From NCBI GenBank assembly GCA_002269645.1, contig NIVC01000513.1, positions 434,001-498,000 of the forward strand: a stretch of DNA of 64,000 nucleotides. The letters are read 5' to 3'. Shown in pieces: positions 1 through 64,000 of this stretch. Positions within the stretch are counted from its first letter, which is position 1, and each line of letters starts with the position of its first letter. This DNA is from Macrostomum lignano. Taxonomy: Eukaryota. Both the position numbers and the translations under genes were made by a program. Below the pieces are notes generated by a model. That model was not told the DNA's origin and did not search any database. It worked only from the letters and a program-made list of their open reading frames with translations.

Positions 1-489
1 AATCGTTTGCATTCTGGCCTTCGCTCAACACTGAATTCTTCCTCGTCTGGGCTCAGTTAAAGTGAAAATCTCTCTCCCCCACGCGCGCTGCACCCACACA
101 CATACACTCCTCTCTCCCCCACACACGAGACGCCCGCGCCCACAACCTGTGAGAATGGGGTAAGAGATTTTGAGTACACATGCGCGCATTTTTTCATACC
201 ACTCTATACTCTATTCTCGGCAAGCATACTTAAAGGGGAACGCATTTTCTCACATTCTCTCAATGATCAACGTCAGTACAAACTATTCACCGTTGAAATC
301 AACACCCACCCCATCAGAGCATAACAGAGGTAGTTAAGTAGTGGTTTTTGGTAAGAAGACTTATCAATAGTATATGTCTTGTCTCCAACAAACAAAAAGT
401 TGCTCTTTATGTTGGAGGCCAGCAGAACATAGTTCAAAAGATGTTTTGCCATCTTTATTTTCCTATTAAAGCAGGAAAAAGAGAAGGGC

Positions 490-761
490 TCATTTTTTAC
501 AGCCTTGAATCGCTGTTTCAACAGAATAGTTCTTAATCAGTTCTTCTACTTGTCCAGTCGTCACAGTCCGACATATGGGACAGGGAATGCTATTTGCCTC
601 CGCATTGTATATTCGATCAAGACAGTTGCGACAGAAAGTGTGGCCGCAGACTAGAGGTCGGGAGTCGGCGAGCCAATCGAGGCAAACGCTACACTCGAGT
701 CCTTCTGGGATATTCTCTGATCTCGTTCTGTCCAACTCTTTTTGTTTCACACGCCTTTTTT
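490..761 (-). CDS. RING-HC (C3HC4) zinc-finger coding exon, probable E3 ligase; 5' part not identified
   Basis: The ORF 490..954 contains CSVC-x11-CGHTFCRNC-x13-CPIC. The part above 761 reads like intron: a pyrimidine tract ending ttctcag on the minus strand, with the AG at 762-763. Confidence 0.7.
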
Positions 762-1921
762 CTGAGAAATGAGAAAGAAGAGTTGTAAGAAATGAAACAA
801 TGCTATAAATAAAAAAAATAAAAAGTTCCAGACAAATGCACAGATAAAGGTACACCGATTTGAGTCTTACCTCTACTGACTTAAAGAAATCACTGTTTCT
901 TTTCAGAGACGATCCGTTCCAATGTTGGAAAAACTCTAAAGGGATATTTTTCAAATCACTCTCTCGATAAAGTAATTAAACCTTTCTTTTTCCTTGCTTC
1001 AATTTGGATTCAAGTTCTTTTAATCGTTTCTCTTCTTTAGCTGGCGAGGGAATATATGTTAGTAAAGAGGTCTGGGCGGTTTATGCTTCTGGTTTAATAT
1101 AGCCAGCCAGGGTGAGGGTTTTGAGGGTTTGTTCGGTGGGGAGAGAGATTTAGCCGAAGCTAGCTTAATCAGCCAGAGCAACGAGTTTAGATAATGTGAG
1201 GGTTGGGCTGTGGGCGTGGGGGGGATAGAGATTTAGCCGAAGCCAGCTTCGGCTAAAGGATTTTAGGATTTTGGCCTTACCCGAGGCCAGATCGAAGAGG
1301 ATTTTGGCCTCGACTTTTCAAATGCAGCGGTCGCATTTGGTCAGGGCTGAGAATAATAATAGTTAAACCCTTCCCGACTCAAGCGCCTCTCTCTACCCCC
1401 ATATCTTTCAAAAGTCTTCTCAGTTCCTTGTTAGGAGCGCACAAAATAAACCCTGCTCCCGAGCCTCCGCCCTCTCTCCCCATGCACCAGCCCTCTCTTC
1501 CCCAACACCCACCCTCGCCGCCAACCCCCAACCCCAACTTTTCCTTACTAAAATAACAGCTTTAACTAGCTTCCGAGCGATCGATTCCCTCCACCCGCTT
1601 GAAGTCCCATATTGTCTAATCTCCTAAGCATTTCTTTGTCTCAGCGATTTTTCTCCTCTGGAAAATCCTTATACTTAACGTCGTGCCACATGCAGACAGA
1701 CTCTAGCTCGTTCACAGGCTCATGCCCAGGGTTTGGATTATTGTTTTTATCTAACTAAATTTCAAGTGGATTCAAAGGCCCGCAATTCCGGCTACAAAGG
1801 ATTTGTAGCCGGGAATTGTCCAGCCTTTGTTTGGATGAGGAAGCTTTTCAATTAATCCATGTGTGAATCTAAGTTACCACCATAGCGTTGCATTATTTAT
1901 TTAAAATTTTATTTTTGATAA

Positions 1922-2227
1922 ATGGGAGAAGAAAAACAAATCTATCTACTATAGTGACAAATGATTCTTTGTAGGCAAAAATGCAGTCGCCAAACTCGCA
2001 GAACTAAGTAATAAATCAAAACAAACAGTTGAAAGATGGCTCTCTAAGCAAGCAGTCTACAAAGTCTATTTCCCAACAGTAAAATTTGAAAGGCCCCATT
2101 TCAGTATTTATAAACCTAATGAGGCGCACCAAGCAGATCTTCTGTTTCTCCCCAATGACTCAGGCTACAAGTATGTTCCCACAGTTATAGACATTGCCTC
2201 CAGATATTAGGAAGCGAGACCACTTAA
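1922..2227 (+). pseudogene. Maverick/Polinton-type retroviral-like (rve) integrase, N-terminal fragment
   Basis: Manual translation gives IYYSDK*FFVGKNAVAKLAELSNKSKQTVERWLSKQAVYKVYFPTVKFERPHFSIYKPNEAHQADLLFLPNDSGYKYVPTVIDIASRY*EARPL. The PN-x-HQADLLFLP...YKY-x-TV-D-ASRY pattern is typical of Polinton integrases. It has 2 stops and ends at the TTAA at 2224-2227. Confidence 0.75.
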
Positions 2228-4830
2228 CCCCGAGGATGCGGGTGGCCTGCTCTGCAGGCCATAGCTAATGGTCTATGGCTTGCGAATTATTTGAATGCTG
2301 TTTCGAAAATAAGTTTGCATAACCGTAGCTTGCGGCTCAGCAGGCCATGCCTATTTTTGTATACAGAAAACATTTGTGAATCACTGTCAACGAGTTTTTC
2401 TATCTGATGAAGTAATTTTTAATAAGAAACAGTAAAAATCAAGAAGATAAGTTGCTATAACGTATAAACAATGTTTAACAGCTAAACAACAACAATAACA
2501 TAACCTGTTTATAACCAGATGGCATATTGGGTATAGCTTCGGTTTCTCGCTCTAAATTATTTTCTTGATTTTCAGAAATTAATACTTTAATACTTTTAAA
2601 CCTGCGTTACTGATTATTTTCCGGCCTTTCCAGATTTGGAATTCAGAAACCTGCTTCATTTTCCTGCTTTGGAGTTTGGACTATTACATTGTGTCACTAT
2701 TGACTTTTTACTTGCTTCTTTTACATTTGTAGACTGTAAGTTTAAAAGAATCCGGAAAATAATTTAGAGTGGAAACCAAAGTTATGCCGCATATTGTTTG
2801 TCAATTAAATATGAGCTGCCTTTGGCTTTGAAAACTAAAAAAATAAGTTACACCTGAGCGGCATGCCAGTCGGCAAAGCAGGGGGCTGCGCACAGTCCAG
2901 GGTTGCCTTCACAGGAGCCGCAGCAGAAGACTGTTTTCTTGGCCTGGCCGTTCGTGTAGCACTGCCTACACCGCTTCGTTGGTCGGGCTTGCGCTTCGGT
3001 GGTTTCAATGCGCTTCAGCGAGTGTTGTTGGTGAGCCACTGCTGGCTGCTGCTGTGCCCGAGCAGCTCTTACACGACCTGGTCCAGAGGAGTCGATAAAG
3101 TTCTTGATGATGGTCTCCAGAAACTTAAAAAACTCCAGTGTACCTCCGCACGATCGGTACACAACCCAGCCATTTCTGGCCAGTACAAGAAAATGTGCGC
3201 GCCGAGCTTTGTGGGCCACTTCTGAGTCCGCCGGCATGGGTTGTATGGCTGCAAGGCAGAGTCCAGCCTGTCGACACCACCCATAAATCTGTTGCACGAC
3301 ACAACTGTCTGTTGCTTCTGCTGGATGACCAGTTCGTTTCGCACGATTCGGTGAACAGGGTGAAGTTGGGCTACGCCTTGCGTGTCAAGGAAGTAAACTT
3401 TCTTTAGGCCCGAGCTCTTCCTGTCAATTATTTTCAACGCTAGCACGTTTCCTTTGCGCATAAACATGTAGCTTGGAGCTTGGTTTCCCTGGATACCACG
3501 AAGGCCATCTGGGACAACGCGATAGGCGCGAACTGTGCATGTCAGCATGGTGCTCCGCTGCAGCAGATACATCGCAAGATGATAAGATCCGAACCAGCTA
3601 TCGCAGAAGACGTGATAACCTAAATCCAATACGTACCTAACTGCCTCCACTCAGAGACAGCCCCCCCACCCGAGACCTGGACCGAATCGCTCATTCTCAG
3701 CTCTACTAAAGTGCACTAAGAAGTTGCTCACGTAACCGGATCTAGCTTCGCAAAGACAATACAATTTGATGCCATATCGCGCTTTCTTGTATGGAATATA
3801 TTGACGAAACATGACGCGACCCCTGAACAGAACAAGCTCTTCGTCGAAACTAATTTTTTTTCTGGCATGTACACATTGCGACATATCTCAGCTACACGCG
3901 TAATAAATGGTCTTGCCTTTGCTAGCGGGTCGTTTCCATCGAAGTTTTTGCAGTCATATAAGCGCAGCTGGCTACTGATCTGTTGGTACCTGTCCCTTGT
4001 CAGGCGAGCGAGTTGTTGGAAGAAAGGTGTTGCGTAGAAATCATCTTTGCTCCAATAGTTGGCGATCTCGAGCTTTTTACGAGCTCGTATCTAACTCGTA
4101 ACTTTTTTTCTCGAGCTCGTAACTATTCCCATGTAAAGCGACATGGCGACAAACTTCTTCATCTCGTCCACGGTCACGTCTTTCCACGCAGAGAACCTTT
4201 GAGGCAAGTTTGGCATCGATGCTTGTAGCTCGTCGAATTTGCGCCACACCTGCGCATCGGTCCAAGCGCAGAGCTGTTGCAGTAGGTCAGCAATCAGAAA
4301 CAGCTTGAAAAACGCAGCTGGATCGTCATCGGCAGTCTCTGGCCTCGGTAAGTCAGGATCCATACCAGGCATTCCCAAGAATTCGGCTCTGCATCTGGCC
4401 GTTGATCCTGCCCAGCTTCCCGTGCCACCCAAGCATCATATGGTAAGCCTCCGGCGTCTTCATTTGGCTGGAGATGCAGGTCCCCCTCTTCTTCATCTTC
4501 ACCCTCATCCGCTGTTAGCCAGCCTTCCTCTAGTTCGGAGTCGGTATCTGGATCAAAATTCACTTGAGCAGCCCTGACAAACACTCCGATACTTGGAAAC
4601 TATTGCACTAAATGAAGCTGCTGATCGATGATTCAATTAACTAATTGGCACTTGACTTCTATCATGTAGCTTCAAGCTTTCTTGATTTAATGAATCCCAC
4701 AATTTTACTGTGTCATTTATACCCACCCACCCGTCCATCCACCCCACTCCACTTTGTTTTTTGCTTTCATGTTTATCCTTTATTGCTACGAGTATAAGCT
4801 AATCCACCTGCTATCGCAGGCTACGGGGGT
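2228..4830 (-). mobile_element. piggyBac DNA transposon (decayed); one end is clear, the other uncertain
   Basis: TTAA|CCCCGAGG at 2224-2235 is a typical piggyBac end, and the transposase pseudogene lies inside. Only a weak match to the opposite TIR is visible near 4804-4829. Confidence 0.75.
2848..4584 (-). pseudogene. piggyBac transposase (DDE_Tnp_1_7), frameshifted
   Basis: The ORF pieces carry SFDEELVLFRGR...QYIPYKKARYGIKLY, FCDSWFGS and MGGVDRLD (the DDD triad) plus a C-terminal Cys-rich domain CRQC...CGSC...LCAAPCFADWH. They are split over at least 5 frames or ORFs. Confidence 0.9.
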
Positions 4831-5569
4831 GTAAAAAATATGCTGAAATAGTCTATTTAAGCCCTCGCCCCCCGCCTCGCCCTCGCCCTCCGCCTCGCCC
4901 TCGCACTCCGCCTCGCCCTCGCCCTGGGGCCCCTAAGCCGAAGCCAGTATTTCTGTAAAGTTCAAAAGTCGCAATTTAAGTTTTTTTTAATAGGCGCGCA
5001 ATTTGTTCTATCAAGATATTTCGGGTGAAGCGGGGATGAGACGTGAATAAGGTCTCTGATAGCAAGAACATTAGAACTAGAATTTGGTAATTGACCATTG
5101 AACTTAAAGTACGTGTAAGCACGAAATATAGCAAATAAAAGTTCGTCTAAACACAAACTTCTTGAAAAGCAACACTGTTTAGATAGGAATTTTTAGTCTT
5201 TACGCATTTCTTTTTTCTGATCAACATGCGAACGTGGAAAAGCTAGGGAGTGAAAAATTACCTCTGCATCAAAGTTTCGCAAGCCGATTTCAGCGTCCGG
5301 AATATGAGATACAGAACGGAGCTTTCTTAAAACCCGTCGCTCCATTTTTGCCCACTTCAACCTTTATTTCGGCCTTAATTGAGTTCTTCAGCTCCGCAGC
5401 GACAGCAACCGCAATCGAAGCTGGATTGTACGATGACACGTCAGGTTCGACATTTGCCAGAAGGCTTAACACCGCAGGAAAACACAGTCGGACTTGCCGC
5501 TTATTGCCTCAACTTAGAATACTCGGACACAGATCTGACAGAGCTGAAACCACATTTAAAAGTATTTCA

Positions 5570-6345
5570 CTGGGCCGCTGTGATCAAGGAGTAGAACTAG
5601 CGAATGAAGCTAATCTGCAGCGACAAGGCTAAACTACAGCGGCTGCCCACAATGCGAGTCGAGTGAAAAAAGATTAGAACTATTACTATTACAAAATAAT
5701 CATGTTGGTGCAGGTCCGCACAGAGGGCTGAAACTATATCAGCAAACGTGGACAAATATTTGTCTGCTATTATTAGCTCTTCAAATAGTGAATACTCAAT
5801 ACTTTGTGGGAATGGTGGCTTGTATAATTGTTGTCGTCATTTTCTGCGATTATCGGCTCTAATAATGAAAAGCCATTGGTTTTGTGAAACCATCTTTTGA
5901 GTTTCAGTTAAATGAATAAACTGGCAGACAAAAACATCTCTGGAATTAAAAATGGTCTTAATTCATTTGTTCTTGAAATTGAAAAAAGAACTGAGACTGA
6001 ATTACTGTCACTCTGAATGAGTGAGCTGAAATTTTATTAAAACGAGAGTAGCTACCTGCTGCAGCTTGTTGTTGAGTCTGACTGACTGACTTACTCGCGG
6101 GCTGTGGACAGACCGGCCGGCAAGCTGGCTGGCTGGCTGACGGTGGCTGTGAGGGCTGCGGAGCCAATAGGAGGTCGCTCAAAACCACTATAAAAGAAGA
6201 CCCCTGCGCTCCGAAAATCTTCTCAAATCGAAATTCGCGATCAACACACTTATAATGAACAGCAGCATCAACCGCAGCTGGTACGGGATAGGGGGCGGTC
6301 GAGTAGGCCGTGTCGCCTCGCTCTGCACAACTCGGTTTTCGAGTT
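5570..6345 (+). repeat. Copy 1 of a Maverick-family module: 3' end of the PC4-like gene, AT-rich spacer, CCAAT/TATA promoter, 5' end of the MNS-gene
   Basis: Alignable by eye to 16340-17345 and 37915-38960. Shared landmarks are WAAVIKE..KLICSDKA..MRVE*, gaaaccatctttt, ggagccaat, tataaaa and WYGIGGGRVGR. Confidence 0.75.
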
Positions 6346-8373
6346 GTTGAACCGATATCAGACAACGACGACGACAACGCAAGTCCCTGCAGCTAGGATG
6401 GTCAAGCATCTAGCTAGGACCATGACAATAGTTCATTTTTGCTTTTCTTGGTTTTGAAGAAGTCACTAAAGCGCCCGGTCTAAGCTGGTGCTTTTCAGGT
6501 AAAAGCGCTAAAGGGCGACGACGAACATCGGCGACAACATAAAAAGGAGAGGATATTGAGTCTAACAAATCCAACTTAGCCGCGTTCCAAAAGAATATTT
6601 TATCTATTACAATACTTCGACCGACTACTACAAGCGAAGCTATGGGCAAGTCAGCTCAAAAAGACCTTAGCCGAGCGGTATGTCAAAGAAGGTAAGCAGA
6701 TATTTGACTTTGTGTTTAACAAAAATCTTTCAATTATCTTGAAGTACTGCCCTGCATTTCTATTTCTTGCAGCCAAAAACGGGTATTTAACAGAAACCCA
6801 CTGTGCTACGAAAGCACGATCGGAGGGTTGAAAAAGGACAAGTGCGCATGGAGATTGTTCTGATCTCAACGAGGATGTGTTCAGATAAAGTCGGAAGAAT
6901 ACTTTGATTTGACGACGGACAATTATGTGAACTGAGGTTTGAATCGATACTTAAAACTTTGAACTTTTGGTGTAATTTAATAGAGTATAAGCTTTAAAAA
7001 ACAACTGTTGTACGTACACTGTTTTTTAGTTTCTTGTATATTTCTTTTATAGCTAAAGTAAAGCGAGTAAACCGCAAAATAAATTTACTTAGTAAAAATG
7101 CAAGCAAAAGGTATTAGGAAAAAGACGCATAGAATAAAGAATTAGAAATTTAGTATATTTAGATATGGTTGATAACGCTAGAAAATTTATGATTTGACAA
7201 GCACTCACTATACAGTGTTAAAATTAAAAACTTGTGTCTTTTGTTTCTTTTGGCAAGTCGAGTCAAGCGATGTCTTGGTGATTATTTCCAGTGCGTTGCT
7301 TCGGAGCTTTTTTTAACAGCCTTAGTCTGTAGCGAGAGGGAGTGTACGTAGCTTGTGGGCTTCGATTGAGGGTAGTGCATTGGAGTGGGTTGAAAATTTG
7401 GCTAATAAGAAGTTACTGACTAGTAGGAGAGGCTTTGACCGCATATCGATTATAATACTGTGTTCTTAATTTGTGCAATACTTTAATTTGTGCAATATTC
7501 TATTCAACGCTTAATATGAATTGTGCACACAGCAAGCTTTGAACAACGTTTAGATCTTACACTAGAACTAAAGTGAATACTAGAGTCTAAAGACCAAAAT
7601 AGTTTAACGATCAAGATTAAAAACTTTTGGTTTTATACAGAGTGTTGAAGGAAAAATTATACGTTAATTAAGCAAAAAGCACGAGATTTAGAATAGAACA
7701 CCAAACAAAAACACACTTAAATTTAGAAACACTCCGATTATTGCTAAGGAATAAACCGATGAAGCTAGACAAAGGGTCTTAGCACCAACACGTAAATATC
7801 ATAAAATTAAACAGTAATATTGGGAAAGTTAGCAACAATGGCCATAAAGTGTTGAAAATAAGAGGAATGAGCAGATGTCGTAGCATCAAGCACACGGAAA
7901 TTAAATTTAAAGTAAATTTAAGCAGTATGAGCCGTTACAGAACATAGACGGTGGTCTGCTGATCACAGGTACAAAAATAAAAACAAAAATATAAAAAATA
8001 TGCACCGCGTGTTAGTACCACTACATCGGCGTTTTTTTTTCAAGAAATTGTGCGGTTCCCATCACCCCAGAGCCTGGGCAGTCAGGCCATGCATCTGCTA
8101 CGATGGGGCGGTATACAATTCGATCGTCTCTCCGGATTGGTTTTGCGTTTCTCCCTCATCAATACTTTCCAGGGTAATTGCGTGCCATTCGCGCTGAGGG
8201 GTCGATCCGCAAGGATATTGTAGACATGTTTCTTGGGTTTGATGGCCAGTTGCTGCGATTGAAGGCGACTGTGGTGGAGTTCTTGGCCGAGTCGCGCGCG
8301 ATGTGCTGATGTTAAAAAGGGATGAAACAAAAATGGAGAAAAGAGTTGAAATAATCAAATAGGCAATTTAAAC

Positions 8374-8628
8374 CTACCGAAACTTGCAGCAACGAACAAG
8401 CCACGAAACTAGTGAATAGACGAATACAAGAACAACTAGGGCTGTTAGCAGTCCGACGAGTTTTTCGGTGCCAATCAGTGAAGCGGACTGAAATTGCTGC
8501 TGCTTTGAACTGCGAGGCGCCTGTGTAGTGCTATTGAATCGCGATTGGAATGCCAAAATAGCTCTAGTCAGCGCGCGAATCTGGTTTGCCTGATTCCTTA
8601 ACACAATCATAATCTGTTGCTGGATCAT
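8374..8628 (-). CDS. Small (84 aa) single-pass membrane protein of unknown function
   Basis: ATG-initiated ORF with a ctataaaa TATA box about 65 bp upstream (8692-8699). It has a hydrophobic segment LVGLLTALVVLVFVYSLVSWLV followed by RCCKFR. Confidence 0.4.
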   Translation of the reverse strand: MIQQQIMIVLRNQANQIRALTRAILAFQSRFNSTTQAPRSSKQQQFQSASLIGTEKLVGLLTALVVLVFVYSLVSWLVRCCKFR

Positions 8629-8949
8629 TGTTTTGCTTTAGATGCGAAATACTCCAGTCCTAAACTTCATAGCACATGGTGATTCAAGCGATTTTATAGA
8701 GAGCGAAAGAGGTCTTATGAGATCGATAACAAAGGGGACAAAACATAAATGCGGGTGTACGCTGGCGCAGGCGAGAGGCAAATTGTTTATTAATGTACAT
8801 TTGTGCTGGGGGCGGGGGAGATAAGGAAAGCCGTAAAACGCACTGACTGCGAGAAGAGGGGGGTAGTGGATGAGAACGAGCCTCTAGCTAGCCCCACATA
8901 TTAACAAGGTGCTGCAGTCCGACTCCAGTGTCTTGGGCAACAACTTTAA

Positions 8950-9665
8950 ATTGTTTTTGCTCAAGGCCTGGGTCCTGCGGGGCGGCTGCGACAGCCTAGA
9001 TGCGGCTGAAAAGGACATCCAGGCCAGGCATTCGACAGGCCGCAATTATGTCGTCATTGCCAACGGCGACAAGCGCTGCCTCATCAGGGCGCTTGTGGTG
9101 GCCAAGGCCTTTGCCGACCTGGAGTCCAAAGTCATAACTAAGAATACGTGGCAAACGATCAAAGCCCACTCCCCACTGCAGAAGAAGCAGACTGGGGAGC
9201 TTCAGATTGCCGCTAAATTGTATTCGGAAAATTATCTTACACATTAATTTGCATTTTTATTAATATACAAATGTTTTAGTCTTCATCAACCATCACACAG
9301 GCTGGCCCCGATCGCTTCGATGTGCTCCCCCAACTGCTGGCCACTATTAATGCTCAGTCGCCCGGCCGAGATTTTGGCGTTCGCGTGTACAGGGCTAAGG
9401 AGGGCAACACGGGTATCTATGCCCTGCCTGGCAGCACAGTGCTCAATTTGCACCTGATTGGCGAGAATTTCAACACTGTGTGCAAAGTGCCGTCATTTTT
9501 CGGTACTCGCCGCTATTGCGGAAGCTGCCAGCAGCCGTACGATTGCAGCTCTGCTGAGCACAAGTGTGCCAACCTCTGCTATCAGTGCAAAGTGCCTGGC
9601 AAGAGCATGCGGCGCAACTACAGACGCTGCACCGACTGCGGTCTGAATTGCTACAACCGTATTCT
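8950..9665 (+). pseudogene. polB: pPolB N-terminal region fragment (Maverick), with a probable intron near 9230-9300
   Basis: VIANGDKRCLIRALVVAKA matches the I-x-N-x-D-x-x-CL-x-RA-x-VVA motif of Polinton polymerase N-termini. The Cys-rich YCGSCQQPYDCSSAEHKCANLCYQCK segment is homologous to 14380-14520. An acceptor cacacag ends at 9301. Confidence 0.75.
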
Positions 9666-9669
9666 CACA

Positions 9670-10050
9670 ACATAAATCCCATGTATTCGTATATGTACAT
9701 TAATCCCTATCTATCTCAAATTGTATATGTACATTGTCTACTTCTATGTCTATGCCAAATTTAATATGTACATGTCTACCTGTACAGTGCAAGTGTACAT
9801 GTACATACTTCTATATGTACATGTACACTTGCGCATTATTCTACTTCTATGACAATTTCTAATATGTACAGTGTATACATTAATCCCCAATCTACACGAC
9901 AGCCCCCGCTCTGCGTATTTGAATCGTCAACCCCACAAGATTATATGTACAATTCCAACTCGAAACACTAATTGTTACGTGTACAGCGCAGTATATGCAG
10001 AGGTGGGTCGGAGTGCGCGCGCCAGCTGTACAATCTTATCTACTACTACC
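9670..10050 (-). repeat. Truncated, diverged copy of the Maverick terminal (TIR) segment downstream of the minus-strand pPolB
   Basis: Contains gtacattaatccctatctatctcaaattgta as in the TIR at 16270-16320. Positions 10030-10480 are the reverse complement of 42340-42720. Confidence 0.6.
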
Positions 10051-10469
10051 AAATGAGTACACTAATTGTGTAGCTCACGTCGTATATGTATAAACTATTT
10101 ACAAAGAAGATATATTTACAATAAATCAGTAGCAAATTACAGGAAATAATTAATGTACAACATCACCAGCGAATAAAATATACAGAAAATTTTACATTGT
10201 TTTTCAATAATTTTCGCTTCATCAATAACTTAAAGCAAGTCTGACACGCTAAATATGTACAATAGATTTTTACATTGGCAATTTCACTGCATACGATACA
10301 AAAGGTTTATGTACATTTGTATAGTCGGTCGGTTCCTCTTCATAAACGGTTTTATGTAAATTTGACATGCAAAATATGTAAAACAACAAATAGATTTTAC
10401 TCTTACAAATTTTTACAAGCCAAAATGTTTTAATGTACATTTAATAGTCAGTCAGTCACAAGGGCCGCA

Positions 10470-11810
10470 TTATTTATAACCATAAGGCTGGCTGCACACA
10501 GCCCCGTCGTACACTCGTTTAGTCAGCACGCGCTGAAACGTCTTGTCCATATTGATTGTATGGATGGTGCAAGTCGCCTTGTCGCGCCCGAACTGAAGTT
10601 GCGGCAGCTGCAAAGAGCCGCCGTGTAGCAGCGTGGTGCGCAAGTCCTTACTGCTCTCCCGCATCTCCGGAGTCAGGCGGATGCCCTTGCATTTCAAGAC
10701 CTGGCTCCTCCCCCCAGCCGCATCCTCGACAATGTATGTGTAGAGCTTGGGCCCTCCACTCACAAAGTCGATCATTCGGCTGCCGGCGGGCACCTTATCC
10801 GTCCCGTCCACATTCCGAGGCTCGTGCCATAGGGGCGGCTCCCATTGGCCCTCGGAATGGCGGTTAACGACCCTGTGTGTGTTGGGGGTGGGGGGAAGAA
10901 AATAGGCTATTAGTTCGGATTTCACATGTTAAGAATTGATACGTAATCAATTCTAAAAGAAATTATCCAGCCTGCAATACTTACGAGTCGGTGTCGCAGT
11001 AAATGGCCCGTTCACCGAGACCCTCCAAGGCCTCGTACAGGCGCAGCCGGGCCTGTGTGTCTGCGTAAAACCCGATATGCACATTGGAGTAGCGGAACGG
11101 CCGCTGATTAAAGTAGCGGTGCCGGTACTCCAGCAGCGTAAACTCGCTGCCAATCGGTTCGCAGGCTTTGACTTCGAGATTGGGTTCGGTCAGCCGGGCG
11201 AGCCAGTCCTCGTAACTGGAAACTATTTCTGTCGATGTCAGGTCGTCACGCTGACAGAATTTACCCCAGAGCCTGTGAAAATATTGGTTCCTGTTAGTAA
11301 AAGAAATCGTTTAAAAAACATAATTTATGATAACTTACGAATTCAAAAAAAATTTCGCTACAAAGCGAAGTCCAGGGTTGGGCTCGACTTTGACCAGCGT
11401 GACGCCTTCCTTAGCCTAAAAATCGGCAATTTAGGCGGCCTTGTCTTCATCAGTCATGCCGGAGGAGCCGCTCGACTCGGCCTTCAACTTGAGGAAGGTA
11501 TTGACGTAATCGCTGAACAGGCCATTCCGCTGCTCTGTCCAATAGGCTAGCGAATGCACAACTTGCAGTTAGTAGCCCAACTGGAAGGCCTTCCGCAGCT
11601 CCGGCGTTGCCCAGGTGCCAGTCAGCGCCCGTTCCTCGTCTGAGGGGTGGCAGCCGCTGCACTGCTCCTGCTGCTGCTCTATACAGGTGCGGCAAAGCCC
11701 AAAAAAGAGCTTCTTTTGCACCCTGTATGGCAACAGCGGAATGTGCAAATCCGACGGTGGCAGCACAGTCACTTTGGCAATGCCAAAGTAGCTAGCCAGC
11801 GCGTCAGAAT
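10470..11810 (-). pseudogene. polB: pPolB C-terminal half with two GT-AG introns (11273-11338 and 10873-10984), decayed
   Basis: TVLPPSDLHIPLLP...LFFGLCRTC, GTWATPEL, FLNS^LWGKF, TDS^VVN, VSGGPKLYTY, KCKGI and KRVY...PYGYK*. It has several in-frame stops and is the inverted homolog of 40979-42343. Confidence 0.9.
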
Positions 11811-12529
11811 CGCGTGATCACGCGTGCACAGAATGGACCGAAAAGCTACCATTATTGTTATTTTAGCTTAGCAAAACCTTCCCGCCTTCACTTTCTTCTT
11901 CTTAGTACCCGCAGACACTCATTTTAAAACTCTTATCCACTTGACTTCTTCCTTAGCGTTAGATTAGTTCAAGACTCAAGACAACTAGTCCAAGACAAAA
12001 CAGAACTAAATAGTAATTTAGGCATCTATTTTCCACACCCAGTTATGATTACAATATATATATATGCCACGACAAGACATATATTTCTTATTACAATAAA
12101 AAAACGACTGCTTACTCATCATTCTTCACTTTCTTCTCTCAAACTACGGCGACGTCAAATCGACTTTCTTGATCCCCTTTCTCTTTACTTCTTCTTGCTC
12201 GTCTCTTTGACACACAAACGTCCTGACAACGGTCCCGCTCAACTCAACCTGATCCAGCCCGACCCTGCCCAACCCTGCCCTACACTTCGACTGGCTCGAC
12301 AACGACACCATTCAGACAACTCTAGTGACACCAGCAGCAAATGTACAACATCATTACAAGTGGTGGCCCTGAAAAGGGCCGGTGGATCGTTCAAAACCGC
12401 GGCATCATCACCGACAGCGTCAGTTCTGCCGCGAAAAGGCTACTGAGACCGCCCACCTACTTACCTACACCTCGGTCTCGCGAACCGTCACCGCTGCATT
12501 CGACTGCTGATGATGTCTCCGACAGCAGC

Positions 12530-12835
12530 ACCTGGGGCGCTAGGGACCAGACCTCCACGTGGTGCGCCCTGGGGGAGTCTATATTGTATTATATACAATA
12601 CACTCCGCGAACATGGTCCGAGATACGTTGCCAAGAACCCAGACCCAGACGGAAGTGCCCAGTGATGGACAACACCAGGAGGAAGACCGGCATCACGGAT
12701 ATGGGCGGCTTATGCGCCATGCCCGAGGAATGCCGGGCCCTTTGGAACGAGTTCCGAATACGGGCTAAAATGAAGAGAGAATAGGGCTGTGGTACGGCAA
12801 CGCCAACAACAACAACAACAACAGCAGCACCTGCA
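12530..12835 (+). repeat. Duplicated Maverick-associated segment of unknown coding status, near-identical to 36350-36650 on the minus strand
   Basis: Both locations share cagacctccacgtggtgcgccctgggggagtctatattg...gctaaaatgaagagagaatagggctgtggtacggcaacgccaacaac. Confidence 0.75.
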
Positions 12836-14198
12836 CAAACACCAGACGACCAGGACGACGAAAATCAACGCGATGGCGCCGACACCCAGTCCGAATCCAG
12901 CCTTGGCCGTCCAGGCTACTTGGTCGAGCTCACGGAACTGCTCCCGGCCGAGGACGAGATCTCCCATGTTGATCACTTCCTGAATACTTGCAAAAAACTA
13001 ACCTAAGAAACGCTAGGACTAGCCTATTACTTACCGGTTATATCTGAAAAGAACACTAGACTGACACTAACCTTGATCTCAGCAGCCAGCGATCCTTCTC
13101 CCTCTCTAAATTTTGACTTTAAATACGCCTTTTGGACCTCCAATTTCACTTCTCCTATTATCACCCCACCCCGCACAACAATGTACGCTTTATCGATTCG
13201 ATGCACGTACTTTTCATTCGCAATCCCCGCCACTTATTGTATTACCGCACTCTTGTTTGTTCAATCGCCGTTTCTCACCCCCCCCCCTCGCGCGCGTCTC
13301 TTCACACTTCGCGCAACCCCCCCCCTCCCCAGCCCCCGTTCCGTCTCGCCACTACAACTTTCATCAATGTTTCCACCCTCCATGCGTTACTTATCATAGT
13401 CACACTGCGTTCTCCAATTCTCTCTTGATTCAAGCTCTTCCTTTTGCCATCTTTTCTTCTCTCTTCCTTAATCTCCATCTTCCATTTTTATCGAAAATTT
13501 TTACAAAACACTCAAAAATGTATTACACTCCACCTTGCCCCTCCGTTTTGTTATCTTTTGACGATTTTCGAGAGATCTGAGACCTTCGCTCGTTGAAAAA
13601 GGGGCAATGAAATCTAGCCATTTCCACCGCATGCGTTTTAGCACAAAACTCCATCTATGCACTTTCATCTGCTGATTCGCTAAACGCAGGCTACCAATAG
13701 CAGCCTAACATCGCGCTGTATTTCAATGCACAAAAGTACGAAGCAGTCCTTAGACCTCTCTTGGAACTCCCATTGTACTTCTTACACTCTAGCCAGCCCA
13801 CAGACCCTTTATCCATTCCCTCTACTTCTGACTCATTGGCAAAATAATTAAAGACATTGATAGAAACCAAACCAATCAAATCTAAAGTTCACACCCGATC
13901 GACAAGCAATACAGGCATAGCCTCGAACACCAGATCAGCCGAGAGTACTGATAAGTATCGATATATTCCGTTTCTGACTGCTTCATACTTCGTACTTAAG
14001 AAGCTTACATCCTTTGTATTTACGTGAACTCCATCAGTGATTTAGATTGGAAATATACCATCTCAAGAGAAGGTTCAACACCGCAGGAAAACACAGTCCG
14101 ACTTGCCGCTCATTGTTTAATCTTAGAATACTCGGACGCAGATCCGACAGAGAGCTGAAACAACAATTAAAAGTATTACAAACCATTGCACAGGATGG

Positions 14199-15880
14199 GC
14201 CTTTCGGGGTTGACGTGCTCCCCCAACTGCTCGCGGTCCTGAACGCCCAGTCGCCCGGCCGGGATTTCGGCGTCGGCGTGTATAGCGCCGAGGAGGGCAA
14301 CACATGTGTGTACACCCTGCTTGGTAGCACAGTGCTCAATCTACACCTAATTGGCGAGCACTTCAACACGGTGTGCAAGGTGCCGCCATTTTTCGGTGCC
14401 CGCCGCTATTGTAACCGCTGCCAGCAACCGTATGATTGCATCTCTGCAGAGCACAAGTGCGCCAACACCTGCCCTCAATGCAAAGTGCCCGGCGCGAATT
14501 GCAAGAGCATGTGCGACTACAAGCGCTGCGCTGACTTTGGCCTCAAGTTCTCTGAGGCCAAAGCAGTGCTTTGAGAACCACCGCCGGAAAAACCGGGCCG
14601 GCAGGTCTCGCTGCAGCACCACCCGCGTCTGCCCCAAATGTGGATATGTAGAAGAATTCAGAGTCGGCCAGAAGGAGCCGGAGCACAAGTGCGGCCATGT
14701 CGAGTTCCCACTGTGTAAACAGTATGACGAGGCCGGCTCGCATTTGTGCTTCGTCAAGGCTCCCAAAGTGAAAGATTCGACTATGCCGTACGTGTTCTAC
14801 GATACGGAAAAGTACACGGATGAGGAGAAGCAGCATCACGTGCATCTGGTGACTGCCGTCACGTGTTGCGAGACCTGTTCCGGCCGGGCGTTTCCGCGCG
14901 AGACTTGCCGCCTCTGCAATGGCCTGCATAGCACAGCCAATTGTCTTACTGGCCGCGATCTGGGGGAGGAATTCTCCAATTGCGTCAGCCACTCAGACTG
15001 CGCCTGCCAAATGACAGACTTTGTGGCTGTGGGCCCGACCTCGCTGAATGCTTTTTTCGCCTGGCTAAGCACCACATTCCGAGGCGGCGCTATCGTTGTC
15101 GCGCATAATGCATCAGGCTACGATTCGTTTTTACTGCTTGGCGCTCTACTCAACGGCCTTGCCAAGAAGCGGCCCCAAGTGTTGTTCCAAGGCAGTCGGC
15201 TAATGTGCATGACGGTTGATAAATTGGTGTTTAAAGATTCGCTAAACTATATACCAATTCCGCTTGCGCAATTCCCCAAAGCTCTGGGGCTCGAGGACAC
15301 AAAGCTGGCCAAGGGGACCTTTCCCCACGAGTTCAACAAGCCTGCTAATTGGAACTACGTTGGCCCCTACCCGGCTATTGATTATTATGGCGGCAAGGCA
15401 AACAAGGATTACGGCTCCATCTGTGCTTGGCTGGCCTCGCGACAGGGCGAGTTGTTCAACTTTAATCGGGAATATCTCGATTATTGTTTGAGCGACACGG
15501 TGCTGCTTCGCGAGGGCTGCATCGAGTACAGGGCGATAATTGGCGACATTTGCGACGGCCTGGAACCGTTTGTACAGGCCAATACGATTGCCAGTTTGGC
15601 AATGGCCGTGTTTACCACCCGGTTCATGGAGCCCAACTCGGTCGGCGTGATTGCCCGGCAGACCGACCAGCAATCGTTCAAGGCGCGCAAGTGGCAGACT
15701 TATTTGAATGCCACCGAATTTGGCGGGCGGCTGCGCACCTGCGACTCGACTAACGGCGGCGAGGCGGTCATTCTCGGCCGCAAGATGGACGGCTTTGATG
15801 AGGCCACCAACACTGTCTTGCAGTTTCATGGTTGTTTCTACCATGGCTGCGAGCAGTGCATGCCCGATCAGGATTGGCTT
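14199..15880 (+). pseudogene. polB: pPolB N-terminal Cys-rich region, 3'-5' exonuclease and Vsr-like insertion; one frameshift near 14560; truncated before motif A
   Basis: ExoI YVFYDTE, ExoII VVAHNASGYDSFLL, FKDSLNYIPIPLAQFPKALGL...KGTFPHEFN, ExoIII YCLSDTVLL, TIASLAM and MDGFDEATNTVLQFHGCFYHGC. Confidence 0.92.
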
Positions 15881-16123
15881 GGACATGGTAAAAAAAATTG
15901 CAGATTTTACTATGAATGCATTTTACTTTTCATTTTGCAACTAAAAACTAATTGCTGATTCAAAATTTCAATGCATTATAGCGGAAAACTTTCCCCACCC
16001 ATTTCCTTTTTTTTCTAGCTAGCTGACTATTGTTTTGGCAACCACTCGGAGGAGCGGGCATATTTTGCTGCAAAAAAGGAGAGGGCTGAGTATGAGGCTG
16101 AGCTCCATGATGAGATAGCCGAA
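15880..16123 (+). pseudogene. Intron (15888-16018) and first part of exon 2 of the MNS/Cys-rich gene, interrupted by the TIR element; exon 2 resumes at 23526-23564
   Basis: LADYCFGNHSEERAYFAAKKERAEYEAELHDEIAE plus DLNRLFPGSGLC* is colinear with the intact exon 39527-39670 (LADYCFGSPTEERAYYTAVKERRVYEADLHYETAAELDSLFPGSGLC*). Confidence 0.8.
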
Positions 16124-16338
16124 ACTACGTATCGCGACAAAACTGCCGGGTTTTCAGAATTTTGGCGCAAAAAACGCAATTTAGTCTACTATCTGAAAAT
16201 GAAGTAAGTAGTATATGAAAACGCTATCCTAAGCGTGATAGACATGGCAATATGTACTCATATATGTACATTAATCCCATGTACTGCATTAATCCCTATC
16301 TATCTCAAATTGTACATTGTCCATGTCTATCCCCAATT
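16124..16338 (+). repeat. Left TIR
   Basis: Reverse complement of 23282-23519, with scattered mismatches and one indel. Confidence 0.85.
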
Positions 16339-16484
16339 TAGCTAATCTACAGCAGCGAGAAGGCCAAACTGCAGCAGCTGCCCACAATGCGTGTCGAGTG
16401 AAAATGATTAAGACAATTGCTAAAAAACTTTTGGGTGGGTTGTATGCTTTTGTGCGAATATATGTTTGTATAATAATAACTCTA

Positions 16485-16745
16485 CTGTGCTCTGGCTCCT
16501 TCTGGCCGACTTTCATTTCCTCCAAATATCTGCATTTGGGGCAGACGCGGGTGGAGCTACAGCGCGACCGCCCATCGCCCAATTTGGCCGCGACAAAATT
16601 AACTCTCAATTGGATAATTTTTACTTGTGGGACTTTGTGGGTTGTGTGTTTGCCTTGAGTTGAGATGGGCCTGCTCGCCCCACAAAGCTGAAATAGTCGC
16701 TTCCGCAGCTGGTCGTTTTGATGCCACTCTTCTGTGCAGGATGTT
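16485..16745 (-). pseudogene. Deleted remnants: a (M)ASKRPAAEATISALWG start plus a pPolB Cys-rich piece (GRSRCSSTRVCPKC...GQKEPEH)
   Basis: 16485-16590 is homologous to 14595-14690. 16680-16735 is homologous to the MASKRSAAEAAISALWG start at 36700-36745. Confidence 0.65.
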
Positions 16746-17074
16746 GATGCTGATTAAGTCTTAATTGTATAATTTTTACTTGTGGGAATTTGTTTCTGTG
16801 TTATATCAACTCTTATAATGTGAAAGTGAAAACCATCTTTTTGAATTGAATAAACCGGCACTGATAATAACATCTCTGAAATTAAAAAAATGGTTTTATT
16901 TCATTTGTTTTTAAAATTGAAATAACCTATACTCTGAAATTTTATTATTAAAACCGGCATAGCTCGCTGTTGAGTCAGACTAACTCGCTGGCTGGGGGGG
17001 GGGCTGGGTTGGGGTTTGGGCACGGACAGCAGACTGGCTTGCTTGCTTGGTTGCTTGCTTGCAGGCTGGCGGAG

Positions 17075-17113
17075 CCAATGGGAGGCCTCACAAAATCACT
17101 ACATGTATAAAAA
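17075..17113 (+). promoter_or_regulatory. CCAAT plus TATA promoter of the MNS-gene (also at 6164-6195 and 38699-38730)
   Basis: ggagccaat..tataaaa has similar spacing in three copies and lies about 60-75 bp upstream of a conserved ATG-AA(T/C)-AGC. Confidence 0.65.
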
Positions 17114-17462
17114 CGAAACCCCTGCAGCGCGACTGAAAATCTTTTCAATTTGAAAATTTGCGATCGAACATACACCAGCACACATGAATAGCGGCAACGG
17201 CAGCAGCAGCAGCAGCAGCAGCAGTTTAGAAGTGCCGACACAGTTTGTTGCGGCGGCGGTGGCGCTACGTTGCGGCCGATCTCCCTCAATCTTGTGGTAC
17301 GGGGTTGGGGGTGGTCGAGTAGGCCGGAACCCGCCTCGCTCCACTGCCTAACTAGTTTTAAACGCATCAACAACCATCAGGAACAATTCTGGCCTCGATA
17401 ACAACGGTGGTAACAACGGCAGCAACAGCAGCAACAGCAGTAGCGGCAGCAGCAGCACCACC

Positions 17463-18420
17463 ATGGAACCACCATGGATCAAGCTACGGCACGTGACGTT
17501 CGTTGACGAGGGAGGAAGGCCAGACACGGAGGAGGAATGCAGGAAGATGGAAGAGAGAAGGTTAAGAGCGGCTGGCGACGAAGCAGACATACTGATCTTC
17601 ACGGATGGTTCGGTTGACAAGGAAGGAAAAGGAGGCGGAAGCGTGGTGGTGTTGAGGTATGATAGCGGAGAGGAGATCGAGAAGCGTATGGTGGCCGGCG
17701 GACAGCTTGCGTCCTCGATGCAGGCGGAGCTGTACGCGTTGAAAGAGGCAATCGGGTGGCTGGAGGCTAACAACAACTTGCAAAAAGCTGTGGTTGCGAC
17801 AGACAGCAAGAGCGGGATTCAGGCCATTAAGAGGGCCAGCAGGAACCCGATTGTCTGCAGCATAAGGAAAGCGCTGAGCGAGATGGTAGGACGTGAGATG
17901 GTGTTGCTGTGGATACCGAGCCACTGTGGGATTGTTGGTAATGAAGTGGCGGACGAATGGGCTAACCGGGCGGTCCGGGAGGTGAGCAGCGAAGGAATTG
18001 GAGTCATGGCAAGCACGATGGCGAGGAGGCGGTGTAGAAAGAAGGTGTGGAGGCACGAGAGGATGAGGGAGACGTACGGTAGATCGGAGGGGCCATGGAA
18101 AGAGCCGGAATTCGCGAGCAGGAAGATGTAAGTCAGCTTTAAGCGGTGGCGCATGGGTCACTCTCTGGAGTTGGCGGCGTTTAGGCAGAGGATCGGGCTG
18201 CAGCAGGAAGGGAAGTGCAGGCATTGTGGCATGGAAGAGGAGACCATCGAACACGTGGTGGCCTGCCCGGTCCTAGACAGCTGCTGGAGGGGATGGAGGA
18301 GCGGGATCCTGAGCGAGGTCTGCACGAATGCGGAGGAAGCGCTGAAGGTGTGGGAGTGGTGGAAGAGGAAACCACCAGAAAGCTGCTAGACATCAGCAAC
18401 AACAACAACAACAACAGCAG
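17463..18420 (+). mobile_element. 5'-truncated RNase H-group (I/Ingi-like) non-LTR retrotransposon, 3' end only, with a (CAA)n tail
   Basis: RNase H motifs IFTDGSV, MQAELYAL, TDSKS and GNEVADEWA. They are followed by GHSLELAAFRQRIG..CRHC..EETIEHVVAC, a stop at 18389 and a caa/cag repeat tail. Confidence 0.85.
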
Positions 18421-18429
18421 CAGCAGCAA

Positions 18430-21400
18430 TGGCAGCAATGACGTGCCGGTCAGCTGGTTTGGCTCTGGGCAGGCGTCATGGATCAAGAAGGACAACATCA
18501 GACCCTTCAACAGGAGTACGGGGTGCAACGGGGCGATGTCTGCGAGGTTGCGCCAAGCGGTGAAGATGGCCACGGCCGCCTTGGACGGGAAGAAAGGCCG
18601 GACAGCAGGAGCTGCGGAAGTTAACATCGAAATACCGAGGTCTGACGAGGATGTGACAGCGAATAGGAGCGGCCTTGAGAGGCTCGGAGAAGAGCAAACC
18701 AGTACCATCAACTCGCCGGTGGGGAGGAGACTCACCGAAGTCGAGGACAGCCGGGAGAATCCGCCACCCAATCCCAAAACTAAAAAACCCGGCGGAACCC
18801 CGACGCTCGACCAAGTGGCCCCGCCCGGCAGGCCGAGCTATTGCGGCAAGTGCGATCGCAAGATTAGAGCCGGCCACAGCGGCACCCCGTGCGCACAATG
18901 TCACCGTGTCTTCCATCGCGCCTGCACGACCATCTCGCGCTGGAGACCTGCTGAAGGAGCTAGCTGGATATGCCAGCCCTGCGCCGCCAACAACAGAAGC
19001 AGAACAGCCGAAAACACCGGGGAGACAGAGCCACCCCAACGGCCCAGCCTAGCCCGGAACAGTTCGGAGAGACCGCTCACCGCTGCGAGGGCAGGCCGGT
19101 GTGCGGAATGCAAGAGATTCAGGAGGAGAGGACAAGGGGCTGAGTGCAAGAACTGCGGCAAGAAGGTTCACTGGTCCTGCTGCCACAGGACCTACACCCG
19201 GAGGCAGATCGAAGGTCTGAAACACCGGGGCTGGACATGCAACGAATGCGCCCACGAGGCCGCAGCCAAGCCGGAAGGCACAGCGCTCCCACCCCCACCA
19301 CCCGCCGCTGGCCAGGCACAGACAGCGGACGGACAACAGAGGCCGGCAGGGTGCAGCGGAGAGCCGAAGACCAGCAAGCTCACCATCATACAATGGAACT
19401 GTGACCACTTCAAGGCCAAGGAGCCGGAACTCAAAGAGCTCGTGAGGCAGCAAGATGCCGATATCATTATGCTGCAAGAGAGCAAGCTGAAGGCCGAGGA
19501 CGAGCTGCTAGCCTGGCCAGGCTACACGGTGCTACGTGCGGACCGCAACCGGCACAGACAACACCACAGCGCGAGAGGGGAGGCCTGGTGACCATCATCA
19601 GACACGGGCTGCGGTTCGAAAGGATACAGGCGCCAGTGACCAACTCGCAGCTAGAAATGCTAGGCGTCAGGCTATACTTTGAAGCAAACAGCGGGCAAGG
19701 CCTGGAACAACTGCTGCTGATCAACATCTACATCCCGCCCCAAGCCACCTGCAACATGGCAGCAGCCGAGCTGGCGCAAATCCCAGGCGGCGAGAACCTG
19801 CTCTTGGCCGGCGACTGGAACGCACACCATGAGCTGTGGGACAACAACTCCCCCAGAGACAGGCGAGGCGAGGAGCTCGCCGACTGGATGGACGAGCAGA
19901 TGTTAACGGCGCTGAACGATGGATCCACCACCCGAACCAGCTGGGACGGTGAACACAGGTCTTCGCCGGACGTGACCATAGTCCCGCAAGCGGAGCTAGA
20001 CCAGTGGGAATGGCGGACAGCAAACAGGCTAAGCTCCGACCACCTGCCGATCATCATCAGCCGCAGTTCATCGAGTCATCGACTTCCTCGAGTTCATCGA
20101 CGAGGAAGTCCAGCTCCTGACGGCGGAGAGAGACAACATTAGAATGAGTGAGGGTATCGAGTCTGAGGACTGGAAGCACCTGGACCGGCAGATCAAGCAG
20201 AAACAGCAGGAGAATAAGAGGGAAAGATGGAGAGACAAGCTGGACAGCAATGCGACGGCGGACAAGATGTGGTCGCTGCTGAAGCAACTGAACGGCGCGG
20301 CGCCCCCCAGAGCGGGGACCAGATCCTTGAGTACGAAGGCAAAATGTACAAGTCGAGCAGAGCCAAGGCCAACATCATTGCGAAAGTATACGCCAAGGTC
20401 AGCGCCACCACCGTTAGGGCCAGTCACAGATGGGCACGCAGAGAAATTAACGCCCGGCTGAGACAAAGCGCCGCTACCCCCACCACCGAGGACTGTCAAG
20501 CCATGACCATGGACGAACTGCTAGCAGCGCTGCAAAGCATGGACGCCAACAGAGCCGCCGGAATGGACGGACTGCACCCGAAGCTGCTGAAGGCGCTCCC
20601 CCGAGAAGCGCTCCCAGAGGTCCTGAAGCTGTTTAACCGGTTGTATGACTGCGGCTTCACGCCGCAGAACTGGCGCACGGCCCGCATCATGCCTCTACTT
20701 AAGAGCGGAAAGCCCGCTAAGGACATAGGATCCTACCGCCCGGTTAGCCTAACCTCCAGCTTAGGTAAGTGGATGGAACGGGTGCTTGCGAACCGAATCA
20801 AGCATGTTCTGGAGTCCACCGGCGGTCTCAGCGAAGCGCAAGCGGGGTTCAGAGGGGGCAGGTCCACGGAGGATCAACTGCTCCGGCTGTCCCAATCGAT
20901 TGACGACGCTTTCCAAGAGCGAAAACTAACGGTCCTGGCGCTGTTCGACTTTGCGCGCGCGTTCGACAAGGTCTGGCGCGACGGGCTGCTGATCAAACTG
21001 CTTAACGCTGGCATTGGCCCAAAAACGGTCAGATGGATACAGAGCTGGCTAGCGAACAGGCTGGCGTGCGTCCGGGTCGGCGACGTAAACAGCAAGCGGG
21101 AACTTTTCCAGCAAGGGCTGCCGCAGGGATCCGTGCTTTCACCGCTGCTCTTCATCGTCTTCATCGATGACCTTCTCAGGCAACTTGACGCTATCCCGGA
21201 CTTGACGGTGAGCGGCTATGCGGACGATCTAGCCACCTGGACCAGCAGCAGAAGAGTAGCGGAGGCCTTATCCACCCAGCAGAAGGCGGTCGACACACTG
21301 GAAGCTTGGAGCAAAGCATGGCTGCTACCGGTTGCCACGGGGAAATGCTCGCTCACCCTCTTCTCCAGCGACCCAGCGATGACCCCGCAGAGGGCCGGTG

Positions 21401-22996
21401 CCACGAACGTTGTGCTTCAAGGGCAGACGATGCAATGGGTTGAGCAGCCCAAGTTGCTCGGGCTTACGTTTGACAGACAGCTGAGGTTCACAGCGCACGC
21501 TGACAATGTGATCCACAGCTGCCGGAACCGCCTCAACCTAATGCGGCGCCTCGCGGGCAGCTCCTGGGGCTGGCAGGCCGAGCTGATCCGCAACACCTAC
21601 GTTGCCCTCATCCGGAGCAAGATGCTGTAGGGGGCCTGCGCCTGGATGCCGTGGCTCACTTGCGCGGCCTGGCGTAAGCTCGAAGTGGTGCAGCACAGCG
21701 CGGAGCGCATCATTACCGGCGCGGTCGCCACCACCCCGGTTGAGGCCCTACGCTGCGAAAGCGGGATGATGTCGATCCGGGAGCAGAGCGAGGTGATATG
21801 GAGCGCAAAACTGGACCGATGGCTCAGGCTCGAGCACAGCTCGCCAAGATACCGCCTCGGCACCCAGCAGACCCGGCAAAGGCTGAAGAGGCTGGGCTGG
21901 AGAGCCCAGGCCAGGAAGGGTCTCGCCAACACCGGTCTAGCCGAGTTGGCCAGGCTCGAGGACAGGTCGGACCTCCCCCCGTGGCAGAGTTGGAGAGATA
22001 ACATCAGCTTCCTCGTCTCCACCGACGATGCCAGGAAAGAGTCGCGCGCCGGAAACCTTGAGATGGCCCAAGCGAAGATCAACCAGGCCAGCCCAGACCC
22101 GGACATCACTATCTTCACGGACGGATCGGTGCGGAGGGAGGGCGGCGGCAGCGGTGCGGTCATCTATCGGAGCGGGCGTCTAACAGGAGAGCAGGTCGGA
22201 GATCAGATCAGCCTCCGGAGGGCAGCCGGGCAGCCAGCCTCCTCGCTGCAAGCCGAGCTCACCGCCCTAGAGCTAGCGGTGGAATGGCTCAGCGAGCAGC
22301 CGGCGTGGAGAACAGCGCTAATCGCATCCGACAGCAAGAGTGGGCTCCTCGTAGTGCAGGGCCGAGGCCGCAATCCGATCGCGACAAAGATCCGCCAGCT
22401 GCTCTCGAGGACCTGCCAGACCGGACGAGAGATTGCGCTCTGCTGGACGCCGGCCCACTGCGGTCTGGAAGGCAACGAGGCCGCGGACGAAGTGGCCGGT
22501 GGCGCGACGGCATTGCCGCAGGCGGAGGCCAGAGTGCTGGCGAGCGTTGTCCGCAGACGGCTGGCAGCCGTGGCGAAGGCAGCAAGCCAGAACAGCAGGC
22601 ACTGGTCGCACCGAAGATCGAAAGACACCTACGGCCACCTCGGTACGGCCAGGCACCCGGCCTACAAGAACAGGGCGGAGGCGGTTAGCTTTATTCGATT
22701 CCGCACGGGCCACTCGCTGGAGCTGAGGGCCTACTGCCGGCGGATAGGCAGAACCACCGACGCAATGTGCCCGGCGTGCGGGACCGAAGAAGAAACGGTC
22801 GAACAATCGAACATGTGAGCAGTCAGTGCCCGGCCACGGAGATCAGGCGAAGGCTGGACGGGCCCACGGAGCTGCACCACCTCAACGAGCATCCAGAGGA
22901 GGCGCTCCGGTACTGGGCCTGGTACCGTACCAAGTGGAAAGAGAACGATGCAAACTAGGATGTTCGCGCCTTCAGCGCAAACAACAACAACAACAA

Positions 22997-23010
<14 letters not shown>
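18430..23010 (+). mobile_element. Near-full-length RNase H-group (I/Ingi-like) LINE: 2xPHD, APE endonuclease, RT, RNase H, CCHC-like end; inactivated
   Basis: PHD CGKC..CAQCHRVFHRAC..WICQPC and a second PHD. APE QWNCDHF/LQESKL/AGDWNAHH/SSPDVT/SDHLPI. RT YRPVSLTS, QAGFR, FDFARAFDKV, LPQGSVLSPLLF, YADD. RNase H IFTDGSV/QAELTAL/SDSKS/GNEAAD. Frameshifts near 19585, 20070, 20330 and 22810, a stop at 21628 and a (CAA)n tail at 22980. Confidence 0.92.
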
Positions 23011-23028
<18 letters not shown>

Positions 23029-23281
23029 TTGACGACGACGATACCGATGACGACTTTCTAGGTTGGTGCGGCGGCAGCTATTGCGGCAACGAATGTTGCC
23101 AGCCTGGCAATGGCTGTGGGCTGTTGGGAGCCAGTCCCTGTGAATATGCCGCAGCCGCCGCCGCCACCGCCGCCGCAAATAATGTAGAGTCGGGCAGCAG
23201 TCTAAATCGGCAGCTGACATTTCTACTGTACATGTAGAAGTAGATTAACGTATATGTAGAAGTGTGTATAGTGTACATATA

Positions 23282-23519
23282 GAATTGGGGATAGACATGG
23301 ACAATGTACAATTTGGGATAGATAGGGATTAATGCAGTACATGGGATTAATGTACATATATGAGTACATGGATTAATGTACATATACGACCATATATTGC
23401 CATGTATATCACGTTTAGGATAGCGTTTTCATATACTACTTACTTCATTTTCAGATAGTAGTTTAATTTGCGTTTTTTGCAAACTCTGAAAACCCGGCAG
23501 TTTTGGCGCGATACGTAGT
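23282..23519 (-). repeat. Right TIR
   Basis: Ends ...CGCGATACGTAGT and is an inverted copy of 16124-16338. Confidence 0.85.
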
Positions 23520-23719
23520 GCCGAAGACTTGAACCGACTGTTCCCCGGCTCGGGGCTTTGTTAATATTGACAATTTAATGTTGTGTCTGCACGCATTTTT
23601 ATTTTCATGCACCTTGAACATATCTTGTTTTTATCAAGTGTTGTGTCTGCACTCAATTTAATTTCATGCACCTCGTAGTATATCCCAACTTGCTTATATT
23701 ATTAAAATGTTGTGTATGC

Positions 23720-25917
23720 TTGACTTACTTGACTTAGCTGCAGGGGGCGTCCGGCGGATGCAGCGGGGAGGCGGAGGAGACCGCCCATTCCGCTAGCCCC
23801 TGGTGACCAATGACTTCCGTTGAAGTGAAGTCGCTCAGGGGGACCCGTCGGTCTCGCCTGCAGCGCGGTCCTCCTCACCGACAGTGGGGAAGAAATCGGC
23901 TCTTCCCGTGTCCCTGAGGTACCGGGCGAGCAGCGGGATGCTCTCGGGCCTGCAAACGTCGGAGAGAACCGGGTTTAGCCCGAGGTGAGTGAGCCTGGCC
24001 CTGGTGAAAACCGGGCAGTGGCAGATAAAATGCTCGGCTTTTTCACTGCCTGAGCGGCAGAAAGGGCACCGCTCCTCGGGTACCTGGCCCTGAAGGAAGC
24101 GGTGGCGAGAGAAGCAGCCATGCCTGGAGAGGGCCATGCTAACTGCTCTGAGGTCTCTGCGGTTGAGCCTGAGGAGGGCTCTACGCAGGAGAGGGGAGAG
24201 GCAGGGGACGGCCACCCGGGATTGCCTACAATTCCGGGTGTCGTGCCACCTGTGGAGATGCTCGGAGTCAGCCCAGCGCTTAACGCGGGAGTTGATCACC
24301 GAGGCGGGGATGGGGGCCCCCGGGCCCGGCCCCAGCAGCGCGCCGGCGGAGCCAGCCTTGGCCAGCAGGTCGGCGCGCTCGTTGCCGAGGGAACCGGCGT
24401 GGCCCGGGATCCATCTGAGCTCTACCTGGTTGCCTAGCGCAAGCCCGTTGAGCTGGGTGTTGCAGTCCAGGACGGACCTGGAGCTGGTGGTGCAGCGGCA
24501 GAGGGCCTGAAGGGCTGCTTGGCTGTCAGAGTGAAAAATAAGCTTCCGACCGCTAAGCTGCCTTCGGCGCAGTTTTGCCGCGCAGGAGCTGATGGCAAGC
24601 ACCTCGCTCTGAAAAACACTGGAGTTGAGCCCAGTGTGCTGGGTGTAGCTCCACGCCACTTCTCCCTTGAAGAAGACGCACGCTCCGAAGCCTGAAAGAC
24701 CATGCTTCATAGAGCCGTCAGTGTAACAGTGGACTTCAGAATCGCTCCAGCTGTCACTCGCCTCAAGTCGAGGCTGAATAGTGACCTTTATACCTTTGGC
24801 TCAGGAGAAGGGTGGCTGGGATCGAGTCCGAGAGGATGTTGAGCCCGCCACATTCTTCTAGAGCCTTGAGGCAGAGGTCAGAGTGCGGGATAAGCGACCG
24901 CTTCTTAAAGGCCACCCCAGCATCCAGAAGACGCCGGGTGCTCTTCGCCGCCTCTCCTTTGATATAAATATCCAGAGGAGAAGTGCAGAGGGAGGCATTC
25001 ATGCCTTCAAAAGGAGTAGAGGGTGGAGCGCCCATAGTCATGCGGCAGGCTCTGCCCTGGATTTTGTAGAGAGCGTCGAGGTTACTCTTGACGCCCAGAC
25101 CGCTAGCCCACACGAGGCTGGCGTAACTGATCGAGGGGCGGATGATTGCAGTGTAAATCCACAACAGCTTCCTGGGGGTGAGCCCCCAGGTGGTGCCCAC
25201 GGCGCGCCTGATCTGAGCCAGGACAGCCAGGGCTTTTTTGGCTTTAGTTTGAATGTGCGGAGTCCAGTTGAGCCTGTGGTCCAGAGTGAGGCCCAGGCAG
25301 CGGACCTGCTTCTCCATGGAAATGTTCTTTCCATAGAGGGTGAGGGGCTTAATGGTCCAGAGCAGTCTGTTGGTAAACATGACCGCTGTGGTTTTCGACT
25401 CTGAGAGTCTAAGACCACATTGGTTTGCCCAACGCTCTGCTCGTCCCAGAAAGCCCTGCAGAAGATCTCTGATGGTGTCAACCGAGGGGCCCGCGCAGAT
25501 TGCGGTCACGTCATCGGCATAGCCCACCTTGAGAATGGGGTCGTGGAGATCACTGCAAAGCAGCTCATCCATGACCATGTTCCAGAGAACGGGGGTGAGA
25601 ACTCCGCCCTGGGGGCCCCCTTTTTGGACAGGCGCCGAAAGAGAGCTGCCGCTCAGGTGGGCCACAACAGTGCGGTTCCGGATCATGAACATGATCCACC
25701 GGACAAGGTGAGGGTGCGTGGCCCTGGATTCCAGGGCTCTGCAAAAGGCCTCGAAGATGACGTTGTCGAAGGCCCCCTCAATGTCCAGAAAAAGCGAGAG
25801 GGCAAAGCCGCTGCCAAGAACGGCCCTCTCCAGGAAGTCAACAATGACATAGAGGGCACTCTCGGTAGACCTGCCCGCGCGGAAGGCGTGCTGGTTCTGC
25901 GAGAGTGGGAAGCTCCC
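23720..25917 (-). mobile_element. 5'-truncated Loa/R1-like LINE (RT plus RNase H)
   Basis: QHAFRAGRSTESAL, LFLDIEGAFDNV, GGPQGGVLTPVLWN, YADDV; RNase H HCYTDGS, QSEVLAI, HSDSQAAL, GNERADLLAK. The tail is ..aagtcaagtaagtca. The flanks rejoin to resemble the empty site at 39735-39800. Confidence 0.9.
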
Positions 25918-25985
25918 CACTTACATACGTTACATACGTTTTCTACATGCACCTCGAGCGTTAGTATTCAAATAAATTGTTTTGA

Positions 25986-28187
25986 TGTAACCGCCCTTGT
26001 CGCCTGTCCGCTCCGTAGAGAGACGAACGCATGACTAGAGGGGGCAATGACCGTAGGCTGCCTATGACCGGGCAATGACCTGACGGACCTCCAGCACCAG
26101 ACTGTCCCGCCCACATGATTAGTAGCTTTGGTAGCGCTTTGTGACCAGAGGGCCAAGGACCCACATGGACCCCACCTGTAGCCAAGGTGCAATAGTTGGT
26201 CACTCGGTCATAGTATGACCGAGTGGCTGCCACCACTCTATGTGACCTGGCGCACCTGGATCTTTCTACCAGACCTCTCGAGGCTAGAGCCCCGCCTGGG
26301 ATGGTTACCAGGAGATTTAGGCTAACAGGGGAGACACATGCAGCCGAGTACAGGGACTCTGCTTGGGGCATGATCGGGAACTCTGGGCTCAATCTGGAGG
26401 ATTTCTCAGCAGGGGATCCTTTGTGGCTGTGAGCGAGGCTGACTTGCGACTTTGATTACTAAGAGTAGTATGAGGCGAACATGTACTGTCTATAGTTTAG
26501 ATTGCTCAGGGCGAAGGGACGCGTCAGCATGGGGTTGCAACCTTCCTACTGCCATTCTGTGCCAAGACTCGCTAATCCCTCTACTGCACGCACGCACGGC
26601 CCCGCAGCACGCACTCACAGGCGAGCTTTGCACGGGGAGAGGCCATTAGCTTACTTAAACTTCCTTACGCTTTGCCACCCCGAAAGAAAGGCTTAGCAAG
26701 CCATGGGTGAAATGATGGTGAAAGAGTGAATAATAATGAGGTTAGTTAATAGTTAATAATTAGGCCCTTAGGCAAATAATAAGGCAATTAGGCGGCTTCA
26801 CTATTAAGTAAAAATACAAGAAAAGGTACGGTATTACAACTGGCTCAGCTCTCTAATCAGACAATGGAAAAATAGGCAAACTCCGGATAAGCAAAGGCAA
26901 TTAGAGCACAAATCAGTAATAGGAACTTACCGGCAGCTGCACAGAGAGAGAGAGAGGCGGAGTGACCGAGGGCGGCTGTAGGCTGCAGTCAGGCAGGCAG
27001 TGAAGCGGCGATGCACTGAGGCGACGAGGCGCTGGTGTAGATCAGGCGAAGCTGATGATGCTGGGCGGTATCAGACCGCTGGCTAATAGGCGAGCTCACT
27101 TGGGGAGCTGATGATAACTTAGCGGTAACAGACCGCGGACCGGCAGGGATTCGTCTTATAGACGAATGGGTCAGAACTCAGTCTGACGGCAAGCCCAAAG
27201 AGGCGAAGAGTTGAGGATTCTCATGCCGAAATCGCTTCCTTTTATAGCCTTCCCAGCCGCCGCTCCAAGGTCGTTTCCATGACTCCCTCTCTCTGATTGG
27301 CTGCCGGCAGAATGACGTCAGAATGAGTCATGATGAGAAGCATGAGACCGGCATAGCAACATGAGAAATAGGGAAATTGCGCAATCCGGAGGCGGGGTGG
27401 GGGGGATAATTGGCGCAGCGGGAGGTCGTGAAAGTGTTGCGTAAGCAAACATTGAGAACAATGGGGCTGGGGTCGATAACAAAGGAATTGGAAATCGGGG
27501 ATAATTGGGGAGAATCGAGAACAATAGAAAAGTAAACATTGGAGAAAAGTGATAATTAGGTGCGAAAACGAGAACAAAAGAAAGAGAAAATCGAAGAAAA
27601 TGTGATAATTGGTGGGGGTAAAGAGAACAAAAGAATTTAAAACGAGAACAATAGAAGCGGAGGCGGGGTGGGGGTCGCATGAGAAATTTAGGGAGGAGAA
27701 CAATGGCATGAGAAAAGGTTGCGCAAGAGAGGGGGATGAGTCATCGATGAGTCATCGAGGGGAAGAAGGGGTCACACGACTTGCGTCACCGTTTGGGAGT
27801 TTCGGAAAGGATGGGAGGTCTGTGAGCACACAACATACTGTAAGTAGACGTAGAGAAAGAGGGGACAGCGCAAGAAAAGAGTGCAAAGAGAGACAAAAAC
27901 GATGGAGGATACGGAAAGTACAAGAAGAATAGGGTCGAGCTCAGGGGAGATAAGGTAGAGGGGAGGGTACAGAGAGGGACAGGGAGCTCCGGAAAGGCAG
28001 GTGTGGCGGCAGGGGAGACGGAACCAAGGCAGCAGGGGGGTGCAGCAGAGCGGGAGTCTCCAGGCCTGGTCGGAAACCTGGCCGAGTCTCGACAGCTCTG
28101 TGCAGGGGGGGGGGGTACACGGGATAGGAGGCACTTACGAAAAAGTTCCCATGCCCTATCCCGCGACCAGAGCATGGGTACATCACA
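25986..28187 (-). repeat. Probable 3' LTR (~2.2 kb) of a minus-strand LTR retrotransposon
   Basis: Bounded by TGTAAC (25986) and ATCACA (28187). A polypurine tract AGGCAGTGGGGG lies immediately inside on the minus strand (28188-28199), with TATA ctataaaa at 27240-27247. Left of 25986 the sequence returns to Maverick spacer (tcaaataaattgtttt). No second LTR is present to confirm it. Confidence 0.6.
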
Positions 28188-29188
28188 CCCCCACTGCCTT
28201 TTGTGACGGAACTGGTTCCGTCATCACCACTGCCCAACATGGAACCACACAGACGGGAGCGGGATCTCAACCGAACTTGAAATTACAGAATTAACAAACC
28301 GCAAGCGGGAGTGGGAGGAAAGACGATAAAATAGAGGGAATAGCAATAAATTCACTGACTGAAACATATAACTTGAAGTACAATACAGAATTTCAAAAAT
28401 TTTAACTGTTGCTGTGGCTAAAGTGGGGGGGGGACACAGGCGGCGCGATAATAGGGAGAAAATACCAAATTGTCAGCAATAAATTATCATAAAAGGATAG
28501 GAGCGCTCCTGGGGGGGAAGGAAATAGAGGAAGGGTGAGGTGGGGGCGGAGGTGATAGCACACAGCCAAGGGGCAGAGCCCCGGGGAGACTGACAATTAC
28601 ACAGGGGGAAAATACTAATGCAGCGCAGTAAATTAATAAAATAATTTCGCCGGGAGTTCGACCGCACGGAGGCCTAGCGTCCTCGAAGGCTCGGACCCCC
28701 CTTCAGCCAGTCAGGGAGCTTCGGGGCGATCGGTTGTAGACGGGAAGGCGCCACTGATGACGGGAGCCGGCTGCCTGCAATCTACACTGAGTCGCAGTTC
28801 CTAACCAAGGCACCCAGCGCGATCCTTTAAACTATACAACTACTCGGTAAGTCCCATCGCCAATCTGATTTCCTTTCACCTGTACAATAAACGAAATCTA
28901 CCCACTCGCCATGCCTTTCATATTAAACTGAGCCAATTGCAGTAGTAATATATGTCTTTTCTTATGGTAAAAGTAGTGGGCAGCCAACACAGAGCCATTT
29001 TTAGGAATTTTAGAATAATAACACAACAATGACTCGTATATTGGTTATTAAAGTTTAAAAATGAATATTATGAAAGAACCGAATATTAATAGGATAATTT
29101 CACACACACACGACAAACACAGAACGCAAGGGGCGGAAATGCGGGTCGGACCGGCCGGCGGACGTCGCTCAGCAGGCAGTCGGCGTCC

Positions 29189-29921
29189 TTACTCGAAATG
29201 GGTCTCTTGATTTAGCTGGTACGGGCCATATGCCGCCACCTGGGCCATGGCACTGGCCCATGCTTCCACATAACGTTGGGTTGCCGCGGCCGTGAGCACC
29301 ACTCGGTGCCATCGGCTAGGCAAGATGTCGTTGCGCAGCACGCCCCTCAATTGCGGCAGAGTCGGGACGCCCAGGGCCTGGCATTGGACGACAAAGGCCG
29401 CATTCCTTACTTGTTGCAGCCGTGTCAGTTGGTGCAGACAGGGGCGGCTGCGCGATCGCAAAATGCTGCAAAGTGCCACGGGGCACCTCGGCCAGGCCCG
29501 CGTAGCCGGGCTCAACGTCGCCCAGGGCCGCCAACACCCACCCACAGCTTCGATTGAACCGTTGCGAGAGAGTGGCGGCCCAGGCCACCGTGGCAAACGG
29601 CGCATAGAGAAGGGGCGCAGCGGCCGGCGCGGAGGCCGCGAGAATGCCGTCGTGGATGACGAGAGCCTCTTCCCATTCGGCGCCCTCGCTCAGGAAGCCC
29701 CAGAGCAGCCCTGGCAGGTCCGCAGGCAGCATGCCCCAGCGGCTGGCCAAGCTGGCCAGGCCAATCAATAGCCGGGCTCTCTGGGTTGGTGTCAGCTCGG
29801 GGCCGTCCTCCGTCTCTTGGATGTCGTCACGGGGCCGCTTTCGGCCGACCGGGCTGGCAGGACACTTAGACGGTAAGTTGGAGCATAGCTGGATTCGATT
29901 GATGTTAGGCTTCTTGTCCAT
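29189..29921 (-). CDS. Accessory ORF of unknown function (~240 aa, one frameshift) inside the LTR element
   Basis: GC-rich overlapping ORFs 29316..29921 and 29189..29605. They are preceded by TATA (30015-30021) and two CCAAT boxes (30040-30044 and 30127-30131) on the same strand. Confidence 0.45.
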
Positions 29922-31530
29922 GCTAAGCTGGATAGTTCTTAGAATGCTTCAGCGATTGAATGACAGAATGATTTCTCTGATTGATGATTTCCAGCTCTGG
30001 CAGGCGTGGGTCTTCTTATAGTGCTGGGGCTGACTTCTCATTGGTTGAGCACGCTGGGAGGCACACCGGCTGCGGCCGGGGTCGCCGTTGGCTTGGGACC
30101 GCTCGTCCGGGTCTCCGTGGGCGCTGATTGGCTGGTTCCGCCCCTCCCTGTTTCCTCACCTGTGAGCAGGGGGCAGACCCTAGACCGCTTCCGTTCGCGC
30201 CTGCGGCTGATCCGCACTTCGGCCGACCGAGATCGCACTTCCACCTCACATGCACACATTCCGATCAGGCACACAAATTAAATTGGTTAGTATGAATAGA
30301 AGAAAGATTTGGGAGATTAGGCTCCAGAGGATAAATGATGAAGCGGCCCAACTCCTTCTTCTTCCTTCTTCCTTCAACGCCACACACACGCAGTTCTCAT
30401 CCATGCCTGCGAAACCCTCATAAACTTAACAGCCGAAAGAGTTTGAAAGAATAATCAATCATTAATTTGACTGCCACCATTTTGGTGTACTACTAAAGAA
30501 AAGAAAGGAGGATCCGCCACCATTTTGAGTGGGTTACTAAGGAAACTGCCACCATTTGAATATTACTAAAGGAGAGAAAGGAGAAAATTTGTCACCAACT
30601 TGAGTGTATTATCAGAAGAAGGCGGGGAAGAGAGCTGCCACTACTTGACCACCTCAAGCTCAAGAGAGGGAGAAGGAATGAAGAGATCCCCAAGAAGGTC
30701 ACTACCACCCGCCATAAAGTTAAAATCCCCATCTATCTACATCCTAATCCCCGGCTAGCCCCTTACTTCTCTTTCATCTCTTAACTTCTCATTTTCAGGA
30801 TTCCGGCCGCGAGTAGCCGAGCCCATCCTTGAAGAGGAGTCCGACTACGAAGTGCCCGAAGGCAGCTATTCGAGGTCAGGTGACCGCTCCGACTCTGGGT
30901 CGGCCACGGCATCAGGCGACATAGGCGCCGCGGCTCCCGGGCCATGCGACCGCCGAGCCGCCAGCGAACCAGCGTCCGGGGCCGGTTGGCATCCGGCACC
31001 ACCGCCGTTGTCAGCCCGAGCGCACGCTCCGCCGCCAGTCGCCGCGGTGGCGCCCGTGGCTGCCGCTCCACAGCCCTTGCCAGCCCCTGTGGTGGAGACC
31101 GACGGCTCCTGGCACTTGGTCGTGCTGGCGACGGCCCTAATAGCCGGTCTCACAATGCACTGGCTGCTGCTCTTGGAGCTATTGCTGCGGCTTCCCAACT
31201 GCTGATGCTGGTTGTTCTTAATGCTAACTTAACTTACTAATTCTAAACTATCTGTCCCCATAACTTGACTTAAATTAACTCTCTACTTTACATAGACTAA
31301 ACCACTGGCCTACTCTAAACTAATTGCTGCCCCATTTGTCTGCTAAGCTTAATTACATTACATGCTTTAATATTGCATCATCAAAACCAATTAAAATTTC
31401 CCAAAATCTGACTTTCACAAGGTGTGAACAAACACACGAATTCAGACCTAAAGGTGCTAATTTCTACGGTCCCAGATTTCTATTGTCCCAGAAAATCTTA
31501 AACGGCGGGGCAGGAGCTCCTGTGGGGCAG

Positions 31531-31804
31531 ACCCATAGAAATTTTCCTAGTTTCCAAGTAAATATTTACTGATAGGGAATTAACGCATACCGTACGGGCC
31601 TAATTTTCGAACTAAAATCTTAGATATTTAAACAACACCAACGAGCACGAAGTCACAACAGAGAAACCATAGAGACCCATAGAAATTTTCCTAGTTTCCA
31701 AGTAAATATTTACTGATAGGGAATTAACGCATACCGTACGGGCCTAATTTTCGAACTAAAATCTTAGATATTTAAACAACACCAACGAGCACGAAGTCAC
31801 AACA
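31531..31804. repeat. Direct tandem duplication, 2 x 130 bp with a 14-bp spacer
   Basis: acccatagaaattttcc...gaagtcacaaca occurs at 31531-31660 and 31675-31804. Confidence 0.9.
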
Positions 31805-31938
31805 TAGATTCGAATAATAGAGGGCATACGTAAATACGCGAAAAGCGGTCTCCAACGGGGCAACATGAGCAAAATTTCGACACACTAATCGGGGGGGGGG
31901 GGAATTAAGCAATCACGGGCTAGCTACCATTCTATTAC

Positions 31939-33890
31939 TCAGCGGGGGTCGAATGGGAGACTCACACCTAGCAAGTGAACCTTTTCTGTTCTATAGTCTA
32001 TGATGGCATGCGTACTGGCTAGAAAGGCACTACCCAGGAGGGAAACTGCTGCTGAATTGTTAACGACCAGAAAGAGGATTCTCACCTCTTCTAGCCCAAT
32101 AACTGCTGTGAGGGTGGCCTGGCCTAGCATCTCTAACTCATTGCCCGTATAGGACACGGCCTTCACACATGGGGGCTCCAAGGCCTCCACACTCCGTCCG
32201 GTAATTTTAGTAAAGTCTTTGACTGTTAGCAAAGACAGCGCACTGCCCCCATCCACTAGGAGGTGGGTGGGAACATTCTCAATTGGCAACTCCACAACAA
32301 TGTCTCTCCCGAGTTGTCCTCTAGCTGGCCTTGGCTGGTAGAAGTCGGGCACCTTTTCAAATCTAAACTTCTTTCTGGGCGAACTTGGCAGGTTAAGCTG
32401 GGCCCTAGAGATGGAACGGGGCTGAGTTCGGGCCGGGCCATTCAGCCCTCCCACGGGTTTCCCGAACCCGGGGGTTCTTCAGCCGTAGTGGGTGGGGGCA
32501 TCAAGGCTTGCGCGCGCAGCTGGGCGAGCCTCTCCTGCCTCTCCCTGGTAGCCTCCTCTAACATGTCTCTACCCCAATCCGCTAGATCTTGCCTGTGGCG
32601 ATCGGGTGGCGCTTGCACTTGCAGCTGTTGCTGCTGCTGCGCACCCGGCGCCTGCGGTGGGGGCGCCTCCTGAATTGCAAGCGGCGGAGGCTGGGATTGG
32701 CGCCAGTTCCTATTGCTATTAGAGCCGCCCTGCCCCTGCCTCCAGTTCCTGTTGGGAGTGGCGGGGCGAGGGGGTCTCATCTGCTGGGGCAGCTGAGCAA
32801 CAGACTCAGCTGTTACCCTCATAGTTTCATTGAGCTGCACCAGCTGGTTGCGCAGATCCTTCTGAGCTTGCTCTAGCGCGCCCAACCTCTCCTGCATCTC
32901 CGATAGGCCGTCACCCCCCTCATCCGTCTCGTCAGCTTCCTGGTTCACCATCCTGACCCACTTGCGAGGGGGCCTGGGCGGCTGATGAGGTTGCAGACGG
33001 ACTTCAGCGCGGGACTCAGACTTGGGTGGGCCACTACTATCCCATTTCCCAGCCAAGTCGGCGGCCTCTAACAGGGCTTGCTGCTGCTCTAGTACCTGCT
33101 CAATCGTCTGCCAGCGATGGCTCAACAGATCTTGTCAGACCTGGCGGGGGAGCTTGGCGTGTTCCAAGTAGGTGTACACGATTTCCTGTTCTCTCTGCTC
33201 ACCCTGGATCTGAGGAAACATGGCCGTTATCTGGGATCTTATCATAGCGGCAAAAGCGCTATGTGATTGGCCGGGTTTCTGGCTCAGATTCTTCAGCTTA
33301 TTTCTCTTAGCCAGGTCAGTGTTGGCCTCGCCCAACTGCTCTCCTAATCTAGCTACGAACTGCTCAAATGGCAATTGCCCGTCTAATCCTAAGGCTAGGT
33401 TCTGAAATTCGCCTGGGAGGTGCGAGATGAGCACCTGCTTTCTAGCCTGATCTCCTATAGTTCACTCCGCGTCCAGCTTGTAGATCATTCTCTCTACCCA
33501 TTGCACGAAGCAGTGTTCACCGGGAGAGAATTTCTCTACATAGATCTTTGGCCTCTGAGCCTCTTGGCCCATGTTCAGCTGGTTGAACGCGTTGGCTATA
33601 GCAGCGACTAAATCCCCTAACTGCGGAACTACCTGAGGAGGATTCTGGGCTGCGTCCGGGGGAGCAGCGGCGGCGGCTGCTTCACACTGATTGGGAGCGG
33701 GAGCTGCTACTCCTTCATCTGGTTCCTCAACTACTACTGCTTCTGGAGGCTGAGGGACCTGGTTACCAGCGGCTGCGGCCATTGCGGCTGCGGGGGCGGC
33801 AACTGCTGGGGTGTCAGCGGCCGAGGGTGTTTGACCAGGGGCGTCTGCGCACACAGCTTCTACGACCCTATCTCCACGCGCCCGTGACAT
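31939..33890 (-). pseudogene. Gag plus aspartic protease of an LTR retrotransposon (2 in-frame stops in gag; pro in a shifted frame)
   Basis: Gag-like LKNLSQKPGQSHSAF; retropepsin HLLVDGGSALSLL ... VSLLGSAFL..IIDY. No CCHC knuckle was seen. Confidence 0.8.
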
Positions 33891-33984
33891 GTGAATGCCG
33901 GATAGCTGGGGGAGTACCCACTACCGGGAAGGAAAAGGAAGAAACCCGGGGCAACTACAGGTAGACACCCGAAAAAGTTGATGA

Positions 33985-34510
33985 CCACATAATTGTCAAC
34001 AAGTGGAATAGACATTTTGACAGAGTTTCACGGAGATAGAGCTGTTGCTGCTGCTGAGAGTGTCGGAGCGAGCGAGCGCGAGAGAATTCTGAAAAATCTC
34101 TCAGCAGCGTGGTCCTTTATATACCCGCGAAAGCGACTGTACTCTGAGGAGGTGAGTCTGCGGTCTGCATTTTTCGTTCCTACAGCACTACCGGTTGGTT
34201 AGATACACTCAGATCCAATTACAATCCGTATGAGAACGAAAATGATGGGGTATTTTCAGACCCCATCTTTTCTCTACCAAGTTGGGGTCTGAGTGTACAA
34301 TTGTACACTAATTTGCAAATGCAGTACAAGGGAAAGAGAAATAATGCACACGCGCTCTCTGCTTTTGCAGCATCCCCTTCCTGCAGGGGTATATAAAGGA
34401 AATTGTAGGAGCATCACCAGTCACAGCCGCTTCCGCAGCATCAGCATCAGCCACAATCGCACCAGCATCAGCAGCAGCAGCAGAAGCATGGCATCGAAGC
34501 GTTCAGCCGC
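33985..34510 (+). repeat. Inverted repeat arm (~525 bp) paired with 36715-37245; contains a divergent promoter
   Basis: The ORF track gives near-identical translations for 33993..34202(+) and 37025..37234(-), and for 34293..(+) and 36635..36934(-). Confidence 0.9.
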
Positions 34511-34560
34511 TGAAGCCGCAGGCCGGCTCATCAAGGCAGCAGCAGCAGCAGCAGCAGCAG

Positions 34561-35200
34561 TCACGGGGTATCAGCGTCAGGTCGAGACCAGCCTCTACGC
34601 CGATGACAGCGCCCTGCTGGCCCTGGACCGCAAGCTAGACAACTGCGCGAGCAAACTCCAACCGGCTCTCGACGCGGTCCAACGTTGGTGCGAGCGCTGG
34701 AAAGTGCTGCTGAGCCCAGGCAAATGCAGCTACAGCACCTTCAGCCTCAGCCCAGCGGAAAATAGAGGCAAGGCTCGGCTCAATGTCAGCATCGGCAACA
34801 AACAACTGGCCTTTGAGCCCCACCCAGTCTTCCTTGGGGTGAAACTCGACGATCACCTCGGCTTCGCCGAACACGCTAAAGACATTCGCCGCCGCATGGC
34901 CGCCCGCAGACGACCCCTCCAGGCCATTGCTCACCGCCAACTGGGCGCAACTCAAGACATCCTTCGAGCGGTCTACACCGCCACCGTGCGCTCAGTGGCC
35001 GACTACGGCAGCGGAATCTGGCTGGCGGGAGCAGCCCCGAGCACCCGACTCATGATTGAACGACAACAAAACGCCTGTGCGCGGCTCATCACAGGGTGCG
35101 TCCAAACCACCCACACCGACCGACTTCTCAGCATCGCAGAGCTCCCCCCGGTCAGTCATGTCGCGATGGAGCGCGCCAGCATTTGCAAACTTAACGCTTG
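34561..35200 (+). mobile_element. RNase H-group-like LINE fragment (RT C-terminal half) directly after a (CAG)n tract
   Basis: SLYADDSAL...LQPALDAVQRWCERW...FLGVKLDDHLGF...VYTATVRSVADYGSGIW..RLITG. It has the same architecture as 21220-21750. Confidence 0.85.
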
Positions 35201-35509
35201 TTGAAATATGGGTTTTCTTTGAAACCACAGCTGCTTTTCATCTTTAGCATTCATTTTGGCTTAAAATTTCTGAAGTCAGGCTGTCCTCCTCCTGCCATAG
35301 ATGTTGAAGTAAAGGGAGGAAACTGTTTTTGGATTTCTCAGTTCAGGCCTAATGAAATAACAGAGTTTTAGAGAATATCCGCAGCAGCAGTATAGCCGGA
35401 TAATGTGTGTAGAGGATAGTCATAAAATTTCAGGGGGCTATATGACTAATCCTTGAACTAGAGAAGCAAAAACAGCAATCCTGTGGCGCGAACGTGACTC
35501 AGCGGGGCG

Positions 35510-36170
35510 GGCAGGCGGCAGTGATAAAATCAACCCCCTGGGCAACGCCGGAGCTGCGAAAGGCGTTCCAGTTGGGCTACCGCCTGCAGGCGGTGCACGC
35601 GCTAACCTACTGGACAGAGCAGCGGACTGGCCTGTTCAGAGATTATGTCAACACCTTCCTAAAGCTAAAGGCTGAATCGAGCGGCTCCCCCGGCATGGCC
35701 GACAAGGACAAGGCAGCTTACATTGCCGATTTTTACGCAAAGGAGGGCGTCACGCTGGACAAGGTCGAGCCCAACCCAGGACTTCGCTTTGTGGCGAAAA
35801 TCTTTTTGAATTCGTAAGTATTCATGAATTGTTTTTTAAACGATTTCTTCTACTATCAGTAGCTTTTCTTTTCACAACACAGGCTCTGGGGCAAATTTTG
35901 TCAGCGCGATGATCTCACATCGACCGAAATTGTGTCCAGTTACGAGGACTGGCTCGCCCGGCTGACCGACCCCAACCTCAAAGTCAAGGCCTGCGAACCG
36001 ATTGGCAGCGACTTCATGCTGCTGGAGTACTGGCACCGCTACTTTAATTAGCGGCCGTTCCGCTACTCCAACGTGCCAATCGGTTTTTTTACGACCACGC
36101 AGGCCCGGCTGCGCCTGTACGAGGCATTGCAGGGGCTCGGCGAACGGGCCATTTACTGCGACGTATTGCA
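35510..36170 (+). pseudogene. polB: pPolB fragment (WATPEL to YCD) with the motif-B intron (35815-35882)
   Basis: KIFLNS^gtaagt...cacag^LWGKFCQR; very similar to 41235-41860; one stop (taa near 36050). Confidence 0.88.
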
Positions 36171-36714
36171 TAAGTATTGCATTGGAAAAATTCTTTTAGA
36201 ATTGATTACTAATTATACAGCGTAATTATACAGCCCTATTTTTCTGATTTTAGATTTTTGCAAATGCTAAAGATGAAAAGCATAGTTTTACGCGCGCAGA
36301 GACTCACCTAGCTGTCGTCCCCTCTTTTCGGCCGGAGGCTGATGCTGCTGCTGTGGTTGTTGTTGTTGTTGTTGGCGTTGCCGTACCACAGCCCTATTCT
36401 CTCTTCATTTTAGCCCGTATTCGGAACTCGTTCCAAAGGGCCCGGCATTCCTTGGGCATGGCGCATAAGCCGCCCATATCCGTGATGCCGGTCTTCCTCC
36501 TGGTGTTGTCCATCACTGGGCACTTCCGTCTGGGTCTAGGTTCTTGGCAACGTATCTCGGACCATGTTCGCGGAGTGTATTGTATATAATACAATATAGA
36601 CTCCCCCAGGGCGCACCACGTGGAGGTCTGGACCCTAGCGCCCCTGCTGCTGTGGTTGCTGCTGCTGCCTGGAGGGGCCGGCCTGCCCCCACAAGGCTGA
36701 AATGGCGGCTTCAG

Positions 36715-37245
36715 CGGCTGAACGCTTCGATGCCATGCTTCTGCTGCTGCTGCTGATGCTGGTGCGATTGTGGCTGATGCTGCTGATGCTGCGGAAGCGG
36801 CTGTGACTGGTGATGCTCCTACAATTTCCTTTAAATACCCCTGCAGGAAGGGGATGCTGCAAAAGCAGAGAGCGCGTGTGCATTTTTTCTCTTTCCCTTG
36901 TACTGCATTTGCAAATTAGTGTACAATTGTACACTCAGACCCCAACTTGGTATAGAAAAGATCGGGTCTGATAATACCTCAGCATTTTTGTTCTCATACG
37001 GATTGTAATTGGATCTGAGTGTATCTAACCAACCGGTAGTGCTGTAGGAACGAAAAATGCAGACCGCAGCCTCACCTCCTCAGAGTACAGTCGCTTTCGC
37101 GGGTATATAAACGACCATGCTGCTGAGAGATTTTTCAGAATTCTCTCGCGCTCGCTCGCTCCGACACTCTCAGCAGCAGCAACAGCTCTATCTCCGTGAA
37201 ACTCTGTCAAAATGTCTATTCCACTTGTTGACAATTATGGTGCGC
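36715..37245 (-). repeat. Inverted repeat arm paired with 33985-34510
   Basis: Reverse-complement identity to 33985-34510 is visible throughout. Confidence 0.9.
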
Positions 37246-37996
37246 AAGCCCACATTCGATACTTATCGAGAACTGATTGAGATTCGGCGTTTCTACACTG
37301 ACAAGAACGGCAACTACAAGCACGGCTTCCCGGCGTGTTTCTAACTCGCATCGAGTGGCAGCATCTCAAGAGGGCGTGGCCGATTATTGAGTCTCAGGGA
37401 AATGCTCGACTGCTCTCGTCATAAGTTTCAACTGGGTGAGGGCCGCAATATTCTGGAAGTGAAAAACAACCAGATTTGGCTACATCGCAACAACCCGGGC
37501 CGGGTACGATGAGCGCGAGCGCTGGAAATACTTAATCAGGTTCACCCCTGAATTGTGGATTGCTCTGATGGATGCTGACGTTGACTCGCTGTTTGCCTCG
37601 CAGTCGCCGCCGCCCAAGACGGCTTCGGAGCCATCATCGTGGTTTAACAGCGGCAGCAGCAGCAATGATGGTGACGGCGATGGCAGCCGCCGCCGCAGTG
37701 CTGGCACCCCGCCACCGATTGAACTGCAGCCGCAGGTGAAGAAGCTTTCTACGACTGACGGCGGCAGCGGCAGCGGCAGCGGCAGCAGCTACAAGTGGTG
37801 GCACTCGTATCCCCCGGACTCGACTGAGCTCGAGAGCTGGGCTGCTGGCCTGACTGATGAACAGCTTTTCAAGATCCCGACCCATCAGATTGGGCCCCAC
37901 GAGCCGGCCTTTGCTGCCTGGGCTGCTGTGATCAAGGAGCAGAACAAGCGATTTAAGCTAATCTGCAGTGACAAGGCCACAATGCGTGTCGAGTGA
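37212..37996 (+). pseudogene. Putative tandem PC4-like (ssDNA-binding) protein gene with a low-complexity tail, frameshifted
   Basis: TATA at 37103-37110 and ATG at 37212. Joining frames gives IEIRRFYTDKNGNYK..PGVFLTRIEWQHLK, resembling PC4 DIRE-x-Y-x-DK-x-G..GI-x-LT-x-EQW-x-x-L, then a second unit FQLGEGRNILEV...IRFTPELWIALMD. At least 4 frame changes are needed. Confidence 0.55.
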
Positions 37997-38145
37997 AAAT
38001 GATTAAGACAATTGCTAAAAACTCTTTTTGTGTGGGCTGTATAATCATTGCTTTTTGTGTGTGAATATTCATATTCGTAATGTGTGGGTTGTATAATCAT
38101 TGCTTTTGTGGGAATATATGGTTTGTATAATAATAACTCTACTGT

Positions 38146-38385
38146 AGAACCTTGTTTATATGCTTGAAAACAAGCTATGCAGTGAAGCGAGTGGCGCGGA
38201 CCGGCGGGACATTGATGGTCAACATCATGTTGTCCGCCGTCAGCTTAGATGCGACGAAGTCATCCTCACGCAAGTCATTGCATAGTGCCGAAATTTTTTT
38301 TCGAATGTGGCTCTAATATCGGTGAGTGCTGTGAATGATACCACATACTCATACCCTGCGGCTCTAAATTTAGGCAGGGCATTTG
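38146..38385 (-). pseudogene. polB: Far N-terminal pPolB fragment
   Basis: Manual translation gives LPKFRAAGYEYVVSF..DIRATFEK/ISALCNDLREDDFVASKLTADNMMLTINVPPVRATRFTA*LVFKHINKVLQ, which fits the N-terminal pattern of Polinton polymerases (..LT-x-E-x-VF-x-x-IE-x-VLQ). Confidence 0.65.
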
Positions 38386-38798
38386 ATGTTGATGCTGATT
38401 AACTCTCAATTGTATAATTTTTACTTGTGGGAATCTGTTTCTGTGGTTATATCAACTCTAAAATTGTGAAAACCATCTTTTTGAATAAACTGGAATTGAC
38501 AAATAACATCTCTGGAATAAAAATGGTCTTATTTCATTTGTTTTGAAATTGAAAATAACCGAGACTTTGAAAATTTTATTATTAAAACAGATCGCTATAG
38601 ATCGCTGTTGTTGAGTCAGACTGACTAACTCGCTGGCGGGGCTGGGCTGGGTTTGGGCAGACTTGCTTGTCTGCTTGCTTGCTTGCAGGCTGGCGGAGCC
38701 AATGGGAGGCCTCGCAAAATCACTATAAAAACGAGACCCCTGCGAGACTGAAAATCTTTTCAAATTGAAAATTTGCGATCAACCACACACCAGCACAC

Positions 38799-39670
38799 AT
38801 GAATAGCGGCAACGGCAGCAGCAGCAGTGTAGAAGAGCCGTCGCAGTTAGTTGCGGTGGCTGTAGCACTGCGTTGCGGCCGATCTCCCTCAATCCTGTGG
38901 TGCGGGGTTGGGGGCGGTCGAGTAGGCCGGAACCCGCCACTTCCCTCCACCGCCCGACCAGTTTTAACTCTGGCGTGTAAGTATGACAGCAACAGTAGTA
39001 GCGGCAGCAGCAGCAGCAGCACCAACAGCAGCATCAGTGGCGACAGCAGCAGCAGCAGCATTGACGACGACTTTCAAGGTTGGTGCGGTGGTGGCTACTG
39101 CGGCAATGAATGTTTCCAGCCCGGTAATGGCTGTGGACTGCTGGGGGCCAGCCCCTGTGAACATGCCGCAGTCGCCACCGCTGCCGCCGCGACTATTGAA
39201 GGCAGCAGCAGCAGTAGCAGTCTGAATCAGCAACCGCGGCAACTGAAGAAGAAGACGAGCCGCTGCCGATTGGGCATCAATTTAGCCCCTCGGATGGGGC
39301 TGCAGCAGCACAGTACTGACGCTGCTGCTAGTGAAAAGGCTGCCGCTGCTGACGACGATGGCGAGGCCACATACCAAGAGTTTTTGCGGCGTTGGCGCCG
39401 CGAGCCCGACTTGGACATGGTAAATAATTGCATTTTATCTGAAAACTTTTCATTTTGCAACTAATTGCTGATTCAAAATTTCAATGCATTATAGCGGAAA
39501 ACTTTTCCCACCATTCCCTTTTCTAGCTAGCTGACTATTGTTTTGGTAGCCCCACTGAAGAGCGTGCGTATTACACGGCGGTGAAGGAGCGGCGGGTGTA
39601 TGAGGCTGATTTACATTATGAAACAGCCGCAGAATTGGACAGCCTGTTTCCTGGCTCGGGGCTTTGTTGA
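38799..39670 (+). CDS. Two-exon unknown protein (254 aa; exons 38799-39419 and 39527-39670) with Ser/Ala tracts and a Cys-rich motif
   Basis: CCAAT/TATA promoter and a phase-0 GT-AG intron at 39420-39526. The frame is open after splicing, and both the exon-2 peptide and the Cys motif are conserved in other copies. Confidence 0.7.
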
Positions 39671-39921
39671 CATTTTAATGTTGTTGCTGCACACATTTTT
39701 ATTTTCATGCACCCATAGTATATATCTCAACTCGCTATAAATGTTGTGTATGCACACTTACGTTATCCACATGCACATTCTTTTCAAATAAATTGTTTTG
39801 CAAAATTTAAATATTGCGTTGAGATTTTCACCATTTTTTCGAGTAATGATATTTAGAATGAAAAAACTATAAACCATTCCGTGTGTAAACACTGTGACTG
39901 ATTATAACCCAAAAACTTACC

Positions 39922-40380
39922 ATGGCTGCTTTAAAGGTGTCGCTGCTGACTGAAGGTGCCTGCCCGCCGGCTCGCCAGACGATCGGTTCTGTTGGCTACG
40001 ATCTCTTTGCCTCTGAAGATGCTGTTGTCCGGGCCGGGTCGGTTGCGCAGGTGCCTCTCGGAATTTCAATCCAACCGCCTGATGGGACCTACGCTCGGAT
40101 TGCCGGCCGGTCTGGGCTAGCGTTGCGCAAGTCTATACAAGTGGGCGCCGGCGTGATTGACCCTGACTATACTGGAGAATTGACTGTGGTGATATTTAAT
40201 CATGGCAATGCGGACTGGTTCATAACTCGGGGCTACCGTATCGCTCAATTAGTTTTGGAGCGTGTATTGATTGCTCCCGTAGTTGTAAGGGATCTCTATA
40301 GGGGAAATGGCGAAGAGGAGGCCGCTGGCAGTCACTCAATTCGCGGTGCAGGAGGGTTTGGTAGTACAGGCTATAATTAA
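39922..40380 (+). CDS. dut: Trimeric dUTPase, intact and intronless (152 aa)
   Basis: All five motifs are present: GYDL, GRSGLA, GVIDPDYTGEL, RIAQLV and RGAGGFGSTG. A TATA ctataaa lies at 39867-39873. Confidence 0.95.
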   Translation: MAALKVSLLTEGACPPARQTIGSVGYDLFASEDAVVRAGSVAQVPLGISIQPPDGTYARIAGRSGLALRKSIQVGAGVIDPDYTGELTVVIFNHGNADWFITRGYRIAQLVLERVLIAPVVVRDLYRGNGEEEAAGSHSIRGAGGFGSTGYN

Positions 40381-40604
40381 GTCTCAACTTGCTGTTGTCT
40401 CCTTGCTGTTATTGCTCTCTGTTTCAACTATTGAAATGAAAATATACGCTTTTCCAATGTGAGACTATATGAATACAGTCTTTTTCAATAGAATCTAGAT
40501 TTGTAACTCTACTAAAGGTAGTAGTGTAATCAGCTACATGTAGGTTTTGAATAATTGACATATAAATAGGAATATGTATATAACGTGCTTTGTAAAACTT
40601 GGGT

Positions 40605-40978
40605 GTTGACTCATTTGGATGAGATTGTACATGTAGTAGGGTTTCGAGTTGTAATTTTGGTGCGCGCGCGCTGGCCGTCTGGGGATGACACTGTAGATTA
40701 ATGCACATGTACATATAGAATTGGGGATAGACAATTTGGGATAGGGATTAATGTACATGGGATTAATGTACATATCCATTTTGAGATAGATAGGGATTAA
40801 TGTACATGGAATTAATGTACATATATGAGCACATGGATTATTACAACTACATATTGCCATATATCACGCTTAGGATAGCGTTTTCGTATACTACTTACTT
40901 CATTTTCAGATAGTAGTATAATTTGCGTTTTTTGCGTCAGAATTCTGAAAACCCAGCAGTTTCTGCACATTACGTAGT
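40605..40978 (-). repeat. Maverick TIR/terminal segment ending ...TTACGTAGT, abutting pPolB
   Basis: Homologous to 23282-23519 and 42707-43154. Confidence 0.85.
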
Positions 40979-42343
40979 GACGGTGCAGTCGAAAGACCCA
41001 TACCCGATTGGCCACCCGGTGCAACATCCGACGCCGCAGACGCTTAACTCTTACGCGCTGGCTAGCTACTTTGGCATTGCCAAAGTGACTGTGTTGCCGC
41101 CGTCAGATTTGCACATTCCGCTGCTGCCCAACAGGGTGCAAAAGAAGCTCTTTTTTGGGCTTTGCCGCACCTGTATGGAGCAGCAGTGCAGCGGCTGCGA
41201 CCACTCAGACCAAAAACGGGCGCTGACTGGCACCTGGGCAACGCCGGAGCTGCAAAAGGCCTTCCAGTTGGGCTACCGTCTGCAGGCTGTTCACGCGCTG
41301 GCCTACTGGACAGAGAAGCGGACCGGTCTGTTCGGTGATTATGTAAACGCCTTCCTCAAGATGAAGGCCGAATCGAGCGGCTCCCCCGGCATGTCGGATG
41401 AAGATAAGGCGGCCTACATTGCCGATTTTTACGCCAAGGAGGGTGTCACGCTTGACAAGGTCGAGCCCAACCCAGGACTTCGCTTTGTAGCGAAAATCTT
41501 TTTGAATTCGTAAGTATTCATAAAATTTGTTTTTTTAAATGATTTCTTCTACTAACAGTAGCTTTTCTTTTCACTACACAGGCTCTGGGGCAAATTTTGT
41601 CAGCGTGACGACCTGACCTCGACTGAGATTGTGTCCAGCTACGAGGACTGGCTCGCCCGGCTGACCGACCCCAACCTCAAAGTCAAGGCCTGCGAACCGA
41701 TTGGCAGCGAGTTTATGCTGCTAGAGTACCGGCACCGTTACTTTAATCAGCGGCCATTCAGGTACTCCAATGTGCCAATCGGAGTCTTTACGACCACGCA
41801 GGCCCAGCTGCGCCTGTACGAGGCATTGGAGGGGCTCGGCGAACGGGCCATTTACTGCGACACTGACTCGTAAGTATTGCATTGGAAAAATTCTTTTAGA
41901 ATTGAATAGTTAGCATGTGGAACTAATTATTTCGTTTTTCTCTCCCACACAGGGTCGTTTACCGGCATTCCGAGGGCCAATGGGAGCCGCCCCATGGCAC
42001 GAGCCTCGGAATGTGGACCAATGAGGTGCCCGCAGGCAGCCGGATGACCGACTTTGTAAGTGGGGGGGCCAAGCTCTACACTTACATTGTCGAGGATGCT
42101 GCTGGTGTCCGCAGCCAAGTCCTGAAATGCAAGGGCATCCGCCTGACTCCGGAGATTCGGGAGCGTAGCGACGACTTGCGCAACACCCTGCTACACGGCG
42201 GCTCTCTGCAGCTGCCGCAGTTTCAGTTCAGGCGCGACAAGGCGTCTTGTATTATACACACGATCAGTATGGACAAGACGTTTCAGCGCGTCCTGACGAA
42301 ACGGATGTACGGGGCCTGCAGCAGGCCTTATGGCTATAAATAA
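40979..42343 (+). CDS. polB: pPolB C-terminal half; three exons (40979-41509, 41582-41869, 41953-42343), open after splicing but 5'-truncated at motif A
   Basis: TVQSKDPYPIGHP, LCRTC, GTWATPEL, KIFLNS^LWGKFCQR, YCDTDS^VVY, VSGGAKLYTY, KCKGI, KRMY..PYGYK*. Both introns are gtaagt...cacag and phase 2. Confidence 0.93.
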
Positions 42344-42706
42344 TGGTGACTGACAATTCAATGTACATTTTGCATTATAAAATTAGTAAAATCTATTTGT
42401 TGTACATAATTTGCATGTTAAAGTAATGAACAGTTACAGACTACTATACAAATGTACATAAAGCATTTTTGTATTGTATGCGGCGAAATTGCCAATGTAA
42501 AAATCTATTGTACATATTTTGCGTGTCAAACTTGTTTAAAATCATTTATGAAGAGAAAATTATTGAAAAAAACAATGTAAATTTTTTGTGTATATTTTAT
42601 TTGCTGGTAATGTTGTATATAAATTATTTCCTGTAATATGCTACTGATTTAATGTAAATATATCTTCTTTGTAAATAGTTTATATACGATGTGAGCTGTA
42701 CAATTA

Positions 42707-43154
42707 GTTGAGTCATTTGGATGAGATTGTACAACTGTACATGTAGTAGGGTTTCGAGTTGTAATTTTGGTGCGCGCGCGCTGGCCGTCTGGGGATGACA
42801 CTGTACATGTGGATTAATGCACATACTGCGTACATATAGAATTGGGGATAGACATAGACAATTTGGGATAGGGATTAATGTACATGGAATTAATGTACAT
42901 ATCCATTTTGAGATAGTAAGGATTAATGTACATGGAATTAATGTACATATCCATTTTGAGATAGTAAGGATTAATGTACATGGAATTAATGTACATATAT
43001 GAGCACATGGATTATTACAACTACATATTGCCATATATCACGCTTAGGATAGAGTTTTCGTATACTACTTACTTCATTTTCAGATAGTAGTATAATTTGC
43101 GTTTTTTGCGTCAAATCTGCCTAATAACTTGGCAGTTTCTGCACGATATGTAGT
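42707..43154 (-). repeat. Maverick TIR/terminal segment ending ...ATATGTAGT; right boundary of the TE nest
   Basis: Homologous to 40605-40978, with an internal tandem expansion of the gtacatggaattaatgtacatatccattttgagatagtaaggattaat unit. Confidence 0.85.
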
Positions 43155-43839
43155 CTCTAGTGTGCTAAAGCAAACTCTTCAGTAGTACGGGATTGAGCAT
43201 TCATGAATGATTATGTGGTAGCTACTATAAGACTTAGAAATCTGAAACGAATTCAAGAGAGCTCTAGGATAAAATCAGGGCAGAAAATAGCAACAGTAGA
43301 GAGGGCAAGCAACTGAAAGCAGAGAGGTTAGATGAGGACACGCCCGGAGCTCACCCTTTCATTACAGCGCGAACGCGGCCCGTACAGACAGCAAAACTGG
43401 AACTGGTTGGAACCGGCCCGCGGGGGAGACTGATGAGGAGTTGACCTGGACCCCGCCTGGAGACGAAAGCCGGAGAAGGCCGGGACCGCACAAGAAGACT
43501 GGATCGATGAAGGGGAAAGGGATAACGAACAGTAGGAAAGAGGTCTGGGTAGAAGCGGGAACACTTCCTAACTTAGCTAATGCGTTTCAGGGCTGCCCCC
43601 CGCTACCATAGAAAAGGGGTTGGTGTGCCTACCAACTAACTAGTTTAAGGCTTATGAGTTATGACTGTGCTAGAGTTGAGGCTGTGACCTCGTTCAGGAC
43701 AAATCCTCTTGCTTGCCGTTGCTAAGTTTTTCATCCCCTCGGTTTCGAGAATATTATATAAGTCGGAGCGGAGCGCGGAAAAACGCGACCCCGCGGTTTT
43801 GCTAGAGAGTTAGCTTTGAGCTCCGTTAGGTTAACCTAC

Positions 43840-44248
43840 CAGATAACATAATGTGTTCGAGTTCTTTCTTGGTCTGATATCCGACCACAGAGGCGAGGAT
43901 CCAGAAGGGAATTATAGCCGCCAGCCTGGAAACTGAGGATCGATAGTCGTCAGTAGTTATAGCCTTCAAGTCAACGGACTGCCACAAAATCGCTAGACTA
44001 CCTATAGGAAAACATAAAGCTGAAGACACAGAGAAGACAGATACGAACAACACGTGAAGAGCTATAGCTACTAAGTCTCATCAGTTTCATGTAAATTATT
44101 CGATGTGCCTCTCGAAGAGACATACCAAAGCATGTATGACAAAATGGCAAATAAAAACGCTTCAAGACAAAGGCTTGTAGGCCTAAGGATAAAAAGTACC
44201 AAGCTAGCCTAAACCTCTCACTCTCAATGCCCGTGAATAGCTTAAACA
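43840..44248 (-). CDS. Two putative internal exons (44126-44248 and 43840-44001) of an unidentified hydrophobic host protein
   Basis: A gtatgt...ttcctatag intron joins them in frame: FKLFTGIESERFRLAWYFLSLGLQAFVLKRFYLPFCHTCFG^SLAILWQ...RLAAIIPFWILASVVGYQTKKELEHIMLS. Both exons are phase 1-1. Confidence 0.4.
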
Positions 44249-45119
44249 CTATAAATTAGACTACTTGTAAATTATTAATTATATTACTTTTGAATCTGCT
44301 AGTTATAAGCATGCACTATATAATCTAACAATTACCCATTTAGAATTTGAATTTCTGTAACTACAACTAGCTAAAAAATAATAAATAAGTTTGTCCTAGC
44401 AGTTAAGCAGTATATATAAGTAGCAATTCAAAATTGAAAAACTTACAATGAAAGTAGCCAAATACTGGTTCTGGTAATAGAACCAGTTCCCAGCCAAACT
44501 TCTAAAGAAAGCAACTTGAAGACCAACAACTAAAGGTGTAGAAACAGAAAGACTCCAACCAGCCAGCTAGGCTGCCATTTTAAGCTGTGGACCTGTGGTC
44601 GGCTTGCGCTTTGTGAGTCCCGATTGATATAAGGCAAGCGGTGGAGGGAAAGAGGTGAGGGCCAGGGCGCCACGCTGTCATTGGACCCCACGGGGGCTGT
44701 GGGGTCCTATTCGGCAGAGGCCGTACGCTCGTTGGGTATACGGCCTCTGCTATTGAAACTGGGGTGTGCGTGTGTGTAAGAATATCGATCGGTTTTATTC
44801 CAGTGTCCTGTGCCTGCATGTCTTACCCTGCGTTTAAACGCAATCCCTCTCTTTCCAGTGTGCGTTGCATCAATATTGGACTTGGTTGGTCGGCCATTTC
44901 TGACGCAACGCAATGGAAGAAAGGAAGGTGACAATAAATCTACGTCTCTCTTAGTCTTACTCACCAGTCATCACACCACTTTCGTTCCTCCATAGCGAAG
45001 GCGATGACACACAACATGAACATGAACGCAATGCAGGCTCTAATCACCAAATAGACCCAGCCCAGGAGAGGAGAGTCTCTTATTTGTGTCTGAGTGAGTC
45101 AGTTCATTCCTTCAGTCTT

Positions 45120-45535
45120 TCTCCGTCTGTCTTACTCTTAGTGTCCTGTCTCCGTCTGTCTGTTGAGTGTCGACTCTGTCTGTCTGTCTATCGACTCTGT
45201 CTGTCTGTCTGTATTTGTCTGTCTTACTGTCTGACTGTCTTTAGTGTCTGTCTGTCTGTCTGTTCTAGTGTCTGACTGTCTTAGTATCTATCTGTCTGTC
45301 TGTCTGTCTTTGTGTCTGTCTGTCTGGCTTAGTGTCTCTCTTTATTGTCTCTCTGTATGTCTGTCTTTAGTGTCTGTCTGTCTGCCTATCTGTTGGTCTG
45401 TCTGCCTTAGTGTCTGTGTAGTGTACCTTTAGTATCTGTCTGTCAGTCTGTACCTGCCGTGTCGGTCTATCTTAATGCCTGTTTGTCTGTCTATCTTTGT
45501 CTGTTTGTCTGTCTGCCTGTCTGTCTGTCTTTCTA

Positions 45536-45572
<37 letters not shown>

Positions 45573-45665
45573 TTCTATGTCTGTCTGTCTGTCTGTCTAT
45601 CTTTGTCTGTTTGTCTGTCTGCCTGTCTGTCTGTCTGTCTGTCTGCCTGTCTGTCTGTCTTTCTA

Positions 45666-45706
<41 letters not shown>

Positions 45707-45887
45707 TTCTATGTCTGTCTGTCTGTCTGTCTATCTTTGTCTGTTTGTCTGTCTGCCTGTCTGTCTGTCTGTCTGTCTGTCTTTCTATGTCTGTCTGTCT
45801 GTCTGTCTTTCTATTTCTGTCTTAGTGTCTGTCTGTCTGTCTGTCTTTCTGTCATAGTCATAGGTTCTATTAGTCTGTCTGGCTGGC

Positions 45888-45932
<45 letters not shown>

Positions 45933-45955
45933 TTCTGTCATAGTTATAGGTTCTA

Positions 45956-45994
<39 letters not shown>

Positions 45995-46059
45995 TTCTGT
46001 CATAGTTATAGGTTCTATCTGTCTGTCTGTCTGTCATTGTTATAGGTTCTATCTATCTA

Positions 46060-46134
<75 letters not shown>

Positions 46135-46258
46135 GTCTGTCTGTCTGTCTGCCTGTCTTTCTATTTCTGTCTTAGTGTCTGTCTGTCTGTCTGTCTTTCT
46201 GTCATAGTCATAGGTTCTATTAGTCTGTCTGTCTGTATGTCTGTCTGTATGTTTGTAT

Positions 46259-46291
<33 letters not shown>

Positions 46292-46349
46292 CCTGTCTGT
46301 CTGTCTGTCTTTCTGTCATAGTTATAGGTTCTGTCTGGCTGGCTGGCTC

Positions 46350-46412
<63 letters not shown>

Positions 46413-46505
46413 TTCTGTCTTGTTATAGGTTCTATCTGTCTGTCTGTCTGTCATAGTTATAGGTTCTATCTATCTGTCTGTCTGTCTGTCTGTCTGTCTC
46501 TGTCT
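45120..46505. repeat. Degenerate (TGTC)n microsatellite with higher-order blocks
   Basis: Direct inspection; the block ctttctgtcatagttataggttctat recurs. Confidence 0.95.
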
Positions 46506-49059
46506 CTGGAAGAAAGTAGAGAGAGAGAAAGTTAAGTTAGGGAAGAGAGGGAGGCTGAGGGTGATGACGGAAGATAGGGGGAAAGAAACTGTGAGGGAGA
46601 CAATTGGGGATAATGGGGCAGAGGGGGGAGAGTGAGGTGGAGAGGGAGTATGAAGGAAACAGAGGAACTTATGTAATCCTTATGGGTAAAGCATAACTCT
46701 CCTGACTGCAGAAGACGCTCAAAAATGAAGTGCATGCAGAGAGGTCTTAAACAGCTAAATCGAGACAAAAAATGCAGAACTCACGGCTTGTTGATTCTAG
46801 ACGCAGGAAAATCCTGTGGCTTTACAGTAAAATCTCTTGCATACATGTAAATATATACTGTGGCCTCGAACATAATAAAGTTCAGTGAAGAGAAGACTTG
46901 CCGTTAGCAATTACATGTAATTATTGTCTCATCATGAAAGCTTGTGGGGCAAGCTGACCCCCGCAGCAATTGAATAACCAGGACTTTAGAAGAAATCAAT
47001 ACGACTAAGCTTGCTCGAACTGGCCTTCGAACACTTTTTCAGATTTTTGTTCTTGAAATGCCCGAGAGGCACGAAGTCACGAATTATAAGAAACATGATA
47101 TATTCCAGAAATGTGCGCTCGTCTGTGATTCCCGCTAACCAATCCCAGCTGTTAAACGATGACTGCATTTGTCGTCGCGCAAGCAAACAGTCGATACCTC
47201 AAAGCAATTGTTATCAAAACATCTATTAATCAAGGTAAGCTTCGAAAGCTAGAATCACGCATAATTTTAATGTCGCTATACTTTTTCGTGACATGTACAA
47301 CTTGAAACTAAAGATTGCTTGCTTAGAAAATTGAAATGTTTCGAGGGTATACAATAATTATACTCGTTCGTTTAAACAAATACATTTTTTAAAACTGACA
47401 ATACGATAATTGTATAAACTAAGAAATACTGCATATGGTTACAAGTACAGTATATATATGACAGTACGTAGTTTGAGCACATACACTATATACAAGCGTA
47501 CTGCAGTTACAACACCACCGTCACAAAATAACGTGATTCGATCCCTCGGTCAATGATTTGTCAGATTCCCGCCGTTCGTATACCCCTTTCACCGAAATGA
47601 CCAATCCAAATATACTAAATCTCTAAGTATTATCCAACTTTCGCCGAAATGTCCTTCGCCGAAGTGTCAATTTTCGCCGAAATGACTGTAACCGCTCGGA
47701 CAGAATTTGGGCTTACATAGGGGCCGATGAGTATATGCTGTATAGCAATTTAAGAAAAGAGAGGCGCGCGGTTCTACCCTGCGCAGGGCGGCTCTTTTTA
47801 TAAACTATCATGAGCAATATAAACGGGTGGGAAATGTGGGGGCCGCAGGGTAAACGGGATGATTTTATGGAAGAGAAACGAAGAGCTGGAATTGTCATTA
47901 CACGTCTGAACCTAAAATATAAAACAGCTGGGAAAATAGAGAGATGGGTAGCACATAACTGTAATTTAAACAACTTCATAATGTTTATATTGTGAAGTAG
48001 GCCCTATAACAAAAATTCAAACACAAAATTCCAAGAACACTAATACTTCTAGTTAGCTTTTCACGAATAAGCAACTAATGGTAAAAGCCGCAACTTAGGC
48101 TCTTATGGTAATCAGGTAGATAATTTTTTATTATTTCTTTCGGCGTTGCACCAGTAGCAAGCTGCTATTTTATGCCAATATGTACTGATTTATTTATATT
48201 ATTACCCCACATTTATTTAGACTTCTTAGGCCTTATTCAAACTTCTTGATTCTAGGCCCCTACTAGATGGAGCATAGATAGATATAGGCCTAGGCGTATA
48301 TATAGGCGAGTATAGATAGATATATTCGTAGCCTCTGAGTAGGTACATGGATGGCAGTCTTGCAATTAAGTAAGTCTGAATGTAGACCAGTGCTAGTGCT
48401 AGATATAAGTGGTATAGCAGAAATGTAATTAAAGTCAGTCAGGGTGGAGACAATGAGGAATGAGGACCTAAGTCCTAATGAATTTGCAAAGTCCAGCACT
48501 GCAAACTCTATATGACTGGTTATGTTTTTTTTAATTTCACATGCAAAAATAGAATTGAATTTCTGACTTAAATTTCTGGCATAGGCCTAGCCTAGGACTA
48601 GGTGGTTATTGTGCAGAGCAGTATATCTATCTATAAGTATAATTGATATCTAGATTAGGCCTAGGATTAGGTGAGCTATCTCTTAGTGTTGACAGCCTAA
48701 AAGTTTTTTCTGATGCAGATAATGCATTTTCCTGAAAATGGTATATAATTAAAATAGAGTAGAGTCGTCTAGGCTAGGGATATATTTTAGCAAAAATTTA
48801 TTTACTAGTTTGTTCCTATTTCACTATTTGCAATTATAATTTCCTAGGTCATTATTATAGGCAAATAGGCCTCACAAATTCTTCTATGACTATGTTATAA
48901 GCAATGTGTCATAACTAATATTAATATAAGACATTGCACCTCATTCTGCTAACTTTCCGAAGCATTAAACAAAAAAGCAAGCTCAGATAGATATTCAATC
49001 ATATATATATGTTTAGGTAATAGACATAGACATAAATAATACTTATTATCTAAGATATA

Positions 49060-49606
49060 TGAGGGCTGTCCTAAAAGTAGGGTTTACTTTTCATTATATC
49101 TCTTGTTTTGATGATTCAAATATCATTATTTTGCAAAATTTTATAATGGCAACTCTTTATATAAAATTTAACATTTTTAAAGTCAGACAATGGAATCAAA
49201 AGTTACAAACTAAAATGTAGCAGGAGCTCAACTATAGACTTACAGTAAGTTAGTAGGCTAGCAAAATTTCAAAGTGGAAGCTGAAAAATGGGTAATTGGG
49301 TGTAGTAAATGTGTAAAACGATTGTGGTAAATGATAGCATTAGACCAATAAGCCAATGAAAGCTGCGCATTAATCTTGGCTACACTGTGTTCTCTCCTCC
49401 AAAGGGTATAAATCTTGCTCCCCTAAGCAACACTTGAATGCAAATCAATGAGTTTGTAACTTTTGTTTCCTTTGTTTGATTTTAAAGATGTTCAAGTTAA
49501 TATGAAAAAGAGAGCTGCCACTATAAAATTGTGCAAAAATGATATTATTTGGATCATCAAAATGAGAGATATAATGAAAATAACTCTACTTTTGGGACAG
49601 CCTTTG
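49060..49606. mobile_element. Tc1/mariner-type MITE with ~150-bp imperfect TIRs and a TA TSD
   Basis: TA|TGAGGGCTGTCCTAAAAGTAG ... CTACTTTTGGGACAGCCTTTG|TA. Inverted similarity continues to ~49210 and ~49450 (aaaagttacaaact / agtttgtaactttt). Confidence 0.8.
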
Positions 49607-49879
49607 TAGTAGCCCTAACTTAATTTACTATTGGGCATATACACTTTATAGTGGCTTTGAGGCTAGCCTTTAGGCTTCAATCAATGATGCTTATTATGCA
49701 AGCAATCACAAGAAAAAATCCAATTTAGTCCCAAAATTAATGTAATTATCCTTGGATTAGAGCCTAGGCTATGGCCCAGATAGACTAGTGTTCTGACAAA
49801 GAATTTAACACTTGGTTTATTTATTTTGACACCCAGACTATTCATATATATCTATATATCAAAAATGCAAAAATGGTTT

Positions 49880-50099
49880 GTATCTATCTATATCTATCTA
49901 TCTTTCTATCTATCTATCTATCTATCTATCTATATCTATCTATCTATCTATCTATATATCTATCATCTATCTACCTATCTATCCATTTATCTGTCCATCT
50001 ACCTATCTATCTACCCATCTATCTATCTATCCATCTATCTATCTCTATATATCTATCTATCATCTATCTACCTATCTATTCATTTATCTGTCTATCTAC

Positions 50100-50152
<53 letters not shown>

Positions 50153-50195
50153 CATATATCCATCTATCCATATATCTATCTATCTATCTATCTCT
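49880..50195. repeat. (TATC)n microsatellite
   Basis: Direct inspection. Confidence 0.95.
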
Positions 50196-50465
50196 AATAT
50201 AGATTTAAAAACATAAAATAACAGTTTGATGTTCAAAGTTTCATGTCTAAAACTGCACAAACAACCTACTAAATGAATAGAATTTTGATAATTGGAAAAT
50301 CTTAAAATGTATTGTTCCATACAGATAATTTAATAGAAGAATTTTAGCAACTTGTAGTCTGCTGGACAATCATCCCTAGTTACCAATCAGTAGCTTCTAG
50401 CTAATTGCAAAGTTGAATACATTATTCATGCTTAAACAAATCCCAATATATTACACATACTGCAG

Positions 50466-50821
50466 CTGGCGGGTGCACCAGGTCAGGCAGCTGCGGCAGA
50501 ATGCTGCAGTTTCCGCAGCCACTTCCAATCGGCCTAATTGTGGTGTCGCTGATTTTTCTATTGCTGCTCTGCTACGGCTTCTATCGCTGCATGCTGGCAC
50601 CTCCGTTTCCCTTAGTGCGCAGTGGCGCTGCTCTCTCAGCCAGCAGCAGCAGCAGACTGCATCCGCCCCCCTGCCCGGCAGCTTCTGCTCCTCCAATGCT
50701 GCTGAACTCCTTCAGGCAAGTCAATGGCGATCAGAGCTGCTGGCAGAACCGTCAGCTTGGCCAACCTGATGTACACCGCAGCCCGCCACCGACTTACGAG
50801 GAGGCCATGCTTTGTGCCTAG
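50466..50821 (+). CDS. Probable terminal exon of a single-pass membrane protein with a PPxY motif
   Basis: Acceptor tactgcag at 50465. It is a GC-rich island with a TM segment IGLIVVSLIFLLLLCYGFY and C-terminal PPPTYEEAM. Confidence 0.45.
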
Positions 50822-51071
50822 TGAGATAAAATCTCAAGTCTGTGGATCACTGCAGATAGAAAACTAACAACCGTGTTGTGTTTTTTATTTCGATTTTTTT
50901 TGAAGCGCATCTCAGCTTTCAAACACGTGCTTTTTGTCTGTCTCAACAAAACATTGCATTTTTTGCTATTATGACTTTTTGATTGCTGAGTTCAATACAT
51001 CAAAACCGATATCATTTTTATCATGCTTAGCCTTTTTTGGTTTAGTTATTTTTTACACTTTCAATTTTGGA

Positions 51072-51616
51072 AAGCCCCACATGATTATAGTCAAGCCCCA
51101 CATGATTATAGTCAAGCCCCACATGGTTATAGTCAAGCCCCACATGGTTATAGTCAAGCCCCACATGATTATAGTCAAGCCCAACATGATTATAGTCAAG
51201 CCCCACATGATTATAGTCAAGCCCCACATGATTATAGTCAAGCCCCACATGGTTATAGTCAAGCCCCACATGATTATAGTCAAGCCCCACATGATTATAG
51301 TCAAGCCCCACATGATTATAGTCAAGCCCCACATGGTTATAGTCAAGCCCCACATGGTTATAGTCAAGCCCCACATGATTATAGTCAAGCCCAACATGAT
51401 TATAGTCAAGCCCCACATGGTTATAGTCAAGCCCCACATGATTATAGTCAAGCCCAACATGATTATAGTCAAGCCCCACATGATTATAGTCAAGCCCCAC
51501 ATGATTATAGTCAAGCCCCACATGATTATAGTCAAGCCCCACATGATTATAGTCAAGCCCACATGATTATAGTCAAGCCCCACATGATTATAGTCAAGCC
51601 CTAAATGATTATAGTC
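51072..51616. repeat. 21-bp minisatellite (aagccccacatgattatagtc), ~26 copies, immediately upstream of WDR3
   Basis: Direct inspection. Confidence 0.95.
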
Positions 51617-51740
51617 ACGCACGGTGCTGGGGGTTCGATTCCCTCTGTCTCTGCCCTATCCATCCCATGTATCTCTAGCTTCTGTGCTCAAGCCAGCTCA
51701 AAAGTGCTCATTAAAAAGCCGACTCACGCTTGTGCATGCC

Positions 51741-54700
51741 ATGCCCGTCACCCACGAGTACCCCCGGTACACCGCCGACTCCCGGTTCGGTCTGACCGCT
51801 TCGCCTCGCTGCAACATCCTGGCCGTGTCCGACCCGGTGACGCGGCACCGCCCTCTGGTGCTGGCCGGCGCTGCTGAGGACGCCATCGCCTGGAACCCCG
51901 TCACCGGCCAGGCTGCTCGCAAATTTCGCGAAGAAGACGACGATGATTTCGCCGACGAAGAGGCCGCGCGGCCGAGACTGCGCGCCGGCGCCGTTGTGGC
52001 GCGCCTGGCCTGGCATGCTGGCGCCTCGGCGCTCGCTGTTGGCTACTCGGATGGCTGGATTCGGCTGTACAACCTGTGGACAGGTGAGCGGATTTCAGTG
52101 TGTTTTGTGAGCTTAGGGAGCGGATTTCAGTGTGTTTTGTGAGCTTGGGGAGCGGATTTCAGTGTGTTTTGTGAGGTTGGGGAGCGGATTTCAGTGTGTT
52201 TTGTAAGGTTAGGGAGCGGATTTCAGTGTGTTTTGTGAGGGTAGGGAGCGGATTTCAGTGTGTTTTGTGAGGGTAGGGAGCGGATTTTAGTGTGTTTTGT
52301 GAGGGTAGGGAGCGGATTTCAGTGTGTTTTGTGAGGGTAGGGAGCGGATTTCAGTGTGTTTTGTGAGGTTGGGGAGCGGATTTCAGTGTATTTTGTGAGG
52401 GTAGGGAGCGGATTTCAGTGTGTTTTGTGAGGTTGGGGAGCGGATTTCAGTGTGTTTTGTGAGGGATTTCTAAATTATCAGCTACAGATTTTCCACCCTG
52501 TGCACTGCAGGCGAGCTGCTGGTGAAGTTCTGCGGCCACAAGAACGCAGTGTCTTCAATGGCTTTCAACGCTGACGGGTCTCTGCTAGCCGCTGGCGGCA
52601 TGGACTCTGACGTCACAGTGCTGCGCATCGAGGGGGAGAGCGGCTTCCGCCTGCAGGGCCACTCCAATGCCGTCACCAAGGTGCGGCTTGTTGGGGTCCT
52701 GGTTTTTCTTCACCCGTAACCACTGCCGCCAGCCTCCCAGATCCCCAGTTGCTGGGCCAGCCTCCCAGATCCCCAGTTGCTGGGCCAGCCTCCCAGATCC
52801 TCAGTTGCTGGGCCAGCCTCCCAGATCCCCAGTTGCTGGGCCAGCCTCCCAGATCCCCAGTTGCTGGGCCAGCCTCCCAGATCCCCAGTTGCTGGGCCAG
52901 CCTCCAAAATCCTTAGTTGCTGGGCCAGCCTCCCAGATCCCCAGTTGCTGGGCCAGCCTCCCAGATCGCTAGTTGCTGGGCCAGCCTCCCAGATCCCCAG
53001 TTGCTGGGCCAGCCTCCAAAATCCTTAGTTGCTGGGCCAGCCTCCAAGATCCCCAGTTGCTTGGCCAGCCTCCCGGATCCAGAGCCAGGATCCTCATAAT
53101 TATTCTTACTCCTTTCCCCCGCATACAATTCCGCAATAATTTCCCGCACCAGGTAGAGTTCCTGGAGCAGTGGAGCAACTGCCTGCTCACCGCCTCCAAA
53201 GACGGCCTCATGAAATTCTGGAATCTGGACATACGCGTCTGCTTCAAAACCCTGACGGGTCACCCGGGCGAAATCTGGGACTTCGCTTTGATTGGCGACG
53301 CCAGGGACCTCCTGGTGACGGGCTCGTGCGACAATCAGCTGCGCCTGTGGCGCCTCTCAGTTCAAGACGATCGCGCACCTGAGGCTAAGAGAGCTCAGAC
53401 TGATGCAGCTAAGGAGGCTGAGCAGCTGGCCCTGCTGCAGCCAGCCGATCTCGAGGTTTCATTCTTCAAAATATTCTTCAAATCCCACCCAAAAATCTCC
53501 CCGAATCCCATTCAACAATCTCCCCAAATCACATCAAATATCTCCCCAAATCCCATTCAAAATCTCCCCAAATCCCATCCAAAATCTCCCCAAATCCCAT
53601 TCAAAATCTCCCCAAATCCCATTCAACAATCTCCCCAAATCACATCAAATATCTCCCCAAATCCCATTCAAAATCTCCCCAAATCCCATCCAAAATCTCC
53701 CCAAATCCCATTCAAAATCTCCCCAAATCCCATTCAACAATCTCCCCAAATCACATCAAATATCTCCCCAAATCCCATTCAAAATCTCCCCAAATCCCAT
53801 TCAACAATCTCCCCAAATCACATCAAATATCTCCCCAAATCCCATTCAAAATCTCCCCAAATCCCATTCAACAATCTCCCCAAATCACATCAAATATCTC
53901 CCCAAATCCCACCCAAAAATCTCCCCAAATCCCATTCAACAATCTCCCCAAATCACATCAAATATCTCCCCAAATCCCATTCAAAATCTCCCCAAATCCC
54001 ATTCAAAATCTCCCCAAATCCATTCAACAATCTCCCCAAATCACATCAAATATCTCCCCAAATCCCACCCAAAAATCTCCCCAAATCCCATTCAACAATC
54101 TCCCCAAATCACATCAAATATTTCCCCAAATCCCATCAAATATTCTCTCAAATCCAATTTAACAATCTCCCCAATCTCATACGAAATCTTCCCAAATCCC
54201 ACCTCAAATATCTCCCCGAAATCCACCTGAAACTCCAGGACGCCCTGGCCGCTGAGTTCCTAGGCAGCGTTGCCAAGGCAACCAAAGGCCGCACGCACTC
54301 GCTTGCCGCCACAGCCGATGGCCGCCTGCTGTGCGTGGCCTCGGGCACCCGCGGTCTCGAATGGTTTGCCTGCCCCAGCTCAGCCGAGCAGCGCACCCGA
54401 CTGAAGCAGCGCCAAAGGAAGGCGGCTAGAAAAGCCGGTGCGGACCGGCCGAGCAGGCTGGCGGCTGAGGATCTGCTCAAACCGGCCGGCATGCTGACCG
54501 GGTTTCCGGCCAAGCTCAGGTGGCCTGCCCTGGGCCCCGTGCGGCTGGCCGAGCAACCAGCCTCCGGAGCCAGCGATGAGGCATCCGTGGATGCTGCTCA
54601 AGGAAGCAATCGGCAGGTTGAGGCGCTGCGTTTTGAGTGCTTTGTCAGCTTGGCCAATAACTCGGTTAGATGCTTGTTGTATATGTACTTTTACAGGTTT

Positions 54701-57700
54701 CTATCTTTGCTCCCGTTAGGAAGTCAGGAAGTGTTGATGTACCTTTCCATTGTCCTCCCAGATCCCCACAGTGCATTGACCTCCCAGTTCCCCACAGTGC
54801 ATTGACCTCCCAGATCCCCACAGTGCATTGACCTCCCAGATCCCCACAGTGCATTGACCTCCCAGATCCCCACAGTGCATTGACCTGTCAGATCCCCACA
54901 GTGCATTGACCTCTCAGATCCCCACAGTGCATTGACCTCTCAGATCCCCACAATGCATTGACCTCTCAGACCCCCACAATGCATTGACCTCCCAGATCCC
55001 CACAGTGCATTGACCTCCCAGATCCCCACAGTGCATTGACCTCTCAGATCCCCACAGTGCATTGACCTCCCAGATCCCCATAGTGCATTGACTTCTCATA
55101 TCCCCACAGTGCATTGACCTCCCAGATCCCCACAATGCATTGAAATCCCATTTTCCAGATCTCCACAGTGCATTAAAATCCCATTTTCCAGATCTCCACA
55201 GTGTATTAAAATCCCATTTTCCAGATCCCCACAGTGCATAAAATCCCATTTTCCAGACCCCCACAGTGCATTGAAATCCCATTTTCCAGATCTCCACAGT
55301 GCATTAAAATCCCATTTTCCAGATCTCCACAGTGCATTAAAATCCCATTTTCCAGATCTCCACAGTGCATAAAATCCCATTTTCCAGACCCCCACAGTGC
55401 ATTGAAATCCCATTTTCCAGATCTCCACAGTGCATTAAAATCCCATTTTCCAGATCTCCACAGTGCATTGAAATCCCATTTTCCAGATCTCCACAGTGCA
55501 TTAAAATCCCATTTTCCAGATCTCCACGGTGCATAACATCCCATTTTCCAGATTCCCACGGTGCATAACATCCCATTTTCCAGATCCCCACAGTGCATTA
55601 AAATCCCATTTTCCAGATCCCCACAGTGCATTAAAATCCCATTTTCCAGATTCTGTCCTACCGTCTCAGCTACTCGGACGGGGCGGTCACGGTGGACTCT
55701 CTTGGCTCAAAAATCAGCCACGGTCACGAAGGCCCAGTCCGATGGGCGACCGTCAGCTCGGATGGCCTGGCGGTGATGACGCTGAGTGCCGGTCAGCTGA
55801 AACTGTGGCGGTTCTCCAGCCTTGCGTGCCTACTCACCATCGACTGCCCCAGCTCCAGCGGCGGCGAAGATCAAAGCGGATCAGGTAGCGGCCAGATGAC
55901 CCGCTGCGTGTTTTTGCCCGGCGATCGGTACGCCGCTGTCGGCACCGCCGATGGCCGCCTGCTACTCTGCGACCTCAGCGATGGCCGGGTGGCTGAGCAG
56001 CTGCAGGTTGGCGCGGAGCTTTATTGAGTTGTTTAGTTGCTGGGCCACCAGCGTCCCAGATCCTCAGTTGCTGGGCCACCAGCCTCCCAGATCCTCAGTT
56101 GCTGGGCCACCAGCCTCCCAGATCCTCAGTCGCTGGGCCACCAGCCTCCCAGATCCTCAGTTGCTGGGCCACCAGCCTCCCAGATCCTCAGTTGCTGGGC
56201 CAGCCTTTTTGTTTTTTGAAAGAAATAATGATAGATTTATTCATATTAAAAGCGTATATTTCTACTCTAAGTAGCGCATTCAGCTAAGGCTACTACTCAT
56301 AGAAAAATCACGCAGCGAGGCCCCCAACCACGAACCCGATTGTCAGGCGCACAGCGGCCCGGTGACCTGCCTGCGCCAGCTCAGCGACTCCAGCGGCCTC
56401 ATCAGCGGCAGCTCAGGCGAGCGGCAGGCGATGCAGTGGCGCTACGAGATCAGCAGGGCGGCAGCTCAAGGCGGTCTCAGCAGCCGCCTGGGCCTCCTGC
56501 TAGCCAGAAGCATCGCTCTGGACGATTGCCTGGCCTCGGTGTGCAGCACCCCGGATGCGCGCCTGCTGTGTTGCGGCCTGCTGGACAACTCCATCCGGGT
56601 TCTGTTCACCGACTCAGTGCGCCAGTTCCTGCACCTGCACGGCCACTCGCAGCCGGCCTCGGCCCTGGCGGCCAGCTCCGACTCCTCCCTGCTGGCCAGC
56701 GGGTCCGGCGACCGCACCATCCGCCTGTGGGGCCTGCAGTTCGGCGACTGTCAGAAGATTCTCCGCGGTCACGACCTGGCCATTGCCGATCTGGCGTTCG
56801 TCCCCATGCCAGAAGGTTTCGAAGGCGCCGATTCGTCGTCATCATCGCGCCTGCTGGTGAGCTGCGGCGCCGACAAGTGTCTGCGACTGTGGGACGCCGG
56901 CAAGTTCCGCAGAGTCGCAGCGCTGCACGGCCATCAGTCCGCCGTGGCCTGTGTGGCAGTTGCCCCCACCGGGGACTACTTTGCTAGCGTAGATCAGGAC
57001 GGCTCCGTTCGCACCTGGCAGAGAACTGAGGAGCCGCTGGTGCTTGAGGAGCAGCGCGAGTTGGAGAAGGATGCTCAGTTTGAGGAGGAGATGGCCGAGC
57101 AGCAGGCTGAGGCCACTGACAGCGCAGCTAGCGGCCTGGTGTCCCGCCTGAGCCTGCAGTCTGTGCGCGGCGCCGAGGCGTTGCTGGCTGCTCTGGAGGT
57201 ACGGCTGCGACTGCTGCAGACTGCATTGCCTTGGTGCTCTGCCTGTCATTGTGGCTGTTGTGTCACTGTGGTCACTGGTCATTGTGGCTGTTGTGTCACT
57301 GTGGTCACTGGTCATTGTGACACTGTGGCTGTTGTGTCACTGTGGTCACTGGTTATTGTGTCACTGTGGCTGTTGTGTCACTGTGGTCACTGGTCATTGT
57401 GTCACTGTGGCTGTTGTGTCACTGTGGTCACTGGTCATTGTGTCACTGTGGTCATTGTGTCATTGTGACCGTTTGTCACTGTGGCCGTTGTGTCACTGTG
57501 GTCACTGGTCATTGTGTCACTGTGGCCGTTGTGTCACTGTGGTCATTGTGTCACTGTGGCTGTTGTGTCACTGTGGTCACTGGTCATTGTGTCACTGTGG
57601 CCGTTGTGTCACTGTGGCCGTTGTGTCACTGTGGCTGTTGTGTCACTGTGGTCACTGGTCATTGTGTCACTGTGGCCGTTGTGTCACTGTGGCCGTTGTG

Positions 57701-58993
57701 TCACTGTGGCTGTTGTGTCACTGTGGTCACTGGTCATTGTGTCACTGTGGTCATTGTGGCCGTTTGTCACTGTGGCCGTTTGTCACTGTGGCCGTTGTGT
57801 CACTGTGGTCACTGGTCATTGTGTCACTGTGGCCGTTGTGTCACTGTGGTCATTGTGTCACTGTGGCTGTTGTGTCACTGTGGTCACTAGTCATTGTGTC
57901 ACTGTGGCCGTTGTGTCACTGTGGCCGTTGTGTCACTGTGGCTGTTGTGTCACTGTGGTCACTGGTCATTGTGTCACTGTGGCCGTTGTGTCACTGTGGC
58001 CGTTGTGTCACTGTGGCTGTTGTGTCACTGTGGCTGTTGTGTCACTGTGGTCACTGGTCATTGTGTCACTGTGGCCGTTGTGTCACTGGTCACTGGTCAT
58101 TGTGTCACTGTGGCTGTTGTGTCACTGTGGTCACTGGTCATTGTGTCACTGTGGTCATTGTGTCATTGTGGCCGTTGTGACACTGTGGCCGTTGTGTCAC
58201 TGTGGTCACTGGTCATTGTGTCACTGTGGCCGTTGTGTCACTGTGGCCGTTGTGTCACTGTGGTCACTGGTCATTGTATCACTGTGGCTGTTGTGTCACT
58301 GTATGGTCATTCTGTCACTGTATGGTGATTGTGTCACTGCATGGTCATTCTGTCACTGTATGGTCATTCTGTCACTGTATGGTCATTGTGTCACTGTATG
58401 GTCATTCTGTCATTTGCTGGGCCCAGTCTTCCGAGTTGCCACACACGCAGAGCACAATAAATAATTAGATTCCACCCCCCTCTGTCCCTCAGCGCTGGGA
58501 GACGGACACCGACAGGGAGACGAAGCCATCATCAGCCGGTGTCAGCGGCGGCAGCAACAAGCCGCTGGAGTCGCTGGGCAGCTGGCTGGGCCGGCAGCCT
58601 CTGCACGAGCTTGAGCAGGCCATCTCAGCCCTGCCGGCTGTGCACGCCAAGCGCCTGCTTGCCGCTCTGGACTCGCTGGCGGCTGGCGGACTGCAGCCCG
58701 AGCGGGTCTGCCGCTGCGCCTGCCTGCTGCTCAGCTTCCACTTTCCCTGCCTGGCCGTGTCCGCTGGCGACACCGCGGCCAAGTTTCAGAGCCGCCTGAC
58801 AGCCTGCGGCAACGGCCTGACCGATTTGCTCGGCTTCAACTTGGCAGCTCTGAGGATTTTACAGTCCATGGCGGCCGAGCAGCAGCCGGATGCGCCGGCT
58901 GCCGAGGCTGCTGATGGCTCTGGCGTCGGGCGGGCCAAGTCGAAGAGGCAGAAGAAACGTCAGAAGCAGATCTTTGATTTGAGAACTGTCTGA
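51741..58993 (+). CDS. WDR3: WD40-repeat protein 3 / Utp12 (Dip2), SSU processome; exons 51741-52083, 52511-52680, 53153-53455, 54239-54664, 55650-56006, 56347-57198, 58493-58993 (983 aa)
   Basis: The N-terminus MPVTHEYPRYTADSRFGLTAS resembles WDR3 MGLTKQYLRY..FG. It has WD repeats GHKNAVSS, GHSNAVTK, GHPGEIW, GHSQPAS, GHDLAI and GHQSAV, and a Utp12 C-terminal domain (ELEQAISALP..RVCRCACLLLSFHF..LGFNLAAL). All six introns are GT-AG and keep the frame. Confidence 0.92.
52086..52463. repeat. 32-bp minisatellite, WDR3 intron 1 (~12 copies)
   Basis: gagcggatttcagtgtgttttgtgagggtagg repeats. Confidence 0.95.
52729..53075. repeat. 28-bp minisatellite, WDR3 intron 2
   Basis: cagcctcccagatccccagttgctgggc repeats. 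Confidence 0.95.
53480..54225. repeat. ~22-bp minisatellite with a partial 111-bp higher-order period, WDR3 intron 3
   Basis: aaatctccccaaatcccattc variants; aacaatc recurs at 53514, 53625 and 53736. Confidence 0.9.
54755..55649. repeat. 26-bp array grading into a 33-bp array, WDR3 intron 4
   Basis: cagatccccacagtgcattgacctcc followed by cagatctccacagtgcattaaaatcccattttc. Confidence 0.95.
56037..56203. repeat. 31-bp minisatellite, WDR3 intron 5 (~5 copies)
   Basis: cagcctcccagatcctcagttgctgggccac repeats. Confidence 0.9.
57244..58412. repeat. Variable-unit minisatellite with a tgtgtcactgtgg core, WDR3 intron 6
   Basis: Direct inspection. Confidence 0.95.
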
Positions 58994-59298
58994 TTGAAGC
59001 TGACTGACTAATCGGTGCGGAGAAACCAGCTGCTTGAAATACAGGCTGATAATCATGCCAATGTGTTCGCATTTTTTTCTTCCTTTCAACTCGAAGCTGT
59101 TAGAGCGGTTGGATAATTGCTGCTTTTGCTATGGTTTTGTTTTAATTAGCTTTGCTTCTTTGCAGGGAGCAGGGTGTGCTCTAAAGTGCAATATTCACAG
59201 TCGCGAGGGTCAAGGCCTCGAAGGCGCTTGCTTAGTAACCACCTAAACTTCAAAAAACCTAAAATTCATAACCATGGGTTTTTGTGAAGCCCCCTCCC

Positions 59299-60182
59299 CA
59301 GGGCGTCGCCATTTATTTTATTGTGGGAGAGGGGACAAAGCCAAGAATTCTACATCTACACTGTACATTATTTTCAGAATTAGTGTTTTCAGCGCTGATT
59401 TTACACTCATTTTGGTGCCGCAGGCGCTCATTCTGGTGCCACAGGCACATTTTGGCACCACAGGCACTCATTTGGCACCACAGGAACTCATTTTGGCGCC
59501 ACAGGCACCCATTTGGCACCACAGGCACTCATTTTGGCACCACAGGAACTCATTTTGGCACCACAGTCACTCATTTGGCACCACAGGAACTCATTTTGGC
59601 ACCACAGGAACTCATTTTGGCGCCACAGGCACCCATTTGGCACCACAGGCACTCATTTTGGCACTGCAGGCACTCATTTTGGCACCACAGGAACTCATTT
59701 TGGCACCACAGTCACTCATTTGGCACCACAGGAACTCATTTTGGCGCCACAGGCACTCATTTGGCACCACAGGCACTCATTTTGGCACCACAGGCACTCA
59801 TTTTGGCACCACAGGCACTCATTTTGGCACTGCAGGCACTCATTTTCTTACGCCTTTCTTATAGCTCTATCGATATTTATAAAGCTCTTCGTTCAGAAAA
59901 TTAGGATTCTATGTTAATTTTTTATTCTACCGTACAATTGCACATTTCTTGTGCCTAAAAATCATTAAAATGGCACGGCAATCACAGACAATAAAATAGA
60001 TTCATAAAACCGAATAGTTGATCGAGCTGTGCCATGCAAATTCTTATGGAAAGTTCCCATCTTCGTAGTGTATTATTCGGCGAAAAGTGGCCTTCAAAAC
60101 ATTTTTCATAGATTATGAGTGTTGCGTCTTTCTGCTTTAGTAGTCCTTGCATGTCCCCTGTCCCCCGGTGGCAACGCCCCTG
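59299..60182. mobile_element. Probable hAT-type MITE containing a 20-21 bp minisatellite (59410-59845)
   Basis: CAGGGCGTCGCCA ... TGGCAACGCCCCTG imperfect TIRs. The 8-mer ccccctcc lies on both sides (59290-59297 and 60183-60190), with a 1-bp offset on the left. Confidence 0.55.
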
Positions 60183-61349
60183 CCCCCTCCAGTAGGTAAA
60201 CAGGGTACCGGTTCAATTTGTTCAATATAAGTCGCCTTCACAAGTAATTATGCTCTTAAGCTGCTTTAAAGTGTCAATGTGTCCAGGGCTTAAGCACATA
60301 GTTGCACCTTGAAAGCTACAGAACAGACACTCAAAAAACTCTCATAGCATAATTGTGGGAATGATCGAAGCCGCTCATCGTCCTTCATTGTTGTTAAACG
60401 TCAGAATTCCGCCCAGTTTTTCAATTAAAAGTCTCACCTAGACTTCATTTATATGGAGGCTCTTTGAGCTTCTGTAGTTCCCGCGGTTTTAGAAGATGAT
60501 GAGCATATCTAGCCATGACGTAGATGAAGCCTACTGGGTGTCCACTTGGGTCCAGTTGCAGATTGCCTTAATTAATTTGGCCACTGCCCGATAATAGAGG
60601 ATGATGGTGTGCTCCTAATTCCCGAGCACTGCAGGTGTGGCAGTTACTTTGGCTATTTTGTGCATTGGCGCTCGCAAACTCACCTTGGCGATTCCTCACA
60701 CGCCCTTCATGAGCTCACGCGTATCCACACACGCATGCACCCACCCACCCAGATCTCTGAGGAGTTCCGCTGATATAAGTAAAGAATTTTAATTAAAAAA
60801 GTGAAGATAATTACTAATTGTCTCGCGAACTGAAGTGCTTATATATTGTTGGCAGATTAAGCCTGAAAACACGAAAACGCCCCAAATAGTCGCAAGTGTA
60901 CGTTTTGTCTTGACCAGCGATTTTAACAAACTGCCCGTAGAATTTAAATAGCAATAAAATAGAAAAAATAGCAATGTCGTTAAAAGAATATTTTCAGAAA
61001 AAGTTGGTCTTCAATAAAGTTTAACAGAAACGAATAGAAAAATACAAGGATTCTCCCGAGTGAACCACTGGTTAACCAAATCATTCCACTGATACTTATA
61101 CAGAGATAGGAGGCTTCTATTTTCAGCAAAAAATGTTATTGCTTTTGATTTTTTAGTTATATTGATATTCATTAAGCTTCTCGTAAAGAAAATTAGGATT
61201 CTAATGTTAATTTTATATTCTACGTACTTGATCTTATACGTACTGTGCCTAAAAATCATTTACGACAAAAAATGGTAAAACTTGACTCGCTGCTTTTACG
61301 AACCGGTGTTATTATTACGTTACAAATTTTCTTACACAATCATTAGGCT

Positions 61350-61669
61350 AATAATAATAATATCAGTAATAATAATTATTTTCACCTGCCCTAAGCGCCA
61401 GATGTGCAACCGACAGCTCAGCCGCAGCTATTGCGCGGCGCATCTGAAGGCTGCGTACGGCTGTTCAGTCCATGGACTGGGGGGGGGGTCGCCACACACC
61501 CTCAATTACCCCAGCTAATGCTGGCACCCATTTTACAGCTGGGTGAACTGGAGCAATGCAGAGTTGAGTGTCTTGCTCAAGGACACAAATTGTTCCAGTG
61601 AGATAGGGAATCGAACCCCCGACCTTTCAGTCGCGATTCTGACGCTCTCACCACTAAGCTACAGCCCCC
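61350..61669 (-). mobile_element. tRNA-derived SINE with a conserved central (CORE/Meta-like) domain
   Basis: Minus strand: GGGGCTGTAGCTTAGTGG (A box), GGTTCGATTCC (B box), GTGTCCTTGAGCAAGACACT..CACCCAGCTGTAAAATGGG, and a (TTA)n-like tail. Confidence 0.8.
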
Positions 61670-61675
61670 AGGTTA

Positions 61676-61960
61676 CAGACATGACATCTTGTAACCTGTT
61701 AGACATGATATTCTGTAACCTGTTAGACATGAAATTCTGTAACCTGTTAGACATGACATTCTGTAACCGGTTAGACATGACATTCTGTAACCTGTTAGAC
61801 ATGATATTCTGTAACCTGTTAAACATGACATTCTGTAACCTGTTAGACATGACATTCTGTAACCTGTTAGACATGACATTCTGTAACCTGTTAGACATGA
61901 AATTCTGTAACCTGTTAGACATGACATTCTGTAACCTGTTAGACATGACATTCTGTAACC
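61676..61960. repeat. 24-bp minisatellite (gacatgacattctgtaacctgtta), ~12 copies
   Basis: Direct inspection; same family as 62640-63210. Confidence 0.95.
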
Positions 61961-62326
61961 AAGAAACGTATAGTTTCCGTTCTTCTACTTAAGTCGTCCT
62001 TCATTACAGCATGCAGCGATGCACAATCACAGCGGAGATACATTCATGAGCGCCAAAGTGAGGGAGTGTGTGTGTCAGGTTGGTACGGGCAAATTTCACT
62101 GCAAAATGCACTGGCGAGATGGCAGGACATTTTCAATGTGTTTTTTTAGCAAGAAAATTGGGCTGTAAATTTCCTCCCATCTCGCCAGCAAACTTTGCAG
62201 CTGATTCACGGGTGCTGTTGAGTTGTCCACATAGTCTCGTACTAGCTAGCTGGTAACAACTGCATGCAATAGAAAACCGGAGTGTCTGCTCTCATCTCTG
62301 AGCCCCATCCACCATGAACTCAAATC

Positions 62327-63465
62327 TCAAGGCTCAAGTTCGTAGGCAAGATTCGAGGAACCATTGACTCCGATGGTGTTGCTGTGGTAGCTGTCGCCGC
62401 CTCGCCCGTTGCCATGGTATTCGGCCGAGTTCGAATTCAAATTATTCTCTGGCGACTTCCGCTTCCGGCAGAGGCTTAGCGGAAATGTGTCCCTAGGGCC
62501 CAGGGTGAACCAGTGGCGCAGGGTGTAGCGAGTCACCAGGCCCTGGGCTACCAGTTCGTGATCCCTGATGGGAGTTATGGCCTTGGCGAGGCTCTGCAAG
62601 TGAATGAAGAGATGCATGCAAGAGGTGAGAGTTGATTCTGTTACCTGTTAGACATGAAATTCTGTAACCTTTTAGACATGAAATTCTGTAACCTGTTAGA
62701 CATGAAATTCTGTAACCTTTTAGACATGAAATTCTGTAACCTGTTAGACATGAAATTCTGTAACCTTTTAGACATGAAATTCTGTAACCTGTTAGAAATG
62801 AAATTCTGTAACCTGTTAGACATGAAATTCTGTAATCTGTTAGACATGAAATTCTGTAACCTGTTAGACATGACATCTTGTAACTTGTTAGACATGAAAT
62901 TCTGTAACCTGTTAGACATGACATTTTGTAACCGGTTAGACATGAAATTCTGTAATCTGTTAGACATGAAATTCTGTAACCTGTTAGACATGACATCTTG
63001 TAACCTGTTAGACACGACATCTTGTAACCTGTTAGACATCTTGTAACCTGTTAGACTTCTTGTTACCTGTTAGACATGTCATCTTGTAACCTGTTAGACA
63101 CGACATCTTGTAGCCTGTTAGACATGAAATCTTGTAGCTTGTTAGACACGACATCCTGTAGCTTGTTAGACACGACATCTTGTAGCCTGTTAGACATCTT
63201 GTAACCTGTCTAAGGACAGTCCGAATGTGAAACGCGCACTCACCCGATAGTAGATGATCACAATGATTGCCACCAGGGGAATCAGAGCAATCTGGGAGAA
63301 GCACATGACCCAGCCGATTACTTTGCCGCTGATAGGGTACTGGTATACATAACTAGCATCCGCTGTGCGGTTCGGGAACAGTTCAGGGTGGTACTCGGTG
63401 TACTGGTAGGAGTACAGGAAACTGCTGGGATCGGCCAGGGAGATGCAGTTGAACACGATTATCAC
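62327..63465 (-). CDS. SLC6 Na+/Cl- neurotransmitter transporter, DAT/NET-like; last two exons (63244-63465 and 62327-62593)
   Basis: TM12 region YQYPISGKVIGWVMCFSQIALIPLVAI. The C-terminal SLAKAITPIRDHELVAQGLVTRYTLRHWFTL resembles DAT/NET LAYAIAPEKDRELV..VRQFTLRHW. Splice sites are canonical and phase 0. Confidence 0.85.
62640..63210. repeat. 24-bp minisatellite in the last SLC6 intron
   Basis: gacatgaaattctgtaacctgtta repeats. Confidence 0.95.
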
Positions 63466-63526
63466 CTGGAGTGGGTTGAGGCAATCAATTTATTATTTTT
63501 TAGTTGTACTCAAAACTCAAATAAGG

Positions 63527-64000
63527 AGGAGGAGAGGGTGGGAGAGGGTAAGGGAGGAGAGGGTGTGAGAGGAGAGGGTACGGGAGAGGGTGAGGGAGGA
63601 GGAGAGGGTGTGAGAGGGTGTGGGAGGAGGAGAGGGTGGGAGAGGGTGAGGGAGGAGAGGGTGTGAGAGGAGAGGGTGTGAGAGGAGAGGGTACGGGAGA
63701 GGGTGAGGCAGGAGGAGAGGGTGGGAGAGGAGGAGAGGGTGTGAGAGGGAGAGGCAGGAGGAGGAGTGGGAGAGGAGGAGAGGGTGGGAGAGGAGGAGAG
63801 GAGGAGAGGGTGGGAGAGGAGGAGAGGGTGGGAGAGGAGGAGAGGAGGAGAGGGTGGGAGAGGAGGGGAGGGTGAGGCAGGAGGAGAGGGTGAGGGAGGA
63901 GGAGAGGGTGTGAGAGGGTGAGGGAGGAGGAGAGGGTAAGGGAGGAGAGGGTGAGGCAGGAGGAGAGGGTGAGGGAGGAGTAGAGGGTGGGAGAGGAGGA
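63527..64000. repeat. Purine-rich minisatellite (ggaggagagggtg core) in an SLC6 intron
   Basis: Direct inspection; the plus strand is almost entirely G/A. Confidence 0.9.

Follow-up and report, generated by a model that had tools for sequence, protein, structure and literature searches.

Two kinds of integrated element in the genome of Macrostomum lignano, one carrying a polymerase and the other an integrase and a capsid module, are likely the two mutually dependent segments of one bipartite Maverick, a kind of virus-like transposon, because their gene sets are complementary and they have the same family of 31-base ends. We put the probability of this reading, in which we infer both complementation and virions, at about 0.84. 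Pieces of the polymerase element (segment 1) occur in the first 43,154 bases of the window analyzed here, a stretch of 64,000 nucleotides from contig NIVC01000513.1; at other places in the genome, natural copies with two ends are ~9.5 kb long and terminate in 5'-ACTAC. Segment 2 is a TIR-bounded element of ~10 kb (8–11 kb) with genes for an integrase, a double-jelly-roll capsid protein (MCP), a penton, a protease, and an ATPase.

Pieces of Segment 1 in the Window

An earlier note on this DNA, made from its letters and open reading frames, had seen here an undescribed Maverick-like family that lacks a capsid module, and had proposed that much of its genome could be reassembled from the pieces. 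The family and the missing module are both upheld, and the pieces cover 9147 of the 10443 bases of one natural copy, although the Segment-1 family accounts for only 15,362 of the 43,154 bases (blastn against natural copies; Table 1). The rest is largely a piggyBac-like element and LINEs, as found by domain scan, and includes a gypsy-like gag/protease stretch that was read from ORFs and has no Pfam match. Profiles for capsid, penton, ATPase, and protease, validated on control Mavericks, returned from positions 1–44000 a single chance row (E 0.46), and searches with the 14 ORFs of segment 2 found no match in the window.

All of the pPolB pieces claimed (at least seven) were found, covering 987 of the 1158 residues of a database protein model, but the supposed N-terminal piece at 38146–38385 is no separate copy; it is the internal relic listed at 38142–38386. 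The 3' pieces, described as running from motif A to the C-terminus, do hold C-terminal parts, but they begin after motif A because residues 822–896 (the Vsr end through the motif-A aspartate) are missing. The piece at 14173–15874 has a frameshift near 14550, ends prematurely inside Vsr, and has a median dN/dS of 0.08 against lineage-A copies. The dUTPase and the PC4-like gene are real, the latter though broken, and the five TIR pieces lie in both orientations as described, with a readable terminus in three (16124, 23519, and 40978). The last of these ends the TIR of the arm at 36644–40978, and pPolB coding sequence begins directly after it. The nested copy at 16124–23519 contains a LINE (from about 17352 to 22970) in which LINE domains were detected.

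The note had named an origin of the pieces in unrelated elements as grounds for giving up its reading, and for two of its genes this is what we find. The integrase piece matches no full copy of segment 1 and comes from a canonical 15–17 kb AGTAG-ended Maverick. The "Cys-rich gene" and the small membrane-like ORFs are yielded by a 0.3-kb retroposed insert that has a (CAA)n tail and a target duplication, with 28 matches in the genome and empty sites at C1884 and C1272. The window as a whole was built by repeated insertion of copies into one another, and the duplication of one nested insert survives; LINE, piggyBac, and gypsy insertions, and deletions, came after the nesting.

Table 1. Positions, strands, and supporting matches of Segment-1 pieces and of pieces foreign to that family
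Positions	Strand	Feature	Match
1965..2207	+	Integrase fragment of canonical AGTAG-ended Maverick, foreign to Segment-1 family	
5570..6228	.	Two short fragments of segment-1 accessory arm	blastn 86% to natural copy C1263, 71% to C157
8896..9660	+	pPolB fragment (match 8897–9660) that runs from the end of the putative terminal-protein region across the vOTU-like region, where intron i1 lies, into the first part of the Cys-rich region	tblastn 75–85% to P0002 residues 172–385; blastn 83% to C1263
9693..10065	.	TIR piece without terminus	blastn 83% to C2757 TIR
10043..11812	-	pPolB 3' part (after motif A to stop; pPolB match 10473–11811) with introns i3 and i4, and arm toward TIR	
12522..12835	.	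0.3-kb retroposed insert, foreign to Segment-1 family; second copy 36343–36653	
14173..15874	+	pPolB vOTU/Cys-rich/exonuclease/Vsr part	Pfam PF03175 E 3.7e-11; 93% aa to P0002 385–821
15878..16123	.	Arm fragment, resumes at 23520–23719 past nested insert	contiguous matches to C2132 7820–8042 and 8037–8235
16124..23519	.	Nested, internally deleted same-family copy that retains both termini (5'-ACTACGTA) and is flanked by the 6-bp target duplication GCCGAA	
16487–16573	-	Short pPolB piece	
33984..34560	.	Arm fragment: non-coding region upstream of PC4-like gene	blastn 84–90% to C1263 and C157
35181..36374	+	Arm fragment and pPolB 3' fragment (35473–36165) with intron i3	
36644..40978	+	Accessory arm of one copy, inserted into next copy's pPolB gene	blastn 85–93% to C1263 and C2132
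about 37212–37996		Broken PC4-like gene	homologue in a natural copy matches PF02229 E 1e-5
38142–38386	-	Internal relic of pPolB N-terminus	same place in arm of natural copy C1263
39922–40377		dUTPase	Pfam E 4.7e-31
40979..43154	+	pPolB 3' part containing motifs B and C as well as introns i3 and i4 (match 40995–42343, stop at 42343), and decayed TIR ending 43154	blastn 88% to C2757

The Polymerase Element

Most pPolB-bearing copies of segment 1 (26 of 30) measure 8.4–10.9 kb, and 41 of 45 TIR pairs have a 6-bp target duplication, one further pair being mis-set by one base. The element encodes a Vsr-type pPolB that matches PF03175 and has exonuclease and polymerase motifs; the best Foldseek match of its model is the phi29 polymerase (E 1.5e-9), and the closest pPolBs outside this genome are 31%–37% identical to it. 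The gene has five GT-AG introns at identical positions in two lineages, A and B; 58 of 65 intron sites were located, with GT...AG at all 58. Median dN/dS values of 0.066 (lineage A, 28 pairs) and 0.064 (lineage B, nine pairs) show purifying selection on pPolB. Two lineage-B copies that occupy separate sites show no difference in 1299 bases.

Profiles with positive controls found no integrase, MCP, ATPase, penton, or protease in 28 segment-1 copies or in 33 further loci, and tblastn was likewise negative for a hidden integrase or capsid gene. The suggestion that the capsid genes had been deleted locally therefore fails, since all of these copies lack them. Outside pPolB, only the PC4-like gene is conserved between lineages A and B (tblastx); the PC4-like and dUTPase genes are absent from most lineage-A copies fetched, the copies fetched being a minority of the listed matches. 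A homologue search with the PC4-like protein found none, and PC4 clusters in the Atlas score 0.79–0.81 against it, which is a lead only. Long ORFs in C126 and C2132 look like cargo at first sight; we take them to be inserted DNA transposons. Among four sequencing runs compared, run X11 behaved like DNA. Run X18, whose RNA nature is a guess, gave a hint of splicing, with no splice joint among the matches listed.

The Integrase and Capsid Element

All nine two-ended copies of segment 2 have a 6-bp duplication, and none of 11 copies has a pPolB. Integrase and MCP are present in ten of ten further copies, ATPase and protease in nine of the ten. The integrase matches Pfam rve (PF00665) at E 1.8e-9, above the cut-off, and its D-D-E residues can be read from the sequence. 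The MCP has no Pfam match; its model (pLDDT 87) finds PBCV-1 VP54 (E 2.6e-18) and the mavirus MCP (E 8e-16) with Foldseek, and the protein as modeled is a double jelly roll. MCP relatives at 80–81% lie on short contigs (P0121–P0123). The ATPase (E 1.5e-14) and the protease (E 2.3e-11) were identified with profiles made from Mavericks resident in this genome. These two and the penton have no significant Pfam match, and the penton, which has no score on the penton profile, is assigned by position and sequence likeness only. Values of dN/dS are 0–0.15 for MCP and 0.06–0.21 for integrase, showing purifying selection on segment-2 genes.

Shared Ends and Matched Lineages

The two segments are alike only over their terminal 31 bases, hypervariable block included, and the similarity ends at base 31. 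One segment-2 copy (C181) starts with the same 31 bases as two segment-1 copies (C211 and C845), and the window's terminus at 40978 has 30 of its 31 bases in common with a segment-2 end. This sharing extends across bases 9–27, which differ between copies by 38% in lineage A and 51% in lineage B; in lineage A at least six exact 31-base end types, read by eye, are common to both segments. Lineage-A ends number 70 and 67 on the two elements, counted with two patterns of unequal strictness, the 70 including non-coding derivatives. An internal donor cassette for the hypervariable block was considered and rejected, with just 0–6 scattered 11-mer matches per element. Both segments divide into the same lineages A and B, with end motifs ACTACG and ACTACT, respectively, and the A–B dS is similar and near-saturated in both (2.3–3.0 for the pPolB pairs printed, 1.9–2.3 for MCP). 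No copy with both gene sets was seen among the loci compared.

If the two are segments of one virus, the pPolB of segment 1, which has a putative terminal-protein region and a vOTU-like region at its N-terminus, would replicate any linear molecule with an ACTAC end, and the segment-2 integrase would insert any ACTAC-ended DNA, giving the 6-bp duplication. The capsid module of segment 2 would fill each particle with a single molecule of about 10 kb, and non-coding palindromes that have these ends would parasitize both segments. The similar segment lengths are only suggestive of separate packaging. At slightly less than even odds, we picture a segmented double-jelly-roll dsDNA virus in which two ~10-kb molecules are packaged and integrate separately. 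A 31-base end would hold them together; its 19-base hypervariable block, exchanged between the segments, would serve for partner recognition as a code on which the non-coding palindromic parasites exert pressure, and the polymerase segment would be host-like through its five introns.

Alternative Explanations

Both elements might be deletion derivatives of a monopartite ~20-kb master Maverick (exogenous, extrachromosomal, or unassembled), the halves being its defective passengers. Together they have the size (~20 kb) and gene set of a normal Maverick, the closest pPolB relatives readable in context sit in one-piece Mavericks (L117, L118, L175, and L203), and the assembly is fragmented (5269 contigs). 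On contigs that appear in both the MCP and the pPolB match lists, however, the two never lie within 20 kb of each other (nearest 47 kb, read by eye), and the segment-1 pPolB is missing from all ten 20-kb loci that surround segment 2. Each segment has its own TIR body past base 31 in both lineages, and purifying selection on both halves within a lineage is unexpected for passengers. We consider such a master improbable.

The ACTAC ends bear on another reading, in which the two are independent parasites of full AGTAG-ended Mavericks, segment 1 borrowing an integrase and segment 2 a polymerase, and the shared ends are incidental. These ends are unlike those of every full family read: full resident Mavericks with readable ends all start AGTAG, with the ends of types C2285, C878, C130, C906, C84, and C890 unread or doubtful. 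A canonical Maverick that is abundant here (C166 type) was rejected as the integrase source once its AGTAG ends, like the ends read in other full families, proved not to match and segment 2 was found. Moreover, the end 11-mers have 0–4 scattered internal matches in five resident Mavericks, none of them terminal, and both the exact hypervariable end types and the A and B lineages correspond across the two elements. Hosts for such parasites do exist: many full Maverick families are present, B-type segment-1 copies lie inside full Mavericks at C4072/C2932 and C1412, and other helpers are possible because further Maverick integrases are numerous in this genome (613 and 2305 candidates at first look, with 150 and 110 of them scored). 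The genome also has an element (C494) that bears a capsid, lacks pPolB, and ends in the ordinary AGTAGT, so pPolB loss alone is not unique to the segment pair. In trees, neither segment nests within a resident Maverick family, and segment-2 integrase and MCP are not shown to be sister to the partners of the closest relatives of the segment-1 pPolB, both sitting in unresolved forks; the Vsr motif is found in none of five resident Mavericks tested. Independent parasitism has, in our estimate, a small chance of being right.

The earlier note itself had offered a replicon that lacks a capsid but has an integrase of its own, together with unusual accessory genes. Segment 1 alone does lack capsid genes, and nine capsid-less Polintons are on record (PMC4028283, in its available part), but the note's integrase piece derives from another family, its Cys-rich piece is the retroposed insert, and an integrase and a capsid module are present on segment 2, whose ends are of the same family. 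Segment 2 thus largely refutes this reading, which we hold to be very improbable.

Comparison with Known Systems

Published systems are compared here as described in the available parts of the papers cited. Mavericks/Polintons are defined by pPolB and integrase in the same element (PMC5499653), whereas integrase is found in 0/28 segment-1 copies and 0/33 loci and pPolB in 0/11 segment-2 copies. The Maverick end motif is (AGT)2, (AG)3, or (AC)3A (PMC8097293), unlike the ACTAC of both segments, and intact vertebrate Mavericks have no introns (PMC8097293), in contrast to the five spliceosomal introns of the segment-1 pPolB. Maverick/Polinton traits kept are pPolB (segment 1), the rve integrase and double-jelly-roll MCP with penton, ATPase, and protease (segment 2), and the 6-bp duplication (both). 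Vsr-type pPolB Mavericks/Polintons (polintoviruses) occur in marine nematodes and molluscs (bioRxiv 2023.08.22.554363); they have the pPolB with Vsr insertion, rve integrase, double-jelly-roll MCP, penton, protease, ATPase, TIRs, and 6-bp duplication seen here, but not a gene set split over two elements.

Bidnaviruses (Bombyx mori bidensovirus) and Drosophila Vesanto virus are segmented, with pPolB on one segment and matching termini (PMC8502044, PMC4061559, PMC8363768). The flatworm elements, in integrated form, have this organization of two complementary segments with matching termini. The same papers describe ssDNA, parvovirus-type capsids, and no integrase, whereas integration of either flatworm segment leaves a 6-bp duplication, and their capsid protein, a predicted double jelly roll, is not of the parvovirus type. 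The capsid-less Polintons (PMC4028283) and Ca_PLV1, which is integrase-less and for which supply in trans has been suggested (PMC11296320), also miss part of the core gene set; in the available text neither is described with a complementary partner that shares its ends, and segment 1 lacks both integrase and capsid. Polinton-derived pPolB replicons without a capsid module resemble segment 1 too, but it differs from them in integrase-type duplications, nuclear introns, and a capsid-encoding partner. Nor is it a linear pPolB plasmid, a non-integrating linear replicon, as its copies are integrated with 6-bp duplications.

No two-segment Maverick was found in the literature searched, which did not extend to Repbase, and a single-protein scan of viral contigs for similar integrase-less elements found none. 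Among metagenomic loci of at least 8 kb, 11 of 22 lacked core genes, all of them partial contigs and none with paired TIRs.

Implications

If the bipartite reading is true, a Maverick polymerase and integrase can both act in trans, and their shared recognition site is narrowed to 31 bases; short oligonucleotides would then suffice for a direct test of the proposed model of Maverick replication and integration. Introns in the polymerase gene and a hypervariable block in the ends are also surprising. The pair would be a natural example of a dsDNA virus lineage whose genome underwent fission, present as young copies in an animal that serves as a laboratory model, and is relevant to the rarity of multipartite genomes among animal viruses. 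"Degenerate" pPolB-only or capsid-only Mavericks of other genomes may be halves of such pairs.

Window contents and nesting

The window corresponds to G000:C513:434001-498000, and UniRef names of the nearest proteins point to Macrostomum lignano as the host. A dUTPase and recurring pieces of a protein-primed family-B polymerase (pPolB) are present in the nest at positions 1-43154, as self-comparison, ORF listing and Pfam all indicate and as the earlier note had proposed. The fragments belong to an ACTAC-ended, pPolB-bearing element that we call segment 1. The note had further suggested that much of one genome could be reassembled from the pieces, and they do cover 9147 of the 10443 bases of one natural copy (C1263), but judged against natural copies from the same genome only 15,362 of the 43,154 bases of the nest belong to the family. 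At the protein level 987 of the 1158 residues of the database pPolB model P0002 are represented; residues 822-896, which include the motif-A aspartate, are missing from the window. Two items once counted with the family proved foreign, so that the original observation is confirmed only in part. The integrase piece at 1965-2207 has no match in full copies and derives instead from a canonical Maverick of 15-17 kb with AGTAG ends, its own polymerase and a capsid module. What had been taken for a "Cys-rich gene" is an inserted sequence of 0.3 kb that carries a (CAA)n tail and a target duplication and for which empty sites exist elsewhere.

Part of the nest came about by copies inserting into copies. 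An internally deleted copy (16124-23519), with both ends kept and a 6-bp duplication (GCCGAA), splits an arm of another copy, and the end at 40978 adjoins the pPolB coding sequence of the next. No DNA of segment 2, the integrase- and capsid-bearing element of the same 31-base end family, was seen in the window beyond the shared end. The RING-finger ORF lies between left-end pieces of the canonical Maverick and was not seen in the copy of the abundant C166 type. A second copy of positions 1-6199, 95-98% identical, lies some 20 kb upstream at G000:C513:414661-420366. A host gene at 52973-58993, in exons with introns filled by tandem repeats, is one that we take to encode a WD40-repeat protein.

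Features of the window by position and basis of assignment
Feature	Position	Basis
RING-finger ORF	490-975 (-)	Pfam, E 1.8e-10
piggyBac-like transposase	about 2850-4435	ORF listing/Pfam
LINE ORFs	17352-22815, 23838-25920, 34293-35201	ORF listing/Pfam
Hypervariable-block ends	16124-16154, 23489-23519, 40948-40978	

Segment 1 and its polymerase

At least 124 genome matches were found for the last pPolB exon and at least 119 for the exonuclease exon; most fall into two lineages, A (about 91-96% amino-acid identity to the window; termini 5'-ACTACG) and B (about 65%; ACTACT). An exact 6-bp target duplication flanks 41 of the 45 two-ended copies examined (including two in simple repeats and two that are allelic duplicates); among the other four, one shows the duplication once its boundary is shifted by a base, one runs past the sequence retrieved, and in two the flanks are inverted. 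The tested pPolB motif occurs in 30 of the 45 copies (median length 9.5 kb), 26 of these 30 measure 8.4-10.9 kb, and the larger ones inspected carry nested insertions. A PC4-like gene is common to both lineages (17/20 B loci versus 1/13 other loci), and dUTPase is found in a minority of A copies. Resident Mavericks served to build profiles for integrase, capsid, ATPase, penton and protease. These recovered the genes in three Maverick controls, with penton and protease weak or missed in some, and found none of them in 28 segment-1 copies or 33 further loci. Gene counts for both segments come from individual natural copies.

Segment-1 pPolB carries Vsr, vOTU-like Cys and His, exonuclease and polymerase motifs (domain names after the available text of PMC11161782 and bioRxiv 2023.08.22.554363), the N-terminal domains being putative assignments by motif rather than structural match. 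The best match of its predicted structure is phi29 polymerase. For the large exon, lineages A and B have median dN/dS values of 0.066 and 0.064. A quick tree groups A with B (SH-aLRT 100) within the Vsr-type pPolBs and separates them from the polymerases of five resident Mavericks, all of which lack the Vsr motif (0/5). Another Vsr-type example is L203, a 13.7-kb metagenomic contig holding a one-piece Maverick with 502-bp TIRs; the contig ends read ACCTAAC and are possibly clipped.

Five pPolB introns occupy identical positions in A and B and vary in length. GT...AG borders are seen at 58/58 located sites (65 sites in 13 copies, one checked by hand; the script missed or mis-anchored seven through motif mismatch). 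In X18, a sequencing run guessed to be RNA, four contigs end at 3219, 3666, 4294 and 6243 of locus L001, within 0-2 bases of predicted splice sites, and carry further letters past them; one contig depth, 40.7, recurs on both flanks of one intron. No splice joint was seen among the X18 matches listed and no listed run is on record as RNA, and this pattern, from a single run, gives a hint of splicing. Of 80 metagenomic loci carrying related pPolBs, 41 have a plus-strand ORF of at least 900 aa, and PMC8097293 describes intact vertebrate Mavericks as intronless; the introns were therefore likely gained in the segment-1 lineage.

Segment 2

Since 6-bp duplications are present without a segment-1 integrase, a helper was sought. 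Every full Maverick family whose ends were read starts with AGTAG. A genome search with an outside integrase as query, followed by the fetching of ten loci, identified segment 2. At G000:C181:646907-657417 (L280-L281) it is 10.5 kb long with a 6-bp duplication, and its first 31 bases are those of the lineage-B segment-1 copies C211 and C845. On a single strand it encodes ATPase, protease, major capsid protein (MCP), a penton-like ORF, integrase, and TBP-like and Fic ORFs; pPolB is absent. The TBP-like ORF scores just under the Pfam cut-off (E 9.5e-5) and the Fic-domain ORF E 7e-14; the latter was seen in lineage B and not found in the four mapped A copies.

The C181 MCP, predicted to adopt a double jelly roll fold, has at least 96 genome matches (95 of 448 candidates scored); among those listed, 15 span the full length at 98-100%, 18 do so nearly at 86-90%, and the others are fragments. 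Four fetched copies are near-identical with B-type ends and six, at 86-88%, have A-type ends. Integrase and MCP occur in 10/10, ATPase and protease in 9/10, and pPolB, PC4 or dUTPase within the 20-kb locus in 0/10; 6-bp duplications flank 9/9 two-ended copies, C181 included. Several copies have frameshifts or stops; dN/dS is 0-0.15 for MCP and 0.06-0.21 for integrase. In trees both proteins branch on their own, apart from the resident families, with an uncertain wider placement.

Several canonical AGTAG-ended Maverick families reside in the genome, one with hundreds of integrase candidates. An element on C494 (L278-L279; about 11.9 kb, AGTAGT ends) has integrase, capsid, protease and ATPase, with pPolB not detected; its integrase belongs to a family with several near-identical copies, and the element could be one half of a further pair. 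The Maverick at G000:C4072:942-24134 (L021-L023) has only an N-terminal pPolB fragment, a TBP-like ORF and a dUTPase of a type with about 30 near-identical copies; a lineage-B segment-1 copy is inserted in its capsid gene.

Shared ends and proposed pairing

DNA likeness between the segments stops at base 31. TIR bases 9-27 are hypervariable (differing by 38-51% between copies versus 3-13% for bases 35-110), which makes identity of ends between segments informative. Compared with fetched ends of segment 1 and its derivatives, 18 fetched segment-2 ends include 3 exact matches, 14 with 1-4 differences and one with 5. In lineage A at least six exact end types, read by eye, occur in both genome-wide lists (70 ends for segment 1, non-coding derivatives counted, and 67 for segment 2, by patterns of unequal strictness; reversed-pattern controls gave 0). 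Both ends of a single copy are usually alike (21/23 in A, 13/21 in B); four-gamete pairs (44/105 and 101/190) show the block to be a mosaic, and six overlapping 11-mers are common to A and B. The A/B split is found on both segments, with similar, near-saturated dS. A 4.7-kb span, G000:C1438:113262-117991, has a segment-1-type end and dUTPase on one side and a segment-2-type end on the other, and is possibly an inter-segment recombinant.

The gene sets are complementary, each segment encoding what the other is without. Their sum, about 20 kb, falls inside the 12.7-24.6 kb reported for vertebrate Mavericks in the part of PMC8097293 available. By eye, no pPolB and segment-2 MCP lie within 20 kb on one contig among the matches listed. 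The earlier note had explained the missing capsid module either by deletion or by a capsid-less replicon; this is partly borne out, and is superseded by the two-segment reading, in which the two elements are mutually dependent halves of one Maverick (probability roughly 0.84). The halves would have arisen by fission of a single ancestor, a proposal that goes beyond what the integrase and MCP trees resolve.

Discussion

Beyond the structure, ends, duplications, selection and matched lineages established for both segments, we propose, from what is known of Mavericks, that pPolB would prime on the terminal bases of any ACTAC-ended molecule, that the segment-2 integrase would insert such molecules with a 6-bp duplication, and that they would be packaged by the segment-2 capsid module. 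The lengths of both segments and of the non-coding palindromes group at 6-11 kb, as would suit a single molecule per particle. The matching ends within a copy, the mosaic blocks and the possible C1438 hybrid could be explained if ends pair and templates switch there while the segments replicate together. The palindromes, apparently non-coding and 6.6-9.9 kb long, have the same ends and 6-bp duplications (C125, C657, C1299, C1526, C261 and C1197; loci L078, L084, L086, L087, L094 and L095). They likely parasitise the pair and are held close to segment length; our best guess is that escape from them would drive the end variation.

Mavericks are defined by pPolB and integrase within a single element (PMC5499653, as far as its text was available); segments 1 and 2 work like a Maverick together, but neither alone fits that definition. 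Precedents for missing parts, in the portions available, are nine capsid-less Polintons (PMC4028283), compared irrespective of their integrase status, and an integrated PLV that lacks integrase (PMC11296320). Bidnaviruses and Vesanto virus, from the accessible text of PMC4061559, PMC8502044 and PMC8363768, offer precedents of another kind, as segmented pPolB viruses with matching termini, but differ in having ssDNA and other capsids. The portions available of PMC12166617, PMC12220804, PMC5718144, PMC6431247, PMC12567637, PMC11721093 and bioRxiv 2026.10.13.758929 contain no precedent. Within the accessible full-text literature, a scope that leaves aside subscription journals and Repbase, we found neither a bipartite Maverick nor Mavericks of this host. 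We know of no segmented double-jelly-roll virus; that the two halves are in addition packaged into particles, making up a segmented virus, is a tentative extension, to which we give slightly less than an even chance.

Follow-up and report, generated by a model that had tools for sequence, protein, structure and literature searches.

In the genome of Macrostomum lignano we found two complementary element types, here called P and V, that both carry ACTAC ends along with a duplication of 6 bp of the target site and probably make up a bipartite Polinton/Maverick, with P providing replication and V providing integration and capsids, in trans. The pattern is found in two subfamilies, A and B, both of which comprise P and V elements and have a 27-nt end of their own. 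The inserted element of the window (the whole 64,000-nucleotide stretch analysed) is, as its sequence reads, a deletion derivative of about 1.8 kb of the polymerase-bearing P type that was invaded by a LINE. No precedent for a Polinton split over two elements was found in the literature searched, Repbase aside.

The window element extends from 16124 (ACTACGTATCGCG) to 23519 (CGCGATACGTAGT), a length of 7,396 bp. A sequence-only reading had described a perfect 6-bp duplication with ACTAC termini, terminal inverted repeats (TIRs) of about 215-240 bp and insertion into a gene of the element's own family, and all of this was borne out. GCCGAA is present on both sides (16118-16123 and 23520-23525), the TIRs align over 215/237 bp at 82.6% identity, and the flanks, each aligned alone to the uninterrupted paralog, match 39519-39629 and 39626-39755, an overlap that coincides with the one GCCGCA site of the paralog. 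The translation is ...LHDEIAE in the left flank, AEDLNRLFPGSGLC followed by a stop in the right flank, and ...LHYETAAELDSLFPGSGLC followed by a stop in the uninterrupted paralog. The element and the other P-type pieces of the window are arranged as follows:

10043..11811, minus strand: another broken pPolB piece (3') from a P copy
14181..15874, plus strand: 5' half of a P-type pPolB gene (PF03175, E=3.7e-11; 90% to P copies), part of the rearranged P copy into which the element inserted
15878..16123, plus strand: small P-element accessory gene, interrupted; part 5' of the insertion
16118..16123, plus strand: left target-site duplication copy, GCCGAA
16124..16338, plus strand: left TIR, subfamily-A end 5'-ACTACGTA
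16335..17361, minus strand: rearranged P pieces (PC4-like gene end, inverted pPolB fragment, accessory region)
17362..22973, plus strand: nested LINE DNA (Pfam), edges approximate
22974..23212, minus strand: P accessory region resumed, colinear across the LINE
23283..23519, minus strand: right TIR, ending CGATACGTAGT
23520..23525, plus strand: right target-site duplication copy, GCCGAA
23526..23652, plus strand: remainder of the interrupted accessory gene and 3' flank
36644..40978, plus strand: left arm of another P copy, TIR ending at 40978, with a PC4-like gene (37200-37993), the uninterrupted accessory gene (39527-39670) and a dUTPase (39901-40377)
40979..43154, plus strand: P-type pPolB, 3' part, including introns 2 and 3; TIR ending at 43154

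The rearranged P pieces match the natural P copies C1263 and C157 at 76-95% by blastn, and also by tblastn. Homology to P elements ends at 17361 and restarts at 22980. The approximately 5.6 kb in between is the LINE (about 17362-22973), so the element proper measures only about 1.8 kb. The LINE is ordered as an RNase H fragment (17352-18131), then PHD/C1, APE, RT and RNase H domains (18185-22818) and a CAA-rich tail; a search for its target duplication gave only a 7-nt CAA repeat. In agreement with the expectation that no intact polymerase or integrase lies inside, the window element holds a single inverted pPolB fragment of 95 bp (16486-16580) and gave no match to V or other Polinton integrases, capsids or ATPases. 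The first 27 nt of its left TIR are 1-2 mismatches from an end of a V element. Two further ends finishing in GTAGT are indeed present at 40978 and 43154; no partner ends for them were found within the window.

We then tabulated these ends genome-wide. A 20-mer of the window-element TIR matched the genome exactly 80 times forward and 80 times in reverse, against 0 for a control pattern, which excludes a chance resemblance; A-end copies were taken among the matches listed, 100 of 160. A 6-bp duplication flanked 62 of the 71 two-ended copies examined (61 tabulated plus ten outside the table) and 9 were without duplication. Among the tabulated copies 58/61 had a duplication, exactly 6 bp long in 55 and longer, within microsatellites, in 3. 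TIR length ranged from 64 to 1354 bp. Among ends chosen by starting ACTAC, subfamily B ends were (ACT)2 in 40/40, and subfamily A ends were ACTAC(G/A) in 80/80, giving only AC-x-AC as a candidate priming repeat; ends from a blast search began ACTACGTA in 30/30. CACTA transposons have a fixed CACTA end, which minus its first base resembles ACTAC, and a 2-3 bp duplication. Membership of the window element in this group or among Ginger cut-and-paste transposons is nevertheless scarcely credible, because duplications measure 6 bp, calls of 2-5 bp were absent, and the base outside ACTAC varies (T33 G29 C29 A19 in 110 ends) with no fixed C; moreover, the interior of the element matches P elements. 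Ginger elements are described with TGT ends and 4-5 bp duplications (PMC2836005). The proposal of a non-autonomous Maverick/Polinton derivative gained support, both from the duplication count and from the linkage of these ends to pPolB and rve integrase.

Copies of 15-25 kb with integrase, pPolB, ATPase and capsid between such TIRs, which the same proposal anticipated, did not turn up, and pPolB and integrase were never found between one pair of ends in any copy examined. P elements, mostly 8.8-10.8 kb, carry a protein-primed polymerase with spliced introns, a PC4-like gene and, in some, a dUTPase. V elements, mostly 9.6-10.7 kb, carry an integrase, minor and major capsid proteins, a protease and an ATPase; a unit length of 9-10.5 kb is common among copies. 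No polymerase was detected in 14 V elements with 33 polymerase queries, and no V or other Polinton integrase, capsid or ATPase in 19 P elements or 27 non-coding copies. Genome-wide, 104 polymerase loci compare with 56 V-integrase and 10 further capsid loci, and the two kinds occur on one contig in just 3 cases, with 45.6 kb between the closest polymerase and V-integrase loci. Both genes fall within one span in a single case (40.6 kb), where an AGTAGT-ended Polinton sits inside a P copy. These counts come from an integrase search that scored 150 of 1,754 candidates in a possibly incomplete assembly and from end-to-end reading of 14/56 V and 19/104 P loci; older or distant capsid copies (C1321, C621, C12, C356) lie outside the V loci read. 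An rve family search scored 150 of 4,300 candidates, mainly long LTR-type frames, and was of little use. A Pox_A32 search gave 0 among the best 150 of 375 candidates although ATPase ORFs exist, and is thus uninformative on absence.

The P polymerase matches PF03175 (E=1e-27), with its nearest outside relatives 24-38% identical, and the V integrase matches rve (E=5.4e-10). The V capsid model matches the double jelly rolls of PBCV-1, mavirus and Sputnik (E~1e-17), and the protease is nearest to Peptidase_C5 clusters (score 0.97), with no sequence match in PDB. A Walker A motif is present in the V ATPase, which has matches of 31-34% in one-piece Polintons and no Pox_A32 match. Both gene sets are under purifying selection: dN/dS was 0.07 (A) and 0.065 (B) for the polymerase, from pairs that are not independent, and 0.10, 0.04 and 0.04 for integrase, capsid and ATPase between A and B, again from non-independent pairs and with some dS saturated. 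The polymerase gene has three GT-AG introns; spliced joints of 81, 74 and 78 nt were present in polymerase contigs of X1, X2 and X5, runs guessed to be RNA and not recorded as such, and none was found in run X12. Related loci were absent from the viral contigs and JGI metagenomes searched; capsid relatives at 79-81% occur in ENA/Logan records, which lack genomic context, and looking for exon-sized relatives of the polymerase turned up two named host entries and no others.

Taken together, P and V have the genes and the length of one normal Polinton, and draft assemblies drop repeats while our sampling of loci is partial; both could thus be deletion products of a one-piece master of about 19 kb, unassembled or recently lost. 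We consider this very unlikely. No linked copy was found among 104 polymerase and 56 integrase loci, and introns occupy the same three sites in PA and PB copies and are lacking from V frames. Further, A and B, with identities of 66% between polymerases and 85% between capsids, have the split in common, so that it must be older than their divergence.

Besides gene content and selection, the bipartite reading draws on the ends that P and V have in common. Of V elements selected solely for an integrase match, 10/10 ended in ACTAC (8 type A, 2 type B), so the sharing of ends is not circular. V ends were nearer to P ends of the same subfamily in 14/14 cases (2-7 vs 10-15 mismatches of 27), and mean 27-nt distances were 8.1 for PA-VA, 8.4 for PA-PA and 7.7 for VA-VA, against about 16 between A and B. 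A subterminal block of about 140 bp was found in 7/12 PA and 8/8 VA copies and in no B copy. A point against the bipartite reading is that, directly inward of the first 27-31 nt, VA is more like PB (GGAGGTG.GGTGGGT) than like PA, which indicates that pairing is not strictly A-with-A. It is improbable, in our estimation, that dependence runs one way only, with V moving by cut-and-paste or replicated by a host polymerase and P a self-copying satellite using the V integrase. Many protist endogenous elements are described without a detectable polymerase (PMC10120064), and the left part of V holds several ORFs with no family assignment; however, none of the 15 V ORFs scanned matched a replication-type Pfam family, and V still has the same short repeat at its termini on which protein priming of P depends, and swaps end variants with P.

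One-piece Polintons are abundant in this genome, with open frames and 6-bp duplications of their own, and some are inserted in P copies (C4099, C271). Against the bipartite reading, hundreds of one-piece integrase loci (656 candidates) are possible helpers. P and V might accordingly be independent parasites of such Polintons, P borrowing an integrase and V a polymerase, and the one-piece ends do have the frame A-x-T-A-x in common with ACTAC. Yet those ends are 5'-AGTAGTAT, their integrases are merely 27-40% like that of V, and their polymerase gave no tblastn match to the P type. Independent parasitism, which we regard as unlikely, also leaves unexplained the common end pool of P and V, found twice over, and the selection on V's own integrase.

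Non-coding fold-back copies of up to about 9.9 kb have the same ends as P and V. A hidden spliced integrase was rejected (no long frame, no match), as were assembly artefacts for most copies, which have unlike flanks and exact 6-bp duplications; C362 and C1190, with mirrored flanks, may be artefacts. Two fold-backs (L032/L036) have a common site and unequal length.

Under the bipartite reading, the P polymerase would accept any copy, whether P, V, fold-back or deleted, prime on its ACTAC ends and copy it by strand displacement. Pairing of both ends could keep them alike within one copy, template switches would shuffle end variants among copies, and a growing strand that turns back would yield giant palindromes. 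The V integrase would then insert P, V, fold-back and deleted copies alike, and units 9-10.5 kb long may be packed into V capsids. The window element was likely copied by a P polymerase and inserted by a V integrase, landing in a rearranged P copy, with the LINE taken up earlier or later. More tentatively, and possibly rather than probably, the whole could represent a still-active bipartite dsDNA animal virus with two protein-primed segments of about 10 kb, both integrated and packed in Polinton capsids; the same possible virus would include an intron-bearing polymerase segment, end-swapping subfamilies and unit-length snap-back defective genomes.

Polintons are defined by a polymerase and an integrase in one element, and the pipelines that find them require the genes within a single span of about 20 kb, so that an element in two parts would escape them, its copies being classed as decayed fragments. 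Should the halves complement each other, nature would show here how a DNA virus or transposon in one piece becomes bipartite; such a path has been modelled for RNA viruses (PMC10223652) and in animals is described mainly for bidensoviruses (PMC5094692). That capsid genes are under selection in an element unable to copy itself bears on whether Polintons make particles. The closest proteins (98%) name Macrostomum lignano, a laboratory animal, which makes particles and protein-linked ends accessible to a direct search.

Compared with Polintons/Mavericks (Eupolintoviridae, Alpha-type PF03175 pPolB), P and V are alike in the 6-bp duplication, in TIRs that range from a few hundred bp up to 1.4 kb and bear a short terminal repeat, in the pPolB of P and in V's rve integrase, double jelly-roll and minor capsids, adenain-like protease and packaging-type ATPase. 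Neither has the hallmark of polymerase and integrase within one element of 13-25 kb. As described in PMC8097293, Polintons are single elements of 12.7-24.6 kb that end in (AGT)2, (AG)3 or (AC)3A, and intact vertebrate Mavericks have no introns, whereas here there are two elements of about 10 kb with 5'-ACTAC(G/A/T) ends and a polymerase with spliced introns. Bidnaviridae (Bombyx mori bidensovirus), the only bipartite pPolB virus found in the literature searched, likewise have two linear segments with TIRs, one with a Polinton-derived pPolB; according to PMC4061559 they are ssDNA viruses with no integrase and are not integrated, unlike P and V, which both integrate. Their capsid is described as parvovirus-type and lies on the polymerase segment, whereas a Polinton-type double jelly roll is encoded here on the other element. 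Transpovirons and polymerase-less PLVs and virophages are also single modules dependent on a partner (PMC11161782, PMC10120064), but are described as leaning on unrelated giant viruses, in contrast to Polinton halves with common ends that are both under selection. Finally, the fold-backs resemble snap-back defective viral genomes, described as whole-length palindromes in which a terminal arm is joined to its reverse complement, but differ in being DNA, integrated and flanked by 6-bp duplications.

The window element is an ordinary broken derivative of a Polinton family whose ACTAC-ended members are of two kinds, one bearing the polymerase (P) and one the integrase and capsid (V), each with subfamilies A and B (PA, PB, VA, VB). 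The relevant features of the window (G000:C513:434001-498000) are as follows.

16124-23519: window element, between GCCGAA copies
16118-16123 and 23520-23525: GCCGAA copies of the target duplication
33988-37239: inverted-repeat structure with 462-bp arms (97%), made of P pieces including pPolB at 35537-36208
45112-46505, 51072-56206, 59404-59846 and 61677-63209: tandem repeat arrays, periods of about 24-66 bp

The terminal inverted repeats (TIRs) of the window element measure 215/237 bp (82.6% identity), and its end differs from that of a VA copy at 1-2 positions. The sequence-only reading had placed the insertion in a gene of the element's own family, and indeed each flank can be aligned separately to the uninterrupted paralog at 39519-39755, both alignments meeting at the paralog's single site. 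The target is a rearranged P-family copy in which half a pPolB gene (14181-15874) is joined to a small accessory gene. LINE DNA fills about 5.6 kb of the interior; the remaining 1.8 kb or so is a patchwork matching the P left arm plus a 95-bp scrap of P polymerase, with no integrase match, in agreement with the earlier statement that no intact pol or integrase lies inside. Two further ends noted before, at 40978 and 43154, are present, neither with a partner end within the window. Fragments of a piggyBac-type transposase (PF13843, PF13842), and a second LINE on the minus strand, occur at 2851-3647 and 23835-25920.

Searching the genome with the terminal 120 bp of the window element returned 210 candidates, 40 of which were scored, and 30/30 ends read start with ACTACGTA. 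Exact matches to a 20-mer of the TIR number 80+80, against 0 for the control, 100 of these 160 being individually listed. Among 61 tabulated two-ended copies, 58 carry a duplication (55 of exactly 6 bp, 3 longer, at microsatellites), 3 have none, and 2-5 bp duplications were found in 0/61. Ten more two-ended copies fall outside this table, with a 6-bp duplication on contigs C200, C558 and C271 and in the outer C1485 element, and without one on C247, C362, C1176, C1190, C4472 and C1001. The genome-wide tabulation proposed by the sequence-only reading therefore stands at 62/71 copies with a duplication, predominantly of 6 bp. The base just outside ACTAC varies (T33, G29, C29, A19), which excludes CACTA elements; Ginger elements are described as ending in TGT and duplicating 4-5 bp (PMC2836005). 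The pattern named earlier as contrary, 2-4 bp duplications with a fixed CACTAC, is absent from the tabulated copies. B ends read ACTACTA(A/T)GG (39+41 genome matches, control 0), and A ends have G or A at position 6 and always T at position 3. Positions 9-27 form a block-wise variable stretch in all classes. The two ends of one copy show 0-1 mismatches in 49 of the 60 listed copies, with about 8/27 differences between copies, and the stretch looks like a shuffled end "barcode". A-type TIRs also contain an inner TATACTACT...AGTAGTATA pair (window 16187-16215 region).

All 135 candidates of a polymerase query were scored; the 132 matches fall into one set at 92-96% identity and another at about 67%. 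We read 12 A and 7 B copies of P end to end, most of them 8.8-10.8 kb long; three A copies exceed this (12-15.5 kb) and contain extra DNA, in two of them LINEs. Exonuclease and polymerase motifs are legible in the reading frames of the pPolB (PF03175). A PC4-like ORF (E=1e-5) occurs in 7/7 B and 2/12 A copies, counts that depend on the length cut used, and some A copies encode a dUTPase. Three GT-AG introns divide the polymerase gene, with 81, 74 and 78 nt skipped in joined forms. Among the joints listed (15 of 27), such joined forms occur in contigs of sequencing runs X1 (3/3), X2 (2/3) and X5 (3/3), from two studies and guessed to be RNA, and were not found in X12 contigs. Each of the 19 copies has at least one intron by motif, at codon positions equal in A and B. 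Among named proteins, Macrostomum lignano gene models come closest (98%); beyond the species, identity is 24-38%. A P-like polymerase occurs only once more in the genome, in an old one-piece Polinton (G000:C234:57213-78017); it is 32-36% identical and lacks the three introns.

Integrase was found in 4 of 12 B-ended pairs lacking a polymerase match. These V elements are 10.3-10.6 kb long, or 13.9 kb where inserts are present. Their genes all lie on one strand and comprise Fic, several further ORFs, an rve integrase (E=5e-10), an ORF labeled minor-capsid-like by resemblance, the major capsid, a protease and an ATPase. The capsid model (pLDDT 79) matches the double jelly rolls of PBCV-1, mavirus and Sputnik (E ~1e-17) and Atlas DJR-like clusters (0.98); for the protease, the closest clusters are those of Peptidase_C5 (0.97). 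In VB, the Fic-domain ORF (L251:647-1450, E=4e-14), not seen in the VA copies read, is accompanied by a weak TBP-like ORF (L251:2991-3524, E=2.5e-4, under the cut-off). An integrase and capsid search detected 28 loci with 86-100% identity and another 28 with about 80%. Ten were read without reference to their ends: eight of the ~80% group proved A-type and the two others B-type, with a 6-bp duplication in 9/10. Three capsid proteins from ENA/Logan records (P0108-P0110) match VA and VB alike at 78-81% identity. They share one clade with the VA and VB capsids (97/100), and by sequence the V capsid lineage exists elsewhere.

The two gene sets did not mix in the copies read. None of 33 polymerase queries matched any of 14 V copies, and none of 16 integrase, capsid, protease and ATPase queries matched in 19 P copies, 27 non-coding copies or the window element. 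When 104 polymerase loci (the 132 matches after removal of split fragments and of the distant C234 copy) are compared with the 66 V loci, a contig is shared by only three pairs, and the closest of these are separated by 45.6 kb. The 15-25 kb copies with pPolB, integrase, ATPase and capsid that the sequence-only reading proposed to look for between these TIRs were not found; the one ACTAC span with both gene kinds, 40.6 kb on C271, consists of a P copy into which an AGTAGT-ended Polinton with its own duplication is nested. Each V end is closer to a P end of its own subfamily, and the PA-VA end distance equals the within-class distance; sequence inside the first 27-31 nt is common to VA and PB but not PA, which counts against a tidy A/A pairing. 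Positions 28-46 are alike in VA and PB and unlike PA, and one VB copy (C150) has that sequence at one end; the likeness points to an exchange of ends across subfamilies or to an ancestral state. By Nei-Gojobori on natural, non-independent pairs, dN/dS for the polymerase is 0.07 within A and 0.065 within B, and between A and B it is 0.10 for integrase, 0.04 for capsid and 0.04 for ATPase; the protease gives 0.56 within A on very few changes. Overall, this is a Polinton with its replication and integration-capsid modules on two separately moving elements, twice over. P and V probably depend on each other, and a live bipartite virus is a more doubtful reading of the same sequences.

In a less likely reading, P and V would borrow functions from ordinary one-piece Polintons of the genome, the possible helpers. 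These combine integrase, capsid and ATPase with a polymerase of another type in a single span (C25, C781, C297, C84); their ends, where found, are 5'-AGTAGTAT, and their capsids branch outside the clade formed by VA, VB and three ~80% relatives (16 rows, long branches flagged). AGTAGT-ended one-piece copies sit inside P copies at G000:C4099:53185 and G000:C271:282527-314471. A one-piece Polinton on C84 has a PC4-like ORF (G000:C84:679207-679494) beside its integrase, 36% identical to the P ORF. AGTAGT-family ends at G000:C716:319322, C870:164142, C164:244113 and C757:436013 contain an inner inverted terminus copy that finishes in ACTACTACT. If the outer arm were lost, an ACTACT start would remain, a speculative origin for the ACTAC ends.

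As for two probably interdependent elements, gene content, ends, duplications, introns and selection were established directly, and we infer a replication scheme from the protein-primed mode of adenovirus and Polintons. The P polymerase would prime on ACTAC ends in trans, pairing of the two ends would keep those of one copy alike, and strand turn-back would yield palindromes. Among the 27 non-coding ACTAC copies, 22 are palindromic over at least 60% and six throughout (L031, L033, L103, L106, L110, L250); these six measure 9.36-9.89 kb, the unit length of P, and occur in both subfamilies with at least two origins, the A-type fold-backs deriving from the PA left arm. Their length may reflect packaging size. 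The V integrase, the only one found between ACTAC ends of these elements, would insert all classes. Least secure is the step in which ~10-kb units would be packaged, for which the grounds are selection on the capsid and the shared length. Jump-back priming is known in protein-primed replication; the (ACT)2 of B fits a three-base jump, but in A ends, given positions 3 and 6, no more than AC could jump. The pPolB is described as including terminal protein and OTU domains (PMC11161782).

Intact vertebrate Mavericks are 12.7-24.6 kb and intronless; they end in (AGT)2, (AG)3 or (AC)3A, and a single element holds both modules (PMC8097293). Polintons of 13-25 kb were sought by requiring all genes within 20 kb (PMC10748475, PMC6431247, PMC8502044). 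Introns in Polinton-like elements are described as introner insertions in dinoflagellates (PMC12166617), and a preprint mentions Polinton-like insertions in a flatworm without detail. No two-part Polinton was found in the search listings, abstract openings and passages covered, and a prior mention is possible. The P/V system works like a Polinton, yet departs from it in being neither one element nor intronless. Bidnaviruses are bipartite with a Polinton polymerase but have ssDNA and no integrase (PMC4061559, PMC5094692).

Follow-up and report, generated by a model that had tools for sequence, protein, structure and literature searches.

The gene at positions 38799 to 39670 of the window (the whole stretch of 64,000 nucleotides of Macrostomum lignano DNA that was analyzed) is real: it is protein-coding, has two exons, and is under purifying selection. 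No known family was recognized for it, and it is called the orphan gene here. On one arm of a short, Maverick-like element it stands in a fixed order, after a PC4-like gene and before a dUTPase gene. Beyond expression and constraint, we infer the function of its product throughout from sequence. The chances seem to us about even that it is a spliced accessory gene whose product, a mostly disordered nuclear adaptor, supports replication of the element's DNA by binding host or element proteins.

Gene structure and coding constraint

Exon 1 (38799..39419, plus strand) starts with the ATG at 38799 and runs for 207 codons up to the donor GTAAAT at 39420. It encodes, in order, the GGGRVGR block, a Ser-rich linker, the Cys block, an Ala/Ser linker, the KKK..RLGINLAPRMGL block, and the YQEFLRRW helix. 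The intron (39420..39526, plus strand) is a 107-bp, phase 0, GT..AG intron with no frame bias in its evolution, and the acceptor TTTTCTAG closes it at 39526. Exon 2 (39527..39670, plus strand) has 47 codons followed by TGA, with one predicted 32-residue helix. The earlier note had proposed a two-exon gene with a junction at 39419/39527 and a spliced product of 254 aa (207 + 47), and the coordinates, donor, acceptor, and stop were all found in the sequence as claimed. On the same strand a CCAAT box (38699-38703) and a TATA box (38724-38730), kept in the aligned full-length copies, lie 5' of the gene, and an AATAAA polyadenylation-type signal (39787..39792) lies 3' of it; all three were recognized in the sequence.

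The PC4-like gene upstream (37209..37996, plus strand) is frameshifted in the window copy. The dUTPase gene downstream (39922..40380, plus strand) has an open frame and matches PF00692 with E 4.7e-31. The right end of the element is a terminal inverted repeat at 40626..40978, with the ACTACGTA end motif on the minus strand. Fused to it at 40979..43154 (plus strand) is a copy of the 3' part of a protein-primed polymerase gene, with GT..AG introns at 41510-41581 and 41870-41952 (plus strand) and an inverted repeat following. The window copy of the element is a rearranged right arm joined to a polymerase fragment. A short frame starting MASKRSAA, 5' of the polymerase gene and in the same direction, was seen at 36644-36830 (minus strand) and at 6086-6460 of the C1263 element; it may be the first exon of the polymerase gene. 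In C2286 a LINE is fused to this frame.

Three further copies of the orphan gene, all on the plus strand, were found in the window. The second is an exon 1 copy at 17184-17443 and 22974-23213 that ends after the Cys block and has LINE sequence between its halves. It is contained in a sister element of 7,396 bp with inverted ends (16124..23519), flanked by the target duplication GCCGAA at 16118-16123 and 23520-23525. This element interrupts exon 2 of the third copy, whose exon 1 end, intron, and exon 2 start lie behind a polymerase fragment at 15878..16123 and whose remaining exon 2 sequence lies at 23526-23564. The fourth copy (6255..6350) is decayed to the promoter and the GGGRVGR block. The W(Y/C)G(V/I)GGGRVGR motif stands at 6279, 17295, and 38898, in three copies as reported before, but the places previously listed as 17300 and 23055 belong to one copy split by a LINE. 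The second exon 2 reported before is also present, but it is itself split by the sister element (16019-16123 and 23520-23564). The recurrence of the Cys motif at 23055-23156 was exact in its count of 10 synonymous and 5 nonsynonymous codon differences.

Other features of the window were recorded in passing. LINE sequences at 17444-22973, 23838-25920, and 34293-35201, in or beside element copies, contain RNase H, a PWWP/PHD-type first frame, endonuclease, and reverse transcriptase. A RING-finger exon lies at 493-975 and a piggyBac-type transposase fragment at 2851-3650; positions 45100-64000 are densely packed with tandem repeats and satellites, whose long frames are spurious.

Searches of the same 764-Mb genome gave at least 15 DNA matches and at least 18 protein matches to the Cys region, and at least 23 matches to exon 2. 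Twenty-one copies were taken; for each block, rows with less than 75% coverage or less than 60% identity were left out and identical rows were merged. The distinct rows kept numbered 9 for the GGGRVGR block, 16 for the Cys block, 13 for the end of exon 1, and 15 for exon 2; the copies are mosaic, and the rows include near-identical pairs from different contigs (C2132/C2539, C89/C2647, C1176/C1753). These pairs and C471/C513 share near-identical rearranged element copies, which suggests duplicated or allelic assembly regions.

In the same order of blocks, the codon model gave omega values of 0.50, 0.25, 0.30, and 0.19, with P of 0.018, 2.8e-6, 1.0e-5, and 1e-16 against omega fixed at 1; exon 2 was the most constrained block. 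Simple counting in the stated frame gave dN/dS of 0.31–0.44 over the blocks, vs. 0.9–2.0 in the other two plus frames, 0.93–1.6 in the intron, and about 1 in the promoter. A synonymous excess was also present in the minus frame with the same third positions, but that frame contains stops. Private and shared changes did not differ significantly in constraint (Fisher P 0.15). For neighboring genes in the same loci, omega was 0.34 (PC4-like), 0.37 (dUTPase), and 0.10 (polymerase). The earlier note had suggested that CpG decay lay behind some of the synonymous changes, and 3 of its 10 do touch CpG; CpG decay as the sole source of the codon bias was rejected, since the blocks remained at 0.41–0.50 (P 0.011–0.024) with CpG sites left out, when the intron stood at 1.02. 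The ratio across genomic copies, which had been named as the check on the gene, was 0.19–0.50 in the stated frame and not near 1. With the splice-site support given below, this purifying selection upholds the view that the element carries a real protein-coding gene here. Both exon frames were uninterrupted in only 4 of the 21 copies, the window copy included, and the other 17 were broken, partial, or split. Promoter, splice sites, and stop were preserved across copies 70–90% alike.

Eight sequencing runs were compared, all of them as contigs; seven were guessed to be RNA and none is recorded as RNA. In one contig from run X3 the end of exon 1 continues directly at 39527, with the first of two tandem AGs as acceptor. 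The proposed junction was thereby seen in one of the seven RNA-guess runs, in a frameshifted form: the contig lacks one base immediately before the donor. It likely came from a frameshifted copy, because the missing base matches two copies on C157. The other AG lies four bases further downstream and was discarded as a coding acceptor, given an omega of 2.0 in its frame and the use of the first AG by the contig. Unspliced contigs cross the edges of the orphan intron in X1, X2, X5, X6, and X7 (the RNA nature of X1, X5, X6, and X7 being a guess), and the absence of the joint from the contigs of X1, X5, X6, X7, X2, and X8 is no evidence against splicing. Two polymerase introns were spliced out in X2 and X3, one in X8, and none in X14. 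Therefore X2, X3, and X8 hold spliced RNA, and the element uses host-type introns. Contigs identical to exon 1 of the window were present in X1 and X2; RNA-guess contigs also extended over non-coding flanks.

The Cys block and the predicted protein

The Cys block occupies 39072..39158 on the plus strand. Its Cys codons at 39084, 39099, and 39132 were invariant in all 16 rows, as were W, G, G, Y, G, N, and L. Cys was encoded at 39111 in 13 of the 16 rows, at 39114 in 14, and at 39156 in 8. The pair CC at 39111/39114 is typical of the family; Phe at 39114 occurs in the window alone, and the X2, X3, and X14 contigs have Cys there. The spacing C-x4-C-x3-C-x6-C-x7-C, offered earlier as the motif of the gene, is accordingly peculiar to the window copy. 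The five Cys of that motif were retained in the copy at 23055, as had been said, but the fifth (39156) is the one found in half of the rows, and three copies (C1263 and two on C157) have an in-frame, Ser-rich sequence in place of the whole block. Judged from the alignment, the family core is WC-x4-C-x3-CC-x5-C, which appears to be an optional module because of these three substitutions and the irregular fifth Cys.

Three invariant Cys plus one of the adjacent pair would make a candidate zinc Cys4 module, and metal binding by the block is plausible; in the model the block is unstructured. No paired CxxC was found, the Cys spacings being x4, x3-4, and x5. The companion idea of a disulfide-rich protein was not supported: the product has a basic KKKK stretch instead of a hydrophobic signal stretch. 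Its best 19-residue hydropathy was 1.34 and its best 11-residue value 2.1 at residue 17, with no signal-like start as judged by hydropathy alone. WCGxG, which we took to be a possible group III phospholipase motif, was dropped as such when no conserved HD pair was found in the exon 2 rows.

The earlier note had recognized no family, and Pfam, PHROGs, PDB, and the large protein collections were likewise blank. Whole exon 1 and residues 88-128 had no relative among 5.8 billion proteins, and the exon 2 profile had none among longer proteins or 1.84 billion representatives. Neither exon had a relative in the ESM Atlas, for which both queries were below the recognition level. There was no match in Pfam or PHROGs, none among PDB sequences (best E 0.28), and none to the gene in viral contigs and metagenome contigs. 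These blanks weigh little, since the collections are poor in spliced genes of animal elements, the queries were short or of low complexity, and the exons were searched separately.

Exon 1, of which 48% is S, A, G, Q, or N, was modeled as disordered except for one helix at residues 188-200, with pLDDT 40 on a 7-row alignment; the low value may reflect the shallow alignment. Exon 2 was modeled as one long helix (residues 9-40, pLDDT 86.6), and a fold search with this helix found nothing under E 1. The exons were folded one by one, so a domain spanning the intron lies outside both models. Neither the exon-wise models nor Pfam, PDB, or the fold search gave an enzyme fold or catalytic motif, and a pattern search of both window exons found no LxCxE. 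The CR1-like pattern [DEN][LIMV]xx[LM][FY], sought after a paper had defined it, occurred in 10 of 15 exon 2 rows and in 2–3% of shuffles; it was absent from the other 5 rows and never had the following Asp.

The carrier element

Every orphan copy found sits among pieces of the short element, and no host copy outside the element was found. The complete copy at C1263:48014-58456 begins with an inverted repeat, followed on one strand by the protein-primed polymerase gene with its introns; on the other strand come the PC4-like gene, the orphan gene, and dUTPase, and then the inverted repeat. At 18 of 22 exon 2 places, dUTPase directly follows exon 2. Complete polymerase-bearing copies measure 8.8–10.4 kb. 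Their protein-primed family B polymerase matches PF03175 with E 1e-27 to 1e-15, and their terminal inverted repeats are about 350–400 bp long in family 1 and about 1,350 bp in family 2. The ends carry the motifs ACTACGTA and ACTACTA, and among the end pairs found by end patterns in the fetched stretches 17 of 19 had 6-bp target duplications. Also present in the polymerase are the stretch FHGCFYHGC, which may resemble VSR, and two motifs that as a pair may resemble OTU. VSR inserts are described in a preprint (bioRxiv 2023.08.22.554363).

The carrier had been called a Maverick. It is Maverick-like, but it is not a standard Maverick, as no integrase, capsid, or ATPase was detected in it. Two integrases from full Mavericks of the same genome had no match within the short elements of 99 loci and the window, and the open reading frame maps of complete copies leave no room for an integrase, although a very distant, intron-split gene could escape. 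Capsid and ATPase queries, whose labels rest on position and motifs rather than Pfam, had no tblastn match inside the short elements; PF04665 had no match anywhere in the genome and is uninformative here. For a maturation protease, the maps of complete copies show no unassigned long frame. No second segment with the same ends and an integrase or capsid was seen; the fetched end-pattern matches were polymerase elements, palindromic derivatives, and fragments.

The arm that carries the orphan gene varies among related elements. Sister elements of the C1300 type have the same polymerase arm and an apparently non-coding other arm. A second family, with a polymerase 62% alike and dozens of near-identical matches, carries the PC4-like gene only. 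Both the polymerase-only and the polymerase-plus-PC4 type are complete, and they outnumber the orphan-bearing type. From these comparisons the orphan gene is dispensable for spread, because types lacking it are complete and have spread at least as well.

Several element forms were noted on the way. The second family is young (C24:795199-803954, C173, C811, C1412, and about 40 more matches); its members are 8.8–9.1 kb long with inverted repeats of about 1,350 bp, the PC4-like gene, and no integrase seen, and each of the four complete sites checked had a different 6-bp duplication. Palindromic elements, consisting of an arm and its mirror image, were seen at C1197:117159-124408, C261:123483-132051, C2863:112554-120316, C1580:19348-25750, and C2132:148104-157572, with 6-bp duplications at most of them. 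Their form suggests that protein-primed replication produced them by copying back and that they can still integrate. At C2539:52499-55387 a THAP/P-element transposase with a 963-codon frame lies in the middle of a palindrome that has the orphan gene on both arms. Miniatures of 247 bp at C1368:57955-58201 and C4195:41473-41719 consist of the two ends only; the duplication was checked and present at C1368. The alternative right arm of the C1300 element (5800-9100) lacks a clear codon bias, whatever the frame, and contains a repeated unit of roughly 250 bp.

Full Mavericks, with AGTAGT ends, an integrase, and an intronless polymerase, are abundant in the same genome. The short-element polymerase is 22% alike (E 0.001) to the best of their polymerases. 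One full Maverick has its integrase gene after the PC4-like gene, at the place that the orphan gene has in the short element. In one such family some copies lack the polymerase: Maverick copies of about 10–12 kb at C460:444022-454250 and C1131:155350-164955 and on C494 and C1184 have AGTAGT ends and PC4-like, ATPase, capsid, and integrase genes. Their polymerase is absent or a remnant, and their end sequence is shared with a polymerase-bearing copy on C114.

Proposed role and comparison with known systems

Both kinds of neighbor are useful to a self-replicating DNA: proteins with the PC4 fold bind single-stranded DNA, and the nucleotide pool is kept clean by dUTPases. In the adaptor reading to which we give even chances, host RNA polymerase II would transcribe the orphan gene from the CCAAT and TATA boxes to the AATAAA signal, and the KKKK stretch would carry the protein to the nucleus. 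There the short conserved blocks between Ser/Ala/Gln linkers could serve as binding motifs, with the Cys block as an optional module that probably binds a metal, likely zinc, and the C-terminal helices as the core binding surface. The protein's mode of action would resemble that of adenovirus E1A or adintovirus Oncoid, without membership in either group. Integrase would be supplied in trans, likely by the full Mavericks of the same genome. A broader scheme is doubtful: a divided Maverick system in which intron-bearing, polymerase-only replicons borrow integrase and capsids beside polymerase-less elements with integrase, capsid, and ATPase, and the orphan gene encodes an E1A-style protein for host control, whose metal-binding module can be swapped and which drives host cells into DNA synthesis.

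It is unlikely that the protein acts instead on the DNA directly, as an end or packaging adaptor that attaches to the ends or the terminal protein of the element, so that a capsid-less element can borrow the integrase or capsids of a helper Maverick. Such a protein would suit an element that has no integrase or capsid genes yet has 6-bp duplications at 17 of 19 end pairs; an integrase gene takes the orphan's place in one full Maverick, and the basic and Gly/Arg blocks are possible binders of nucleic acid. However, element types lacking the gene integrated with the same duplications, and the protein was not seen to resemble any helper protein. Quite unlikely is a role as selfish cargo, such as a toxin or antidote from which carriers benefit. 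The gene does have an intron and does lie on an exchangeable arm, as does cargo that one report ascribes to nematode Mavericks (bioRxiv 2022.07.12.499685), but we found neither an enzyme fold or catalytic motif nor a host copy outside the element, and its position between two replication-support genes is fixed.

That the gene was once useful and is now dead, with an old codon bias and present transcripts that are noise, is distinctly improbable. Most copies (17 of 21) are broken, partial, or split, the sole spliced contig is of the frameshifted form, and RNA-guess contigs also lie over non-coding flanks; against this, constraint equals that of the dUTPase and PC4-like neighbors, copies 70–90% alike keep the promoter, splice sites, and stop, and contigs of X1 and X2 are identical to exon 1 of the window. 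A secreted, disulfide-knotted peptide precursor, like a knottin or conotoxin, is very improbable: one subgroup has six Cys in the order C-C-CC-C-C, which we take to be the knottin order, but 8 of the 16 rows lack the sixth Cys, three copies have no such block, the best 19-residue hydropathy of 1.34 comes with no signal-like start, and there is no Pfam or PDB match.

If the orphan gene is only an optional accessory, it adds one to the orphan genes of mobile elements. It is also a selected, spliced protein with no relative found, and its partners would show what the element needs from the animal cell. Fresh 6-bp duplications, host-type introns, and exchangeable arms mark a family that has spread and in which neither integrase nor capsid was detected, and helper dependence among Mavericks thereby becomes testable from sequence within one genome. 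No account of such a short element was found in the literature covered, a partial set with most subscription papers and Repbase outside it.

Among viral accessory proteins, adenovirus E1A is spliced and disordered and has an optional zinc region. The orphan protein resembles E1A and adintovirus Oncoid/Adintoc in being a small, short-motif accessory protein with a Cys cluster, and may share the CR1-like pattern of 10 of 15 rows, but differs in having no LxCxE, no paired CxxC, and no sequence match found. The orphan protein could conceivably be identical with an Adintoc protein, Adintoc being known here by description and not by sequence. The CR1-like pattern, (DEN)(LIMV)xx(LM)(FY), was defined for adintovirus accessory proteins in one paper (PMC8502044).

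Linear plasmids and transpovirons have inverted ends and are short, capsid-less linear replicons, with protein-primed polymerase or helper dependence. The short element is also short and capsid-less and has a protein-primed polymerase; unlike them, it integrates in nuclear DNA with 6-bp duplications and has host-type promoters and introns. Nematode Mavericks carry intron-bearing cargo, namely wasp/wosp proteases and krma kinases, according to the same report (bioRxiv 2022.07.12.499685). The orphan gene, too, is an intron-bearing gene in the variable arm of a Maverick-like element. The enzymes of that cargo are folded, and the elements around them are complete, integrase and capsid included, whereas the orphan protein is mostly disordered and neither gene was detected in its carrier.

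The closest comparison is with Mavericks/Polintons themselves. Polymerase plus integrase is what defines Polintons. According to two papers (PMC8097293, PMC8502044), animal elements are 12.7–24.6 kb long, intact vertebrate elements are intronless, and the ends of vertebrate elements are (AGT)2, (AG)3, or (AC)3A. The short element shares the PF03175 polymerase, terminal inverted repeats, 6-bp duplications, and accessory genes beside the core, and the PC4-like gene is common to it and the full Mavericks of the same genome. It differs in size (8.8–10.4 vs. 12.7–24.6 kb), in having no detected integrase, capsid, or ATPase, in a polymerase split by spliceosomal introns where intact vertebrate elements are intronless, and in ends of ACTACGTA or ACTACTA rather than (AGT)2, (AG)3, or (AC)3A. 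The element is Maverick-like in replication and insertion, and stands outside the Mavericks on account of its undetected integrase and capsid/ATPase genes, its introns, size, and end motif.

Follow-up and report, generated by a model that had tools for sequence, protein, structure and literature searches.

The flatworm Macrostomum lignano carries a lineage of Polinton (Maverick) elements in which the polymerase gene, pPolB, is interrupted by spliceosomal introns in its catalytic motifs A, B and C, and in which the polymerase and the capsid genes reside on two different kinds of element. As the integrase and capsid genes lie off the polymerase element and the polymerase has introns, this is not a canonical Polinton and would instead work like one divided in two. 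Judging from gene content and termini, the elements are likely to constitute a bipartite Polinton, made up of a replication segment and a capsid-plus-integrase segment. We also put forward, as a possible and rather doubtful whole, the combined view that this is the first segmented polintovirus, that is a two-segment integrating dsDNA animal virus whose segments draw on one pool of termini and move independently, and that motif introns are resistance alleles across animal Polintons.

Polinton lineages that are segmented, and likewise those that have an intron-split polymerase, are invisible to the usual surveys, because these filter on long polymerase ORFs and a neighbouring integrase; one survey, as excerpted, required a pPolB ORF of 900 aa and a nearby integrase (PMC10748475). 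Among the related loci that we sampled, about a fifth (18/80) are intron-split. Repeated gain of introns at defined codons of one gene would offer a testable system for the origin of spliceosomal introns and would link intron gain to the conflicts over homing nucleases seen in phages and mirusviruses; if true, nuclease-driven intron gain would be a new, directed route. Our literature search found neither motif introns in a Polinton pPolB nor a segmented Polinton, Repbase and supplementary files being outside its scope, so that an earlier description is possible. Neither feature appears in the accessible text of PMC11296320, PMC6431247, PMC11131425, PMC3024317 and bioRxiv 10.64898/2026.10.13.758929.

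The pPolB gene of the window and its copies in the genome

The window, by which we mean the whole stretch of 64,000 nucleotides analysed (contig NIVC01000513.1, positions 434,001 to 498,000), contains the following parts of these elements.

8897..9656, + strand: pPolB fragment with exon 3, intron 3 and the start of exon 4
10470..11811, - strand: diverged copy of pPolB that has in-frame stops; its two introns occupy 11338-11273 (66 nt) and 10984-10873 (112 nt)
14181..15874, + strand: truncated piece of exon 4 of pPolB, covering the exonuclease and VSR-like region
35537..36208, + strand: third pPolB fragment, with a motif-B intron at 35814-35882 (69 nt), cut inside motif C
37463..37996, + strand: short ORF homologous to the PC4-like gene found on the family-2 polymerase segment (a lead only, score 0.88)
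39922..40377, + strand: dUTPase in the left arm of a second family-1 element (PF00692, E 4e-31); the same arm adjoins pPolB in L048 and L050
40605..40978, - strand: terminal inverted repeat of the second family-1 element; the end of this element adjoins the polymerase copy and cuts it short
40979..41509, + strand: pPolB exon 5, 5'-truncated, starting inside motif A after the Asp and SLYP and ending in motif B (PF03175, E 3e-8)
41510..41581, + strand: intron in motif B, 72 nt, phase 2 in Ser; homologous junction skipped in runs X2 and X6
41582..41869, + strand: pPolB exon 6, from the rest of motif B to the DTD of motif C
41870..41952, + strand: intron in motif C, 83 nt, phase 2 in Ser; homologous junction skipped in runs X1, X2 and X6
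41953..42343, + strand: last pPolB exon with the stop codon
42707..43154, - strand: right terminal inverted repeat of the window polymerase segment, the element end being 43154

A preliminary description of this DNA had proposed a pPolB gene at 40979-42343 with two GT-AG introns, each splitting a Ser codon, whose removal leaves an open frame. The coordinates and phases of both introns proved to match: each follows the TC of the Ser codon and runs from GTAAGT to CAG, intron B has a branch-point match (TACTAAC at 41550-41556), and the three exon pieces flanking introns B and C are all open and of compatible phase. The sequence is indeed pPolB with introns, but it is a 5'-truncated remnant and not a whole gene, as its first bases already lie in motif A, right next to the terminus of the other family element, and none of the pPolB copies of the window could code for the whole enzyme. 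Both introns are also present in the diverged minus-strand copy, as had been described, and the motif-B intron reported for the third copy is confirmed, except that it starts at 35814 and not at 35815. If intron B or C of the window copy is retained, a stop follows directly after the Ser. Rfam gave no group I or group II ribozyme match at E up to 1 over window positions 40900-43200.

The end at 40978 prompted us to consider a CACTA transposon carrying a polymerase fragment, which is ruled out by the 6-bp duplications and ACTAC ends of whole copies. Non-LTR retrotransposon ORFs (endonuclease, RT, RNase H) lie among the Polinton fragments at 18185-22818 and 23835-25920 of the window, and intron-like GT..AG pieces are seen in or behind small polymerase-segment genes (window 39380-39640; L094:610-740).

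A DNA search of the genome, in which 40 of 117 candidates were scored, gave at least 44 matches, and querying with exon 5 gave at least 115 (134 of 134 scored); both are lower bounds, and they are not copy numbers because several pairs are near-identical and probably haplotype duplicates. The copies form two families, F1 (that of the window) and F2, with a protein identity of 62-74%. Whole pPolB copies have seven exons and six introns, all six positions being common to F1 and F2: three introns are N-terminal, in the variable part of the protein, and three lie one each in motifs A, B and C, for which the chance probability is ~2e-5. Intron A lies between D-V and V-SLYP in phase 0, and introns B and C split a Ser in phase 2. 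The introns originally described in motifs B and C thus both stand, but that account was incomplete, given the third motif intron (A) and the three further upstream. In one F1 and one F2 copy every exon continues the open reading frame of its predecessor, with GT donors and YAG acceptors, and the exon lengths, summed without joining the exons, amount to 1320 and 1277 codons. The pPolB motifs Exo I-III, A, B and C are readable across the exon ends, and PF03175 is matched. A single exon encodes the VSR-like domain. Within the first intron region of the family-1 polymerase element L022-L023 there is a 9.3-kb tandem array with a 161-bp unit.

The introns appear to be fixed. Counting inserts of at least 45 nt, irrespective of splice signals and only at junctions seen on both sides, an insert is present at 46/46 junctions for A, 46/46 for B and 44/44 for C in 45 fetched stretches; among these junctions there was no full-length copy without introns, the counter-evidence named in the preliminary description, and no processed copy. 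The view that the lineage multiplied while carrying its introns is supported by the many dispersed copies, which have 6-bp target duplications and are all intron-bearing. Intron lengths are 65-121 (A), 66-86 (B) and 66-97 nt (C) and cover all three classes modulo 3, and in many copies certain family-1 introns preserve the reading frame and lack stops. The genome has at least four further pPolB families whose motifs are uninterrupted, but these are distant. The same genome also holds several complete Polinton types with uninterrupted motifs (L061-L086, L108, L252-L259), and L061 is a decayed, uninterrupted, closer relative.

Between F1 and F2, dS is 1.5-2.9 or undefined, that is near or at saturation, at a dN of 0.20-0.30, and the exons behind the introns are evidently under purifying selection. 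The intron interiors of the two families are no more alike than shuffled sequence for A (295/500 shuffles reach the score) and B (111/500), and borderline for C (26/500). When the introns are compared with one another, A-B (383/500) and A-C (66/500) are not above shuffles and B-C is borderline (10/500); old introners would have lost their mutual similarity by decay. Five gene models (P0002, P0004, P0005, P0007, P0011) have some junctions right, and in none of them are all three motifs whole. The expectation that ORF-based searches would miss or mis-annotate the gene is therefore borne out to the extent that survey criteria drop it and no gene model is fully right.

Evidence for splicing comes from contigs of four runs, aligned to the sister copy L035, which is 92% identical to the window copy. 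Three of these (X1, X2, X6) are probable RNA runs, the RNA label being presumed, and X15 has an even, DNA-like cover. Contigs of X2 and X6 skip intron B (74 nt in L035, GT..AG) exactly; for intron C (78 nt in L035), exact skips are found in contigs of X1, X2 and X6, which are 3/3 probable RNA runs; the spliced contigs stem from three studies, and one 921-nt contig of X6 crosses both junctions. Contigs of X15 skip neither intron. Two of the joints have just 29 letters on their short side, the joints listed for L035 include none at which intron A or any of introns 1-3 is skipped, and unspliced intron sequence, which may be DNA or pre-mRNA, occurs in the probable RNA runs as well. Since the contigs were aligned to a sister copy, we infer splicing for the family via L035 rather than from the window copy itself. 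The introns have the properties of major-class spliceosomal introns, namely GT-AG ends, a branch point or pyrimidine tract, and exact removal of B and C. Junction-spanning sequence, the check suggested in the preliminary description, thus yields exact skips of both introns, and these, together with purifying selection on the exons, support its proposal that the lineage depends on nuclear splicing; the host spliceosome would make the mRNA from integrated copies. As public RNA data exist for the host flatworm, splicing and segment expression are directly readable.

Polymerase elements and capsid elements

The polymerase elements, of ~9 kb, comprise pPolB and a small divergent gene (PC4-like as a lead, score 0.88), with a dUTPase on some F1 copies and in the window. 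No integrase, capsid, ATPase or protease gene was found beside F1 or F2 pPolB in stretches L021-L060, L091-L107 and L110. These four genes, the integrase being of the rve type, are instead all present in 11/11 stretches around family capsid genes, on elements of ~10 kb, and nine polymerase queries found no polymerase in any of the 11. None of the four genes has an intron-sized insert in the elements checked (7/7). Identification of the capsid gene relies on F54H12.2-like relatives and on similarity to DJR-like clusters (Atlas score 0.98), with no sequence match in the PDB. Paired termini are seen in nine of the 11 capsid-gene stretches, with 6-bp duplications in all eight tabulated, and 12/12 family elements tabulated have matching 6-bp flanks. 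The capsid search gave at least 63 matches (143 of 436 candidates scored); comparing this list with the exon-5 list by hand, we found no polymerase within 40 kb of a family MCP among the matches listed, and three contigs that hold both kinds of element, at least 46 kb apart.

Both segment types are present in both F1 and F2. The capsid elements of the two families are sisters, their MCP, ATPase and integrase being 88%, 86% and 82% identical, compared with 27-38% between the capsid-segment proteins and those of three complete Polintons of the genome. Family element ends start with ACTAC, whereas two complete Polintons of the genome start with AGTAG. One F1 capsid element shares its terminal 30 bases, without a single difference, with F1 polymerase elements. 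Comparing ends more widely (L022-L056, L191-L210, L273-L286; window 16124, 40978, 43154), we found them to be mosaics of the same few short modules in polymerase, capsid and non-coding elements, the two ends of a copy almost always agreeing in their modules and the copies differing from one another, which suggests frequent exchange between ends during replication. We infer that the two segments likely need and complement each other: the polymerase would replicate both from their shared ends and the integrase would insert both.

These elements share with Polintons, including the VSR-bearing pPolB of marine nematode and mollusc elements described in part in PMC10748475, the PF03175 match and VSR-like motif, terminal inverted repeats, 6-bp target duplications, the rve integrase, a double-jelly-roll capsid-like protein, the ATPase and the protease. 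They differ in that the gene set is divided over two elements, with integrase, capsid, ATPase and protease missing from the polymerase element, and in that the flatworm pPolB has six introns and those four genes none, whereas published accounts give Polinton core genes as intron-free. Intact vertebrate Mavericks are without introns in the available text of PMC8097293, and nematode Polinton core genes are intronless according to an excerpt of bioRxiv 10.1101/2022.07.12.499685. Bidnaviruses provide another comparison, as they have a Polinton-related pPolB and two genome segments with matching termini (PMC8502044, in extract). However, they are parvovirus-like, whereas the flatworm segments integrate with target duplications, encode a Polinton-type capsid and an rve integrase, and have polymerase and capsid on different segments. 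A bipartite Polinton would bring segmentation to the group and would be a model step towards the bipartite bidnaviruses.

Two apparent links between polymerase and capsid genes were rejected. The integrase found next to a family-1 terminus at L201 is part of an unrelated, AT-rich, Polinton-like element (L201:1700-9241) that lies against a truncated family-1 end. The capsid genes around a family-2 polymerase at C4072 reflect a polymerase element inserted in the capsid gene of another Polinton; this host element (L248-L249) is unrelated and complete, and the insertion has a 6-bp duplication. Other elements with family-1 termini (L191, L192, L206-L208) are non-coding, 6-8 kb long and have very long internal inverted repeats. 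The family-2 capsid segment further includes a Fic-domain ORF (L269:2602-3405) and a TBP-like ORF (4941-5474), and one family-2 capsid element carries an inserted ORF of 981 codons (L257:255-3197), which may be a THAP-type transposase.

Introns at the polymerase motifs of other Polintons

Related loci were taken from metagenomes as the best 80 of 252, picked by likeness to the exon between motifs A and B (the A-B exon); this choice removes loci with introns inside that exon, and the A-B stretch is thus biased. Guided by reference sequences, the search for inserts yielded 64 candidates, and a filter dropped 28 (non-GT donor, frame offset, weak splice score, AT below 58% or length below 60 nt) and passed 36 introns in 18/80 loci. 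Two further introns seen by eye, in motif A of L117 and motif B of L149, are outside these counts, L149 being included in the tree test below. The other 62/80 loci have no intron passing the filter, and most VSR-bearing relatives are intron-free. Frameshifts at motif B in L115 and L118, considered as scars of cleavage, were ruled out as such and are probably sequencing errors, since they lie in homopolymer runs.

The 36 introns occupy 15 combinations of site and phase in nine clusters, at Exo II, a VSR-like FxGCxxHG motif (in three phases), YGGR, motifs A, B and C, and YLG; motif B alone has five intron positions within five codons. Relative to 97 uninterrupted references, the clusters are enriched at conserved windows (p 3e-4). 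The enrichment holds outside the A-B stretch (p 5e-3, or 0.011 with a Gly-weighted null as the strictest control) and with a null of well-flanked columns only (p 1.5e-3). An intron is present in each of the four windows of highest conservation and in 7 of the 14 that rank highest, while two of the nine clusters lie off conserved windows (55th and 18th percentile). These introns are 62-198 nt long and have no ORF.

From lineage to lineage, the intron positions are shifted by one to ten bases. In trees of the A-B exon, a single clade of all rows with a motif-B intron is rejected (p-AU 9e-7), in a test that used 39 of 107 rows and a quick tree, with groups named after the first tree was seen. A single clade of the six rows that split the same Ser is rejected only marginally (p 0.043); this Ser is split as TC^G in the flatworm lineage and as AG^Y elsewhere. 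The flatworm clade sits with the uninterrupted P0013 and L061, its nearest relatives in these trees. Motif introns have, on this evidence, apparently been gained independently in unrelated Polinton lineages. The preliminary description had regarded motif introns already common in related Mavericks as something that would remove the novelty of the finding and not the feature; other Polinton lineages do have them at the same or neighbouring codons, so that the claim to uniqueness falls and a general pattern takes the place of a peculiarity of one lineage. In L111 and L152, integrase, ATPase, protease and a capsid-size ORF are single frames beside the intron-split polymerase.

The lineage itself exists outside the M. 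lignano genome, as shown by unnamed proteins ~80% identical to the family capsid (P0328-P0330) and by ORFs 68% and 59% identical to exon 5 (P0122 and P0123). The latter two, seen at the protein level only, start at motif A and end in motif B, like exon 5. In IMG/VR the pattern of an intron at motif B had no match, and no relative was confirmed there.

Explanations for the position of the introns

The explanation that we favour over its four rivals, tentatively and as falling a little short of probable, is that motif introns are resistance alleles against nucleases that cut the motifs. A homing-type nuclease, either of a rival element or the VSR-like domain of pPolB itself, would cut the DNA that codes for a motif and cannot drift; this is the weakest step. 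An insertion left by repair within the motif would be lethal unless spliced, and an intron would break the target of a sequence-specific nuclease with the protein unchanged. Introns would so be gained repeatedly, at slightly different codons, and then kept. This reading is favoured by the intein-like preference for sites, by the homing nucleases of viruses and by the distribution of the VSR-like motif, which is present in F1, F2 and 83/97 references and absent from the four uninterrupted pPolB families of the genome. Preference for conserved sites has been ascribed to inteins and group I introns only, and not to spliceosomal introns (PMC2814812). Polinton-like viruses carry homing nucleases (excerpt of PMC12220804), replacement of pPolB between Polintons and HNH or VSR inserts in pPolB2 are described (excerpt of PMC10748475), and some spliceosomal introns of mirusviruses come with homing nucleases, of which 16 are VSR-like (PMC12768974, in extract). 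Running counter to a nuclease, the three N-terminal introns lie in the variable part of the protein and are as old as the motif introns, and the majority of VSR-bearing relatives are intron-free; in addition, 63 accessory ORFs of the metagenome loci have no homing-nuclease Pfam match.

The conserved-window enrichment can also be explained with no missing enzyme, if introns arise anywhere in an early, host-transcribed polymerase gene and those in variable regions are lost, while imprecise deletion or conversion to coding sequence is impossible in a catalytic motif, so that old introns accumulate there. We consider this unlikely, although it is the strongest of the rivals: the in-frame, stop-free introns of many family-1 copies would be the first step of such erosion, the small polymerase-segment genes hold intron-like pieces too, and slowed deletion is named as one cause of conserved sites (PMC2814812). 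The same source, however, reports no conserved-site preference for ordinary spliceosomal introns, the three N-terminal introns survived as long as those in the motifs, and five positions in five codons of motif B suggest focused gain and not only loss. An improbable alternative makes the introns relics, each motif having been invaded by a homing intron or intein with its own nuclease that then shrank to a short spliceosomal intron. Clustering at conserved motifs fits this, as do the mirusvirus shintrons (PMC12768974, in part) and PRP8, in which an intron and an intein share a codon and intein degeneration is one proposed route (PMC3749507, in part). It is opposed by the shifts of one to ten bases between lineages, by the window copy having no Rfam match and by the want of any long or ORF-bearing intron or any intein among 80 loci and 299 proteins.

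Host control of splicing, for which the third intron of the P element is a model, could instead act as a regulatory switch, with cell type or small RNAs deciding when an active polymerase is made and the motif site ensuring that the unspliced product is dead. The stop right behind the Ser on retention of B or C, the occurrence of spliced and unspliced forms in the probable RNA runs and the want of an intron-A joint among those listed would suit such a switch, which we nevertheless find quite improbable, as any upstream stop-bearing intron would suffice, repeated gains at neighbouring codons are left unexplained and the unspliced signal may be DNA or pre-mRNA. Least probable by far is decay after integration, whereby single integrated copies gained the inserts from introners or by chance and the two element types are unrelated deletion derivatives, both dependent on a complete element absent from the assembly. 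Dinoflagellate Polinton-like elements do acquire introners mostly after integration (PMC12166617, in extract), non-coding derivatives with the same termini exist, and our genome searches scored only the best candidates. For the introns this is already largely refuted, since they are spliced, predate the split of F1 from F2 and are fixed at every junction seen. For the segments, F1 and F2 each have both types, their capsid segments are mutual closest relatives, capsid and polymerase segments swap terminal modules, and among the matches listed no family MCP has a polymerase closer than 40 kb.

Inteins and homing introns resemble the flatworm introns in choosing the most conserved motifs, but the latter show no sign of self-splicing, no intein-sized insert was found in 134 whole-motif proteins, and neither the flatworm introns, at 65-121 nt, nor the ORF-free introns of other lineages hold a homing endonuclease or splicing domain. 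Shintrons, too, are spliceosomal; they occur in nuclear DNA viruses and some have VSR-like nucleases (PMC12768974, in part), but they lie mainly in virion genes, whereas the introns described here are in the polymerase, 60-200 nt long and without a nuclease. The introners of dinoflagellates share with the flatworm introns their location inside Polinton-like genes (PMC12166617, in part); they are young host transposon insertions, whereas the flatworm introns are fixed, old, not clearly alike and bound to motifs. An exact identity of intron and intein sites was ruled out for pol-c, but this intein site, YGD/TDS (PMC549080, in extract), lies close by, 8 nt upstream of intron C, and counts in favour of the resistance-allele reading.
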